NCBI GenBank assembly: GCA_039621445.1
Contig: CP154954.1
Span: forward strand, 26,238,954 to 26,302,953
Direction: 5' to 3'
From: Euglena gracilis
Lineage: Eukaryota
Length of the DNA: 64,000 nt
In this document: in pieces, positions 1 to 64,000 of the stretch
Position numbering within the stretch: the first letter of the stretch is position 1
Layout of the letters: every line of letters begins with the position of its first letter
Program-made: the position numbers and the translations under genes
The notes under the pieces: generated by a model
Database searches by the model: none
Told to the model about the DNA's origin: nothing
The model's input: only the letters and a program-made list of their open reading frames with translations

Positions 1-283
1 AACTGTACTTCCGAACCCCTCCTCCCTCATCGACAAGTTTATTTAATTTTCAGCCGTTAGAAGCCTTTTTGCCTTCGGAGCTGCAAACAAAAACCGCCCG
101 AAAATGGGCAATAATGGGTCGGAAAACGGTATTTCTGTATAATTGGCTGTTTATTTGGATTTTTTTTCGCATTTTCATTTTTTTTTGGTACCTGGTTTGA
201 CCCCCAGTTTGGGCCCAGTTCCAGCCAAAGGACCTTCTGGGGGAGGTCAGCCAGCATCCTTTTCCACCAACCCATTTTTCCAG

Positions 284-479
284 CCTCATAAGCAAAAGGA
301 ACAGTGTAATGGAGAAGGCAAGGGGACACCCATGAGCTCTTTATTCGCGGGGCCTGCCGCCGTCCTCCCACCGGGCGGAAACTTGGCCCCGGCAACCCTT
401 TCCGGCCGCCGCTCACCCGGCCACCTGGTGCAAGAGCGGGAACGCCTCGGGGAGAAGCCTCCCACCCTCTACATCTCCG
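284..479 (+). CDS. RRM/SR-like protein, exon carrying the RNP2-like motif (5' boundary uncertain)
   Basis: Reads ...ERERLGEKPPTLYIS-G and ends at a phase-1 G|GTGTGC donor (480). Joins in frame to 17657, giving TLYISGLDTLLSDED. The start could be the AG at 282-283, the ATG at 332 or a CTGccgcc|G site at 362. Confidence 0.65.
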
Positions 480-3400
480 GTGTGCGGACGCCGCAGAAAA
501 TGTCGTGCGAAGCTAATCCACTGCAGAAATCCTTCACTCCCAGAAAAATAATATCGTTGAACGTTTGTTTGATTCCTCACTGCGTCCACCCCGAGGCCTG
601 GTCACGGTGGAGGATGAAGATGGATGCCTGTGCGCTGCTGTGCAGGGTGTCGCGCGGTGTGGCTGTTCTGCACCTGCGACTGACCCATCCTTTATGGCTT
701 TCCTCATGGCAATGCAAACTCCCCAAACACCCAAACAGGACAAACCATTTTGTGAAACCAACTTCTGCCAGTGCCATTACCCCCAAATAGGACCCCATGC
801 CGATTTTCTGCAAAAATCCAAGAACTAGACCAGAGGACTGCACAAGGATCCCTGCAACCACATGGGTAGTGGGTGGGGGGTCACCCCCCCCATCCCCATC
901 CTGGTGGGTGGGGGGTCCGACCCTCCTTCTCCCCACCAGGCCCTCCCTCCTGTACTTTCAGGGGAGTCGATTTTTAGGCCAAATTTTTCCTTCGGTGCCG
1001 AAAGAGTTTTCATTGCTTGGGTACTATGGTGGGTAGGGGGGTTGACCCCCCCCTCCCAGGTGGGGGGTTGACCCCCAACAGGCTTTCCCGTACACCCCTG
1101 CTAGACCCCCCCCAAATAAGACCCCTACTTGGGATTTTCAGGGAACTCCAAGAAATTGACCACCGTAGAATTTTTCAAAAAAACGTGTGCTGAAATAAAA
1201 TGCGGTAAAAAAAATATCATTTTCGAGACATTTTTTGCCCATTGCCAAAACCGTCCTTTTTGGACCTATTTTTGTACCCCCCGAAGGCTTTTCTCGATCG
1301 AGGTGCTCAGCAAAAATCAAAAACAAAACCAGGTTTTGAGTAGGACTTGCACCTGTTGGAAGGCCGAAAAGACTGGCATTGCAAATTTCGCGGAATTTAT
1401 GATTTACAAATTACTCATCTGCAATTTACAGTAACTTTCAGTATTTTTACAGTGAATTTTAAAACGTTAAGAGATCAGAGACCCCCTCATACCCCCCATA
1501 CCCCTTTTCTCAGATTTTTTCGACTTTTTTTGGGCCCGGAAATGACCCAAACTCCATGGGTTTCGGGCCAAAAACGGGGCGCTGGGTGGGGGGGGGTGTC
1601 GAAAAACGCGCATTTTCGGCTCAAAAACAGTTTTCCGGGTCCGGGAGGCCAAAAAAACATTGTTTCGGGCAAACTTTTTCTTTCCATTTTCTCCAACTTT
1701 TTTTGACCCGTTTTTGACTTAGGGGGTCGAAAAACGCTCATTTTCGGCTCAAAAACAGGTTTTTACAGGTTTGGGAGGCCAGAAAACATCGTTTCGGACA
1801 ATTTTTTTTCTCGATTTTTTTCGACTTTTTTGGCCCAAAAAAATGGCCTAAAACGGGCAAGTCGAAGCAGGCAAAAACTGTACAAAATGGCCCAAATTGG
1901 CCAAAAAAATGGCCGTAACTCGGGCTAGGCGGGGAGTTGCAGGAAATCAAAATAACCTTAGATAGGGCATTTTAAGGGCTTCAATTTAGGTCTCCGGACA
2001 TTTCCTTTGACTCCCCACCATTTCTGAGAAATTTCAGGAAAATTGATTTTTTTTTACCCCAAAAAGGGCCGAAAACGGCCAAGTTGCAAGCCTACCGCAC
2101 TGTTCTCGAGGAGGGCTGGCTTGCTGGCACCCCCCCCCCTGTGGAAGGCCAGTTTGATGCATTTTGTCATTGTCACAGATTGTAAATAATCACTTTCCAG
2201 AACTTTCCAGAATGGAAAAGAATCATTTGTTGAAAAGCCCTTCAGATATTGAGACAAGAATTAAAATTCATCCACAGGGGGGTTCCAGAAATGGAAACAT
2301 TCAATTGGCCGGAAACAAGCTTCCGGTCAAACAAGCCCCGGTTAGCAGTTTTTTTCTAAAGCCAGAGGGGGATCCTACCCCCTGGGAGGGAGGTCAGCCA
2401 CTCTCGTCAGCTGGACCGAATTTTTTTTGGGACAAAGTGCAGAAAATGTCTCCGAAAAAGGGAAAAAATATATACCAAAAATGGTTGAGCGTTTTTTGAG
2501 GGCTGGCTTCTGCTTAAGGGATTGCAGTGCCCCGGGGAGCTGGACTGCAGCTAGTCCAAATTTGGCTAGTGGGATTTCTAGCAGACCCCCCCCCAGGGTT
2601 CGATATAAGGAGGGCGTACATGGTTTAGGTGGGGGGGTGTCCCCCCCCACCCCCCCCCTCCTGGCCCGCAGGGGGGGGGTCCGGACCACCCCCCCCCCCC
2701 CCACCTGCAAGCCTCTCCACCGGGACCCCAGCGGCGCCCAGCCTCACCGATTTTCGGCGGAGAGGTGGCAACATGCCCTAGGCATGGCTAACCGGGCAAA
2801 CCTGGGATGAGGTGGCCCCTCCACCTTTTATCAGCTGAGCACCGCTGACCCCCCCCCCCCCCCCGCCACACAACCCCCCCAACGCGTGGCTATCGGTGCC
2901 CGATCGCCCCAAACGCCCCCCCCCCCCCACTGCGCCACGTGGCCCCTGACAGCAACCCCGACCGCCCACACCCAATCCAGGGGTCTCGTAGGCTTTTCCC
3001 TCATGTTCTCGGAGAACCTACCTGGCCTCCTTGAACTTCTCCCCCCTCCACCTCCACTCCGCCCCACCAGTGGAGGGGGGGGCCGCTGCTACACTGGCAT
3101 TTCCGCCACTCGGCCGGGGACCCCGGGCCGGCCTCCGACCTCGTGTACCTCCCCGCACAGTGGGATTCTATGTGCCATCGGGCACCTTCACACACTCGGG
3201 GGGCCTCCCTGGGAAACCTTGAACAGCCACCAGCCCCCCACCCTCGGAAACTAGCCTTCCTATAACAATTTTTTTTCCTCCCTACCCCCCCCACAGAGTC
3301 CAACGGGCAAGGGCCGCAACACCCCCCTCCACCCCGCCCACTTGCGCCTCAGCCTCACAGTGCTGCTCAGCCAGCCTTTTCCCCTCTCATCTCCCTACCC

Positions 3401-4309
3401 CCCGACGCCCCAGCAGGCACGCTCTACCAAAACCGAGCGCAAAATGAACACCAATCACACACTCAAAACCTGACCCGACTTCCCCGGAGCGGGCCGCCAT
3501 CCCCCGCCCGGGGGCCCAAAATGGACTCCCACGGCCCTAAGGGGAAGCAATCGCCCCTGGGGGCCCCCAGCCCTGCTCGAGAGCCTCCACGAGCTCATCG
3601 TGATCCTCCCACCCGGAACGCATGCCGGGTGGTCACACAGCAAAACCCTCCCTCCCCGTGTGGCCGGCCATCGCCCACGGGGCACAACATACGTAGGTCA
3701 CACACGGGGGGCTCTTTTCCGGCGTTACATGTTCTCGGCGGGCAAGCGACACTGGACCGTGAAGTTCCCGGCCGGCAAGTGTACCCCGACAAGACTGCGC
3801 CAGGCTCGGGGCCGCCCGACGCAGTCCTGTGGGCTTGGTATACGCCCCTCAGTCCCCCCACCCCCATCACCTCTGCCACCGAAGGACAAAAACAACACCT
3901 CAAGCACTCCCAGGTTGCTTTCCCCGCTTTCTGGCCCAGTCACACTGGGCAACACTTGACGTGCAAGGGACCGAGGCGTGCTAGGTCGTGCCTCGCCAAC
4001 TGAGACGCGGTCACTTGACTGCCCTAGCCACTCCTGAACCATCAAGCTGACATAGGCATACCCCCCGAAAGGAGCGCCCCCCCCCAAATATGTTCTTTTC
4101 CTTTTCTCAACCCAGCGCACAAGACCGAAGGGACCCCCCAAAAGAAAAGCAAAACAAAACAAAACAAAACAAAACAAAAAAACTACACATGACCCACGCC
4201 TCAGCAAGTTTCACCGGAGCCACCCGCGAAACTCGTCAGGGAGGGACACCCAGACACGGCACGTCACCACATCGTGCGCACCCGCCCCCGTCCGGAGGCC
4301 CCACCGGAC

Positions 4310-7300
4310 GGCACCCGCGCTAACGCAATAGCCACCTGGCTGCCCGCTGCTGCCCCAGCATTCAAAGACCAGCCCCACCCGCTACCTGGCCTTTGCCTGC
4401 TCGAGCCACCCAAACATCCCCCACCTGCAATCACAGTTACCTGCGGTTAATTCTCACATGGAGAACCCCCTCGGAGGCACACCAAGGTTGCGCCTCCCCC
4501 CCAGCTAGCGCACAGTCACCCCTACCCCCAACCTCAAGCTCCTTTCTTTACTTATCTATGCGATAACCACCCGCAAGTCCCCCCCCCCGATTTTTCACAG
4601 CCTAGGACCATTCAGGAATTGTGCCCATTAACGCCCACCCCCCCTCAATCAGCATCACCCCAGCCCCGAACCCACACGACCTCCTTCCCCCGCGCACTTG
4701 CTGCAAAAATCCAGGGACGGGCCCCTCACATCATGCGGACCCCCCCCCCCCCCCCCGACAGACACCTCCCCCACCCTGTGTGGATGTCTGGCCCACGCCG
4801 GGAGGCAGCGCAGGCATCCGCTCCACCGTCCTGGCCCGGCCCCAACCCCAGCTTATGCACGGGCCACGGACTAGTGAGCTCGGGCCAGGTCGCCTGAGCC
4901 TGCGGCGGCCCATTCCCCCCCTCCCGGAACCGATCGCACGCCCCCCCCCCCAATCACCCGGACACGGCACGTCCGCACCTTAGCGGCACGTCCGCACCGC
5001 TCCCCCCCCCCCCCCCCGTCCGGAGGCCCCACCAGACGGCACCCGCGCTCACGCAGCTTCACCGGGCCACCCTCAGTTGTCCCTGCATTCAGAGACCAGC
5101 CCCAACATTACCTGGCCTTTGCTTGCTCCGACCCCAAATGACCCAGACACCCCTCGCAGGCACAGCACAATTTTTTTCCCTTCTTTTGCAATACTTTACG
5201 CGATAACCACCCGCAAGTCTTCCCCTGAGAGTGCCGGGCCACCCCCCCGGCATCATCGTACAGTACCACCAACCAGGCTGACCGGTGCGACACCAGCCCT
5301 CTGAGACAAAACCTCCACCCTTGCACCAGGCTGTCCCCCCCCATTTTTCACGGCCATGCACCGCCCAGGCACTGTGCCCATTAACGTCCCCCACCCCCCT
5401 CTAATCAGCATCACCCCAGCCCCGAACCCACACGATCCCCTGTGCGTTTGCTGCAGAAACCCAGGGACGGGCCCCTCACAGCATGCGAACCCCCCCTCCG
5501 ACAGACACCCCGCCCACCCTGTGTGGGTGCTTGGCTCACGCCGGGCGGCAGCGCCGGCATTCGCTCTACCGTCCTGGCCCGGCCCCAACCCCAGCTTCTG
5601 TACGGGCCACGGACCAGTTAGCTTGGGCTCGGTCGCCTAAGCCTGCGGCAGCCTCCCCGGAGCTGATCGCCCCCCCCCCCTGAATACACATTACATCAGA
5701 TTACCCCCAGACCCTGTGCGCGCTCTGCCTGCCCCGCAACGTAGGGGGCCCCAGTCGAGGGAGACATTCATTCCCCCCCCACCCGAACTGGCTTACAACC
5801 TCACCACGACCTCCGCATCAAACCTCAGACACCCCACCGCTCCGACCCAGAATGTCGTGGGGCCGACTTCACGCCCCACAATAGAATGGCAACCCCCGGG
5901 CACCCTACAGCTTCAAACCCATCACAAGGCTTCTCAGGCCCGACCAGACAAACTCTGTCACTGGCCGACCCTAGAGGCGACTGAGTGCTGTATCAGAGTG
6001 ACGGACAGGGCTAAGGCTCAAAATACCTCCAATCCAAAGCCCCCCCCCGCCCAGCGGAGCCTAGCCTCTTCATGGCGCAGGTGGTTTTTTTTGTGTGTGT
6101 GTTTTGTTTTTGTTTTGCATCATCCCGACCTCCCAGCACACCCACCCCCACCCCTCCCTCCTGGTCCGCAGGGGGGGGGGTCCGGACCACCCCCCCACCT
6201 GCAAGGGCGCTCACGCAGTTGCCACCTGGCTACCGCCCCCGCATTCAAAGACCAGCCCCAACCTGTTACCTGGCCTTTGCTTGCTCAAGCCCCCCCCACC
6301 CGCATTTACTGCTACCTGAAGTTAGTCTTTACATGAAGAACCCCTCGGAGGCACACCAAGGTTGCACGCCCCCCCCCCCCCAGCTAGCGCACAGTTGCAG
6401 TCACCCCCACCCCCAACGTCAGGGCTCCTTTTTTTCCCCAATATTTATTTATTTACGCAATAACCACCCGCAAGTCCTCCCCTGAGAGTGCCGGGCCCCA
6501 CCCCTGGCATCATCACACAGTACCACCAACTGGGTTGACCGGGGTGACCCCGAGACAAAACCCCCACCCCTGCCCCCCTCGATTTTCCACGGCCCTCGCC
6601 GCTCAGGCACTGTGCCCATTAACCCCCACCCCCCCACTCACCCCATCCCCACCCGCAACCCCCCCCCCCCCTCCGCACCCCCCTACAACCTGACGGGCCA
6701 CCTACTGCCCCCCCCCCCCCCCCCCCCCCGCTCTGGCCCCTCTGTCGACGCACCCCCCCCTAACCCCCCACCCCATAGGCCCACACCCCGCAAACCCCCA
6801 CCCCCCCCTCCCCCTTTCCACTTGCTCACCCCCCACCCCCCACCTCCACCCACTCACCCCATCTTCCATTTACAATGAACCACCCCCACGCCCCCCCTAG
6901 CGCCAGTTGCAGTCCCCCCGCTCTTTTCCAATCTCATTATTTAATAAACCACCCCCAGAGTGCAGGGCGCCCCATGGCATCAACCAATGGGTTGGCAGGC
7001 CGGCCGAGACAAAACCCCCACCCTTGCACCAGGCTGCCCCCCCTCGATTTTCCACGGCCTCGCACCGCTCAGGCACTGTGCCCATTAACGCCCCCTCCCC
7101 CTCTAATCAGCATCACCTCACCCCCCCCCCCCCCCCCGCACTTGCTGCGAAAACCCAGGGACGGGCCCCTCACAGCATGCGAACCCCCTCTCCGACAGAC
7201 ACCCCCCCACCCTGTGTGGGTGCTTGGTTCATGCCGGGCGGCAGCGCTGGCATTCGCTCTACTGTCCTGGCCCGGCCCCAACCCCAGCCTATGTACGGGC

Positions 7301-7820
7301 CATGGACCAATGAGCTCGGGCCCGACCGCCAAAGCCCGCGGCGACCCATTCCCTCCGCCCCCTCCTCCCCCGAGCTGATCGCACACCCCCCCCCCCCCCC
7401 CCCAGACACACATCACATCATACTACCCCTGGACCCTGTGCGCGCTCTGCCCGCACCGCAACGTAGGGGGCCCCAGTCGAGAGAGACATTTGTTTCCGCC
7501 CCCCCCCATCCAAACTGGCTTGAAGCCCCACTACGACCTCCACGACAAACCTCAGACGCCCAACCTCTCGTCTCTTGACCCAGAGTGTCGTCGGGCCATT
7601 TCCACGCCCCACCGCAATTTGAATGACAACCCCCGGGCACCCCACAGCTTCAAACCCATCACAAGGCTTTTCAGGCCCGACCAGACAAACTCTTAGTCAT
7701 TGGCCGACCCTAGAGGCAACTGAGTGATTTGTCAGAGTGACCGACGAGGCTAAGGCTAAAAATACCCCCATTCCGAGCCCCCCCCCCCCCCCGCCCCAAG
7801 CGAAGCCCAGCCTCTCCGTG
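4310..7820. repeat. Three degenerate tandem modules (about 0.7-1.7 kb)
   Basis: Recurring blocks such as TGTGCCCATTAAC (about 4620, 5373, 6611, 7077) and CAACGTAGGGGGCCCCAGTCGAG (about 5737, 7459). Confidence 0.8.
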
Positions 7821-7954
7821 GAGTAGGAGAGGAGTGGCCCCCACATCACCCAGGGGGTACGGCGACCAGGGTGCACCCAGCTGGGTTTTCTTTTTTCTGC
7901 ATCACTTCTGCATTCCCCACCCTCTGCCCTGACCGACCCTCGAGAGGAGCCCCC

Positions 7955-8534
7955 CATCATACATCCCGGCCTCAGCCGGCACGCTCCATTCATCCCCCCA
8001 TCATACCACCCCGGCCTCTGCCCCCCAGCGGGCACGCCCTCATCCCCCCATCATACCATCCCGGCCTCTGCCCCCCCAGCGGGCACGCCCTCATCCCCCC
8101 ATCACACTATCCCGGCCTCTGCCCCCCCCAGCGGGCACGCCTTCACCCACCCCCCACCCCGGGCCACCGTCGCCCCCAGCCCCTGCCTCCCGACGTCATC
8201 ATACGAAGTTCACCAACGACTCACCCTCTTGTTGTTCGTCGCCATCCTGTCCTTCCCTGCCGTTCCCCGCAGCGGGATCATCGTACGATGTACTCCGCCT
8301 CTGCCCCAGGACACCTCGGCCGTCGTCCTTATCATCAACCCTGCTGTTCCACGCGGCCTGCACATCGTACGAAGTTCATTGCCGCAGATGCCCCCCTCCC
8401 TCGTCGCCCTGGCCCTGTTCCCTGCCCTTCGCGCTCGGCGGGATCCTCGTACGATGTTCACCGCCGCAGACGACCCCCTCCCTCGTCGCCCTGGCCCTGT
8501 TCCCTGCCCTTCGCGCTCAGCGGGATCATCGTAA
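7955..8534. repeat. Short tandem repeats (about 50-bp x3-4, then about 80-bp x2-3)
   Basis: CATCCCCCCATCA(T/C)AC...GCGGGCACGCC at about 7991, 8041, 8093; CCCTCGTCGCCCTGGCCCTGTTCCCTGCCCTTCGCGCTC at about 8398 and 8480. Confidence 0.8.
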
Positions 8535-11500
8535 GCCCCGGCCCCGCCCCCCACCTATTCCAACCGGCAACCCCAGCCCCGCCACCTACCTATGCCAGCC
8601 GGCACCCCGGTCCCGCCCCCTACCTATGCCAGCCGGGAACCCCCGGCCCCACCTACCCCAGCCGGCAGCCCCGGCCCCGCCCCCTACCTATGCCAGCCGG
8701 CAACCCCAGCCCCGCCCCCTACCTATGCCAGCCGGAAACCCCGGCCCCACCCCCTACCTATGCCAGCCGGAAACCCCGGCCCCACCCCCTACCTATGCCA
8801 GCCGGATACCCCGGCCCCACTCCCTACCTATGCCAGCCGGCAAACCCCGGCCCCGCCCTACCTATGCCAGCCGGAATCCCCGGCCCCGCCCCCTACCTAT
8901 GCCAGCCGGCACCCCGGTCCCGCACCCTACCTATGCCAGCCGGCACCCCGGCCCCGCCCCCTACCTATGCCAGCCGGAAACCCCGGCCCCACCCCCTACC
9001 TATGCCAGCCGAAAGCCCCGACCCCACCCCCTACCTATCCGACCCTCCAACCCGGGCCCCGCCCCCTACCTATGCCAGCCGGCACCCCCGGTCCCGCCCC
9101 CTACCTATGCCAGCCGGAAACCCCACCCCCTACCTATGCCAGCCGGCAACCCCGGCCCCGCCCCCTACCTATGCCAGCCGGCACCACCGGTCCCGCCCCC
9201 CTCCTATCCCCGCCGGCAACCCCCGCCCCACCCCCTTCCTATTCCAGCCGGCCCCCCACGCCCCACCCCCACCCTCTGCCACCCGGCAACCCCCGCCCCA
9301 CCCCCTACCTATGCCAGCCGGAATCCCCGGCCCCGCCCCCTACCTATGCCAGCCGGCACCCCGGCCCACCCCCTACCTATGCCAGCCGGAAACCCCGGCC
9401 CCACCCCCTACCTATGCCAGCCGGAAACCCCGACCCCACCCCCTACCTATGCCAGCCGGCACCCCCGGTCCCGCCCCCTACCTATGCCAGCCGGCACCCC
9501 CGGTCCCGCCCCCTACCTATGCCAGCCGGCAACCCCGGCCCCACCCCCTACCTATGCCAGCCGGCACCCCCGGCCCCGCCCCCTACCTATGCCAGCCGGC
9601 ACCCCCGGCCCCGCCCCCTACCTATGCCAGCCGGAACCCCCGGCCCCACCCCCTACCTATGCCAGCCGGCACCCCGGGCCCCGCCCCCTACATGCCAGCC
9701 AGCACCACCGGTCCCGCCCCCTACCTATGCCAGCCGGCACCCCCGGCCCCACCCCCTACCTATGCCAGCCGGAAAACCCGACCCCCCCCCCTACCTATGC
9801 CCCCGACCCCACCCCCCCTTACCTATGCCAGCCGGCACCCTCAACCCCGCCCCCTACCTATGCCAGCCAGCACCACCAGTCCCGCCCCCTACCTATGCCA
9901 GCCGGAAACCCCGGCCCCGCCCCCTACTATGCCCCCGGCCCGCCCCCTACCTATGCCAGCCGGCACCCCGGCCCCACCCCCTACCTATGCCAGCAGGAAA
10001 CCCCAGCCCCGCCCCCTACCTATGCCAGCCGGCAACCCCGGACCCACCCCCTACCTATGCCAGCAGGAAACCCCGGCCCCACCCCCTACCTATGCCAGCC
10101 GGAAACCCCGACCCCACCCCCTACCTATGCCAGCCGGCACCCCCGGTCCCGCCCCCTACCTATGCCAGCCAGCACCCCCGGTCCCGCCCCCTACGTATGC
10201 CAGCCTGGCAACCCCAGCCCCGACCCCCTACCTATGCCAGCCGGCACCCCCGGCCCCGCCCCCTACCTATGCCAGCCGGCACCGCCGGCCCCGCCCCCTA
10301 CGTATGCCAGCCGGCAACCCCGACCCCACCCCCTACCTATGCCAGCCGGCACCCCGGGCCCCGCCCCCTACCTATGCCACCAAGCACCACCGGTCCCGCC
10401 CCCTACCTATGCCAGCCGTCACCCCCGGCCCCACCCCCTACCTGTGCCAGCCGGAAACCCGACCCCACCCCCTACCTATGCCAGCCGGAAACCCCGACCC
10501 CACCCCCTCCTTACCTATGCCAGCCGGCACCCTCAACCCCGCCCCCTACCTATGCCAGCCAGCACCACCGGTCCCGCCCCCTACCCATGCCAGCCGGAAA
10601 CCCCGGCCCCACCCCCTACATATGCCAGCCGGCACACCTGGCCCCGCCCCCTACCTATGCCAGCCGGAAACCCCAGCCCCACCCCCTACCTATGCCAGCC
10701 GGCACCCCCGGCCCCGCCCCCTACCTATGCCAGCCGGCAACCCCGGCCCCGCCCCCTACCTATGCCAGCCAGCACCACCGGCCCCCGCCCCCCTACCTAT
10801 GCCAGCTGGAAACCCCGGCCCCCCCCCCTCCCTATCCCAGCCGGCATCCCTGGCCCGCCCCCTACCTATGCCAGCCGGCAATCCCGGCCCCGCCCCCCAC
10901 CTATGCCAGCCGGAAACCCCGGCCCCACCCCCTACCTATGCCAGCCTGGCACCCCTGGCCCCGCCCCTACCTATGCCAGCCGGCAACCCCGGCCCCCGCC
11001 CCCTACCTATGCCAGCCGAAACCCCCGGCCCCCCCCCCTACCTATGCCAGCCGGCACCCCCGGCCCCGCCCCCTACCTATGCCAGCCGGCACCCCCGGTC
11101 CCGCCCCCTACCTATGCCAGCCGGCACCCCCGGCCCCGCCCCCTACCTATGCCAGCCGGCACCCCCCCCACCGCCCCCTACCTATGCCAGCCGGCAAACC
11201 CGGCCCCCCCCTACCTATGCCAGCCGGCACCCCGGTCCCGCCCCCTACCTATGCCAGCCAGCACCACCGGTCCTGCCCCCCCCACCTATGCCAGCCGGAA
11301 ACCCCGGCCCCACCCCCTACCTATGCCAGCCGGCACCCCCGGCCCCCCCCCACCTATGCCAGCCGGAAACCCCGGCCCCACCCCCTACCTATGGCAACCC
11401 CCGCCCCGACCCCCTACCTATGCCAGCCGGCACCCCCGGCCCCGCCCCCTACCTATGCCAGCCGGCAACCCCGGCCCCACCCCCTACCTATCCCAGCCGC

Positions 11501-12445
11501 CAGCCCGCCCCCGCCCCCTACCTATGCAAGCCGGCACCCCGGCCCCGCCCCTACCTATGCCAGCCGGCACCCCCGGCCCCGCCCCCCTACCTATGCCAGC
11601 CGGCACCCCGGCCCCCGCCCCCTACCTATATGCCAGCCAGCACCCCGCCCCCGCCCCCTACCTATGCCAGCCGGCTCCCCGGGCCCCGCCCCCTACCTAT
11701 GCCAGCCGGCACCCCCGGCCCCGCCCCCTACCTATGCCAGCCGGAAACCCCGGCCCCGCCCCCTACCTATGCAAGCCGGCACCCCCGGCCCCGCCCCTAC
11801 CTATGCCAGCCGGCAACCCCGGCCCCGCCCCCTACCTATGCCACCAAGCACCGGCCCCGCCCCCTACCTATGCCAGCCGGCACCCCCGGCCCCGCCCCTT
11901 TTCTATGCCAGCCGGCACCCCCGGCCCCTCCCCTCACCTATGCCAGCCGGCACCCCCGGCCCCGCCCCCTATCTATGCCAGCCGGCAACCCCGGCCCCCT
12001 CCCCCTTCCTATGCCACCCGCAACCCCGGCCCCGCCCCCTACCTATGCCAGCCGGCACCCCTGGTCCCGCCCCCTACCTATTCCAGCCGGGAACCCCGGC
12101 CCGCGCCCCCTACCTATGCCAGCCGCAAACCCCGCCCCGCCCCCTACCTATGCCAGCCGGCAACCCCGGCCCGCCCCCTACCAATGCCAGCCAGAAACCC
12201 CGGCCCCGCCCCCCACCTATGCCAGCCGGCACCCCGGCCCCGCCCTACCTAGGCCCCCCCCGGCCCCCCCCCCCCCGCCACCCCCCCCCCCCCCCGTCTC
12301 GCCCCCCCCACCCGCCCCCCCCGCCCCCCCCCCCTACCTATGCCAGCCGGCACCCCCGGCCCCGCCCCTACCTATGCCAGCATCCAGCCCAGCCCGCCAG
12401 CCGGCCGCCCCCCCTACCTACTATGCAGCCGGCCCCCCCCCCTAT
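8535..12445. repeat. Minisatellite, about 35-bp unit, roughly 110 copies
   Basis: Unit TACCTATGCCAGCCGGCACCCCCGGCCCCGCCCCC, starts at 9444, 9479, 9514 (period 35). Confidence 0.95.
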
Positions 12446-12599
12446 GCGGCGGTGAATTGGCACTGGTTCTGAACATGAGTACATTGTGGTATCGGACGGT
12501 CCTGCTGGGAAGAAAAAACCCGACCCCTCCCCCCCCCACCCCCCGCCTACCCCCTGCCCCCCCCGTACCCTCCCTTTCCCTCCGCTTTGAAATTCTGTT

Positions 12600-14950
12600 C
12601 AAGCTGCAAGTGCACCACTTATTTGCAACCGCTGCTTTTACCCCTCACTTAATTCTCATCCTCAAACCCTTGCAGCTCATTTTACCAGTAAACACTGACT
12701 CACACGTGGGACAGCTCAAATGCTCTTCGCAGCAAACCCCCAAATTTCCGAAATAACACCCATTGTGGTAGATATCCACATACTATTGCAGGAAATAATG
12801 GAAGGCGGGGAAACACCTGGGAGAAATAAATTTACATCGGCGCTTCGGCACCCCCAGCCCCCTCCCCGCTTTCATGACACCAGGCCCATTTTCTTTTCCC
12901 ATGCATTTAAATGTGGAAGCAGTGCACGCCCCATCCCCCTCCAGACCGGGGTGAGACACAGCTCTCTCCACGGTCTGTTGAATTTGTGCTGATGTATCTC
13001 ATTGGTGTGCACCAACCATTTTCTGTTTTCTTTTGGAGTTTTAACCTTGGACCGGTCACAATGGGCCTGACACCATGTTTCTGCCATCCCCCCCCCCCCC
13101 CCCCCCCGCCCCAGCTCACCCACCAGCTCTCCACCGAGAATGGTGAACGCCGACTCCCCCTCCCGCCGGCACCCACCGTCCAGCACCCGGGAACCCTGCC
13201 CCAACTGTGCCTCCACCCACATCCCATCACACCCAACCCACCACCACCCCACCCTACGCTTCAAAAATTTTGGGACCTCTTCCCCCCGCTTTTTTTTAAC
13301 TTTGTTCCAGCCGCTGAAGTGCAACCATTTATCTGCAACAGCTGCTTTTACCCTCGCTTAATTCTCATCCTCAAATTTCTCTTGCAGCTCATTTCAGCCA
13401 GTAAACACTGACTCACACGTGGGACAGCTCAAATGCTCTTCGCAGCAAACCCCCAAATTTTTCCGAAATAACCCATTGTGGTAGATATCCACATAAAATA
13501 CATTTCTAAATTGCAGGAAATAATGGAAGGCGGTGGCTACTACATCCTTCTCCCCTTCATGCATTTTCCCATGCATTTGTACAGTGCACGATCCCTCCTG
13601 TGAGCTCTCTCCTCTTTTTTGCTGATGTATCTCATTGGTGTGCACCAACCATTTTCTGATTTCTTTTGACTTTTAACCTTTCCTGGGCCTCAATGTTCTG
13701 TTTCTGCCAGCTCCCAGCTTCCACCGAGAATGGTGTCCCCTCCCGTTACCCTCTGTGCCACACCCACAGACACACCCACCCCAAGTCTTCAAGAATTTGG
13801 GGACCGCTTGTCTCTGAAGCTGCAACCATGCAGCTCCAGCTCACCCCTCCACACATGACACAAGGCACCCAGCCACCGCCACTGGAAATACACATAAAGG
13901 AAATAAAAACAATTGCATTTGTGAATTTCAGGAAATACAGAAAGGCGGGGGATCACCTGGGAGAAATAAATTTACATCGGCGCTTCCGGCACCCCCTGCC
14001 CCCTCCCCGCTTTCATGACACCAGGCCCATTTTCTTTTCCATACATTCATATGTGGCAGCAGTGCACGCCCCATCCCCTCCAGACCGGGGTGAGACACAG
14101 CTCTCTCCACGGTTTGTTGATTTTGTGCTGATGTATCTCATTGCATTACATCAGCATGCACATATTGTGCGCACCAACCATTTTATGATTTCTTTTGCTG
14201 CCTCTTGGACTTTGAACCTTGGGCCTGGCACCGTGTTTCTGCCAGCCCCCTCCGCCCCCCCCCCCCCAGCTCACCCACCAGCTCTCCGACGGAAATGGTG
14301 GACGCCGACTCCCTCCCCCCCCCGCCAGCACCCTCCGTCCGGCACCCGGGAACCCTGCCCCGGCCCTGCCTCCACCCACTACCCACCATACCCACCCCCC
14401 ACACACCAGGAGCACCCTAATCTTTAAGAATTTGGGAACCTCTTCTTCCCTCCGTTTTGTCTGAGCGTGGCTCAAGCCTGCTTAAGTGCAACCATTTACC
14501 TGCTTCTGCCCCTTTTAACCTTTTCTTACCTATCCGCGACAGATCACTCTTTCAGCCCATCTAAGTCACTACACACTGAAAAACCTGTGGGACAGCCCAA
14601 CTAGTCTTCGCTGCGAACCCCCAATTTCTAAATGAAACCCCACTGTGGTAGAAACCCCCTTGAGTTAGTAAGATTAACATCCCCAAATTTCATGGAAAGG
14701 CACCCAGGGGAAACAGTTTTTTTATCAGCCCCTCGCATTCCCAGCCTCCCTATTTTTATGACACCAGTCTCCCATCCATTCTTACATGCACCACCGTGTG
14801 CAGTTCACCTCCCCGCCCCGTGCCCCCTCCAGACCACGGTGAGACACAGCTCTTTCCGCGGTTTGTTGAATTTGTGCCGATTTATTTCACAGCCTGCATC
14901 AGCATGCAAGCATATTTTTTACGAGCACCAACCAATGCATAGTTTCTTCT
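12600..14950. repeat. Degenerate tandem modules (3-4 copies, about 0.5-0.8 kb)
   Basis: GTGGGACAGC(T/C)CAA at about 12706, 13419, 14587; ATGACACCAG at about 12874, 14015, 14758. Confidence 0.8.
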
Positions 14951-16520
14951 GCTGCCTCACCAAAATTTACAACCTCCCCCATCTTGCTCCATTTATAACA
15001 CAATCACCCCGTTGTTTCCCCTCTTCAGGACAACCCAAATCAACCCGTGTTACCTGGCCCATCGAGCTTCTGGATAACCCCAACCACCCCATCTATCTCA
15101 CCCACTGAATTTCTTCCACCCCTCAGTGTTTAACCGCGAACTTCCGGGTACCCAATATATTCCGCCCTGTCTTGCCCACCATGATATATTTATTCTGCAA
15201 AAACCCATGGTGTTTCTCCCACGAACTTCTGGACACCCTCATCCCTGGTTTCAGACCCATCAAATTTCTGGACTACACCAATTACCCCATCCCATGTTGT
15301 TTTACCCACTAAACCCCGTGGTGTTCAACCCACCCAATTTGTGGACCCACCAATGATGTCTTACTCACCGACTTTTGTTTCACCTCCAACCACCCCAGTG
15401 TGTCCAACCCTCCGAACTTCCAAGGTGTGCTACGCGCCGCACTTCTGAACAGCCCCCCCCCCCCCCTGTGCTGTTCTTCACACCGACTGCCCAGACCCCC
15501 CAAAGGCTCCGGATAACCACAGCCAACCATGCTCGCCCTTTCCTTTGGACACCCTGTACTTTGGACTCCTCTCCGCGCCTCCTGTGTCATTCCCTCCCAC
15601 TGTTCACCCACACTTTTTTTTTCCCTATCCCCCACCCCGTATTTTTACGGTACTCTCTAGTTTTCGCAACTCACTCTATTTACCCCCTGGACACTAAACC
15701 CCACACCCCCCCACAGGCGAACCCCCAACAAATCCCAAAATCCTACATCAAATCTTAATGCCCGGGCTCCGGGGGTGCCCTCCTGAGTGGTGCTTGTGTA
15801 CGCCCACGGCTGGAGGCACTGCGCAGCAATGCGGGGCACTACAAATCCAAATCCAAAATCCCCACCTGCAAGGGGGGTCCGGACCGACCCTCGGGGGGGT
15901 TCCCGGGACCCCCCCCAAAAAGGGTCAATTTTTTCCTCCGGCGCTTCGCGCCGAAAATTTTTTGCATTTTTGGCACATTTTTGCCCAAAAAGTGCCCAAA
16001 ATGGCACGTTTGGTCGTTTTGGGGGGTCAAAAAATTTTCGGCCACCCTGACCGCGCACCTGTTTAGGTGGGGGGGGGTGCCCCCCCCCCCCCCCCCCCCC
16101 CTCCTGGCCCGCAGGGGGGGGTCCGGACCACCCCCCCCCCCTCCTCTCCTTATATCGAACCCTGCCCCCCCCCGGGGGGTCTACTAACAGGGCTAGCTGG
16201 TGGAATTTTTTTTCCAGTGACCGGCGCGAAGCGCCGGAATTTTTTTTGACCCCCCAAAATGGCCCAAAAATGCCCGTTTTTGGCCATTTTTGGGAATTTT
16301 TGGAACAAAATCAGCCCAAAACCTATTGAAAACCTCATTTCCACCTCGGCGCACAGCGCCGGAGGAAAATTTTTTCCACGCGGGGGGCCCCCCCGCCCCC
16401 CCCCCCCCCCGGGGGGGGAGGGGGGTCTAGCTAGTCCATTTTTTCCAGTGTGTAGCCGATTGGCTAGCCTGTACCCCCCCCCCCCGGGGGGGGTCCTTAA
16501 GCAAGGGCCCGTTTGAGGGC

Positions 16521-16858
16521 TAACCCCCCCCCCACCTATAAGAAACCCGTTTCTATAGGTGGGTTTCCAAAAAATGGCCCGAGGGGTTTCTTATAGGTGG
16601 GGGTTTCTTATAGGTGGGTTTCAATGTCCGAAAAAGTTTTGAGCCGACAAAAAGCCAAAAGTGGCCAAAAACGGTCAAAAATTTCCTTCGGCGCCTTTGG
16701 CGCCGAAGAAAAAAGGGGGTGGTTGGGTTCAAAGCTCCCCAGGGGTTTCTGAGAGGTGGGGGTTTCTTATAGGTGGGCGCGGTCCGAAAATGCCCAAAGG
16801 GTTTCTTATAGGTGGGGGTTTCTTATAGAGGGGGTTTTCTTATAGGTGGGGGGGTTTA
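16521..16858. mobile_element. MITE with AACCCCCCC...ATAAGAAACCC type termini
   Basis: CCCCCCACCTATAAGAAACCC ... TTCTTATAGGTGGGGGGGTTT with internal GGGTTTCTTATAGGTGGG repeats; related to 44525-45061. Confidence 0.65.
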
Positions 16859-17656
16859 AACATTTCCAATCCAGCTGGGTTTGTACTTTTTTTTGTGCGC
16901 CAACCAGGTCCAGCTGCCAGCTGGCCGTGCCCCCCGCCCCCCTCGGACCCCACCTGGGGGTCCAGCCATTACCTGTCTGGTTCGAGCCCCCCTGCAGTGG
17001 GACTCATTTGGGCACACGTGCAGCCTCGGCATCCAAAAAGGCTCCTTCTTGCGCCTATTTTTTTACAAGGTTGTTCTTCAATGAAACCAAATGAAGCCTG
17101 CAATAGCATGAATTCCCAGGAATAGCATTAAAATGCATGTGGTGAGATCAGACAGCAGACTTCGATCATTTTTGGACCCCCGTTTGAACCTTCACCAGGG
17201 AGCCCCTCTACCAAGCCCAAACCAGTTCACCACAAGGGCACTTGACCGAAGATGGCCAAAAATACCATTTTTGGCAAGTTTTGATGAATATTCCACGAGC
17301 TATCAACCTCAAAATGACCATTTTGAGAGGGGAAACTAATATTTGGAGATGGAGATGTCGGAGAAGTTGAGAAGTGGAGAGATAGACACAGATAAGGGTA
17401 ACGATACATGGCAAGTGTTAAGTTTAGTACCGCCCCTGGGGGGGTCATTAAACTTGACACCAGGTATGCCATTGGGGAATTGCCTTGGGGTTAGTGAGGG
17501 CGTAAAGTTAGGGTTAAGACTGGCCAGCCTGAGTTTGGCCTCACTCCCCCGGTCACAGGTTGCAGGTTGCGAAAATTTTAACACCACCTTACCTACGACC
17601 GCCCCCTCATTTACGACCCCCCCCCCCCGGTCACAGGGTGTGCTACCACCCTTTAG

Positions 17657-17812
17657 GGCTGGACACATTGCTGTCGGATGAGGACATCATGTCGTTCCTC
17701 ACCACCCAGTGTGGTCCACTGATGCACCAGAAGGTCATCCGGGATACGTTGCACACCAAGCACTACGGCTTCTTCACCTTCCACGCCTGGGATAGCTTTC
17801 GGAAGTGCCTAG
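17657..17812 (+). CDS. RRM/SR-like protein, exon carrying the RNP1-like motif
   Basis: TTTAG| acceptor; GLDTLLSDEDIMSFLTTQCGPLMHQKVIRDTLHTKHYGFFTFHAWDSFRKCL; KHYGFFTF resembles RNP1; phase-1 G|GTGTGG donor. Confidence 0.85.
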
Positions 17813-18411
17813 GTGTGGGTGACAATGATCGACAGCAGGCTGCCAGATTTGCATATGACATCATGCCACCCATCCACACCAACACCCACCGGCCACCCAT
17901 CCACCCACCCACCCACCCACCCACCTACCCACCTACCCACACACCCGCCTACATCCACCCACCTGGACCTTGTGAACTCGTCGTAGGTGGCCATTTTCAG
18001 GGTGTTCGAGTCATTTCCTTAGATATTAATTGGGTAATTTACGCTGCCGGAGCCGCATTTACACGCACGTGGATGTGCACACGCAGGTGCACGCACGCAT
18101 TTACGCGCTCGTGCATGTGCGCACACCTCCTGACGCCACGGCTCATGTTCGGTACGCTTCTCATGATGTGTTAAAACGCCGAAGGCGCCGATGGGCCCGG
18201 ATAGAATGAAACAAAGGATGCAACTCAGGAGAATTCTCTGGCCCACGTTTGTCTCGTTCAGAGGAGAATTCGTTTAGAAGTCAAACAAGAGAAACAAAGA
18301 TCATTCATCGTTATCTATGAAACCCTCCTCTCCGCTCTGGGAGGGTCAGTCCACGCTGTTCCACGCTTTTTGCCGGGGTCTGCCAACCCCCCGTCCCACG
18401 CACACGTCCAG

Positions 18412-18524
18412 AGCTGGATGGGCACGTCGGCGTCGGCCGCTTCACCCTGACTGTCTCTGTCTCCATGAGCGCAGCCGCCCGGAACCCGACGGTCCAGCCC
18501 ACCAGTGCCCGGCCCGACCGGGAG
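18412..18524 (+). CDS. RRM/SR-like protein, exon completing the RRM
   Basis: CCAG| acceptor, phase 1; ELDGHVGVGRFTLTVSVSMSAAARNPTVQPTSARPDRE (typical RRM C-terminal LDG..GR.L.V pattern); phase-0 |GTGTGC donor. Confidence 0.8.
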
Positions 18525-21500
18525 GTGTGCCGCCATGGTGTTACCCGGGCACCCCCCCCCCCCACAGTGCAGCGAGAAGTTTGTGGCTCCGACCACCAGA
18601 TTTTTTTTTAAAAGGTTTGGGACCTGGGGGAGGAGGGTGGGGGTTGGCCGATTGGGTACCCCCTGGAGGGTGGCCTCTATTTTTGGCAGAAGCGCCAAAC
18701 ATTTTTTTTGGAGTCCAAAATTGACCCTTCGAAGCGGGGGTCCCTCCATCCCCCCTCCCGGGGCTCCCCAAGGGTGGGTGGGTGGGCGGGTCTGGGCCCC
18801 AAAAACCTGGACCTTGACTTAATTTGCTCAATTTGTGCAAAGGAACAAAGAATCATCCAAAATTCGAGTTTGGTTGCCTCCGTTGATAAGCAATCCAAGT
18901 CATTTAGATTGCAAACTGGACACACACGCCCACACACACGCGCACCCACAAATTATCGCATGAGGTCAGGAAAGAATGCAGAATATGTTTGCAAATATTT
19001 CGAATTGTTGTCATTTGTTTGAAGTTCTCTGTTTGCCAACTGCCGTCCGCGGCAACACCACGGCCATGGATGGTCAGGCCTGGTCGAAACCTTGGCCCGG
19101 CTGTAGTCAGCTGCAGTTGTACAAAACCCAACGAGGCCAGGGATGGATTTTTGACTGGCTGGAAAGTAGACGGCCCGTTGCAACCAGGCTGGTTGGAGTT
19201 TTCCTCGCCGCGGGTAGCTGCAGCTGACCCGCAGTTGACCGCAGCCGACGGCAAGCTGGCCGCGAACAGCGTGGCGGGGCCAAATCCATCCGCCCCAGAA
19301 ATGCGTTGGTCGGAACGGCGAGCAGCCGCGGCCAGCTGTAGCCGGCCACCAAATGGCGGTTGATGCAGCCATAGCCAGCCGCGGCCGGCTGTGGCAGCAA
19401 CCAAACGCACTGCCCCCTCCCACAGCAACCCTGGGCAAAGAGGGCGTTTTTGTGGCTCCACTGAGCCTCGACTTACACCCCCTAGAGACAACCACCCAAC
19501 CAGATTCTATAATACTCCGCGAGTTATGAGTGGGGGAGGTGTTGGGGGGGGGCTTCCCACCCCACTCCACCCCCACCCCCACCATATGATTTCCATGTTC
19601 CCCGTTCGGCCTGCTTCTGAAGCAGGCTGTTGATTTCAGGTTTGGACCGGTCAGAGGGAAAGCCCTGGGGATATTGGGGGTAAGCTGTAGAAAATTGGGT
19701 GGACAAAATTTAGGATGGGAAATCGAACGGTTCAGAAAAGGTTCAGAAAAGTTTGACGACTTGGGGCTCAAAAAATGCTATCGTGTTTTTACGGCAAGTT
19801 TCTAAAAACACATCCAAGTGACCTGCCCTTGAAAGTGTCTGGGTCCCCCAACAACATCGGATTTTTATGATGACGCCTGGAACGCGTTGGGGGATACGCC
19901 GGCCCTACGTCTGTGGATCTTCCCCATTTTCCAGTTGTTGCCGGTGTTGAAACCTGGGGGTCAAAATTTGGTGTTTCTGGCCCTCCGAAACATGTCGCCA
20001 AGTTGCGATTCCCCCCCGGGAAAAATAAGATGTTACCCAAAATACACGAAACCCCTGGTCTTGTCCGCCACATTTCCTGCATGGCAACTGCCAGTGCCAA
20101 GCAGTGTTCTGGAGGTCCAGTGACAGGCCCACCCCTTTGCTTTCTGATTGCCTGCAGCACCCTGTGAAGATTTTGAACTGCAGTCTATTGCTCAAGGATT
20201 CGCAGTACCCCCTCCCCCCCCGGGGGGCTGGACTGCAACTATTCCAAATTTGACAACTGGAAATTTTTGTGTACCCCCCGGGGGGGGTCCACCAGCAGGG
20301 CTAGCTAGCAAAAATATTTTTTCCAGTCGAGGTGACCCTGGGGGGGGGGACCAGCTGGTCCATTTTTTTCCAGTGTCTAGCAAATTGGCTAGCCAGTGGA
20401 CCCCCGGGGATATATGGGAGTGCATATTTTGCCTACGTTTCCGCATATATAGCACACATTTCACTATTTTTTTTGGCCGGGGTACTTATAATATCAGTTG
20501 TTTTAGAAATCACACCCTTTTCTTTCATCGCTGACTTCCGGGCTATTGCTTGAAGACCCCAGTGGTGGGGGGCACTTAATTTTGGATGGGTTGCTTAAAT
20601 TTGGGGGGTTACAGCAAGGGAGGAATGTGCAAGGTGCATAATTTGCATTCTTATACATAGTGAAAAATTTGTGAAAAGGCTCATTTTTGCATTTTTTTTG
20701 AATATTTTGCCTTTCCATTTTTTGGGGGGTGTTTGTAAAGGCAAACTTTCTCCACTTTCGGACAATTGGTAGTTGCATACCTCACTTTTTTTTGACCAAT
20801 TTCACATTACCAGTAGTTGTAGACCGAAATATATGTGGATGATGCAACTAGGTGAACGAACTGTATCACTTCGCAGGTTTGCAGCATATGTTCCTTTGGT
20901 GTTTCATTTTGGGGCAGGTGAATTTTTTCGAAGTCCTCTCCAGGAAAAATGTGTACAGCCCTGGGGAGCCCTCAAAGGAATTTACAGGTGGCTTGCATTT
21001 TTGACATTTTCTTTGCACTTTTTTTTGCATTTTTTTTTCATTTTTTGCATTGCATATTTTGAGGATCCTTGTTGCATAATCCCCCCCCTGGTTACAACCC
21101 CTGACCAGGGGTTGGTCGGTACACAAGGTGGTTGGTGGGAAAAAGGGGGGGGGGCGCTCACATTTCGCATGTTTTGTGCATATTTTGAGGTTTTGCAGGA
21201 GTTTTCTACCGCATATTCCACCATTTCCGCATATTGCGCATTTTTCTTTGGTGTCAATTTGGGCCGTTTCATACTATTTGGGGCTTTGCCTTCCTTTTTG
21301 GGCCGTTTTCCGTCATCTTGGTCACTGTTGGGCATATTTTGCCCATTTTGGGCCATTGTCAACCACTTTTTTGGTCATATTGCAGGTCAAATGAATGAAA
21401 GTCTCCAATCCAATCAATCACTGGGCATGGCTGGGCATGATTGAAAGATTTGAGTATCCAGAAATTCAGGGGGAACAGTTCCTTGTTGAAAGCTTCATTG

Positions 21501-21769
21501 CCAACCGCTGAACCGTTCAGAAAGATGACTGTCTGAATGTGCAAATGGCAATCTGCCAGCAATTAATTTTGTGTATTTTCGCCATCTTTTCTTCAAAAAA
21601 GTGCAACGCTGCCTCTTGCAGTTTTGTGCACACGCCACTGCTTGTATTAGCAGACGATGGGATGATTGGTGTTCTTTATGGCATGGCTCGGTGTTGCTGG
21701 GGTTTTGGTTTGATTTTGATCAGAGCTGCATTCCAATGTCACCGCCTCCTGTTTTCGTGTCCTCCGCAG

Positions 21770-21857
21770 GCGCGCCACCCCCCTCGCTCACGGCGGTCCC
21801 CATCCCGGTCCCTCTCAGGCACCGAGGAGCAGCCCCCCCCCCCCCGCCCTCATCCAC
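21770..21857 (+). CDS. RRM/SR-like protein, Arg/Ser/Pro-rich exon
   Basis: Pyrimidine tract plus GCAG| acceptor, phase 0; ARHPPRSRRSPSRSLSGTEEQPPPPRPHP. End is 21857 (nonconventional) or 21859 (GC donor). Confidence 0.65.
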
Positions 21858-21929
21858 AGGCAGACTGATGTTCACAGCGTTGGATTTGGTTTTCCGGATC
21901 TAACGTCCGGGAACTGAACTTCTGACCCT

Positions 21930-22116
21930 GCAGCGGCGACACGAGGCGTGGGAAGCCCTCGGCGCCTGGGCGCGGTCACGGTCACGGTCGCGGTCGCCGG
22001 CTCGAGCCCGCCACAGCCCCGGGTCCGCCGGGCGCCGGCCGCCTGCCGGGGGGGCGGCTCAGGCAACCGGCCATCCCGCTTCGAACGCCAGGGGGTCTTC
22101 CACATACGCTGACGCC
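21930..22116 (+). CDS. RRM/SR-like protein, RS-repeat exon (boundaries approximate)
   Basis: GC-rich; one frame reads RRHEAWEALGAWARSRSRSRSPARARHSP. The 3' end is unresolved. Confidence 0.5.
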
Positions 22117-22964
22117 ATAGCAGCGGTCACTGCATTGGGGTCTTCGCACCTTGGGCCCCGCAGTCTCCAAACGGTGGGAGCGTGGGCAGGGCTGAATACC
22201 CGGGAAACCCGGCCGGTGGGTGGGACTTTCCCACCCCCACCGCAAAGAAGCATTCCTTCTGCGTCCTCCAGGATGGGGGTGGGGGGGGTCGGACCGAAAA
22301 CAGTGATTTCTTCAGCCAAAGGCAAAAAAGGGGATCCCATCAGTCCCCCCCCCCCCCAGCCAGCAGTTCCTATTGGGCAGCCAACCCCTGCTGCGGCGAT
22401 CCGCTGAACAGTTGCAGCCAAGTGCCACCTGGTAGATTTTTTCTTTTGCGGTGCTGTGGTGGGGGTGGGTGTCCCATCCCCCTCCCAGGTGGGGGGTCGG
22501 CTTCCTCCATCAACCCTTCCCGTACAGGCCCGAAGGCAGGGTCGCAGATTTCTCGGGAATGGAAGCGTGGATCAGCTGTGTCCATTGCTTTCGGAGGGTG
22601 CGCAGTTGCGGCTGGCTGCTCTGAAAGAGGCTCAATTTCGGGGCGGGACTTTACAAATTTGCATCCATGGCATTGCTGGGGGGTTTCTTGCCAATCCCCA
22701 CATCCAGTGGGACAATGAACACCCGAGGGGCTGTCCGGGCAACGTCGGCAGAAGTAGTCTTTGCCCCCTTCGCGCGCTTCTGACCCAGAGCAGGAATCGG
22801 GTGCGGGGGGGGGGGGGTGGCAAATGCGGTTTCACCCGTTTTTTTTTTTTTTGATTTTCAATTTTGGCAAAATTGGTGTTTCTTTGTTTTCTTTCCATGT
22901 CGCGTTTTCCGTTGCGTTCTCCCCCTGCGATGTGGCACGCGACCTACGCGCAACGCTGTTCCCC

Positions 22965-23207
22965 GCGTCCCGCCGCCCCCGCCCTCCCCATGCCCCGAGC
23001 CGCCCCCCCCTGCACATCGACCCCGGAACCGCGCGGCACCGGTCCCCGAGCACCGGTGACCGGCCGGCGCGGCGGGGCGGCAGCCGCGACCGCGAGCGGG
23101 AGCGGAGCCGGGGGCGGGGCCCGGCCCGGCCCAGCCCCCGGCGGGCGGGTCGGGACGCCCGGCCCGGTGGGGACCGCAAGCGGAAATACATGTGGGAGAG
23201 CGAGTGA
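22965..23207 (+). CDS. RRM/SR-like protein, probable last exon (5' boundary approximate)
   Basis: RHRSPSTGDRPARRGGSRDRERERSRGRGPARPSPRRAGRDARPGGDRKRKYMWESE, TGA at 23205-23207; RS/RE/RD-rich tail with a basic RKRK patch. Confidence 0.6.
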   Translation, partial: ASRRPRPPHAPSRPPLHIDPGTARHRSPSTGDRPARRGGSRDRERERSRGRGPARPSPRRAGRDARPGGDRKRKYMWESE

Positions 23208-25666
23208 CCACCCCGGCGGGGGGAAGTGTGCGGCGGCCCGGGCCCGGCCGGCTCCCTTTTGCCTCCCCGGCAACCCTCAGACGGGGATCGGGGCATTCAC
23301 CCACTCCTCCCCCGCACGCGTTGTCGCCGTCCCTCCCTTCCTTCCAACGGTGGGCCCGAAAGGCTGCTCAATGGTGGGCCCGAAAGGCTGCTGTAAAGGT
23401 AGGCCTAATTTCGGCCTGATTTTTGCAGAACCACCAAACCCCAATCCTGGCTGCCCCATTGTTGAGAACCCTATGCAAAAACCTAAAAAAGCAAAATTCA
23501 TAAAAATGCTGACAAAGTGGGTGCGTTTGAGAATCGGGTCGTCCTCCTTTGCTAAGCCATTGACCCTCTGGGGGGGGGGGTAATTAAAGAATGCCAATTA
23601 AAAGATTAAAAGTGCAGGATGAGAGAAAGTTTGAGATGATTTTTTTGAAAACACCCAACAAGGCTAGCTCTAACGATTTTAGGTTTCGTGGCGATGAAAC
23701 ATGGAATCAACACAGGTCCCCCCCACCCTTTAAGAGATCCCTAATGATTCCCAAGATAATTTTGTATTATTCTGCCAAAGTTTTTCTCACCTTTTCTCCT
23801 GAGATTTATCCTCCAATTCCAGGAGAAAAGGGCAAAAATAAATGTCTGAGTTTTTATGAAGCAATCCCAGTCTTCTGGTTCTTCAACCGATGAAGAGGAT
23901 TTAACATGTGTATTTGCATCTCGCACCACCCTTTTGGTGATGCCCCAAACCTAATTTTCTTTATTTTCACTCTCCCAGGAGGCGATGTCCTCAACGCAGG
24001 TGTAAAATAGACAGCCGACCCAAAGCCAAAGGTTCAGGTTAAGGTTTGGGTTATTGAGTCATGGGGTTAGGACAGGGAAAGGATTACAATTAAATTATTC
24101 TAAAACTAGGTCTTGTTAAACGCAATGGAGGTTGAATCCTCCCACAGGACGTTTAAGTCCCCAGCAGTTCAAGTCTGCCTTTCTATGAAATGTCGCAATT
24201 TTTGTTTTTGTCAGATGATGAACAGGGTCCAAAATTTGTCACGAGGTCAAAAACTGATTTTTTTTAAAAAAAAGGAAAGAACATGGGTGAAACATGTGCG
24301 AGGGATTAAAGGAGAAACATTTATTCTGCATTCTTTTTGCAGGGTCCACAGATGGAATACTTTTCTGTCCAATGAGGAAGACATGACAAGGACACCCCCC
24401 CCCCTCCCACTGACAAAAAAGGAGGGCTCAACTCGCTCAGGTAGGCACAACACGTCCTCTCCCGAATTAATTGAAAACCACTGCTTGAAATGGATGCCTA
24501 TGTTTGGGAGTTTGCTTTTTTTTGTGTGTTTTATTGTTCTCGAAGTTGGTTTTTTTTCAATCACCAAGAATCAACACACAAAAAATTCAATTGTGCGGAA
24601 GGAACTGAGTACTGGGGGGGTCTTGAACGGAAAAAAATGTTGTGGGAAACTCTAAACGAAATTTTGTCCAAGATTTCCCCCCACTTTTAAGGATTTGCTC
24701 AGAGCTTCTGCCAAAAATTTCTTCTGCGTTTCGCAACAATTCTTGATATGTGTTTTGCTTTATTCCAATCACCTGTTTAAAAATGTGCATTGATCATCCA
24801 AAATGAACGATTTAGGCGGATATGAAGAGGAGGAAGCGGAAATCCACTTTCACCAAAATTTTTAAGAGGAAGCGGAACCTTACTTTCTTTAAGAGGAAGC
24901 GGAACCTTCTCAAATGCTAAAGCAGAAAAGAAAAACAAAGGGCACTTTTAGTTAGGTATTTGTGCAATCGGGGGGGAGGAGAAGTGGGTTCCCGCTTCTT
25001 CCAAACAAGGAAGCAGGTAGCCACTTCCCTGCCGCTTAGAATGGCCGGGGAAATTCTCGGACGAAGAAATCTCAGATCTGATACTTCAGTGAAATCATTG
25101 GGATAAGCAGCAGATCTCAGGTTTCCCACAATCCAGAATTGTGGGAAACGGAAAAAGGAACGATACAAAAAAAAACAAGTATAATCCTGAACTCCAAATA
25201 AAGGTAAAAAGGCACATGGTGAGTTGCAGAAATTTCTATACAATTTGACCCCGACATCGGCGCCAAAAGTCAAATTTTCTGGGAGTCAAGGTTGAAGGCA
25301 TCCAAGATTTTTCCTGTTCAATATTTTTCCGGCGTAATTTTTCCCGTCAGCAATTGCTCCTGGCCAGATCCCCCCGCAAATTGAAAGAAGAAGAATGAAT
25401 GAACTTTGAGGTTTTACAGCTTCAGCTCTAGCATTTTGCCCCTTGGAAAGGTGGCCTATTGGATGATTGTCTCACACAAATTTTGGCCTCACTCGCCATA
25501 CCCACCAGTTTGGCTTTGTTTTTCCCAGAGTTCACAGGATTTTTTCCCCACAGGATTCTCCGAACGTCTTTTGCACAGGATTTTCAGATGAAGGTAAAAT
25601 TAGACACGTTTCATGTTTGGGGCAGACATTCATGGCGAGGGTGAATTTGTTCCCCCCCCCTAGATT

Positions 25667-25732
25667 TGGGTTAGGGTTAGGGTTAGGGCTAAGATTAGGG
25701 TTAGGGTTAGGGTTAGGTTAGGGCCAGGGTTA
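25667..25732 (+). repeat. Interstitial (TTAGGG)n tract
   Basis: About 10 perfect or degenerate TTAGGG units next to a small inverted-repeat element (25733-25960). Confidence 0.8.
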
Positions 25733-27433
25733 ACCCCCCCCCCAAATAACCTGGCGGGGTGCCAGGTTATTGGAACAAACTTTTGGCCCAGCCCCCCCGC
25801 CAGGTTAATCGGGCCCCTTTTTTGGCGTCGTAAAGGAATTTTACCTGAAAAAGGGGGTGCCAGGTTACTGGAACCATCTTTTTTTTGCCCCTCACCCCGC
25901 CAAGTTATTTGGCCCCCGCCAGGAGCAAGGGCCCCGCCGGGTTATTGGGGGGGTTTAGGGTTGGAGGGGGGGCACAAGTTCACCCCGCCACATCCATCCT
26001 GTCCTCCTGTACTCATTTCCTGGCCTTGAAAGCAGTTGGCCTCCTGGTGTTGCCAACTTGTCCAAAGGCAACTCCCTGGTTCGGTGCCAACATTTATTTT
26101 GATGAAACTTGATGGAAACCAAAGGGTGCCATTTTTTTCTGCAAAGATTGTCCAACCAGGATTGCATTGAATTTGCACACCTGTGTTTCCTGCCTTTTTG
26201 ATATCCCCCCAGTAATAACTTCGTCCCTTGCAAAAAAGTTAGTGGACCCATCTTTTTTGTCCCGACTCAAAACCATTGATGGACCCATTGACCACGTTTC
26301 ACGTTTCACCAAATTTGTTATCGTTAGCTGTCTATTTATAATTTTAGCATAATTTAATGCCTCAATTCGTCAGATAATAGGACGATGTATTGTATGTATC
26401 CTGACTGATGCATATCCTGAAACTTTCTGTGCACACAGAAAGTGTCCAAAGTGAGGTTAGAAAATGGGCAAAGCCCATCTTCAATATTAATGCGACGGCA
26501 GTAATTGGTGCAGTGCCAGAATCCCTTCCATGGCGTGCTTCTGTCAGCTTGCAGCCTGGTTTGTCTCTGGGTTGGATGAGCGTGGTGCCAATGGCAACAA
26601 TGGTACGTCTATGTGTGTCTGTGTCGGAGGATCAGCATGTCTGATGAGGACCCTCGGCCACTGGGGGGGTACACACAGGGGGGTGCAGGGGTGCAGTGTA
26701 TCTCCAAAGCTTTCCTTTTCGCCCTGAAAAAGTCTTTTGGCTTTCTCTTCAACAAAACAACATTCCCCCCCCACAATTTCACTTTTATGGCCGCTGATTT
26801 TTTTGTTGCTTTTTTTTTTTTTTTTTTTTTTTTTTTATTTTTTTTTGTGCTCACCACCTCCTCATTTCCCAAAAAGATGCATCATTTTTCACATCATTTT
26901 GCACATCAAGATGCATCATTTCTATTTATTTTTTTGTGAAGAGGAGGCAAAGTTATTTGGACCGACCTTTTCGGCCTTCCCCCCTGCAAAGTTGTTCGGG
27001 TATGCAAAGCTTCAGGGCACTGCAAAATTTATTTGGGGGGTTTACTGCGAAAATTCACTTCGATCTAGATCATAGGTGATGTCCTTTATGTCGTTATGAG
27101 GGCAGGCATGAAGTCCCCCCCAACCCACAAACCACTACCCACCTCCCAATCACCCACCTTGAGGTGGTGGGCGGCCAGTCACTAACTGCATTTTATGGAG
27201 TTACAGATTTAGTTTTGTGCTCAACTCCCAAACCACAACTCCGATACCCCTCCCTCCAATACACCCCTCCCTTCCAAGCCAAGCAAGCCGGGCTGTACTC
27301 CCCCGGCGAACAGAATGCAAAGCCAGCAAAATGAATGTGCTCTCGGTGCTCCCCCTCCACCATTTTTGCCACGCCCTTCGATTCCACCCGGTGACACTGG
27401 CGGGCCCATCTGTCGCCTGCACAGCCCACCACC

Positions 27434-27494
27434 ATGCCGCGGTGGAGTCTGTGGCTCCTCCTGCTGCTGTGGCTGATGCCAGGCCCCGAAGCAG
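27434..27494 (+). CDS. Mucin-like Thr/Ser/Pro-rich secreted protein, exon 1 (signal peptide)
   Basis: ACCACCATG; MPRWSLWLLLLLWLMPGPEA, a hydrophobic signal-like peptide; phase-1 G|GTGTGC donor matches the phase-1 acceptor at 28966. Confidence 0.75.
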
Positions 27495-28965
27495 GTGTGC
27501 CCCTTCCGTCGATGGTTGTGAGAGGGGCGGGGGGGGGGGCGCACGTTCCTGTGGCTGGCTTCATCGTGGATGCGCGTATGCCATCTGCTTTGCATCTGTA
27601 TGAATCGCATTGAACCATCGGATTGTCAATCTGCAACCACAGAAGTGACCAGCCCCCCCCCCCCCAGCATCCAAGCCAAAGTGTTGGATCTGGGTCAGGG
27701 ATTTTCCTTCCGCCGGCCTCTGCCAACGGGGCTGCGGCCCCCCTTCCCCGGCCCCAGGGTCCCGAAATAAACTCTGGACAAATTTATATTTATAATAAAT
27801 ATTTTTAGATATATTAGATATTATATTTAGCTATAACAAATATATTCAGAAGAATGGTTGACATTGGTATTTTTCAGGGTTTGAGGGTTTTTTTTTGCTG
27901 CTTTAAGATCAAACCAGTCGAATTTGGGCTTTTCTTTGCTACCAGCCAGCCTTTTCCGGCATGCGGCTGAGCACACTGGACTCTGGGGGGGAGGGGTCAA
28001 GCCATGCGACCTCCCCAGTTGGCTGGTTGGCTGGATGAACCCTGTGGGGCCTTTGAGAAATCCCACCAGAGACCTAGAGATCTTGATGAAAGGCCACACA
28101 AGCTTGGACACAGCCCATCACGCTTCGTGCCCATCTCGATCTGAGAGAAAACTTACCCAAAATAGCAATAGAAAACACATTGACCCTCATACTTCCGACC
28201 ATGGAGGACAAAATTCATTGAAGGGTTTATATATTTATTGCCAAATTCTCAAAAAATACTTTTTGTGCCTCGATGGCCGTATATTGGCCCCCTGGGCCAC
28301 CTTGTCTTATGTTCAGTCCTGGCATGGAGCAATTCTGCTGGGACAAAAGAATGGGCATTCACCACAGTGGAGAACAGATCTGATTTCAGATTTTGATCAA
28401 ATTTGGAGGTTATTGTGAGGTGCGAAAGTCAACGTCACCGTCCAAAAAGTAAATGGCTTGCTTTGACCCTGAGGGGCACCGCGTCTTCAAATCACGAGAT
28501 ATCCACAGTTCTGTCACACAGTTCGTATTTTTGGACACATTTGGTTGCAATTTATTATTACGACATATATTCTGACTCAGAACTTGGTCTGTTTGTTTGT
28601 ACTGCTGTCGAGAATGTGTCTCGGGAAATATTTCGAACGAATGGAACGCAAAATGCGCAAGACTGCAAAACGTCGCATTTGCAAAACGTCATTGCAAAAC
28701 GCATTGCAAAACGTCGCAAACTGGCGACCGCATCGGGCTGACTGGGCGGCGCGCCTCCGAGCGCCCCAAACACTTTCTAATGCCACTGCCTCCCGTCCAC
28801 AGCCCCAACGTTGCTAATGGACACAGGGGCGCGAACTCGCGCGGAAAGCGCTGGTGGGCGTCGGTGGTCGCGGGGAACGGGATGGGGAGTGGGCAGGCGG
28901 CGGCGGGGCAGTTGAAGCCTTCAGCAAATCCCCTCCTTTCCGCCGGCCCCTCCATCCCGTCGCAG

Positions 28966-29065
28966 CCACCCCCACTCCGACGCCCACCACCACCACCACT
29001 CCGTCGGAAACGGACACCGCATCGGAGACGGCCACCCTCTCGCCGACTGTCTCCGCGACCCCGAC
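28966..29065 (+). CDS. Mucin-like protein exon 2
   Basis: Pyrimidine tract plus GCAG|; ATPTPTPTTTTTPSETDTASETATLSPTVSATPT; ends C|GGCCAGGGTCGG (nonconventional, phase 2). Confidence 0.8.
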
Positions 29066-30082
29066 GGCCAGGGTCGGGCCGGGAGGCTGCCTGTGTGCAG
29101 CGGTGCCCGTCCCCTTGCCACCCATTCCCCCACAAAGGTGCTTGCAAACCCTTTCGATGTGCTACGAATGGCACACTCAGGACTTTCAAAAAAAACAGCA
29201 ATTGCGTGGTTGCAGAAATGCCCCTGAGCCCACCACCTGTTGAGTGTGAGATTGCCTCCCTCCCCGTTTGTCGGATGCTCTTGTTGTGGATCTATGTTTT
29301 AGCCAGGAGGACCCTGTTCTGGACATTGGGTACCTTTCTTTTTGCTGCTTCATTCAGCATGAGCCAAGAGCTTTTTGAGCAAAACGTGTCGAGAGAAAAA
29401 TGCGCCATTTTGTTTTGTTTTTTTTTTACGTTAGAGTTTGCCTTTTTAGTCAATTGCAACCATACATTGTCCGTCTCTGTTGAATGGCTATCTGAATTTT
29501 GAATTGTAGAGGGGTGCTCATGTAATGGATGCTCGTTCTGTCAGAGGGGAGTTGCTCTTCTCTTTGGACCCTGCTGTTGTAACCCCCTCCCCCCCTTTCC
29601 CAACCCTCAGTTTGAAGGATTAGGTTTGGTGGGTCAGCTGAAGGGGGGGGGGGGTTATCAGTGAGGGGGATAAATCCAGGAACTGTTGGTGAAACTCGGG
29701 TCGGGCTCCCCGAAATGACCTCAGAACCCAAAACATCAGCTTCGCATTTTTTTTGAAAAAGTGTGGTTTTTTTTTCATTGTGGGGGTGGTGGTTATGGGA
29801 ATGCTGGTGGCGGATGGTACACAGGTTTTGTCACCGCTGGGGTGGTCACCGTGAAGGCAATTGAGAAAGCGATGAAGACTCTAACCCCACTCCCAATGAA
29901 ACAAAAGCGGAGTGGAGTGGATGTGTAAGTACAATTAACACACTAAAGCAGACAGCCAATAGACTAAAGCTTCGAGTGCGAGTCTGGCAAACCGTCTTGA
30001 GAATGATTTATCAGACTCTCTGGCGACTCTGTTGCCTTTTCCTTTCCGAGTGGCGGAAAGGTGCGGTTCCGGCCCTGCCTCC

Positions 30083-30559
30083 AAGGACGGCGTCCCCGAC
30101 CAGCACCTCCACCCGCAGCCGGACGGCCACCCTAACGGCCACGACCACCGCCACCCCAACTGCAACGGCAACCTCCACCCGAACCAGGACGTCCACCCTC
30201 AGTTCCACCACCACCAGAACCAGAACGGCCACCGCCACGGCCACGGCCACCCCCACAAGGACGGGCACGTTCACCCGCAGCGCCACCATAACCTCCACGG
30301 CAACCGCCACCCCCAGCTCCACAGCAACCCCCACCAGAACGGCAACCCTCACTCGAACCAGCACGCTCACCCCGAGCTCCACCACCACCGCCACCGCAAC
30401 GGCGTCCCCCACCGCGACGGCCACCTTCACCAGAACCGGCACGTTCACCCGCAGCGCCACCATAAGTGCCACGTCAACCGCCACCCCCACCACGACGGCA
30501 ACCCCCACCCGAACCTCCACCAGCACCCCCAGTTCCACACTCACGGCCTCAGATACGGC
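30083..30559 (+). CDS. Mucin-like protein exon 3
   Basis: CCGGCCCTGcctcc|A acceptor pairs with the previous donor; Thr-rich TRTATITST repeats; ends C|GACCAGAG, phase 2. Confidence 0.85.
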
Positions 30560-31069
30560 GACCAGAGACCTTTTTAACGTTTGGACTCCCGGTTGGGCCC
30601 TACCCCTTCCTCCCCCTCTCACTGAGTACCCCAGCGATGCATGGGAAGCCCGTCAGTCCCCCCCAGATGTTGGGAGGGGGGTGTCCGGATCCCCCTCCTT
30701 GGTCTAAAATTGGAGAAAATTTTTCTTTTGCAGAAGTTTGCTTTCCCCCCACTTTTAAGCACATTTTTTGGGCGTTTTTATTTCTCATACGAGAAAAAAA
30801 TAAAAAACGAAAAATCTTCTGAAAGAAAGCCCAAGTTTTCCAGCCTCTGAGTTTGAGGTGGACCCCCAAGGGGGGTCTTTAAGCAACGCCCTGGGTGGGA
30901 GGGCTTCTGACCCCCCCCCAGTCTGTGTTAGGAGGCGGTCCGGACCCCCCCTCAGGATTTATCATACATCCCTGGACCCTACTGCCCCCCCCCAACCCCC
31001 CCTCCAGGGGGGTGGACAGATGGGTGCCAACTCCCCCTCCTTGGGTCTCAAGGATAAACCTCTGACAAC

Positions 31070-31450
31070 AACTCCTACCAGCACCACCACCAGCACCCCC
31101 AGTGCCAGCATAACAAGCTCGGACACGGCGACTCCTACACGCACCTCCACCCGCACCCGCACCGCCACCATCACGTCAACAACTACTGCCACCCCCACCG
31201 CCACCGCGACCTCCACCGGCACCTCCACCCGCACCCGCACAGCCACCATCACGTCGACGGTGACGGCCACCCCCACCACCACCGCAACCTCCACGGGCAC
31301 GCGCACCCGCAGCGCCACCATCACGTCCACGACCACCGCCACCGCCAGCCCCACCGCGACCACCAGCATCACGAGCTCCTCCACGGCCACCCCGACCCCG
31401 ACCCGGACGTTCACCCGGAGCAGCTCCATCACCTCCACCACCTCCATGAC
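31070..31450 (+). CDS. Mucin-like protein exon 4 (3' end +/- 3 nt)
   Basis: CTCTGacaac|A acceptor, in frame; Thr-rich repeats; followed by CTGCTCACCTT, which pairs with AAGGTGGGTTGCAG at 37281-37294. Confidence 0.75.
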
Positions 31451-32894
31451 CGCTGCTCACCTTGACTGGCGGAATTCTCCCAGCAATCAGATATCTCGGG
31501 TGATACCCCTGACGTCACGCATTCCTCATAAGAGGTGCGAATTTCATTGATCAGATAGTGAGCCATTGTTGGAGGCTGCGAGTTATTGCGAAGATGGGGA
31601 TTTGGCATTTTTTTTATCCCTCTCAAACAACCCCCAAAAGCTAACCTTCCACTTTTACGACACCCAAATAATTCACTTGTGCCAAAAAAAAATTGGGTGA
31701 AACTCAGGATTTTTGGCATTCACTTCTCAGAAGATACCATATTTTTTGCCAAAAATGTTGGTTCAATGAAAGTGAATCAGTAGCGATGGGAGCCAAAATA
31801 CCAATTATGTAATATTTTTTGTAAGTAAAGAGTGCATGTTAGCGGGCATTTTGAGCTTGAAAACTTATCCAAGCAACACCCTTCTAAACTTCTGAGCCAG
31901 CAGGATTCTTAAGGCCCTCCCGGGGGGGGGGGGGCTTTAGACTCTCCAGTGGGGGAAGCGTATGGCAGCACCCGGGTCTGGCTTTCCAACTTTTCGGTCC
32001 TGTGGCCCCACAGAACTGCGCCGGATCCGGGCTAATTTTGTTGAATTCCGTTAGGATTGGAACTTATTTTTAGGAATAGGGTTAGGGTTAGGATTGGCGC
32101 GCCGAGAATGGCCGCATTTCGGACAGGAGTTAGGTCGCAAGTTAGGTCCCTGTTTCGGAAGACTCTTATGGTGCGCTCTTGTCAGGATTTTCCAAAATTC
32201 GGCCTACGTTCGGCTCCAAAGCGCATTGCCCCCCCTCCGCAAATGCTTTGCTTGATGGCATTTTTTTTGGGGGGTTGAGCCTAATAAAACACAGCCACCC
32301 GGAGACGTCATGGGATAAACCAACTGTCGCACGTGGGAGTGACTGTTTTTTTGTCCTTGCAAGAGCAAGCAAAGGTTCCCTCCAGTTTTCTTCGTTATTT
32401 TTTGGATGAGAAAATTGCTGACCCTGCTTTTGCTCTTTTGGGCACCAGCGCAGACCAGCTCAAAAGCCAAAACGTGCTGCATTTTCAAATTTTTTTTGTC
32501 TTGCGCCGCACGAGGGGTGCCTGTGGGCGCTTCCCCGGAGGGGGGTTATATTCGATTGCAAATTGGGGGGGTGTGCCTAATCCCAATCGGTAAACATGTT
32601 ACATTTCATTTTTGCACTTTATTTTTTGTCAGTTGTGGCTGCAAATTATCTGAACAGTTCTTTGTCAGCATCAGCAGCCAATCCATACAGTAAAAAGGGG
32701 CGTTGCATGGGATAACGTTGCAGCGAATGGGCATTTCAACAGAAGGTAAAGTGTTGATGGTGCAACATACATTCTTCATCTTCATGCTGGTATTCTTCAG
32801 GAAGGTCGGAATCATTCTTCCTTGGAGCCCAGAACATGGCAATATGCCTTGTGTGCAAGAGCAAAACAGCAGGGAAGCAACAGAGGAACACACC

Positions 32895-33638
32895 ACATAC
32901 CCACCTACGTTTTTACCTCCCTACTCACCCACCCACCTGCCTGCCTACCTGCCTGTCTACCTTCCTGTTTGCCAACCTGCTTGCCTGCCCACCTACCTAC
33001 CTACCTACCTACCTACCTACCTACCTGCCTACCTACCTACCTACCTATTTCCCTACCTACCTACCTACCTACCTACCTACCTACCTACCTACCTACCTAC
33101 CTACCTACCTACCTACCTACCTACCTACCTACCTACCTACCTACCTACCTACCTACCTACCTACCTACCTACCTGCCTACTTACTTACCTTCCTACCTAC
33201 CTGCCTACCTACCTGCCTGCCTGCCTGCCTGCCTACCTGCCTGCCTGTCTACCTACCTACCTACCTGCCTACCTACCTGCCTGCCTGCCTGCCCACCTAC
33301 CTACATTTTTACCTCCCTGACCTACCTACCTACCTGCCTGCCTACCTACCTCCCTCCCTCCCTCCCTCCCTCCCTCCCTCCCTACCTCCCTGCGTACCTA
33401 CCTACCTACCTACCTACCTACCTACCTACCTACCTACCTACCTACCTACCTACCTACCTACCTACCTACCTACCTACCTACCTACCTACCTACCTACCTA
33501 CCTACCTACCTACCTACCTACCTACCTACCTACCTGCCTACTTACTTACCTTCCTACCTACCTGCCTACCTACCTGCCTGCCTGCCTGCCTGCCCACCTA
33601 CCTACATTTTTACCTCCCTGACCTACCTACCTACCTGG

Positions 33639-33680
<42 letters not shown>

Positions 33681-33717
33681 ACCTGCCTGCCTGTCTACCT
33701 ACCTACCTACCTACCTA

Positions 33718-33757
<40 letters not shown>

Positions 33758-33990
33758 CCCACCTACCTACATTTTTACCTCCCTGACCTACCTACCTACC
33801 TGCCTGCCTACCTACCTACCTATCTCCCTCTCTCCCTCCCTCCCCACCTCCCTACCTCCCTGCCTACCTACCTACCTACCTACCCACCTACCTACCTACC
33901 TACCTACCTACCTACCTACCTACCTACCTACCTACCTACCTACCTACCTACCTGCCTGCCTGCCTACCTACCTACCTACCTACCTACCTA
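32895..33990. repeat. (CCTA)n/(CCTG)n compound microsatellite
   Basis: Direct reading; includes a higher-order repeat marked by CATTTTTACCTCCCTGA at about 33304, 33605, 33770. Confidence 0.95.
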
Positions 33991-34399
33991 ACCCCCCAAT
34001 ATTAGCAACCCTTTGGCCAATTTTTGGTCGGCCCAGATATAAGCAACCGGATGCCGGATGTTTAACTTTGGGAATCCGAAAATGGGCTCATATTTAGGGG
34101 TTGCTGAAATTTGGAATTCGCTGATTTCTGCCATTTTACTCTGTTTTTAATGAAAATTCCTTCATATCGTCCAGTCAGGGTTTGCTTATATTTGAGGGTT
34201 GCTTATATTCGGGTGGGGGGGGGGGTTCACCTTCCTCTACCTATATGCATACCTGCCAACCTGGCTGCCTTGTATCTGCCTGCCTGCCTGTTTGCCTGCC
34301 TGCCTGTCAGCCTGCCTGTCTGTATGCAATAGGTACCTCTTGGCCACCCCCCCCCCCCCCGGTCGGGGTTGCTAAGGTTGAACCTATAGCACTGACCGC

Positions 34400-35400
34400 G
34401 GATGCTGACTGGTGAACAGGACATGCCGCCTTCGCAGCCCTGAGAGATAATAGTATGGTGTGCGGCTAGTGAGTGTGGTGGTGGTAGTTAGGTCAGTCCT
34501 GCAGGCTGACCCAGCGGATGGCCTCCAGCCCCAAGAGGAAGCGATCATCGCTGTGAGTGTTCACAAGCGATTCGTATTCCCCAACGTAGTCAGGTCGGTG
34601 CCCCCGCGGGAATGCTGTCTTTGGTGCAGAGCCAGGTTTTCAGCGGCCCCACAGTCCCTCAACTCGGTTAATAGAGATTGTGCACCGACGGCTGCACAGC
34701 ACCTCGTGGCGCGTGAACACCCCACAGCCGTGCCCTGCCATGTGGTGGCACCGTGCACGTTGGCAGAAGCGCCCCGCCATCCAGGATGGCCCCGAAGAGT
34801 TTGCGCAAGTGCCCTGCCCCTCTTGGACAGTCAGCAGGCCGTGGCGGTGGATGCCTGCCAGCCCAGCTCTGTCTCGTCCACCTCCACCTTCACCAGGGCA
34901 CCCCCCCCCACGCCCTGCCATGGGAGATGTTCCGCTCCACCGGGATGGCAACTATGCAGCAAAATGCAGAGGTGCATTAGCTGCCGCCGCCCGCACTGGA
35001 TCAACTGCTCGATCTCCTCCGGGTTGTGGCCGCGCGACCGGACGAACGCCAGATGTAGCAGATCGTTCAGGCGCCAGGTTGTGTCGCGCACATTGCTAGT
35101 CAGGCTTTTGATTTGCACAGCCGCTTGGGGCGAAAGCGGCACGCAAGCCCCTGGTGTGAATGCAGCTCATTTTCCGGCAGCCAGCTGCAGCCGACTGCCA
35201 CTGTCCTGGGCCCCGTCCACACGGTGGGGGTCAGGCGCGAACAACGGGGACATGGAATCAACCTGTAGGACACCTCCAGGGAGGTGGTGCCATGCGGGTG
35301 AGAGAGAACATGTGCCAGATCGTGGAGGGAGAAGCGCACCACGACCCACGGACATTGCGTGGTCACTGCAGGGAAGTCAGCAAAGGTGACACTGAAAGAG
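34400..35400 (-). pseudogene. Possible decayed coding (retroelement-like) fragment in mucin intron 4
   Basis: Protein-like but frameshifted minus-strand pieces (LTSNVRDTTWRLNDLLHLAFVRS; LLTELRDCGAAENLALHQRQHSRGGTDLTTLGNTNRL); no diagnostic motif recognised. Confidence 0.25.
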
Positions 35401-36163
35401 AACGTCCACGCGCAGTGCCAGAACCTCAGGTCACCCCTCTAACCGGGAGGGGTGGCCAGGAAGTACATCTGCCATGTGTATCACACGTAGCTTTATATCT
35501 ATATCCATGTATCGACATGTTTATATACTTTTACCTATATTTACAGGAATCCTTCATAAAATTTGACCGGAAGGAATTGATAATTTATCTCTCAACAAAA
35601 GGAAAACAAAAGTTCTGAAAGCAGATGTTGCCCCCCAGGCACATGGGAATGTAAAAGGGAAGGAAACGAAGCACAAAATGTTAACAAATGCCCCCCCCAC
35701 CTACAAACCCCCTGGGTTATAGGATCTGGTTTGGTTGGTCGGCGGAAGAGGGGTTATAAGTCAAGGAATTGTTGCCAAAAATCCGATCCACCAAAATGAC
35801 TTCCCCAATTTGGCGATTTTCGGCAAATATGGCATTTTTGATTTTGTCAGTCTCAAGAAATTGCCAAAATATCAGTTTTTAGGTGGTTTGCAGCCGAAAA
35901 AATTGTCCTTGGCAACTTTCATTTTCTTCTCCAGGGGGGTTTATAGTCAAGGTTTGGCTGGTTGGCCTGGGGGGGGGGTATAGGTGGAGGGTTAAAAGTG
36001 GGGGGTTCATGAGTGGGGAGGTTAGGCTCTTTTGCACTCTTTGGACAGCTAAATAATCAAAACCCAAAATTTAATTTGATTTTATTTAACAAATTCAAAT
36101 AATAAAAATTCATACTGAAAGTGCGAAGAATATATATATATATTTATATATATATATATATAT

Positions 36164-36454
36164 GGCAGGTGGGAACTTCGAGACCCCCCCCCCCCCCGGG
36201 GGGGGTCTCGAACTTCACCCCGCGATGGACACCCGTTAATTGAAGGTATAGGGTTAGGTGCGCACATGCTGATTTGCGCTAATTGGCTACGTTGCGCTAA
36301 TCGGCTGTGTTGCGCAACACAGCCAATTAGCGCAACGTAGCCAATTAGCACAAATTAGCATGTGCACACCTAACCCTATACCTTCCATTAAGGGGGGTGT
36401 CCATCGCGGGGTGAAGTTCGAGACCCCGCCGGGGGTGGTCTCGAAGTTCCCACC

Positions 36455-36458
<4 letters not shown>
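36164..36458. mobile_element. Near-perfect 295-bp palindromic (foldback) element in (TA)n
   Basis: GGCAGGTGGGAACTTCGAGACC ... GGTCTCGAAGTTCCCACCTGCC; centre TGTTGCGCAACA at 36313/36314; TA repeats on both sides. Confidence 0.85.
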
Positions 36459-36499
<41 letters not shown>

Positions 36500-36522
36500 T
36501 ATATATATATATAGAGAGATAT

Positions 36523-36556
<34 letters not shown>

Positions 36557-36596
36557 GATATTCTATATATATATACTCTCTATATATATTGTCGGT

Positions 36597-36627
<31 letters not shown>

Positions 36628-37298
36628 CTATATATATATAATCTATATATTTTTTATATAATTCAGGTTCCCCCTTGTCAAAGCCCACCACCCCATTTAT
36701 TCTGTTTTGGGTCTATATTTTTAGCCAAATCAGCACCCCTGCTTCTTGCCCCTAAGTCAAACAGGAGGGGAGGTTCGGCGTTATGTTTTCTCTTTGGGCA
36801 GAATTCTAATGACTATGGGGTGAATATTCAGGAAGGGTATATTTTATCGAGGAAATCAAAAATCGCTGCTCTTAAAACACAGATAGTTTTTTATTTTTTA
36901 TCACATTTTGGAAGTTATATCTTCAAATGGAATTGCCGAGTTTTTTTTTTTAATGGAAAAGGTAAATGTGCACCCCACTCTCTCAAAGACCTCCCTTGGG
37001 ATTGTGGTTTGGCAATCAACATAACAAGCTATAGGAGAAGCAAGTATTTCAGTTTTCAGATTTCGTTAATTTTTGGGCATAAATTGACTGTTTTCTGTGT
37101 GGTGAAATGGTGCAATTGCATACAAAACTAATTAAAAAGGGAGAAATCAAATTGTTCCATCCTGAAATGGTGGTCCCTGGGGACAGCATTGGGGTGGTCC
37201 CCGGAAAATTTACATTGTTTTCTCAATGGCTTGAATGTTTGCATCCATATCTGGCTGAACCCCCCTCCCCCTGGGGGAAGAAGGTGGGTTGCAGAAGC

Positions 37299-37658
37299 AA
37301 CCGCCACAGAGACCGCAACCCCAACCCCAACACGTACTTTTACGGGGACGACCTCTCTCACGGGCACCTCCACCAGCACCCAAACCGCCACTGTCATCCC
37401 GACCCAAACTCCCAGCGCCACCATCACCTCCACAGGCACAGCGACGGCCACCGCCACGCCCACCAGCACTCCGACCCGGACCGCGACCTCCACAGCCAGC
37501 CCCACGGAGACTGACACGGTCACGAAGACGGACACCCCCACCGCCAGTGGCACCATGACCGTCATCCCCACCTTCACCCCGTCGCCCACCCCCACTCCCA
37601 CCCCCACCCCCACCCGTACCGCCACCGATACTTCCACCCCGACCACGACCAGAACCTC
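37299..37658 (+). CDS. Mucin-like protein exon 5 (ends +/- 4 nt)
   Basis: TATETATPTPTRTFTG...; downstream TGGGCCCTATTCA pairs with TGAATGGGCTCCA just before exon 6. Confidence 0.75.
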
Positions 37659-37870
37659 GACATGGGCCCTATTCATTATCACCTGATTTTTCTCTGATGG
37701 TTTGAGACGATTCAGTTGCTGGCCACCTCTTCTGGCAAGCTCCGACCAGCAGCAGAATATGTGGGGTTTTTTCTGGTGTAGCGTGCGACCCTGCAAGGTG
37801 CAGGTTGAGAATGACCCACCCACAATTTCCCCTTCCATCTGGGCAAACCATTGAATGGGCTCCAGCTCTC

Positions 37871-38077
37871 AACCGGCACCGCGACACCGACAACCAGCTC
37901 CACCCCCACCGCCACCGCCTCCAGCACCCCTACCGCTACCCCCTCCGCCACTCCCTCCGCCACCCCCTCCACCACAGGCACCGCCTCGGAAACCGACACT
38001 GCGACCCCTACCGCCACGCTGTCCAGCACCCCGACCCCCACCCCCACCAGCACCACCACACACACCGCCACTGCCAC
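37871..38077 (+). CDS. Mucin-like protein exon 6
   Basis: CCAGctctc|A start; TGTATPTTSSTPT...; ends C|ACCCTGGCATGTGGAG, phase 2. Confidence 0.8.
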
Positions 38078-38982
38078 ACCCTGGCATGTGGAGAATTTTT
38101 TTGTTTTGAGGTTTTTTGTTTTTTAAGGTTATGTTTTGGTTTTCGCAAGGACCACCCCTCCCCCCAGGGGCCACCTCTCCACAGCTGGGGTAAAAAACGA
38201 TTTGGTTGCAAGAACGCCTGGAAGTTTAAAATCTCAAAATTCAAAAGGGAACAGCAAGGGCAAAAGAGAATTGATTGCAGGCTGCCGCTCGTTCTGCAGA
38301 GATTGCCGCTCTTGTTCCCAGCGTTGCTTGGACTCAAGGGATCAAAAGGAGAGGTTGGAATCCCTGTGAAAGCCCCACCTATTCAGATTTTTCTGAGGAA
38401 CAGCATTTGACAAGTTGAATATGCCCTGGCATGTTTTTTGGTGGGGGTCCAGAGAGGGAAAGATCACCATCCTGTGCAAGCCCTGCGGTCTGCATTATCC
38501 CTCAGGATGTCGAGTAGTTTTTGAGATCGAGAATTGACCCAAAAAAGATGCACTCGGCCTGGTCCCCTCTTTCTTTGGTTCTTCAGACTTTTTTTTTGTG
38601 CAATGGGTGCCTCTCTTTTTGTTATTCCCACCCAATTTTTGATTTTTGTGATTTTCCATGTCTCTGGTGATCTCGGTGATTCTTTTTCATTTGACTCAAA
38701 GGGAGGGCTATTATTTAGGCTGTCAAGGTCGGTCCTCAGGGGCTTCATTATTTGTTGGGGGGGTTCCACCTGGGAAGAGAGGCAAAGCATGTGTTCTTAA
38801 AGCGCGGGTAGTATCATGCAGTTCACCCCCATTCTTTCATATCATTTCCCATCAACCCACATGTCTTCACCACCGCTGGGTCCAGGCCAGGTGTGTGGCC
38901 CCCCCTGCGCCGTGGGGCCTCAAAAAGAAGCCTGATAGCGACCCCCGGGGCACAGCGGCACCAGACTCCTGCGCCAGGCCCC

Positions 38983-39136
38983 AGCCTCCCCCACGCCGAG
39001 CAGCACGCCCACTGCCTCCTCCACGGCGACCCCTACCTCCACGCCGTCCGGCACCCCCTCCGGCACGCCGTCTGTGACGGCCACCAGTACCCCCTCTGGC
39101 ACGCCAACCGGAACACCCACGGGGACACCGTCCGCC
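38983..39136 (+). CDS. Mucin-like protein exon 7
   Basis: CTCCTGCGCCAGgcccc|A start, in frame; ASPTPSSTPT...TPSA; ends C|GCCCAGGGCAA. Confidence 0.8.
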
Positions 39137-39272
39137 GCCCAGGGCAATGCTGTGTGCGTTTCTGCATGTGTCTGTATGATCGCGCCGGTGCATACGTGTG
39201 TGTGAATGAGTGAATGGTGAATGTGCATGCAAGTGTTCACTCACTCACTCATACAAGTGTACATGCATGCAA

Positions 39273-39410
39273 GTGAGTGAGTGAGTGAGTGAGTGAGTGA
39301 GTGAGTGAGTGAGTGAGTGAGTGAGTGAGTGAGTGAGTGAGTGAGTGAGTGAGTGAGTGAGTGAGTGAGTGAGTGAGTGAGTGAGTGAGTGAGTGATGAG
39401 TGATTGAGTA
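39273..39410. repeat. (GAGT)n microsatellite
   Basis: Direct reading. Confidence 0.95.
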
Positions 39411-39890
39411 TGTGTGTGTGTGTGCACTTTTTTTTTTTAAAGGAAGGACCTCCCCAAAGGGGTGCTATGAGCAGGCAGGACTCTTGGGGTCCCCGCAGCA
39501 GGGAAACAATGGACCTGCGAGCCCATGCTGGGTGCAGCAGGTGGGGTCATGAGTATGCTGTGTGGCCATTACCCCTCTGTGTGTTGGGTTCCTGCCTCGG
39601 AAACTGTCAGGGTCCCCGGTACTCGCCAACCTGTCATTAGAGAGAGTTATTAGGGTCCTGGTATTGTACTTGTCAGGTGGCAGTTTTCTGGGGCAATGTA
39701 TTTATTTCCAAAATGCACGTTTTTTTGCAGAAATTGTGTGTTTTTTGCAGTCCTTTTTGGTGCTAGACCAAGTAAAACAGACATACTCAAACTTGGTGAA
39801 ATTAGGTAAATCAGAAGCGCAACTCTCCTGGAATCCTGGAACTCAATGGCCATTTTTCATTGAAACAAAGTTCCTGGAATGGGTTGCTGG

Positions 39891-40283
39891 CAGGGTTCGA
39901 TATAAGGAGGGCGTACATGGTTTAGGTGGGGGGTGTCCCCCCACCCCCCCCCCCCCCTCCTGGCCCGCAGGGGGGGTCTGGACCACCCCCCCCCCACCTG
40001 CAAGGGGGGTCCGGACAGACCCTCGGGGGGTACCCGGGACCCCCCCCAAAAAGGGTCAATTTTTTCCTCCGGTGCTTCGCGCCGAAAATTTTTGCATTTT
40101 TGGCCAATTTTTTTGCCCAAAAAGTGCCCAAAATGGCACTTTTGGTCGATTTGGGGGGCCGAAAATCGGTCACCCTGATCGCGCCACTGTTTAGGTGGGG
40201 GGGTGTCCCCCACCCCCCCCCCTCCTGGCCCGCAGGGGGGGGGGGTCCGGACCCCCCCCCTCCTCTCCTTATATCGAACCCTG
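39891..40283. mobile_element. hAT-like MITE family A, intact
   Basis: TIR CAGGGTTCGATATAAGG / CCTTATATCGAACCCTG; 8-bp TSD GTTGCTGG at 39883-39890 and 40284-40291. Confidence 0.9.
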
Positions 40284-41022
40284 GTTGCTGGGTCATGGGG
40301 AGGGGGGGTCAGATTTGCATCCTGAACAGGTGCGACCCTGCAAATTCGTCTTAAAGGTGGTTATCTTTTTTTTGGCCAGGTGTCTCGGCAAAGGGTCGCA
40401 TATTGCTTTTCATCACAAAGGAAAATTGTACGAAAAATCTTCATCCCAATAAAATGACTGACTTCCCATCGTTCTCATGAGCCATTTTTGCATGGGGGGT
40501 CAGAGGAGGGGTTTTCCCTGGAGGTGGGTTTCGCTCTTACCTATCAAAGGATTAGAGCTCATCGACCCCCCCCCCCAGGGATTGTGGTGGGCACCGCACA
40601 GCAGAAGGTATCATCCCACTTCCCCCTGTGTTCTTAAAGCAAGCCTGCATCACATCACATCAACATCCACAGGCATCAACAAGTTTCACATTGAGTCCGT
40701 CAGCTTTGAGCCCTAAGGACAATTGGAGAAAAATGTAACGCCACAGGCAATTTGTTCAGACAGTAGCCTTGCACATGAACGGCACTCAGACGTTATGTCC
40801 CACCTGTTTAAGACCCCCCAAGGAGCCAAAACCTTGGGGAGGGGGTTCTTCTTCGGGATCAGAATGGGGCGGTGTCACGACCACTCCTGTCTGTGCGTCC
40901 GACCTTGCTCCATGCCCTTCGAGGTTCTGCAGTGGCGCGAATAGGTCCAGACCCAGTTCTGGGCATGCTGCACCCGCAAAAGCGCCGTGTGGCGTGGTAT
41001 TTGCTGCTTTGCCCCTGCACCC

Positions 41023-41103
41023 ACCCCCAGCGGCACACCCACCGCCACTTCATCTGGAACCTCCACCGCAACTCCAACAGCCACGCCTTCAGGCACCCCT
41101 TCT
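41023..41103 (+). CDS. Mucin-like protein exon 8
   Basis: TTGCCCCTGcaccc|[28 protein letters not shown]; ends T|GTTTTAGGCGG. Confidence 0.8.
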
Positions 41104-42620
41104 GTTTTAGGCGGCGCAGAGGGCCAGCCACGCGAGCGCACACTGCCTCAACACCCTTTTTTTTGCGGCCAACGTTTCTTCCCACTCGAAACAGATACAC
41201 CTTGCCCCCAATTTCAATTTAAGATATGATAATGTATATTTGCTCATGAGTACCCCAACGTTCCCCAACTTTGCATTTGTTTCATTGGCATCTTTTCCTT
41301 CCACTGGTTTGGATACCTCTATGCCGGGGAAATTGTCTGGCCTCTGGTACTATTTGAGTAGTCAAAACAATCAAGGTCCCCGCCTCCAGCCAACTTGTTC
41401 GATGGAAACGGATAGTTTGCCACCGTCCAATTTGCAGGATTGCTGCCCGCCCTCCCTCCCTCCCCGTCCATGACACCTACCCGCGTGAACGGCACAATCC
41501 CAGAACATAGACATCAAGAGCGTGTGATATTAGATTCATTCATTTAACGCTTTGTGTGACCCTTCCCATGGGAGGTTGAGTTTTCAAGAGTGGGTGGGTG
41601 GGTTGGAAGCCCCCCTCCCCAGGCTTTGGGGGACCCCATGGATCAGTCCAGCACGGCCGGTTGATTTTAGATGGGTGTTGGGTGGGCAGGCGGTCGATTT
41701 CCCTGGGGGAAGGGGGGGGGCAGGGTTCAACGAAGGGCAGGTGGGACCAGCGGACCTTCTTTTTCAGGCGCGAAGAGCCGGGCTGGAAAAGTTTCCCCCA
41801 ATCGGCCCAAATGTCATTCTTGGCACTTTTTTTGGGCGAAAATTTGTCCGAAGTACAAAAAATATTGGACTGAAGTTTAGGAAGTAAAAAATTTAATTTT
41901 TGGGGGGTCCCCCTCGAACAACCTCGAACAGCATTCGAGGAGGCTATCGAGCCTCCTCCAACGACCTCGAACGGCGTTTCAAGAGACTCCAGAGCCTCTT
42001 CCTATTTTTTTTGCATTTTTTATTTCCCCCCCAAACGTTTTTTGGATTTTTCCATGAAAATATTTTTGACTCTGGATAATTTCTCGTTTTGGCCTCGATT
42101 TTCCCCTGAGACCAAAATTTTTGGCATTTTTTAGTCATTGTTGCATTTTTTGGTCAACAAAATGCTTTTTTTTATGGAAGATGGAAAATTTTCCCCGTCG
42201 GAGCTAAAAATTTTTCTAAGTCCTCTCCAATGGAAAGATGTGCATCTCGGACCTCAAGGTTTTCCCTTGCAATTTGCGTCTTTTTGTGTTTTTTTGCGTG
42301 TTTTTTTGAGCAACCGCAAACCTATCCGATCTGCCTTTCCTGGCTCTCGACTGAGTGATCAACCCCCCAAAAATTGTTCTGGCGTTTAATTCATTTCGCC
42401 CCCCTCCCCCTACCCCCCCCCCCCTCGTGCAGTTGTCACCTTGGAGTGCATACTGACTGACGTGGCGTAATGGCTTTAGATACGTGGTACATTACAACTG
42501 GAAAGTTGTCATGTACGCCCGTACTCGCTGAGTTGTCAGGTCAATGTCACGAGGGGGGGGGCAGAGATGTTTCTCACATTTGTTCATATTGCCGGCCGCC
42601 CTCCCCACCGCCTAAATCTC

Positions 42621-42815
42621 GCCACGCCCTCCGCCACGACCACGCACACACCCTCCGCCACGCCGTCCAGCACCCCCACCGGCACGCCGTCCGCGACGGC
42701 CACCAGCACACCGTCCGCCACACCAACCGGAACACCCACCGCGACGCCGTCGGCCACCCCTTCGGGCACGCCATCCGCGACTCCCACTGCCACCTCCACG
42801 GCCACGCCCTCTGCT
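42621..42815 (+). CDS. Mucin-like protein exon 9
   Basis: CCGCCTAAatctc|G; TPSA/TPTG repeats; ends T|ACCCAGGGCTGAGC. Confidence 0.8.
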
Positions 42816-43015
42816 ACCCAGGGCTGAGCCGTGTGTGACGGTGAGCGCCAGTTAATTTTTTCCCCTCCAAAAATGGCCCACAAGAAAGTGGCGCCTCAAT
42901 CCTCCTGAAGGAAGGAAGGACTGAGGGTGAATCTGCATTGAAATTGCCGCTGCTGCCCCTCATGTTTTCTGCCTCTGCCTTTTTTTTTGCTCACCTTGTG
43001 GTTTTCCATCTCGGC

Positions 43016-43317
43016 CAGGGGTTTTTTTAATTTTTAATTGTGGACCCTCAGGGGGGAGGGGGTAGGGTGGATGGGTCCGGCCGAGCCCCCCCCCCCCCCC
43101 CGGGGTGTCCCCCCCAGGGGCTGGTGAGTTATACTTTTGGGCGTCGAAGGCACCAAATTTTTTGAAAAGGTTCTATTTTGGCACTTTTCGAGATTTTTGG
43201 GCCATTTTCAGGGAAAATGGAGTGGGTCCCCTGGGACCCCCCGGGGGTGGGCCCAGGGGGTGGGTGGGTGGGGGGGGGGACCCCCGGTCTTAAAAAAAAA
43301 TTAGGGCCGACACCCTA
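43016..43317. mobile_element. hAT-like MITE family C
   Basis: CAGGGGTTTTTTTAA ... CCCTA; 8-bp TSD ATCTCGGC at 43008-43015 and 43318-43325. Confidence 0.75.
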
Positions 43318-44284
43318 ATCTCGGCCCACGCACACGCCGGCTTGTCCGTCGTGTGCACACACCTGGCGGGCTAGCTTCCCAACTGTTGGCCTAGCCGCTG
43401 GCCAAGCAAGGCCCGCCGTCGGCGGATGTCCTCGCTCAGGCACAACAGGCGACACTGCAAAAATCCTTGAAAGCCTATGGATGATGGGTGGTGGGGGGGG
43501 GTCGACCTCTGCCCACCGGTCTTCCCGTACAGCCCTGGTCGTGCACGGTACAGACATCTCTGCCTGGTACTCAAATTTGTGTCTGCCCGGGAGCTGAAGC
43601 TCAAACACTTCCCAAACACTTGCCCCCTGAACTGTGGCCGGATATGGGAATCCCGGAAGCCCTCTGGGGGGCTGGGATGGGCGGCAAGCCCCCCACATCA
43701 CTGACGGGTTTGTCTGGTGAGGTCTGCCCCCACCCCACGACCAGCTTCCCATATTTTTTTGGATTTATTTGGATTCATCATATTTTTTTTTGCGCAGTGA
43801 CATTGTCGGTGGAGGGGGTGTCGACCCCCCCCCTCATGGCCTTCCCATACAACCCCCACCCTTGATGGCAACTAATAACAAATGAGACACATCCACCGAC
43901 ACTTGCACCGACGGGCTGATTGGAAGAAATGCTGGCAGCCTCATCTTTATGGTCCCCTTGTATCCCCCTTGAGGAACCTTGGACGTTTTTCAAGCGTGGA
44001 GGTGGCCAGGCACGCGATGGATCCCGCACCTTGCATTTCATATTCAGAGGAAAAGAGTTGGGGTTGGGCATTTAGGCATAAGACTGGGCTTGAATTAGGC
44101 GTTAATTCTCACGCCTGGCGGAAAATTCAAAAAAAACCACTCCAATTGGGCAGACATTCCCGGAGTACACACATCACGCTTTCTGGACCATGGATGGACA
44201 ACCTCCCATCATACTGGTGCCCCCCCGGGGGGCCCACAAGTGTGAGGCTGCCGTCATGGTCGTGCAAGCTCAGCCCCTGCCCCC

Positions 44285-44430
44285 ACCCCCACCGGCACCC
44301 CCTCCTCCACGCCGTCCGCCACGGCGACGCACACGCCCTCCGTCACGCCGACCGGCACCCCCACCGGCACGCCGTCCGCAACCCCCACCGGCACCCCCTC
44401 CACCACGCCAACCGGCACGCCCACCGATAC
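44285..44430 (+). CDS. Mucin-like protein exon 10
   Basis: GCTCAGCCCCTGccccc|A; ends C|GTCCAGGGCTGC, phase 2. Confidence 0.8.
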
Positions 44431-44524
44431 GTCCAGGGCTGCCTCCCTGTTGTGAGCCCAGCGATCCAGCAGTGGCGTGTCGTTATGTTGGAAGGTGCTT
44501 GGTTGATTCCCCCCTCCCCCGCAC

Positions 44525-45061
44525 TAAACCCCCCCCCCCAAATATAAGAAACCCGTTTCTTATATTTGGGTGTCGGCCGATCGGCCCAAAGGGTTTCTTA
44601 TATTTGGGGGTTTCTTATATTTGGGTGTCGAAGGCCGGCCCCAAGGGTTTCTTATAAATAGAACTTTTTTTCTTTTTGGTTCCTTCATGTAACTAATTAA
44701 TTACATGTGACCACTGTGTGTAGGACTGTCCTCATGTCTGACTGCCATTCAAACAGTGGGAAAGGGGGTCGTGACACGGACAAGTGTTTCCAAAAAGCAG
44801 TTGCTTCTGAACTCTTGCTTTGCAAAGAAGCAATAGACTAGATTGGCTTCATCTTTGTGTTGATCGCGCCTTGAGATTTGCTGTGACCCATGGTGAAAAT
44901 GAGGGGTTTCTTATATTTGGATTGACGTCCAACAGCCCAGGGGTTTCTTATATTTGGGGGTTTCTTATATTTGGGTGTCGGCTGAAAATCAGCCAAAGGG
45001 TTTCTTATATTTGGGGGTTTCTTATAGCGAGGGGTTTCTTATATTTGGGGGGGGGGGTTTA
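44525..45061. mobile_element. MITE with TAAACCCCCCC...ATAAGAAACCC termini
   Basis: TAAACCCCCCCCCCCAAATATAAGAAACCC / GGGTTTCTTATATTTGGGGGGGGGGGTTTA; many internal GGGTTTCTTATATTTGG copies. Confidence 0.75.
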
Positions 45062-45836
45062 CAGTTTTCCCGTACCCAAAATGCCTCTGAGCTGGACCCC
45101 TGGGGGGATCATTAAAAAGCGCCCTGATTTGTTATCAGAAGCCTTTCTGATTTGTCATCAGAAGGTGAAAGGCTTCTGATAACTAGCCAATTTATTTTGG
45201 CGTTGGAGATAGGCTTTTTTCAAAAAAGGTGAAAATTCGCAAAAAAAATTGTTAGGAGACAGGAAAGCGGGCACAAGGGATGGAGAAAAGGTCCCAAAAG
45301 GACATGTCAGAGAGTTCACTGGTCAGTGGGTTGACTGGGTTTCAGAACACACTTTCCTGGCGGCGCAGGAGGGCACTGGACAGCTAGCTATTGTAAACAC
45401 AGGCATGGATGCCACCTTTCTGGGCAGGATAGAAGCTGTTCAACTGCCGTCCCCAGAATTTTAGGGAAAACAACTGGCTGATTAGGGGTGGCATCTATGA
45501 GGAACCTAAGTTAGCCAGGCTGGGCCCGACGGCAGGGTATTGAGTGAGTGTTGGTTTTGTACCTCCTGCCCCCCTTGTCCAATGTCCGGGGGTTGCCCAA
45601 CGGCCCGCCCCAGCCAGATGCGATCTCTTTGTATGTGATGTTGGTTCAATTATTGTGGGAACAATTTTGTGATTTAATATCGCTTTTTTTGTATTTGCGT
45701 GTTTCAGAGAAGCTTTGTTTGCAATTTGTTGCGATGATTACCATAAATTGGCTGAAAATGCCCAAAATGGCATTAAAAAGGCCAATAACTCCAAAAAAAA
45801 TGGTTCCAAATTACCCAGAACGACTCAAATTGATGT

Positions 45837-46067
45837 AACCCCCCCCTAATAGAAGCACGGGGCCGCTACAAGCGCAGGGTCCAAATAAAAGCGCACCCCC
45901 CGCTGCCGAAGGCGGCGGTCCGCTACAAGCGCACCTCCATTTTGAATGGATTTCTAAAGGAAATCAACGAAAACCGCGCAGGTAGGGTCCAAATAGAAGC
46001 GCACCCCCCGCCGCTGGAGGCGGCGGTCCCCTATAAGCGCACCCGTGCTTCTATTAGGGGGGGGGTT
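45837..46067. mobile_element. MITE with about 25-bp TIR
   Basis: AACCCCCCCCTAATAGAAGCACGGG / CCCGTGCTTCTATTAGGGGGGGGGTT. Confidence 0.75.
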
Positions 46068-46966
46068 CAAGTGTGCAAGATTAGGACAAACGGCAAAAGC
46101 TGTTGAAAGTTGGTAGAAATTTCCCAAAATGGTCAAAAATGGCCAAAAGTGGCCAAAAGTGGCCAAAAGTAGCCAAAAATACCAAAAAAAATCCAAAAAC
46201 AGCCCAAAATGGCCACATACCCTGCTTGTCTAGCGACCCCCCCCCTTGCAATGTTCATCAGAGACGAATGTTGGCTTTTTTAGCGACCGCCCACCCCCAT
46301 TGGACAAGGGGGAGGTACAGGTGGAGGGAGGAGAGGGAGGCCCAGACCACCTCCCCCCCTGGGCTGAGGGGGTTCAGGGACCTCCCTGGAACCAAAAATA
46401 GTTCTTGCTGGCATTTTGGCCAGAAAACTCATGCTGTTATCATCTGTTCTATTTATGTATTTGTATTTTTTGTATATTTGATGAAAACAATCACTTGAAA
46501 ACACATTTTTAGATTTTTTGAAGCCCCTTGTGAAATTTCCGGCGCTTTGCGCCAAGGGGACCCTCCCTTCCTCTCAGGGGGTCCGGGATCACCCCCCTCC
46601 CTTCACTTAATCCCTAATTGGGGGCTGCCTTTTCAGGGATTTCCTTTTATTGGGGATATTTCTTGGGGATATTTTTTCTCAGTTTTTCTTTCTGCAGTGA
46701 AATTTTCGAGGAAGAGGATTTTTTGATTCCCCAAACCAAAATCTTTGCAGTTTGCTGAATGTGAACGCCATTTCCTGCATTTCCCCCTGGGTTTCAGCAT
46801 TGTTCCAACAGGCACTGGAGGCAGGCTGAATTTTGAGACATGGTGGACCCCACCACGGGGGGGGGGAGAGGGGCGTCAACCCAGGCAGACAGCCCCCCCC
46901 CCCCCAGGGGTTGGCCACATTCAGGTTGACTGGAGATCCTCAGGCTTTGAATGCAACTCTGGCCCT

Positions 46967-47192
46967 GCCCTCCGGCACGCCCACCGGCACACCGTCTAGT
47001 ACGCCCACCGGCACACCCACTGGCACACCGTCCGCGACCCCCACCGGCACCCCCTCCTCCACGCCGTCCGCCACGGCGACGCACACGCCCTCCGCCACGC
47101 CGTCCGGCACCCCCACCGGCACGCCGTCCGCAACCCCCACCGGCACCCCCTCCACCACGCCAACCGGCACGCCCACGACTACACCCTCCGCT
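46967..47192 (+). CDS. Mucin-like protein exon 11
   Basis: GCAACTCTGgccct|G, phase 2 in frame; ends T|GTCCAGTGCAGAGCC. Confidence 0.8.
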
Positions 47193-47824
47193 GTCCAGTG
47201 CAGAGCCTTTCTGCCACGCCTTTGTGCTGCCTTTTTATTTATTTATTTTCGTTCATCTCTCATCTGTCATGCCATCTCCGTCCCTCCCACTCCCCGGGGA
47301 ATTTATTATTTCCATGAGAATGTTGCTTTCCCCCGGGAAGCTGCCACTTTGGGCCTCGTACAACTGCCATGGGAAGTCCGCTGCAGGGCTTCCCCAGGCT
47401 TCGTTGCCCCAGGCTTAAACTAGTTATACTCGCTGTGACAACTTCTGGGTGGGAGGGTTGGACTTTTCCACCAAACAGGGCCCTGCACATACAATCACTA
47501 GTCACTGGCCGACCCCCCCCCCCAGGGTGGGTGAATGGGTTTTTCAGAATGACTGACTGGTTTTTGGCCCAGACCCCCTGCCCCAGGGTGGTCGAAAATA
47601 CACTAAAGTGACCTAGCGACCAGCAATTTTTGGGCCTTTTTCCTCCTTTTGTGGTCAAACTTCCCTTGGATTTCAGAGTGACCGACCACCCCGGGGGAGG
47701 GGGGGGGCGGTGACTGACTGGTTTTTCGAAAAAAGTGATTGACTGGGTTTTGGAAGAGTGGAAGTGATCCCCCCAGGGGTCGTGAAAAAAATTGCATGGC
47801 CCTGCGGGCCCTGCCACTGCAGCC

Positions 47825-47980
47825 ACCCCGACTGGGACACCAACCGCCACCCCTTCTGCCACGCAAACAGGAACCCCGTCGGCCACACCGTCCGGCACCC
47901 CCACTTCCACCCCATCCGGGACCCCGACCGGCACCCCTTCTTCAACCCCAACCGGCACGCCAACCTCCACACCGTCCGCC
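47825..47980 (+). CDS. Mucin-like protein exon 12
   Basis: GGCCCTGCCACTGcagcc|A; ends C|TCCCAGGGCAGAGC. Confidence 0.8.
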
Positions 47981-49114
47981 TCCCAGGGCAGAGCCATCTG
48001 CCGCATTTGCCCCCCCCCCTTTAAAACCTTGATTGGATTGGCAATTCAAAGGAGAGCCGGCAACTTCTTTCCATGTTCCTTATTTTCCCCTACCCATAAT
48101 GCCACCATGGAGTGGGTGAAGTAGTTGAAGAAAACGAAGCCCTGCCTTTGTCATACGCTGATCTTGCTTGTCTTGTTATTGGCACTCCCATGACCGTAGG
48201 AGGATCCTTGGTTTCCGAGTCGGGGTAGGACGGTTCAGGGGTTGAGATTGATCTCTGAATAGATTCAAGTCCTTTCGAAACATCTGCTGAAGCTCCAGGG
48301 CAGACCACTGCGATTGGGGTGTGGGGTCCAGCTTTCTGGATTTCCTCAAAACCCAACAAAAACCAATCAAAACTCGGGGATGAACTCTCTCCAGCTGCTC
48401 CAGAGACTCCTCGTGGAACAGGTGGAGGGGGAGTCCCAAAGTCACAAAATGCATTGCAACTCGCACGGACGTAACAAATGCCCACCTCAGAAAAAGGACC
48501 TATTTCCTCAAGTTCTTTTTTTCAGCCCCCCCCCCCCTGCAGTTTCCCTCTATTCCAGCTGGTTTGTCACCTGCCGAAAACGTCACTCCTCTCTCTGTGC
48601 TAATTTTCGTCCCCTGCCCCGTTAATTCTGCAACGAACAAAAAAAGTTAATTCCATATACACGACTTTCTCTTTGGGTTTACACATGACTTTGGGTTTCA
48701 AAGCACTCAAAGTGTATTTCAATGTAAATAGAGATTTTATTTTCCATTTATCCAAGTGGACAATTGTCATCCCCTCCTCAGCTTTGCCCAATTTTTTACC
48801 CTGTTCCTTGTGTATTGTAGGACCCAAGGCCCAAGGGGTGATGGAAGGGGATGATGCCCCAGACAGCGAGTTTCAAACTGGGGGCATTTATCAGGGGTAT
48901 TTTCAAAACGGGAAAAAATGACCACTGGCAACAAACGTGAGTTTCTTGCAAATGGACAGGCATGAGTACACCCATGCAACCATCGTGCAGCAAATCGGCT
49001 TGCACAAGGATTTCGGGGGGGGGGAGCATTAAAGATTTAACAGAGGTGAGTGCGGTTGCACATTATGCGCTGGGATAATGATGGTGTGTTCTATGAAGCT
49101 CCGCCCCTGCCCCC

Positions 49115-49483
49115 ACCCCAACTGGGACGCCATCCGCCACGCCGTCTGCTACGCCCACCGGCACACCGTCCGCCACACCGTCCGGCACCCCCACCACCAC
49201 CCCATCCGCCACAGCGACGTCTACGCCCTCCGCCACACCCTCGGGCACGCCCACGGCCACGCCTTCCGGCACGCCCACCGACACACCGTCTGCCACACCG
49301 TCCGGCACCCCCACCGGTACCCCCTCGGCGACCCCCTCCGGCACCCCCACTGGCACGCCGTCGGCGACACCCACGGGCACGCCCTCGGCAACTCCCACTG
49401 GCACGCCCACCACCACACCGTCGGCGACGCCCACCGGAACCCCAACTGCCACGCCAAGTGGGACCCCGACTGCCACACCATCT
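49115..49483 (+). CDS. Mucin-like protein exon 13
   Basis: GCTCCGCCCCTGccccc|A; ends T|GTTTCGGGCGCTGCAAA. Confidence 0.8.
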
Positions 49484-51763
49484 GTTTCGGGCGCTGCAAA
49501 TCCTTCCGTTGTCCTGTTGCGCCAGTTAAGTGAAAGAACGTCAACGCCATTTCGAATCCCACTTCCCTGCGATGGGTACTATGGGTCTCCAAATGAACAT
49601 CTCTAATTCACCTTGCGGCGCTTAATGCACATGCCCATCTCCTTCTCGTGGTACCAGGACTGAAGAAAATGGTGTTCGTCTTTTGCCCCCTCCAAATAAG
49701 TGTCGACCTTGCCTCAGGTGTCGGATGCATTGTGTCGGAAGAAAAATCAGGTCGTCCCTTCAGTCGGAATGGACCTCACCCCTGAACCAGCCTTAGGCAG
49801 TGGATCTCGGATCACCACGCCGTATGAAATCAACGGCCTGGCCTATCTGTGTGAGCCATTTGCGCATCTCCATGATTTGTGTGGGGGTGAGTAAAAGTCT
49901 TTGGGGAAACTTTTAATTTTTGTTCATTTTACAAGTCACGTCCATTGAGTGAATGGAGCAAGTTTTTGACCCTTGCCAGCATTTAAAATTTGTTGTGTTC
50001 CTGTGCCCTTTTGCGCAAAGGAATTCCTGTTTCACGTTTCATGTGGATTTGTACAATTTTTCGGGGGTCAGGCCCAGGGGAAAGGCCGAAATTTGATGTT
50101 TTTGACCCTCCGAAACATGGTGCAGAGTTCTTGTTTCCTGAAGTTGATATCTGGGAAACAATGGATTCCGCAAAATTACCCCCAAACCCCTGATTCCATT
50201 GCCTGTCTGACAACTACCAGTGCCAGGTGGTATGGAGGCCGAGTGAAAGGTCCACCCTTTTGCTTGCTTTTTGTTTGCCATGCAGCACAGTGTGGGGGTT
50301 TTTTGAAGTTTGTTGTTATGAGAGGAGTTTGTTTTGCAGGTTGAAGCAGAATGTTAGAGAACTCTAAAAATTCTGGTTACCAGTTCAGCTCTGTGCAGGT
50401 CAGCCACATCGACCCATTTACACTGAGACTCTGTGAGACTCACACAGCAGCAATAAACAGGGTTCTTTTGCACAAATGCACAAAGGAACCGTTTCAAAAC
50501 CAACAACAACCTCCTATGCCTGCCTTTTGGAGCTGTAAAATAATTCCCTCTCCTGTGTTCCGATGGTGCTGGGCCCCTTCCCCATGAACATTGCTGTGTT
50601 CCCCAAATGCTTCCTTTGTGTGCAATTGCGCATAGGAGCAGTTCATTTGTGAATTTTCTTGGGGCAAGTGTTCCAAAGTTAATTTCATTGTTTCAATCCT
50701 TAACAGGGTGGACTTCTGAGACAGGAGGACAGTGGAAACACCGCGTCCACAAAATGGAGATGTTTGCACAGCATATCTGTGTTTGCCAAAAAAGCATGCC
50801 AACATATTGCATCATATGCCCCCCTAAGCGCAATTTTTTTTTTCAGTCAGCAAAAGATCCCATTCGCAGGCAATGTACTGCACCTCACTTTTCGAAAAAC
50901 TACCAGGGATAAAGGGCACCTTTCAACTCATTTTTTCGAGAGTAAAACCTCAGGTTCCGTTTATTTTGACGCTTCAGGGTCAGAAATGGTTTTTCACAGG
51001 CTCAACTGCAGAAGCCCAAATTTGGTCCCAGAAGACAGGTAGGTCCTTTGCCATATTCAATTTCCATTAAATCAACGTGTTGATGTATTCGCATAATTGC
51101 AGAAAATTATATCACACAATATTCTGATTCCTATTCCAAACTGGTGTCGCACAATATTCTTTTGCACAAATGCGAAAAGGAAGCATTTGCTCAAGTGCAG
51201 AAACTGTCCGTTCCGGCCTTCCAGCAGCTGCACAAACCGTTGTGGCAGTTACAGTGGTTCCTGTGCGCATTTGCGCAAGTGGTTCTTTTTTTTGCAAAGT
51301 AACCAACAATTTTTTCTCGGAAGTCAAAGTGTATGCATTGTGAAGGCCTGGTCTCACCTCCCCAAATCGTTCCAGAGCATCCTGAGTTGATGAGGCAGCC
51401 GTTCGAAGGTTCCCGAACACACATGCAAGGTGTTCATGCCCTGTATTCTGTGGGGACACCTGCTCCAAGGTACCCTAATGTTCAAAGTCCTTGCATTTCC
51501 CCTGCGGTCCTGGGTTACCTGACCACATCCCAACAACGTTTTACGGGCATGGGCGCCACCTTCTAGGACTTTCAAAAAGTGGCCCCCATCATCACTTGCA
51601 ATTTGGGTGTGCATGTCAAAATTCATGCTACCCTGTCAAAGATCTACTCATTTGTACCAGTGTGAGTTTGAGCGGAACAAATTACACAAATCAAAGCGCT
51701 CTATCGGTGCACATCAACGACCATTGTGGCCAAAACTTAGGCAGTTTGCAGCACCCAAATTCC

Positions 51764-51982
51764 GGCACGCCCACCGACACACCGTCCGCCACACCGTCCG
51801 GCACCCCCACCGGTACCCCCTCGGCGACCCCCTCCGGCACCCCCACCGGCACGCCGTCGGCGACACCAACGGGCACGCCCTCAGCAACTCCCACTGGCAC
51901 GCCCACCACCACACCCTCGGCGACGCCCACCGGAACCCCAACTGCCACGCCATCAGGCACGCCCACAGCCACCCCTTCAGCC
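51764..51982 (+). CDS. Mucin-like protein exon 14
   Basis: TTTGCAGCACCCAAattcc|G; ends C|GCCCAGGACGGAGC. Confidence 0.8.
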
Positions 51983-52226
51983 GCCCAGGACGGAGCCCCA
52001 TCGATGTGCGCTGTATTTTTTTTTGATTCCCAAAATCCTCTGTCCCGTCAAGTCTGTCCCGTCAAAGCCCAAACAGTAGCGGCCAGGGGTTCTGGTTCTG
52101 GCAGGGGTTCAGATCCCCCTGCTGAGCGCATTCACCTGCCCCATGTCAACAGCACATTCCAGTTGGAGGTTTTTCCCCGTCGAAGTGCTGTGACGAGAAC
52201 TATTTTGACACGTTCTCTGTGCCAAC

Positions 52227-52633
52227 CAGGCTTCTGCTTAAGTACTCCCCCGGGGGGGCTGGACTGCAGCTAGTCCAAATTTGGCTAGTGGGATTTCTAG
52301 CAGACCCCCCCCCCTAGCAAGTGAATTTTTTTTTCCAGTCTGCCAGTGACTGGCGCAAAGCGCCGGATTTTTTTGGGGGGGACCCCCAAAATGGCCAAAA
52401 AATGCCCGTTTTTTGGCCATTTTTGGGAATTTTTGGAACAAAATCAGCCAAAAACCTATTAAAAGCCTCATTTCCACCTCGGCGCACAGCGCAGGAGGAA
52501 ATTTTATTTCCAGTTGGGGGACCCCGGACCCCCCCCTCCCCCAGGGGGGAGGGGGGTCTAGCTAGTCCACTTTTTCTAGCTAGTCCAAATTTCCAGCCAG
52601 TGGACCCCCCCCGGGTCCTTGAGCAAAAGCCTG
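52227..52633. mobile_element. hAT-like MITE family B, intact
   Basis: TIR CAGGCTTCTGCTTAAG / CTTGAGCAAAAGCCTG; 8-bp TSD GTGCCAAC at 52219-52226 and 52634-52641. Confidence 0.9.
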
Positions 52634-52979
52634 GTGCCAACGGTGCAGCCTTGAAGCAAGGGGGTAAAGCCACAGTGCACAAGGCGCTGCATCCTAACCC
52701 CGAAGGAGTCCACTCCTAAAAAATACCATACCCCCCCTTGCTTCGGCTGCCCGAATGCTGTACCCCTCCATCAACTTAAAATCAAGTGCACAAAGCACAG
52801 AAATTATGTTTAAATGTACGTTTTGGGGGAGGGGTGTATTTTCGAGTGTGAAAAATATGCCCAAGTAATATTCCCCTCCAGCCCCTGACATCGGATACCC
52901 AAATAGTATTCCCAGGTATTTATTTATTTATATTTTGCTTGGGGTTTTGTTTCCAATCCCGCGCTCTGCTTCTGCCCCC

Positions 52980-53195
52980 ACCCCAACTGGCACGCCCACC
53001 GGCACACCGTCTGGCACCCCCACCAGCACCCCCTCGGCGACACCCTCCGGCACTCCCACTGCCACGCCGTCGGCAACACCAACCGGCACCCCCTCCGCAA
53101 CGCCATCCAACACGCCCACTAGCACACCTTCCGCAACACCCACTGGCACCCCATCCACCACCCCATCCGGGACACCCACGGATACCCCTTCGGCT
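52980..53195 (+). CDS. Mucin-like protein exon 15
   Basis: GCTCTGCTTCTGccccc|A; ends T|GCCCAGAAAGGAGCC. Confidence 0.8.
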
Positions 53196-54387
53196 GCCCA
53201 GAAAGGAGCCGGTGTTTAGGGGGGGTCCACTTCAGGGGGGGGGGGGTTCTATCCATATTGGTATTTCGTGGTTCGGGGGTTCTATCTATATTGGTATATA
53301 ATGGTATTTCGTTAAAAAAAACGATATTTTCACCCCCTCTTAGGGTCATATGAAATTTTTTCTGTTTCTGTGGCGTATGAATGTGGAAGAAATTGTTCTT
53401 TGAAGAGGTCACAATCTCATGCACCCCCCCCACTGGTAATGGTTTACCAAGAAATAGGTTTTGGTTGGGGGATGGGGGAGCCGTTGACCAGTTATATGAC
53501 AGTTTCGGGGGGGGGGCTAAATATGCAGACCTCGGTGGTTGTTTTCTTTTACAAAGGGTTTCTCGCAGATTTCAGTGTCTCAGCGTTTCGGTCTCTCATG
53601 GATCGCACCCTGCAGCCAGCTGACGACTTAGCCTGAATGCACACCTGTGGTCCCGGCCGCAGGTCACACCACTCCAGTGCAACCATACAGACCCCCCCCC
53701 CCAAGAGTGCGTCAGAGGCGGCCAAATTTTTTTCAGATTTGGTGAATTTTTCGAACATATTCCATATTCCATTTGCTCTGATTTGGAATCGGTAGAAATT
53801 TACTCCAGCAAAGCTTCAAAATCTATGATAAATAATATCTCATACAAGTTCACACAGAACCCTCCCCCGAGGGTTTTGGAATCATAAACAAGAAAGTGTT
53901 GAAGGTAAAGTACACAGAACTTTTAGAGTAGGCAGTGCTAACCTCATAACAATTTAGCAGACTGGAACAGCGGGAGCACTGGAAGTTGATCAGTGGGAGA
54001 AGAAAAAATGATAGATGGTCGAGCACATGCAGTTCACCAAATATTTCAAATAAATGAAGAAAATCCTGGGAGCCTAATGGGAGGGACCTGGGAAAAGGGA
54101 TCTGGGAGCAGGATGAGAGGTTGGACCTGAAGGGTACCCAAAGAAGAACTCGCCAGTTACCCGTTCGCTACCCCCCCCCTCCCCTAAAGCAATCCCAAAA
54201 TGGTAATTTTCCCCCTGGCCTTGAACTCCAGTTCGAGCGCTGAAATGGGTCGAGAAATTCTACCCAAGCAACAACAGAAGGAAAATAGCGCACCCCGTGC
54301 ATTTCCACTGGATTCACATACTTTGTGGATTTTTTCCCCGCCAACACCAGCAAACATGTCAGCCGTTATGGCTCTGCTTCTGCCTCC

Positions 54388-54759
54388 ACCCCAACTGGCA
54401 CGCCCTCCGCCACACCGTCCGCGACGCCAACCGGCACACCCTCCGCCACGCCGTCCGGCACCCCCACCACCACCCCATCCGCCACCCCAACCGCCACTCC
54501 AACCGCCACCCCTTCCGGCACGCCCACCACCACCCCATCCGCCACGCCCACCGGCACGCCTTCCGCCACACCGTCCGCCACGCCCACCGCCACACCGTCC
54601 GTGACGCCCTCCGGCACACCAACAACGACGCCCTCGGCCACTCCGACAGGCACGCCCTCCGCGACGCCGTCTGGCACCCCCACCAGCACACCGTCGGCGA
54701 CGCCCACCGGCACACCGTCCGCCACGCCAAGTGGGACCCCAACTGCCACCCCTTCAGCT
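54388..54759 (+). CDS. Mucin-like protein exon 16
   Basis: GGCTCTGCTTCTGcctcc|A; 372 nt; ends T|GCCCAGGACGGAGC. Confidence 0.8.
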
Positions 54760-55202
54760 GCCCAGGACGGAGCCCTATTGCTGTGTCGTATCCTCCCCCG
54801 CTCGGCGGATTGATATCCGCAAATTTCCCACAATTTCTGCAATTTTCCGCAATTTGCGCGATTTTCCGCAATTTCCCTGCAATTTCCACAAATTTTCTGC
54901 AATTTTCCCGCATTTTCCCCCCTTTCTGCAGTTTTCTTTGCATGAACCTGAAATGCAAAGGTAAAATGAGTTCCGGTCACTTCTCGAGCGTTTCATAAGG
55001 GCATCCAGGTGCTTTTTTTGCTTACCTCCCTCAAATAATACCCCCCCGGGTATTATTTTTTTTCGCCCGAAGTCCCGGCCCGAGGGGGTATTATTTGGGG
55101 GGTAATGGCACCCCAGAATTTTCCAAATCTTTGAAGCCCCGCAGGACCCAAAATAGTACCCAAAACCCCCTTTGGGGTCTTTTTTTTTCTTCTTCACTTT
55201 TT

Positions 55203-56373
55203 CATGAAATTTGGCATTTTTGGCGGCCAGACGATCCAGAAAAATAAATTTTTTCGTAATTTGTTGTCAGAGATTGTGATTCTTGGGTCGTTGGCCCGAA
55301 ATTGGGGGGGGTATTAATTCGGTCCCCGAAATCGGACCCCGAGGGGGGGGGTTGGGGGGGGTGCTATTGGGGGGAGTGTTTATTTTGCTGCATGCTTGCC
55401 AAAATTTGCCAAATTTTGCAAATTTTGAACAAATTTTGGCAAATTTTTGGCCTGTTTGTAGTTTTCCCCGAGTTCTGCTGGGAAATAATTTCGGACTGAG
55501 AAAATTTTAAATCCTGACCATATTCTACCTGATAACAAAGTTCTTGTCATTTTTTTTGCCATTTTTGGATGCTTCATCCAAGGAATTCCATATTTCCAGA
55601 ATCAGCATGTTCCCAAAATTACAAAAATTCATTTTCTTTTTTTCTTTTTGTTGGAATGAATGTGAATAACGGCTCAAAATTTACATCTATGTTGCAAAAT
55701 GGCCAAATTTGTGCAATTTTTTGAAGTCCCTTCCAGAGGAAGTGTGCCAACCCCCAAACCTGCAACTCCCGCAGTTTTTGCACAATTTTCCCACAGTTCT
55801 TCCGAAGACCTTTCATATCAATTCCCTCCCTGCTCCCTGCCAATTCCTCCGTTGGGGAAATCACTGAACTTATTTCCCTTGGTTTTAAACCTGCTTTTTT
55901 CCCTTTGGGCAGATGGCAAGTTGAATAATCATTTTGGTTGTTTGGTGGGCCGACCAGTCAGGCTTTGGGAAACCCCCAAACATAAGCGGCACCCTTAAAC
56001 TACCCTCCTCCCCCCTCTATGTCCAACAACCCCCCAATGTCGAACGACCCCCCCCCGGTTGAAGGACACTTTCTTCGGAGGTTTGGCCTGGTGCTGAGCG
56101 CCGGGCCGAAAAATTTTGTACCCAAAATCGGCCAAAAATCGGCCAAATGCCAATTTTTGTACTTTTTTTTGAGCAAAACAATATCAAATTGCCCAAATTT
56201 TTGGCGCAAAGCACAGGGCGTAAAGAAAAGATTGACCTTATTTGGGTCCCGGGAGCCCTCCAACCTTTTTTTTAGACCCTTTTAGACCCCCCAAATGCAA
56301 CTCAACCCACACGGTGTGTTTCGTTTCTTCGCTGTTTATATTTAGTATTATATGGTATATATAGTATTGTGTG

Positions 56374-56420
<47 letters not shown>

Positions 56421-59400
56421 TATTCACACACACATATTCACAGGCCGTATGTTTGGGATGTGTATTCCCTGGGGACGATTGTATCATTTCTTACCCTCCC
56501 TGCAGTTCCTTTCAAGTCACACCACCTTAAGAGCTCTGACTTAGGCGGCGCGAATTGCCCAAATTTTTTGCGATTTTTTGCACGCTTGGGGTGCGCGGGT
56601 TTCCGTTTACGAAACTCACTGTTATGTGCTCGAAATTTTGAGAGGATGGCACCAGCACAAAAATTTGGGTCGTTTTGAGTCCATTTTAGGCATTTTGACA
56701 AAGTGGCGATTTTGAGAATTTATGGTCGTTTTAGGGGGGGTTTTGGAAAACCCCCCTGGAACGCCCTGAAATTTTGAAAAACAGAAAACAGCCGGAGAAC
56801 ACCTGGCCACTGGAGCCCCGGTTGTTTGGCGATGTTGCTGGACCCCCCCCCCTCTGGAGGGGGGGTGACACAGTGTGGCAGGTGAAGAAGAGGCAACCGC
56901 TTAAGCAACCCGCGCATTTTTGAACCTCTCGTGAGTGCCGATGTCCAGTGACGGGGGAGGTGAACACACAGCACTGCCCAACAGATGCTACAATTTCTTG
57001 GAAGAGATGTTTTAAGCGGTAAATCGCGCAAAATGAGTTTTTGTGATGAAGAGATGCTGGCCTAACGGAGGGGACTGGACTGGGAATAACGTTAAAAACG
57101 AGTTACAACGGTTTACTGTGTACAGAAGTGATGATTCCTCAGGCGGAAACCCGCGCAGAAGGGTTTGAGAAAGAGAACAGTTCGTGTTTGTGGATGACAC
57201 GAGGGAGCGGGAAGTGGGAACGCGCAGAAACCTCCAGAAGTGGGTCATCACGTGAAGTTGTTAATGAACAGGTTTGGGGGAGCGGGAGGGGATTTTGGGT
57301 CGTTATTGAACGATGGCAGTGCGCGGTTATCCGCCTACTTCGTTTTTAGTTTGCGCGGGTTTCCGCACAGATGAGGTTTGGGCGGAAACCCGCGTGGAGC
57401 TTGTTGCTGTCCTGATGGGTTGTGTTTTGTGATGTTTTGGTGTCCCAAAGTGTCGGTGTCAGTGGTGACGTGTGGCGACATCGTTTTTGACAGTTGGGCG
57501 GGACAGGTTGAAAGGGAGCTGTGGCTGCTGCGCCGTGACAGCAAGCAACCGAGCAGGCGGAAACCCGCCTGGCATTTGAGCAGGAGGTGGACACCCTCCT
57601 CTGCAATTCGGACGCAGTAATGTTCCCCCTGGCCAGTGGTGAAGGGGTGGCTGCAGGGACAGCAGTGGAACGCACGTGTCAGTTGCCAGGCCGGGTGAGC
57701 TGCGGTAGAGAAGATGTTTTGTTACCGTCCCGAAAAACGGCCAAAAAACTGAGGTTGATTTCTCAGGAGGAACAAAAGCACCTCCCAGAGCCCTCCTCCT
57801 GGAACCCAACGGTCTTGGTGGCCCAAAATCAGGGTTTGGGGAAGGCTGACGAAGAAGTGATTCAAGATATGGACGGAGAAACTCCTGTTTCAGCAGTTGG
57901 TGGCAGCAGTCGAACAATTTCGGGGGGTTTTCGGAAGAAGTCCTCCAGGTTCTGAGAAAATCAAGGCCTTTTCAATTGTTTTTTGAAACAGTGTTACAGC
58001 ATTTTTCCTTTGAAAAGCCGCAGTTTTTGCTGAATTTCAGGCAAAATGCCCAAACCACCTCTTTTTTTCTGGCTCTTCTTCCTTTGGGGTCGGCAACATG
58101 CCTCCGGAGGAGGGAACGGTGGTCTCCACCGTCAGAAGCCGTGTGGGAGGGGGATAAACCAGAAGGCGGTCGTTCTCAACCAACGCCGGGTCAATGTTTG
58201 ACCCGGTGCATCTGGCTTCCATCCATGTAACCACCCTCAGCACAAGTGTGTCCGGTCTTTCTGGAGACCACCCCTGCTCTGAGTGCCCAAGTTTAAGGGC
58301 TGGCCGTCTCTCCTCGGTTGGTCAACCCCTGCTGGCGCAATCTCCTCTCCCTGGTTTCCGTAAACCTCCACCCCTCAAACTCACTACAACACGCCAGACA
58401 CCATTCAGTTACAAACTGCCTGGCGACCTGGCAACAAAGTCTGTCGTCCGTGTCCTCCGCAAAGATTCACGCCTGTGACTGGTGTCACAAGTAGGGTTGC
58501 AAAACTTTGCCAACAAACCAGCACAGTTTATTTCTAGGGTGGTTTCCATCTTCCACCCCCATCCCATCGTCCACAAATGCTTTGCTTTTTCTGCTCACCC
58601 TTAACCCGGCCACACGGATTCCCGCTTACACCCAGTCGCCTTACACTCACCACGTATACACACATACCAGGCGGATTCCCTCCCACCAGTCATCAACTGT
58701 TTGTGTTATTGTACGCGGTAATCCGCCATGCTTTGTTCTCACTTTTAGGCGGTAATCCGCGTTACAAGTTCAATCTACGCGGATATCCGCCTAACATTTA
58801 ACTCCGTCGTCTGACACCTCTTCTTTCGTTTTACGCGGTTATCCGCACACACTTGCAATGTTCATTCGTCTCTCAAATACTGTTATTAACGTAAACCATG
58901 GACACACAGCCCCATGTCACACCCATTCAAAGTTGGTGTTTTTCCAGCCATTTCAAACCGTTCTAGTACACTCCCAAATCACACAACTCACACACAATCG
59001 GAAATCGGCTAAGCGGAATACCGCGCAAAACCACTTCTGTTAAATTTTGGCCCAAAGCCGCCACACACCCCTCTCAGCTCAAATCTTTTTGCCCTTTTAG
59101 GTGTTTTTAAAACAGCCAAAAAAAACGCATGAAATTTGGCATTTTTGGCGGCCAGACGATCCAGAAAAATATTTTTTTTCGTAATTTGTTGTCAGAGATT
59201 GTGATTCTTGGGTCGTTGGCCCGAAATTGGGGGGGGGGGTATTAATTCGGTCCCCGAAATCGGACCCCGAGGGGGGGTTGGGGGGGGGGTGCTATTGGGG
59301 GGAGTGTTTATTTTGTTGCATGCTTGCCAAAATTTGCCAAATTTTGCAAATTTTGAACAAATTTTGGCAAATTTTTGGCCTGTTTGTAGTGTTTTCCCCG

Positions 59401-60441
59401 AGTTCTGCTGGGAAATAATTTCGGACTGAGAAAATTTTTCATCCTGACCATAGTCTACCTGATAACAAAGTTTTTGTCATTTTTTTTTGCCATTTTTGGA
59501 TGCTTCATCCAAGGAATTCCATATTTCCAGAATCAGCATGTTCCCAAAATTACAAAAACTCATTTTCTTGGACCTTTTTGTTGGAAAGAATGTGAATAAC
59601 GGCTCAAAATTTACATCTATGTTGCAAAATGGCCAAATTTGTGCAATTGTTTGAAGTCCCTTCCAGAGGAAGTGTGCCAACCCCCAAACCTGCAACTCCC
59701 GCAGTTTTTGCACAATTTTCCCACAGTTCTTCCGAAGACCTTTCATATCAATTCCCTCCCTGCTCCCTGCCAATTCCTCCGTTGGGGAAATCACTCAACT
59801 TACTTCCCTTGGTTTTAAGCCTGCCTTTTTCCCTTCGGGCAGATGGCAAGTTGAATAATCATTTTGGTTGTTTGGTGGGCCGACCAGTCAGGCTTTGGGA
59901 AACCCCCAAACATAAGCGGCACCCTTAAACTACCCTCCTCCCCCCTCTATGTCCAACAACCCCCCAATGTCGAACGCCCCCCCCCCCCCCGGTTGAAGGA
60001 CACTTTCTTCGGAGGTTTGGCCTGGTGCTGAGCGCCGGGCCGAAAATTTTTGTACCCAAAATCGGCCAAAAATCGGCCAGATGCCAATTTTTGTACTTTT
60101 TTTTGAGCAAAACAATATCAAATTGCCCAAATTTTTGGCGCAAAGCACAGGGCATAAAGAAAAGATTGACCTTATTTGGGTCCCGGGTGCCCTCCAACCT
60201 TTTTTTTTTTTAGACCTTTTTAGACCCCCCACATGCAACTCAACCCACGGTGTGTTTCGTTTCTTCGCTGTTTATATTTAGTATTATATGTTATATATAG
60301 TATTGTATGTTATATATATATATATTCACACACACATATTCACAGGCCGTATGTTTGGGATGTGTATTCCCTGGGGACGATTGTATCATTTCTTACCCTC
60401 CCTGCAGTTCTTTTCAAGTCACACCACCTTAAGAGCTCTGA
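55203..60441. repeat. About 1.33-kb direct repeats (55203-56539 and 59128-60441) flanking a 2.6-kb unique segment
   Basis: Both copies start CATGAAATTTGGCATTTTTGGCGGCCAG and end CACCTTAAGAGCTCTGA; a third copy starts at 63121. Confidence 0.85.
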
Positions 60442-60899
60442 GCGCTGGGGGTGGCAGATGGCCAAAAGGACATTTGTGTAGGGAATTTGGAGAGCGGAAG
60501 ATTCTGCCACTTTTTTTTGTGTGCCTTGGAACCTTGGGGTAACAAGGGGGAACATTCCCATCCCATGAAACTCTGGGGATTCAGAAAAGAAAGGATTGGA
60601 ACTCATTTACACAATTTTCTTTGCGGAATTGCACCAGTGCACCAGTCATCTCGGCGTTCATACATCTTCGTCATTCTTGTGAGTCGATTTTTCGCTTCTC
60701 AGAAATACACTGCATAATCGGGTGACAACGTTCACGTTTTATTCTTTTATAACTTATTGCACATCCTGCATCCATCCATCAAATAAAAGAGTATTGTTTG
60801 CTCACTGCTAAAAAAGAGTTATGGCAACGCCTTCGTCGAACACCTGATTTACATGTCTGACCAACAACACAAAGGTCTGCATGAAAGCTGACCCCAAAC

Positions 60900-61160
60900 C
60901 AGGGATTTTTTTAAGTTTGGACCCCCGGGGGGGGATGGGTCCGCCGGACCCCCTCCCCCCGGGGGGGGGTCCCCCCAGAGGGGGGTGGGATATACTTTTC
61001 GGCGCCGCAGGCGCTGAAAAAATTCTATTTTTAGCACTTTTCGCGATTTTCGGCCATTTTTTTGTGGGTCCCCCTCCCCCCCTCCCCCCCGGGGGGGGCC
61101 TCCCCAGGGGGTGGGTGGGTGGGGGGACCCCCCTCCCCCCCGGTCTTAAAAAAATCCCTG
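60900..61160. mobile_element. hAT-like MITE family C, intact
   Basis: TIR CAGGGATTTTTTTAAG / CTTAAAAAAATCCCTG; 8-bp TSD CCCCAAAC at 60892-60899 and 61161-61168. Confidence 0.9.
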
Positions 61161-62284
61161 CCCCAAACACACAATTTCTGTTGCCATAGTTTAAGGCCTT
61201 TTTTTTGTGTTTCAAAATGCTTGTGTTCAACGTTTTCCCAGAGTGAGCCTGAAGGGAACCTGGCAGTTTCCCATCTGGGAAATTGTCAAGGTCCCTGGTA
61301 CCAGTCAATCTGTCACAGCAGGAAGTTGTCAGGATTTCCGGTGCCATGCATCACTTTAGCCGGAGGACATCCCATCCCCCACCAGGGAGGGGGGGGCTTT
61401 TTCCAGCGTCGAACCGCCCTCCCCCCATTGACGAGTTTTAGCTATTTTCCAGCTGCCAATTTTTTATTTTATTTTTGGGGTGTGGTCAATGGGATAAAAA
61501 TGGGGAGGAGATGGGTCGGAAATGGGCGGGCTAGGATAATTTTCGGTCAAACAATCGACTTCTTGCATAATTGGCAGTTTTTTGGGGGCATTTTTTGCAG
61601 TTTCGATTTTTGGCACCCATGTCGTCGTCCCCGGTTCGGGGCTTGTTTCAGCCCTGTGGGGGGGTGGGTCAGCCAGCAGCCTTTTTTTCCCAACCAGCCC
61701 ATATGTTCCAGCCTCTCAGCTGGACCCCCTGGATGGTTTAGCGACGCCCTGTTCTGGTGTCGTACCAACCTCTCAGCTGACAGCTTCCGGGGGGGGGGGT
61801 GAAATTTGGTTTGCCTTTGTCCCCAGGAGGGGGGGGTTCTTGACCAGATTCCAAGTGGGTGTATTCGTGGGACAGGGCTGCCCCATGAGGTGCCTTCTGG
61901 CCTAGGATAGACCCGCCCACAAGTTCCTTCCCGACTGAGGGGACTCGTCCACTGACTTGGGAACCGCACCTGCTGGGGTCATGGACTGGAGTAACCAGTG
62001 CGTCGTCACGGTGAAGAAGACCCCCCACCCAACTAAAGCGGGGTATGTGCCTGGCAGCCACTTGGTGGACAGCGTCGTAAACGAAGTCAGTCCCGCCAGG
62101 CTCTGGCCACCTCCACGCACACAGACAAAAAGGGCCAGAGGCGAAAAGCAGCGCCAGGCCAGAATAAGAGATAAAAGGCGTCAAACCAAAAGCCGCAGTG
62201 CAGACAAGGGGGGAGATGTTCCTTTGGAGGACATTCTTATCTCAGCTTCCTTTCATCATCTTTTGGAACCCATTTCCATTCAGA

Positions 62285-64000
62285 GCTCTGCTTCTGCCCC
62301 CACCCCAACCGGAACGCCGTCCGCCACACCGTCCGCGACGCCAACCGGCACACCCTCCGCCACGCCGTCCGGCACCCCCACCACCACCCCATCCGCCACC
62401 CCAACCGCCACTCCAACCGCCACCCCTTCCGGCACGCCCACCACCACCCCATCCGCCACGCCCACCGGCACGCCTTCCGCCACGCCGTCCGCCACGCCCA
62501 CCGCCACACCGTCCGTAACGCCCTCCGGCACACCAACAACGACGCCCTCGGCCACTCCGACAGGCACGCCCTCCGCGACGCCGTCTGGCACCCCCACCAG
62601 CACACCGTCGGCGACGCCCACCGGCACACCGTCTGCCACGCCGAGTGGGACCCCAACTGCCACCCCTTCAGCTGCCCAGGACGGAGCCCTATTGCTGTGT
62701 CGTATCCTCCCCCGCTCGGCGGATTGATATCCGCAAATTTCCCACAATTTCTGCAATTTTCCGCAATTTGCGCGATTTTCCGCAATTTCCCCGCAATTTC
62801 CACAAATTTTCTGCAATTTCCCCGCATTTTCCCCCCTTTCTGCAGTTTTCTTTGCATGAACCTGAAATGCAAAGGTAAAATGAGTTCTGGCCACTTCTTG
62901 AGCGTTTCATAAGGGCATCCAGGTGCTTTTTTTGCTTACCTCCCTCAAATAATACCCCCCCGGGTATTATTTTTTTTTTCGCCCGAAGTCCCGGCCCGAG
63001 GGGGGGGGTATTATTTGGGGGGTAATGGCACCCCAAAATTTTCCAAATCTTTGAAGCCCCGCAGGACCCAAAATAGTATCCAAAACCCCCTTTGGGGTCT
63101 TTTTTTTTCTTCTTCTTTTTCATGAAATTTGGCATTTTTGGCGGCCAGACGATCCATAAAAAATATTTTTTTTCGTAATTTGTTGTCAGAGATTGTGATT
63201 CTTGGGTCGTTGGCCCGAAATTGGGGGGGGGGGTATTAATTCGGTCCCCGAAATCGGACCCCGAGGGGGGGGGCTGGGGGGGTGCTATTGGGGGGAGTGT
63301 TTATTTTGTTGCATGCTTGCCAAAATTTGCCAAATTTTGCAAATTTTGAACAAATTTTGGCAAATTTTTGGCCTGTTTGTAGTGTTTTCCCCGAGTTCTG
63401 CTGGGAAATAATTTCGGACTGAGAAAATTTTAAATCCTGACCATATTCAACCTGATAACAAAGTTCTTGTCATTTTTTTTTGCCATTTTTGGATGCTTCA
63501 TCCAAGGAATTCCATATTTCCAGAATCAGCATGTTCCCAAAATTACAAAAATTCCTTTTCTTGGACCTTTTTGTTGGAAAGAATGTGAATAACGGCTCAA
63601 AATTTACATCTATGTTGCAAAATGGCCAAATTTGTGCAATTTTTTTGAAGTCCCTTCCAGAGGAAGTGTGCCAACCCCCAAACCTGCAACTCCCGCAGTT
63701 TTTCCACAATTTTCCCACAGTTCTTCCAAAGACCTTTCATATCAATTCCCTCCCTGCTCCCTGCCAATTCCTCCGTTGGGGAAATCACTCAACTTATTTC
63801 CCTTGGTTTTAAACCTGCTTTTTTCCCTTTGGGCAGATGGCAAGTTGAATAATCATTTTGGTTGTTTGGTGGGCCGACCAGTCAGGCTTTGGGAAACCCC
63901 CAAACATAAGCGGCACCCTTAAACTACCCTCCTCCCCCCTCTATGTCCAACAACCCCCCAATGTCGAACGCCCCCCCCCCCCCCCCGGTTGAAGGACACT
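62285..64000. repeat. Recent duplicate of about 54371-56070 (exon plus start of intron)
   Basis: Near identity at an offset of about 7.9 kb through the exon and at least 1.3 kb of the following intron. Confidence 0.9.
62302..62673 (+). CDS. Mucin-like protein exon 17 (near-copy of exon 16; gene continues beyond the window)
   Basis: GCTCTGCTTCTGccccc|A; 372 nt, almost identical to exon 16; same donor sequence. Confidence 0.8.

Follow-up and report, generated by a model that had tools for sequence, protein, structure and literature searches.

The window considered here, a 64,000-nucleotide stretch of Euglena gracilis DNA (contig CP154954.1), very probably holds a mucin-like nuclear gene in which one GT-AG intron is followed by euglenid nonconventional introns (Table 1). 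The hydrophobic start of exon 1 would be signal-peptide-like. Blocks rich in threonine, serine and proline (T/S/P) are found further downstream in the window and were taken as exons 5-17. When these exons were joined by script, 1028 codons without a stop were obtained (T 39%, P 22%, S 15%, A 11%, G 8.5%) and the repeat motif ran unbroken across the junctions. On the best explanation, repeated exons encode a mucin-like product of T/S/P-rich composition that would be secreted. Neither a Pfam scan of 66 open reading frames nor an Rfam search returned a match. The C-rich tract preceding the acceptor of intron 1 is a feature reported for conventional introns of E. gracilis (PMC11170887).

Table 1. 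Exons and introns of the gene model, in positions of the window. Hyphens in the intron ends set off the spacers and a colon marks the 3' border; introns marked as predicted derive from the model.
Feature	Position	Strand	Ends or content	RNA join
Exon 1	27434..27494	+	ATG, then hydrophobic stretch; putative signal peptide	
Intron 1	27495..28965	+	GT...AG; C-rich pyrimidine tract before AG; conventional by sequence	
Intron 2 (predicted)	29066..30082	+	GGC-CAGGG... / ...CCCTG-CCTCC:A; top in-frame candidate, 9-pair run in register	
Intron 3 (predicted, weakly supported)	30560..31069	+	GAC-CAGAG... / ...CTCTG-ACAAC:A; in-frame, fits code	
"Intron 4"	31437..37299	+	gap between T/S/P blocks	
Exon 5	37300..37646	+	T/S/P-rich	
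Intron 5 (predicted)	37647..37846	+	GAC-CAGA... / ...TCTG-GGCAA:A; phase 2; 4/8 pairs in register	
Exon 6	37847..38077	+	T/S/P-rich	
Intron 6 (predicted)	38078..38982	+	ACC-CTGGC... / ...GCCAG-GCCCC:A; swapped CTG...CAG	
Exon 7	38983..39136	+	T/S/P-rich	
Intron 7 (predicted)	39137..41022	+	GCC-CAGGG / CCCTG-CACCC:A	
Exon 8	41023..41103	+	T/S/P-rich	
Intron 8	41104..42620	+	GTT-TTAGGCGG / CCGCCTAA-ATCTC:G; without CAG/CTG	yes
Exon 9	42621..42815	+	T/S/P-rich	
Intron 9 (predicted)	42816..44284	+	ACC-CAGGGCTGAGC / GCTCAGCCCCTG-CCCCC:A	
Exon 10	44285..44430	+	T/S/P-rich	
Intron 10 (predicted)	44431..46966	+	GTC-CAGGG...; acceptor 46966 or 46972, both in frame	
Exon 11	46967..47192	+	T/S/P-rich	
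Intron 11	47193..47824	+	GTC-CAGTG / CACTG-CAGCC:A	yes
Exon 12	47825..47980	+	T/S/P-rich	
Intron 12	47981..49114	+	TCC-CAGGG / CCCTG-CCCCC:A	yes
Exon 13	49115..49483	+	T/S/P-rich	
Intron 13	49484..51763	+	GTT-TCGGGCGCTGCAAA / TTTGCAGCACCCAA-ATTCC:G; without CAG/CTG	yes
Exon 14	51764..51982	+	T/S/P-rich	
Intron 14 (predicted)	51983..52979	+	GCC-CAGGA / TTCTG-CCCCC:A	
Exon 15	52980..53195	+	T/S/P-rich	
Intron 15	53196..54387	+	GCC-CAGAA / TTCTG-CCTCC:A	yes, 1-letter difference
Exon 16	54388..54759	+	T/S/P-rich	
Intron 16 (predicted, 7.5 kb)	54760..62301	+	GCC-CAGGA / TTCTG-CCCCC:A	
Exon 17	62302..62673	+	T/S/P-rich	

The exons are 75-98% alike, and similarity between paralogous units reaches only some 18-25 nt from the exons into the introns. 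Exon 17 duplicates exon 16 with 97% identity, in a duplication spanning at least 1.7 kb, and a partial exon duplication of 97.4% identity links 49264-49456 with 51760-51952, the acceptor of intron 13 lying 4 nt inside its edge. Exon-intron units multiplied through tandem and partial duplication, so that many of the introns are paralogues. A (TACC)n array identified by TRF occupies 32914-33990, inside the "intron 4" gap, and a simple repeat lies at 39272-39396, inside predicted intron 7.

RNA mapping covered positions 39430-56300, from inside predicted intron 7 to inside predicted intron 16. Two of the runs, X1 and X2, come from different studies and are guessed to be RNA; about 5-6% was read of each of two further runs that are on record as RNA. 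Among the 15 joint rows examined of 84, five match exon-exon joins, with shorter sides of 29-97 letters. The join of intron 8 (41103>42621) is present in one X2 contig (shorter side 79 letters, slidable by 1), and that of intron 11 (47192>47825), which is not slidable, in X1 and X2 with shorter sides of 97 and 93 letters. For intron 12, the join 47978>49113, slidable by 2, was recovered from X1, from X2 and from one raw read of X21, this being the one junction read in total from the recorded RNA runs. Exons 11, 12, and 13 are linked within single contigs of 330 and 326 nt. Two contigs of X1 and two of X2 carry the join of intron 13 (49483>51764). The join 53193>54386, found in one X1 contig with a shorter side of 29 letters, corresponds to intron 15 only if the strain behind the RNA has C as the final letter of the exon. 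All five joins are in frame and none is GT-AG, the ends being GT..TC, GT..CC, CC..CC (slidable by 2), GT..CC, and CT..CT; introns 8, 11, 12, 13, and 15 thus do not match the conventional U2-type pattern of GT/GC...AG borders with a pyrimidine tract and no need for paired ends. Depth has the pattern expected of RNA, at 10-49 in bins holding exons against about 0-3 in intron bins free of repeats. The other ten joint rows, with shorter sides of 18-23 letters, link repeats or poly-C/G stretches and disagree with the gene model. No join for introns 9 and 10 occurs among the 15 rows listed of 84; the aligned part of one X1 contig stops at 42815, at intron 9. Contigs of X1 and X2 contain an intron 14-type join whose left side matches the end of exon 15, not exon 14, so that its source is probably a pair of paralogous exons. 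For the predicted 7.5-kb intron 16, the one indication is that whole X1 and X2 contigs stop at the predicted donor, 54759.

The original prediction had placed a chain of 15 nonconventional introns behind a GT-AG intron. The sequence confirms the GT...AG ends of that first intron and the ends quoted for introns 6, 8, and 13, and the joins of introns 8 and 13 agree with the prediction to the letter. Introns 8, 11, and 13 do start with GT without ending in AG, as had been claimed. Regarding the chain itself, RNA joins bear out 5 of the 15 introns (8, 11, 12, 13, and 15), so that the count of 15 consecutive introns is a model. The anticipated joining of the T/S/P blocks in RNA holds for five joins within the mapped region; the linkage to exons 1-4 is a prediction.

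In the five RNA-supported introns, a helix between the intron ends begins at +4 and ends at -6, leaving spacers of 3 nt and 5 nt; in intron 12 these spacers hold after a slide of 2, which leaves the mRNA unchanged. At the core (+4, +5, +6 with -6, -7, -8), introns 8, 11, 12, and 15 form all three pairs and intron 13 forms two, with a C/A mismatch at +5/-7. A pyrimidine precedes each cut, the downstream exon starts with a purine (5/5) and the intron ends with a pyrimidine (5/5), while the first intron letter is a purine in four of the five, intron 12 starting with T in this register. At the 5' cut, this pyrimidine may be nothing more than the third position of a T/S/P/A codon, which is what a phase-0 intron would follow. 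When the fixed register is applied to introns 5-16 of the model, 11 of the 12 show six or more pairs out of 8, a level found in only 4.4% of random position pairs, although many of these introns are paralogous and therefore not independent in such statistics. Predicted intron 6 has 7/8 pairs, none of 99 registers tried being better, and its end duplex reaches -17.6 kcal/mol (z -2.3). Introns 8 and 13 form the strongest helices although they have no triplets: 8 contiguous pairs (8/8) and 12/14 pairs, respectively, in the 3-nt/5-nt register, with 22-nt end duplexes of -24.8 and -20.9 kcal/mol, each matched by none of 300 shuffles. The 5' end of intron 8 forms only 3-5 pairs with the 3' ends of the other eleven introns. 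Taken one by one, the CAG/CTG introns have end duplexes of modest strength (z -0.6 to -2.9), and the ends of GT-AG intron 1 are unpaired (z 0.08). For predicted intron 2, further candidates occur by chance.

Pairing changes on both strands between paralogous introns. At +7/-9, the fourth pair, introns 7, 9, and 12 have G-C, whereas intron 11 has T-A, intron 15 A-T, and introns 14 and 16 G.T; the pair +8/-10 is G-C or A-T. The commonest ends in the gene, (G/A)CC-CAGGG ... CCCTG-CCCCC:ACC, match both the E. gracilis consensus, with CCAGG at +3..+7 and CCTG at -9..-6 (PMC11170887), and the genetically defined code N3-CDG/CH'G-N5-6:R (Nomura et al., 2025; PMC12501133), which supports the class assignment. 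Nine of the 12 introns modelled between exons 5 and 17 carry CAG/CTG, and so do three of the five with RNA support (11, 12, and 15). In introns 8 and 13, a sequence check revealed no CDG/CH'G triplet at any allowed slide. The structural part of the prediction is correct: pairing of the ends in the +4/-6 register, pyrimidine-purine borders and GT starts without AG ends, for which five introns have RNA support, and a tolerated CTG...CAG swap, as in predicted intron 6 and in a published swap that was spliced (PMC12501133). These structural rules are those of the published euglenid model, which means that a known splicing code was rediscovered, its register and border rules being recovered correctly from the raw sequence alone.

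It is very improbable that the gene model is wrong, with conventional GT/GC-AG introns nearby and paired ends arising by chance or as a by-product of duplication. Such a view can draw on a free search, in which helices of 6-14 pairs turn up near almost any pair of blocks, making junctions predicted from letters alone weak; on the AG that follows a pyrimidine-rich stretch in several acceptor regions, e.g., just upstream of 62284; and on the ten of 15 introns that have no RNA join. However, it is contradicted by five contig joins with non-GT-AG borders, two of them at exactly the predicted coordinates, by duplexes in introns 8 and 13 that no shuffle equals, and by pairs that change on both strands. 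To attribute the joins to something other than splicing, namely a processed or collapsed DNA copy, contig misassembly of the T/S/P repeats or template switching, seems just as far-fetched. The RNA status of X1 and X2 is a guess, the exons are closely alike and ten of the 15 joint rows listed involve repeats and have short sides; yet the contrast in depth between exon and intron bins is that of RNA, the same joins recur in two runs of different studies, one of them also in the raw read of X21, a recorded RNA run, and every join keeps frame and register. At the five joins, direct repeats measure 0-2 nt, less than template switching would need.

A separate matter is whether the chain belongs to one transcript. 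Exons 1-4 and 5-17 could be two genes, or extra exons could be missing from the model, which we consider unlikely, if far less so than the two preceding alternatives. No convincing paired ends were found among in-frame candidates for "intron 4" (about 31.4-37.3 kb), so exons 1-4 may be outside the transcript of exons 5-17, and exons 2-4 differ from the later ones in composition, with more R and less P. Against this, the two parts share a strand and a T/S-rich composition, and the frame entering exon 5, open from 37132, has no start codon, indicating that exon 5 needs upstream exons. A split into two genes leaves the nature of the introns unaffected.

Under the preferred reading of nonconventional splicing, the 5' and 3' ends of an intron would pair in the pre-mRNA, in a helix starting 3 nt inside the 5' border and ending 5 nt inside the 3' border. 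This helix would bring the two exon ends together, the cut sites being set by distance and a purine starting the downstream exon. Published nonconventional introns form circular RNA and are excised after conventional introns by a machinery thought to be non-spliceosomal (PMC6221363, PMC11282704, PMC12501133); for this gene, we infer the machinery and the circular excision. Tentatively, and at somewhat less than even chances, this same machinery may excise introns 8 and 13, a long in-register helix replacing the C-D-G/C-H'-G triplet. If so, the machinery would measure distance from the helix end and not read CAG/CTG, and the published code would be a frequent solution, not a requirement; the position of the intron 13 acceptor at a duplication edge would suggest that new splice sites arise wherever such a helix forms. 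The original prediction held that CAG itself does not specify splicing, a stronger claim that is only partly supported. Introns 8 and 13, spliced without the triplet, favor it, but in published knock-ins splicing was lost when CAG or CTG was altered at one position, and CTG-CAG was the sole working combination among the complementary second-position pairs tried (PMC12501133). Since CAG/CTG is present in only part of the introns, both here and among published ones (33/55; PMC4770533), it can be regarded as frequent, not obligatory.

The splicing system in this gene is real and already described for euglenids, in which nonconventional introns are a textbook class, accounting for 71.8% of E. agilis introns, with a genetically defined cis code (PMC12501133). 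With class and code already established, the gene adds instances and no new principle. What it offers is a compact natural test set in one transcript: about a dozen paralogous introns whose pairs change on both strands, including one swapped CTG/CAG intron and two introns that combine a long helix with the lack of a triplet. Comparisons within this set could help to decide a question posed in 2016, namely whether CAG/CTG is a recognition signal or a fingerprint of intron origin (PMC4770533).

In the published model of euglenid nonconventional introns, +4..+6 pair with -8..-6, mostly as CAG/CTG, with pyrimidine-purine borders and compensatory changes (PMC3935182, PMC4770533). The same variable non-GT-AG borders, core helix and compensatory changes are found here (Milanowski et al., 2014, 2016), although the homologous series consists of paralogous introns of one gene instead of orthologues from different strains. 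The U/A variant at +5/-7 described in that model is the one present in intron 6, and the core pairs of intron 8 are T-A, T-A, and A-T. Intron 13, in contrast, is mismatched at +5/-7, where each of the 55 published introns is paired (PMC4770533). The "intermediate" type, with a 5' GT and a nonconventional 3' end, is represented by RNA-supported introns 8, 11, and 13 and predicted intron 10, which end in TC, CC or CT. As 5'-GT introns of this kind are described as ordinary nonconventional introns, whose GT results from the purine preference at position 1 (PMC4770533, PMC3935182), no separate class is needed for them.

Compared with the code of Nomura et al., all five RNA-supported introns have the 3-nt/5-nt spacers and the exon-start purine, while their pairing extends beyond the triplet. 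Among the complementary second-position pairs tested in that study, CTG-CAG alone worked, which shows the configuration of intron 6 to be spliceable, and the knock-ins described revealed no donor-side requirement (PMC12501133). Introns 8 and 13, without CDG/CH'G, would belong to the 38.8% of annotated nonconventional introns that lack the signature and were not dissected in that account, the other 61.2% having it (PMC12501133). The introns of hemistasiid diplonemids are likewise devoid of GT-AG and show extensive pairing of their ends; unlike those introns, for which no strong 3'-end sequence bias is reported (PMC12621601), the ones described here mostly carry the Euglena CAG/CTG motifs.

Exon-exon joins were recovered at no fewer than five positions of the mucin-like gene, among the joints listed (15 of 84 rows), when reads and contigs from four runs were mapped to positions 39430-56300: X1 and X2, two contig runs guessed to be RNA, and X21 and X24, two raw runs on record as RNA (see the table). 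In the preceding run search, made with a 10-kb stretch of which about 15% is modelled exon, 19 runs guessed to be RNA contained 7-13% of its words and one further run contained 76%; none of the runs listed as containing these words is on record as RNA. Two of the joins correspond exactly to introns 8 and 13. The join 53193>54386 corresponds to intron 15 provided that the last exon letter is C, and not T, in the strain from which the RNA came, a difference that would be synonymous. Two contigs of 330 and 326 nt each span exon 11, the entire exon 12 and reach into exon 13. Depth was 10-49x in exon-holding bins versus about 0-3x in repeat-free intron bins, as expected of RNA. The original prediction, in which one GT-AG intron is followed by 15 consecutive non-GT-AG introns with co-varying complementary ends, describes something real, the count of 15 being a model: five introns are supported by transcripts, including two of its three special cases (introns 8 and 13), and the ends of the four introns for which it gave coordinates read in the sequence exactly as it claimed.

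Features of the mucin-like gene and its surroundings (positions within the window)
Feature	Position	Strand	Ends or character	Support or measure
Exon 1 (predicted), ATG	27434	+	short, hydrophobic, signal-peptide-like	translation
Intron 1	27495-28965	+	predicted, GT...AG	duplex -8.9 kcal/mol, z 0.08
Intron 6	38078-38982	+	predicted, ACC-CTGGC... / ...GCCAG-GCCCC	
Intron 8	41104-42620	+	GTT-TTAGGCGG / CCGCCTAA-ATCTC	duplex -24.8 kcal/mol, 0/300 shuffles match
Intron 13	49484-51763	+	GTT-TCGGGCGCTGCAAA / TTTGCAGCACCCAA-ATTCC	duplex -20.9 kcal/mol, 0/300 shuffles match
Intron 15	53196-54387			
Join	41103>42621		GT..TC	X2, 1 contig, shorter side 79 letters
Join	47192>47825		GT..CC	X1 and X2, sides 97 and 93
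Join	47978>49113		CC..CC, slidable by 2	X1, X2, 1 raw X21 read
Join	49483>51764		GT..CC	X1, 2 contigs; X2, 2 contigs
Join	53193>54386		CT..CT	X1, 1 contig, side 29
Exon 8 bin	40556-41118			depth 0 in X1, 2.6 in X2
Raw-read joints	39937-39960 / 43084-43105		poly-C or poly-G loose ends	X21 and X24, sides 18-23 letters
Partial exon duplication	44285-44424 / 47037-47176		recent	98.6%
Partial exon duplication	49264-49456 / 51760-51952		recent	97.4%
Large duplications	54371-56056 and 62285-63980; 55203-56539, 59128-60441, 63121-64000			97%, 93%, 97%
Tandem array	8536-12245		35-bp C-rich unit	~107 copies, 84% matches
Microsatellite	32914-33990		(TACC)n	~268 copies
Simple repeat	39272-39396			
High-depth intronic stretches	39430-40555, 44497-45059, 45623-46185, 47312-47874, 51816-52941, 54631-55756		many partial placements	X1/X2 contig depth hundreds to thousands

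The other 10 joint rows listed have sides of only 18-23 letters and either connect dispersed repeats or runs of poly-C/G, or collapse an internal repeat of exon 16; they were counted neither for nor against the gene model. Nearly all placed reads of X21 and X24 lie in repeats or poly-C/G, and a single read crosses a junction. The many joints in these two runs that connect 39937-39960 with 43084-43105, both forward and backward, are probably a low-complexity or repeat artefact. For intron 14, a contig pair placed at 53191 and 52978 with 2 extra letters shows a join of that family type. Its left side fits the end of exon 15, not that of exon 14; its origin is therefore probably another, paralogous pair of exons beyond the window, and it supports intron 14 only indirectly. 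Introns 9 and 10 gave no join among the 15 of 84 joints listed for 39430-56300. In one X1 contig the alignment stops at 42815, the predicted donor of intron 9, and whole X1 and X2 contigs stop at 54759, the predicted donor of intron 16. Exon bins next to that of exon 8 are covered in both contig runs, and the join of exons 8 and 9 was seen, among the joints listed, in X2 and not in X1; this may reflect skipping of exon 8 under certain conditions or a gap in the contigs.

Transcript evidence is needed here because chance helices and code matches are abundant, which makes borders read from sequence weak. A free search for frame-keeping borders with a helix from +4 to -6 returned helices with 6-14 successive pairs for each pair of blocks, and a search with the published triplet code returned many candidates for each intron; as stand-alone evidence both were rejected, since they yield many chance candidates. 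Reasonable code-fitting candidates can be proposed for introns 2 and 3, and no convincing paired ends were found among the candidate borders in the ~5.8-kb gap at 31.4-37.3 kb, so that exons 1-4 may not share a transcript with the later exons. For introns 6, 8 and 13, no further copy of either end turned up in the window with up to 4 mismatches allowed, so that there is no sign there of these introns ending a repeated element.

By coordinate arithmetic, the five RNA-supported introns (8, 11, 12, 13, and 15) are all in frame and in phase 0. Each has a helix running from +4 to -6 that leaves 3 letters free on the 5' side and 5 letters on the 3' side; in each, a pyrimidine is the last letter of both the upstream exon and the intron, and a purine opens the downstream exon. 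The gene's most frequent ends are (G/A)CC-CAGGG ... CCCTG-CCCCC|ACC. Outside the CAG/CTG core, pairs vary on both strands among paralogous introns: pair +7/-9 is G-C in introns 7, 9, and 12, T-A in 11, A-T in 15 and G.T in 14 and 16, and pair +8/-10 is either G-C or A-T. At least 6 of 8 pairs form in the fixed register in 11 of the 12 modelled introns 5-16 versus 4.4% of random position pairs, although with many introns being paralogous this amounts to only about 4-5 independent cases. All 8 pairs form in intron 8 (versus 0.1% of random position pairs), and when its 5' end is set against the 3' end of each of the other 11 introns, no more than 3-5 pairs form. Folding of the terminal ends, which the original prediction had proposed as a check, was carried out on 22-nt intron ends as duplexes against shuffles. 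It gave a strong result for introns 8 and 13, which no shuffle matched, and z-scores of -0.6 to -2.9 for the CAG/CTG introns.

The gene's longest helices are those of introns 8 and 13; both introns are removed in the canonical register, and neither holds a C-D-G/C-H'-G triplet at any allowed slide. Intron 13 has a mismatch at +5/-7, in contrast to a 2016 study, where this pair is formed in 55 of 55 introns (PMC4770533). Both introns would fall in the 38.8% of nonconventional introns lacking the signature, a class that is counted and not dissected in the 2025 study, whose supplements may cover introns of this kind (PMC12501133). This hints that a long helix can stand in for the triplet, introns 8 and 13 being natural cases. 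What counts against such a replacement is that base identity did matter in the single-base and compensatory mutants already published (PMC12501133).

The gene lies in a sequence of 44-75% G+C with many repeats and no N. Sixteen open blocks coding almost entirely for Thr, Ser, Pro, Ala, and Gly, with changing frames, occupy 28966-62676 on the + strand, and the minus strand of the window has only one small block of the T/S/P type. Modelled exons 5-17, once joined, give 1028 codons without a stop (T 39%, P 22%, S 15%, A 11%, G 8.5%), with a short repeat motif unbroken over the junctions. Paralogous units are alike only in their exons and in ~18-25 nt at each intron end. Scans with Rfam (whole window) and with Pfam (66 ORFs out of the 104 with 140 codons or more, the 38 left out being overlapping repeat frames and antisense frames of T/S/P exons) gave no match, and it is the type of intron that points to a euglenid. 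With exon 6 as query against a protein database, none of 2428 candidates of near length scored. Among longer proteins there was a single hit, P0001, which has 63% identity over 68% of the exon 6 query and carries glycosyl-hydrolase and malectin domains; it was taken as a compositional match and not as this gene.

The upstream edges of the two partial exon duplications are at, or 4 nt from, the acceptors of introns 9 and 13, the positions in the other copy being mid-exon. Exon 17 shares with exon 16 a 97% duplication that measures 1.7 kb or more, and hence the gene probably extends past the end of the window. The large, near-identical duplications take in exon 16/17 together with the first part of the next intron; they probably reflect a gene continuing past the window end, or else a unit repeated by the assembly. 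Elsewhere, the tandem array sits within a region of 73-75% G+C that is strongly skewed to C over G (+ strand), with long frames open across the array, and the microsatellite lies in the gap between T/S/P blocks 4 and 5. The high-depth intronic stretches are dispersed repeats of which the RNA-like runs hold many copies; three of these stretches have 80-88% identity to 15860-16854, upstream of the gene.

Regarding mechanism, what was seen directly are frame-keeping joins, a fixed register and covarying pairs. The terminal helix would bring the exon ends together, and the position of each cut would follow from its distance to the helix end (3 nt for the 5' cut, 5 nt for the 3' cut). Nonconventional introns leave after conventional ones (PMC6221363), and according to the literature they are released as circles by a machinery thought to be distinct from the spliceosome. 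The pyrimidine before the 5' cut may just mirror third positions of T/S/P/A codons, the introns being in phase 0, since no donor-side requirement emerged from the knock-ins (PMC12501133).

All the features inferred in the original prediction are within the published description of euglenid nonconventional introns. Its structural interpretation, with ends paired in a fixed register and Y|R junctions, is essentially the established model and hence not new; its stronger claim, that the CAG sequence itself does not specify splicing, has partial support. The finding itself being already known, a modest residue consists of introns 8 and 13 without the triplet and of the compact paralogous series in this gene. 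In E. gracilis, the consensus CCAGG at +3..+7 and CCTG at -9..-6 is the same as the commonest ends of this gene, and the C-rich pyrimidine tract of conventional introns is likewise present in intron 1 (Gao et al., 2024, PMC11170887). In E. agilis, 71.8% of introns are nonconventional, and the code 5'-N3CDG-/-CH'GN5-6|R, defined via knock-in and present as a signature in 61.2% of nonconventional introns, also needs pairing outside the triplet (Nomura et al., 2025, PMC12501133). The CTG-CAG configuration, which still splices in these knock-ins, is the arrangement of intron 6. Noncanonical introns of hemistasiid diplonemids are also paired and are reported to lack a strong 3'-end motif (PMC12621601), which favors the euglenid type for the gene described here.

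Follow-up and report, generated by a model that had tools for sequence, protein, structure and literature searches.

MITEs with 8-bp target site duplications and CAG...CTG termini as a plausible source of some nonconventional introns in Euglena gracilis

Do the nonconventional introns of Euglena gracilis derive from non-autonomous DNA transposons (MITEs), and does the length of a target site duplication (TSD) correspond to the register in which these introns are cut? We addressed this question in a 64,000-nt stretch of E. gracilis DNA (contig CP154954.1, positions 26,238,954 to 26,302,953; here called the window, with positions counted from its first letter). As the preliminary description of this DNA rightly remarked, a MITE origin of euglenid nonconventional introns has already been proposed in general terms (PMC3935182), at a time (2014) when euglenid transposable elements were unknown (PMC3935182). 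A review (PMC11282704) already equates terminal inverted repeats (TIRs) with CAG/CTG and describes TSD-like repeats at the junctions; it does not contain the terms "hAT," "8 bp," or "8-bp." The passages on euglenid introns that we examined name no transposon family, TSD length, or hAT (supplements may hold more), and we did not find the 8-bp arithmetic or concrete MITE families in print. Here, we document specific MITE families that occur in several copies, have 8-bp TSDs, and carry CAG...CTG at their termini, and we state the link 3 + 5 = 8 explicitly.

The window contains multi-copy MITEs flanked by 8-bp TSDs. MITE A (39891-40283; 393 bp) has a TIR beginning CAGGGTTCG that matches at 19/19 positions and the TSD GTTGCTGG on both sides (39883-39890 and 40284-40291). 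MITE B (52227-52633; 407 bp) runs from CAGGCTTC to AAGCCTG, with a TIR that matches at 14 of its first 16 positions and the TSD GTGCCAAC. MITE C (60900-61160; 261 bp) has a 16/16 TIR (CAGGGATTTTTTTAAG) and the TSD CCCCAAAC, and MITE D (43016-43317; 302 bp), which is 71% alike to MITE C over 245 aligned columns, runs from CAGGGG to CCCTA with the TSD ATCTCGGC. At least three families with perfect 8-bp TSDs, CAGG starts, and mostly CCTG ends had been described previously; elements A to D were all confirmed, with A, B, and C beginning CAGG and ending CCTG and D ending CCCTA. The fifth informative perfect TSD (TTTGAGGG on both sides) belongs to B' (2503-16511), a copy of MITE B with mutated termini (CTGG...CCCG) that is split by a nested copy of MITE A (A'; 2594-16164; 88 to 90% identical to MITE A). 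A 13.1-kb insert (2712-15860) interrupts A' in turn; A' lies in a C-run, which makes its TSD uninformative. A truncated copy of MITE B lies at 20216-20405, and diverged copies occur at other sites. The MITE interiors are rich in G-runs and C-runs and lack coding capacity.

A scan for CAG...CTG elements (60 to 2,500 bp; TIR, at least 12/14; TSD, 8/8) returned three in the window (A, B, and C) and none in 100 dinucleotide-preserving shuffles; with a looser TIR threshold (at least 9/14), there were three real matches versus two across 30 shuffles. A DNA contig (run X14) joins position 60886 to position 61161 with four other letters in between, and MITE C is therefore absent from this contig, which carries a single copy of CCCCAAAC. 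The fifth informative copy (B') and this element-free contig show that the MITEs are inserted elements.

We predicted 11 introns (29066 to 62301) in a Thr/Pro/Ser-rich exon array, following the pattern N3-CAG...CTG-N5, one of them as a CTG...CAG variant. Cuts placed 3 nt ahead of the 5' motif and 5 nt past the 3' motif keep the Thr/Pro/Ser frame in 11/11 introns, equivalent to about five independent cases because the exons are paralogous. Four boundaries (42815, 47825, 47978/47980, and 54759) fall where pieces of contigs in the RNA-like runs X15 and X16 start or stop, and the remaining boundaries were predicted from sequence. The earlier statement that these introns run from 3 nt before CAG to 5 nt after CTG is borne out by the frame and by these four boundaries. 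Depth in X15 and X16 was exon specific (11.9 and 32.7 in bin 49071-49737 versus 0.3 to 1.6 alongside), DNA run X14 had flat depth across this region, and exon depth in the raw RNA run X21 was at most about 1.

All of the following features lie in this array. The predicted introns at 29066-30082 (+) and 30560-31069 (+) were both called on sequence only; the former is in frame, with 10 contiguous terminal pairs (CAGGGTCGGG versus CCGGCCCTG) and flanks matching at 3/8, and the latter (intron 3 of the preliminary description) has a CAG...CTG core of 502 nt (30563-31064). The CTG...CAG variant at 38078-38982 (+; previously intron 6) is in frame, with flanks GCCACACC and GCCCCAGC. Predicted introns at 39137-41022 (+) and 51983-52979 (+), both in frame, contain MITEs A and B, respectively. 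MITE D lies within a predicted intron at 42816-44284 (+; CAGGGCTGAGC...GCTCAGCCCCTG), the donor boundary of which (42815) matches the point where a piece of an RNA-like contig (X16) stops. MITE C lies within a predicted 7.5-kb intron (54760-62301; +) with its acceptor, CTG+5, at 62301; two RNA-like contigs (X15 and X16) stop exactly at 54759. The exon at 47825-47980 (+), between predicted introns 47193-47824 and 47981-49114, is internal in two RNA-like contigs (X15 and X16) as 47825-47978, and a 2-nt CC slide leads to 47980. The intron-exon units of the array share ends (e.g., CAGG(G/A)C.GAGCC and GCTC.GCCCCTG).

The Euglena splicing code has been defined experimentally as 5'-N3CDG...CH'GN5-6|R plus a stem of roughly 12 bp (PMC12501133), i.e., a 3-nt spacer ahead of CAG, five (to six) nt past CTG, a purine opening the exon, and a required 12-bp stem; splicing is lost when the 5' spacer is altered by one base (PMC12501133). 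MITEs A, B, and C have CAG, CTG, and 14 to 19 bp of terminal pairing, and the minimum-energy fold predicted for MITE C RNA has a 16-bp terminal stem starting from CAG:CUG, with both 8-nt TSD flanks unpaired. We propose that the nonconventional-intron machinery would read such MITE termini, forming the stem from CAG:CUG and making one cut 3 nt upstream of CAG and the other 5 nt downstream of CTG. The RNA of an exon carrying a MITE in either orientation would then lose the element and exactly one TSD copy, because 3 + 5 = 8, and the original mRNA would be restored. This arithmetic, set out in the preliminary description, is correct and agrees with the experimental code (PMC12501133). Because seamless removal would restore the mRNA, 8-bp-TSD MITEs with CAG...CTG inverted termini could plausibly have given rise to at least some nonconventional introns, and we lean toward this reading on indirect support. 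Intact MITEs would be spliced accordingly, and the register of the machinery may be tied to TSD length. If this is true, such MITEs could become harmless introns upon landing in a gene.

The TSD of MITE A would place a pyrimidine as the first exon base, and MITE D would not fit the splicing code because it lacks the 3' CTG. Other TIR elements in the window would not be removed seamlessly; a palindromic one (36164-36458), for instance, starts GGCAGG, and the same cuts would leave +4 nt. None of the intact MITEs A to D in the window is itself an intron (0/4), each being nested within a longer predicted intron, and no joint removing a MITE plus one TSD from RNA was found among the contig and read joints listed. 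The earlier view of the MITEs as seamless introns on arrival retains its arithmetic, the termini, and one MITE-C-like intron end but not an intact MITE in the window that is an intron.

This intron end is the 5' end of 30560-31069, the only one of the 11 predicted introns with an end clearly homologous to a MITE family. Its first 30 nt match MITE C in 25/30 aligned columns, with a score of 33 that was reached by 0/500 shuffles (null maximum, 21); in a further comparison, z was 11, the best of 176 tests, with a runner-up of 5.2. This 5' end is related to MITE family C. The flanks of the intron (ACGGCGAC and ACAACAAC) have three differences, all G>A. When 8 nt are removed, the joined flanks match an uninterrupted paralogous repeat (31109-31156) at 36/48 positions, versus at most 32/48 for each of the 12 other removal lengths (0 to 7 and 9 to 12 nt). 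The paralogue resembles an empty site and favors an 8-bp TSD at this intron. The predicted splice (GC|A) retains Ala and gives the peptide DTATPT, as in the paralogue.

We compared the flanks of the 11 predicted introns in the window. The 8-mer before CAG and the 8-mer after CTG agreed at a mean of 4.36/8 positions versus 3.82/8 for mismatched pairs, a marginal difference (permutation p = 0.038) among non-independent introns, most of which are paralogous copies of one another. The TSD-like echoes noted earlier have the values given then (6/8 at 38078-38982 and 5/8 at 30560-31069), but such values are not unusual in mismatched pairs (n = 110), 17% of which reach 6/8 and 31% of which reach 5/8. 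TSD echoes in old introns are marginal. In E. agilis, flanking direct repeats occur at 84.4% of introns (PMC12501133), and the youngest published nonconventional intron, a strain-specific and recently gained one in gapC, has eight-nucleotide direct repeats (PMC4770533). Both junctions share a Y|R consensus (PMC6221363), as we would expect of a duplicated target.

The 8-bp TSDs and the YARNG termini characteristic of hAT elements (PMC3014272) are the features that suggest a hAT assignment. The CAGGG ends of A, C, and D, plus TAGGG on the reverse strand of the D 3' end, fit this motif, and to this extent the earlier "hAT-type" label may hold; it fits less well with MITE B, the CAGGC start of which breaks YARNG, and with the 40 large window ORFs, among which neither a hAT transposase nor any Pfam domain was found. 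An alternative that we regard as a real but lesser possibility is that the outline is right and the superfamily is Merlin or an undescribed one with 8-bp TSDs; the arithmetic would hold for any 8-bp-TSD element with a CAG-starting TIR. MITE B and the ORFs point this way, as do the reports of two E. gracilis Merlin families that have 8-bp TSDs (PMC8101967) and the GG start of the palindromic element, like that of Merlin TIRs. However, the terminal GG conserved in Merlin TIRs (PMC8101967) is missing from A to D, and A, C, and D combine ends that fit the hAT motif with 8-bp TSDs (PMC3014272). A DDE_Tnp_IS1595 domain was not found in the window.

We consider it unlikely that the correspondence is a coincidence, i.e., that ordinary 8-bp-TSD MITEs are passengers piling up in long introns, while nonconventional introns arise by double-strand-break repair with short direct repeats, intron-exon unit duplication, or conversion from conventional introns, and the N3/N5 register is set by the geometry of the excision enzyme rather than by a TSD. 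Such an account is consistent with the nesting of 4/4 intact MITEs, the marginal flank echo, and the fact that CAG and CTG are merely 3-nt motifs. The array intron-exon units are evident duplicates with shared ends, and the introns here therefore multiplied by segmental duplication. TSD lengths span about 2 to 11 across TIR superfamilies, so the two values of 8 may agree by chance. The 2016 authors read the eight-nucleotide gapC repeat as double-strand-break repair (PMC4770533). However, break repair leaves the inverted-repeat termini unexplained, and coincidence needs a chance concurrence of a CAG:CUG terminal stem, 8-nt slack, and a repeat of exactly eight nucleotides in the youngest known intron. 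Also weighing against it is intron 30560-31069, with its MITE-C-related 5' end and a paralogue that best fits an 8-bp duplication.

It is very improbable that the "MITEs" are instead former nonconventional introns turned mobile (e.g., via circular RNA). In favor of this reading, these introns are released as full-length circles (PMC11282704 and PMC12501133), and the high depth at MITE bins in the RNA-like runs indicates that the elements are either transcribed themselves or located in DNA that is. However, cut-and-paste DNA transposition is characteristically marked by TSDs fixed at 8 bp, precise TIRs, and nesting in non-genic repeats, as for A' in B', and an RNA route is not expected to yield constant 8-bp duplications.

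The reading that we prefer, a MITE source for some nonconventional introns, has counterparts in several known systems. Like hAT MITEs (PMC3014272 and PMC7385995), the window elements have 8-bp TSDs in all informative copies, CAGGG/TAGGG termini (A, C, and D), TIRs of 16 to 19 bp, and no coding sequence; they differ in the CAGGC start of B, in interiors that are rich in G-runs and C-runs rather than AT, and in that no autonomous partner or transposase was seen in the window. Merlin of E. gracilis (PMC8101967) shares the 8-bp TSDs and the genus but has terminal GG rather than the CAGG of A to D. Published euglenid nonconventional introns (Milanowski et al. 2014, PMC3935182, and 2016, PMC4770533; PMC11282704; Nomura et al. 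2025, PMC12501133) have the same CAG at +4 to +6, CTG at -8 to -6, terminal stem, and junction direct repeats (TSD-like in the 2024 review), with a MITE-like origin and 8-nt repeats at a new intron. The non-canonical introners of Amoebophrya (PMC7789003) likewise have inverted repeats (8 to 20 nt), a hairpin joining the exon ends, boundary-overlapping direct repeats, and a suggested MITE-like origin, but they belong to a dinoflagellate lineage, their direct repeats are 3 to 5 nt long, and their splice sites do not keep a constant position relative to the hairpin. The introners of Micromonas and Aureococcus (Huff et al. 2016, via PMC11282704) are likewise DNA transposons with TIRs and TSDs that become introns on insertion, and with one boundary in the TSD, the element plus one TSD copy is spliced out. 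The spliceosome removes these introners at GT/GC-AG sites, and their TSDs are short (3 nt in the review example, PMC11282704), whereas the euglenid removal proposed here would be non-spliceosomal and stem-measured, with both cuts falling within the 8-bp TSD copies.

The preliminary description placed MITEs (short elements with terminal inverted repeats [TIRs]) with perfect 8-bp target-site duplications (TSDs) at 39891, 52227, 60900, and 43016, and all four were present at these positions. MITE A (39891 to 40283; TSD, GTTGCTGG; TIR, 19/19), MITE B (52227 to 52633; TSD, GTGCCAAC; TIR, 14 of the first 16 positions), and MITE C (60900 to 61160; TSD, CCCCAAAC; TIR, 16/16) each had a perfect 8-bp TSD on both sides, as did MITE D (43016 to 43317; TSD, ATCTCGGC), which ends in CCCTA and pairs over only about 5 nt. 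The lengths of the four elements (261 to 407 bp; i.e., <1 kb) are those of MITEs. Two further, diverged copies were found near the start of the window. MITE B' (2503 to 16511; TTTGAGGG on both sides) carries a nested MITE A' (2594 to 16164), which is split by a 13.1-kb insert and has an uninformative TSD because it sits in a C run. Identities between copies, as assessed by BLAST within the window, were 88 to 90% (A/A'), 80 to 89% (B/B'), and 71% (C/D). A scan for CAG...CTG elements with TIRs matching at 12/14 positions or more and an 8/8 flanking repeat detected A, B, and C in the window and none in 100 dinucleotide-preserving shuffles. Furthermore, in a contig from the DNA run X14, 60886 and 61161 are connected through four other nucleotides; this contig, an allele or a paralogue, lacks MITE C and carries a single CCCCAAAC. 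We conclude that the elements are real, multicopy, inserted MITEs with 8-bp TSDs. MITEs A to D are too short to encode a transposase of their own, and the open reading frames (ORFs) overlapping them matched no Pfam family.

Between 42401 and 62400, the X14 word depth of bins with MITEs or other repeats exceeded that of neighboring bins several hundred- to several thousand-fold (ca. 108,000 to 124,000 versus 40 to 200), which suggests very high copy numbers, although word depth is not equivalent to copy number. A metagenome scan with the 19-nt TIR of MITE A returned only two loci (L001, 5573 to 5591; L002, 4084 to 4102). Both matches lie upstream of an ORF in near-identical contigs of unrelated coding DNA, and we regard them as chance matches rather than MITEs. 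The insert in MITE A' (2712 to 15860) has a 12-bp direct repeat (CCCACCTGCAAG) on either side, lacks TIRs, has an AAATCC-like 3' end, and includes a 35-bp minisatellite (107 copies; 8536 to 12245) that is open in three frames. It had no Pfam match and may represent a composite or a non-LTR retroelement.

Regarding the superfamily of the MITEs, the hallmarks stated for hAT elements are an 8-bp TSD and YARNG termini (PMC3014272), and the 8-bp TSD is also given as a hAT feature elsewhere (PMC7385995). MITEs A, B, C, D, and B' share the 8-bp TSD. The 5' termini of A, C, and D (CAGGG) fit YARNG, as does the 3' end of D read in reverse (TAGGG), whereas B starts with CAGGC and does not fit. Merlin elements with 8-bp TSDs occur in E. 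gracilis, and Merlin is described as having TIRs with a conserved terminal GG and TSDs of 8 to 9 bp (PMC8101967). The TSD length of A to D thus agrees with Merlin as well, but their termini start with CAGG and not with GG. A Pfam search of 40 ORFs in the window detected no hAT or other transposase domain. On the basis of termini and TSD length, hAT appears to be a better guess than Merlin, with a confidence a little above even.

Other repeat families of the window have different termini. A near-perfect palindromic element at 36164 to 36458 has a long TIR beginning with GGCAGGTGGGAAC, and its terminal GG recalls Merlin; its insertion site, an (AT)n tract, makes the TSD uninformative. Because this element starts with GGCAGG, with CAG two bases inside the terminus, cuts 3 nt before CAG and 5 nt after CTG (N3/N5) would not restore its target. 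Further TIR or repeat families are present at 45838 to 46072, 44520 to 45060, and 55020 to 55100 (e.g., CCCCCCCTAATAGAAGC...GCTTCTATTAGGGGGGG and arrays of GGGTTTCTTATATTTGG). Thus, not every MITE-like element here starts with CAG.

The signal for nonconventional splicing was defined genetically by Nomura et al. in 2025 as 5'-N3CDG...CH'GN5-6|R, in which the first exon base is a purine. In that study, splicing was abolished by a one-base alteration of the 5' spacer, an additional base in the 3' spacer was tolerated, and a stem of about 12 bp adjoining CAG/CTG was required (PMC12501133). The arithmetic of the preliminary description, in which the 3-nt and 5-nt spacers sum to one 8-bp TSD, agrees with these spacers (PMC12501133). 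Since 3 + 5 = 8, the code is satisfied in both orientations by a CAG...CTG element with an 8-bp duplication, and removal of such an element would restore the target. MITEs A, B, and C plus their TSDs fit the N3/N5 code by construction, while D, ending in CTA, fails. Terminal pairing of A to C extends over 14 to 19 bp, and the minimum-energy RNA fold of MITE C has a 16-bp terminal stem from CAG to CUG with both TSD copies unpaired. At TSD position 6, MITEs B, C, D, and B' carry a purine, and A carries a T.

A plus-strand array of coding blocks rich in Thr/Pro/Ser/Ala extends from 28.9 to 62.7 kb. Blocks 1 to 3 constitute one gene with a stop at 31548 to 31550; this three-exon gene (28920 to 31550) specifies a Thr-rich, mucin-like product with a short unique C terminus. 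The remaining blocks are paralogous exon units, some of them recent tandem duplicates. In most cases, CAGG follows within a few bases of the end of a block, and five bases separate its start from the preceding CTG. The introns at 29066 to 30082 and 30560 to 31069 are predicted from frame and motif. With the N3/N5 cuts placed relative to the 5' and 3' motifs, the frame was kept in 11 of 11 predicted junctions, a set that leaves out the boundaries at 37665 to 37868, 41105 to 42612, and 49606 to 51762; because the exon units are duplicates, these junctions amount to approximately five independent cases. All 11 predicted introns fit N3-CDG...CH'G-N5-6. Ten are of the CAG/CTG form, and one (38078 to 38982) is of the CTG...CAG form, also permitted by the published code. 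The assignment of the sequence to a euglenid is based on this intron code. The first exon base after the predicted acceptors was A in 10 of the 11 cases (C at 46973), and terminal pairing comprised 5 to 10 contiguous pairs ungapped and more when a 1-nt bulge was allowed.

Among the 40 ORFs of the window, no Pfam match exceeded the threshold (sub-threshold low-complexity matches only), and an Rfam search of the window gave no match. The last exon of the first gene (31065 to 31547) had no protein match with an E value of ≤1e-10 among 8,000 word-sharing candidates (lengths, 88 to 282 aa), and the unique C-terminal 50 residues yielded no candidate in the protein search over the same lengths. A (TACC)n microsatellite of approximately 268 copies (32914 to 33990) lies between the first gene and the exon array, and an (AGTG)n array is present at 39272 to 39396. 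Recent tandem duplication was observed for an exon unit (54225 to 55450 versus 62200 to 63370) and for a 1.3-kb noncoding unit (55200 to 56540 versus 59140 to 60440 versus 63120 to 64000). The 2.6 kb between two copies of the latter (56540 to 59125) contains the repeated motifs GCGCGGGTTTCCG and CGGAAACCCGCGC.

Read and contig mapping covered 42401 to 62400, with 15 of 510 joints and 24 of approximately 35,700 pieces listed and with repeat-derived joints dominant. X15 and X16 are contig runs of presumed RNA origin, and their behavior is RNA-like, with exon bins standing out. The bin at 49071 to 49737 had depths of 11.9 and 32.7 in X15 and X16, respectively, versus 0.3 to 1.6 beside it, and the DNA run X14 was flat there. 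Among the pieces listed, one RNA-like contig piece ended at the predicted boundary 42815, two RNA-like contigs stopped at the predicted boundary 54759, and 47825 to 47978 was internal in two RNA-like contigs, a 2-nt CC slide bringing its end to the predicted boundary 47980. None of the joints listed for this region spans a whole intron or removes a MITE, and the depth of the raw RNA run X21 on exons was only about 0.1 to 1×. The N3/N5 register claimed by the preliminary description thus has 11/11 frames and four boundaries at the ends of RNA-like contig pieces in its favor, but no joint across an intron is listed; given this, the thin raw RNA, and the two empty protein searches, we consider the register supported but not fully proven.

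One predicted intron resembles a MITE at its end. When the 5' 30 nt of the intron at 30560 to 31069 were aligned with the 5' terminus of MITE C, 25 of 30 columns agreed (score, 33, which none of 500 shuffles attained; null maximum, 21). This match had a z score of 11, the next best being 5.2, among 176 end-to-end comparisons (11 introns, 4 MITEs). The flanks of the intron, ACGGCGAC and ACAACAAC, differ at three positions, every one G>A. An uninterrupted paralogue (GGACACGGCGAC, then directly TCCTAC) lies in the coding repeat of the following exon. When the left and right flanks were compared with this paralogue, the best agreement was obtained with 8 nt duplicated (36/48; ≤32 for the other lengths from 0 to 12), and the predicted splice yields the peptide DTATPT, as in the paralogue. 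The intron itself is composite (502 nt, internal repeats), and its present terminal stem is only 5 bp. Judged by these alignments, it would be a new supporting case, an intron with a MITE-C-related 5' end.

Clear MITE homology was limited to this 1 of the 11 introns. The end homology of the other 10 to MITEs A to D (z ≤ 5.2) plausibly reflects G/C-run composition, and the introns of the array have clearly multiplied through duplication of exon-intron units. Each of the four intact MITEs is enclosed in a longer predicted intron rather than forming one by itself; splicing of MITE A would put a pyrimidine at the exon start, and MITE D is without CTG. Flank identity over the 11 introns averaged 4.36 of 8 versus 3.82 for mismatched pairs (P = 0.038, with pairs that are not independent). 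The TSD-like echoes pointed out previously at 30560 to 31069 (5/8) and 38078 to 38982 (6/8) are literally correct as values, but 31% and 17% of mismatched pairs, respectively, equal or exceed them; as a statistic, the echo is too weak and too nonindependent to carry weight. Taken together, the arithmetic is correct, and one new case and one overlooked published datum were added. The interpretation of MITEs as a source of introns, with MITE splicing as a prediction, is a useful synthesis that is partly supported.

In a wider reading, which we put forward tentatively and think rather doubtful, the register of 3 nt before CAG and 5 nt after CTG would be tuned to the 8-bp TSD of one transposon superfamily, and every exonic insertion of such a MITE, in either orientation, would then be erased from mRNA on arrival. 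If true, this would account for nonconventional introns being ca. 72% of Euglena introns, most of them "slidable," and for the single Y|R consensus at both junctions as well as the 8-nt repeat of the youngest known intron. The excision machinery would then become a candidate for descent from, or partnership with, the transposon system. The origin of these introns and the reason for the odd 3-nt and 5-nt spacers are open according to papers from 2018, 2024, and 2025, and identified MITE families that combine suitable termini with an 8-bp TSD make the general idea of a MITE-like origin specific and testable.

A MITE origin of nonconventional introns was proposed in 2014 (PMC3935182). A 2024 review labels CAG/CTG as the TIR and the junction repeats as TSD-like, and contains neither "hAT" nor "8 bp" (PMC11282704). 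The most telling published datum comes from E. agilis, in which a nonconventional intron confined to a single strain carries direct repeats of eight nucleotides at its junctions; Milanowski et al. (2016) interpret this as break repair (PMC4770533). The explicit 8-bp/hAT link and Euglena MITE families were not found in the main texts of the open-access literature searched. The system would be of a known kind, that of transposon-derived introns in which splicing takes out the element plus one TSD, and much of the framework has been published. If true, it would represent the second genomic-scale case of seamless transposon-made introns, mechanistically distinct from spliceosomal introners.
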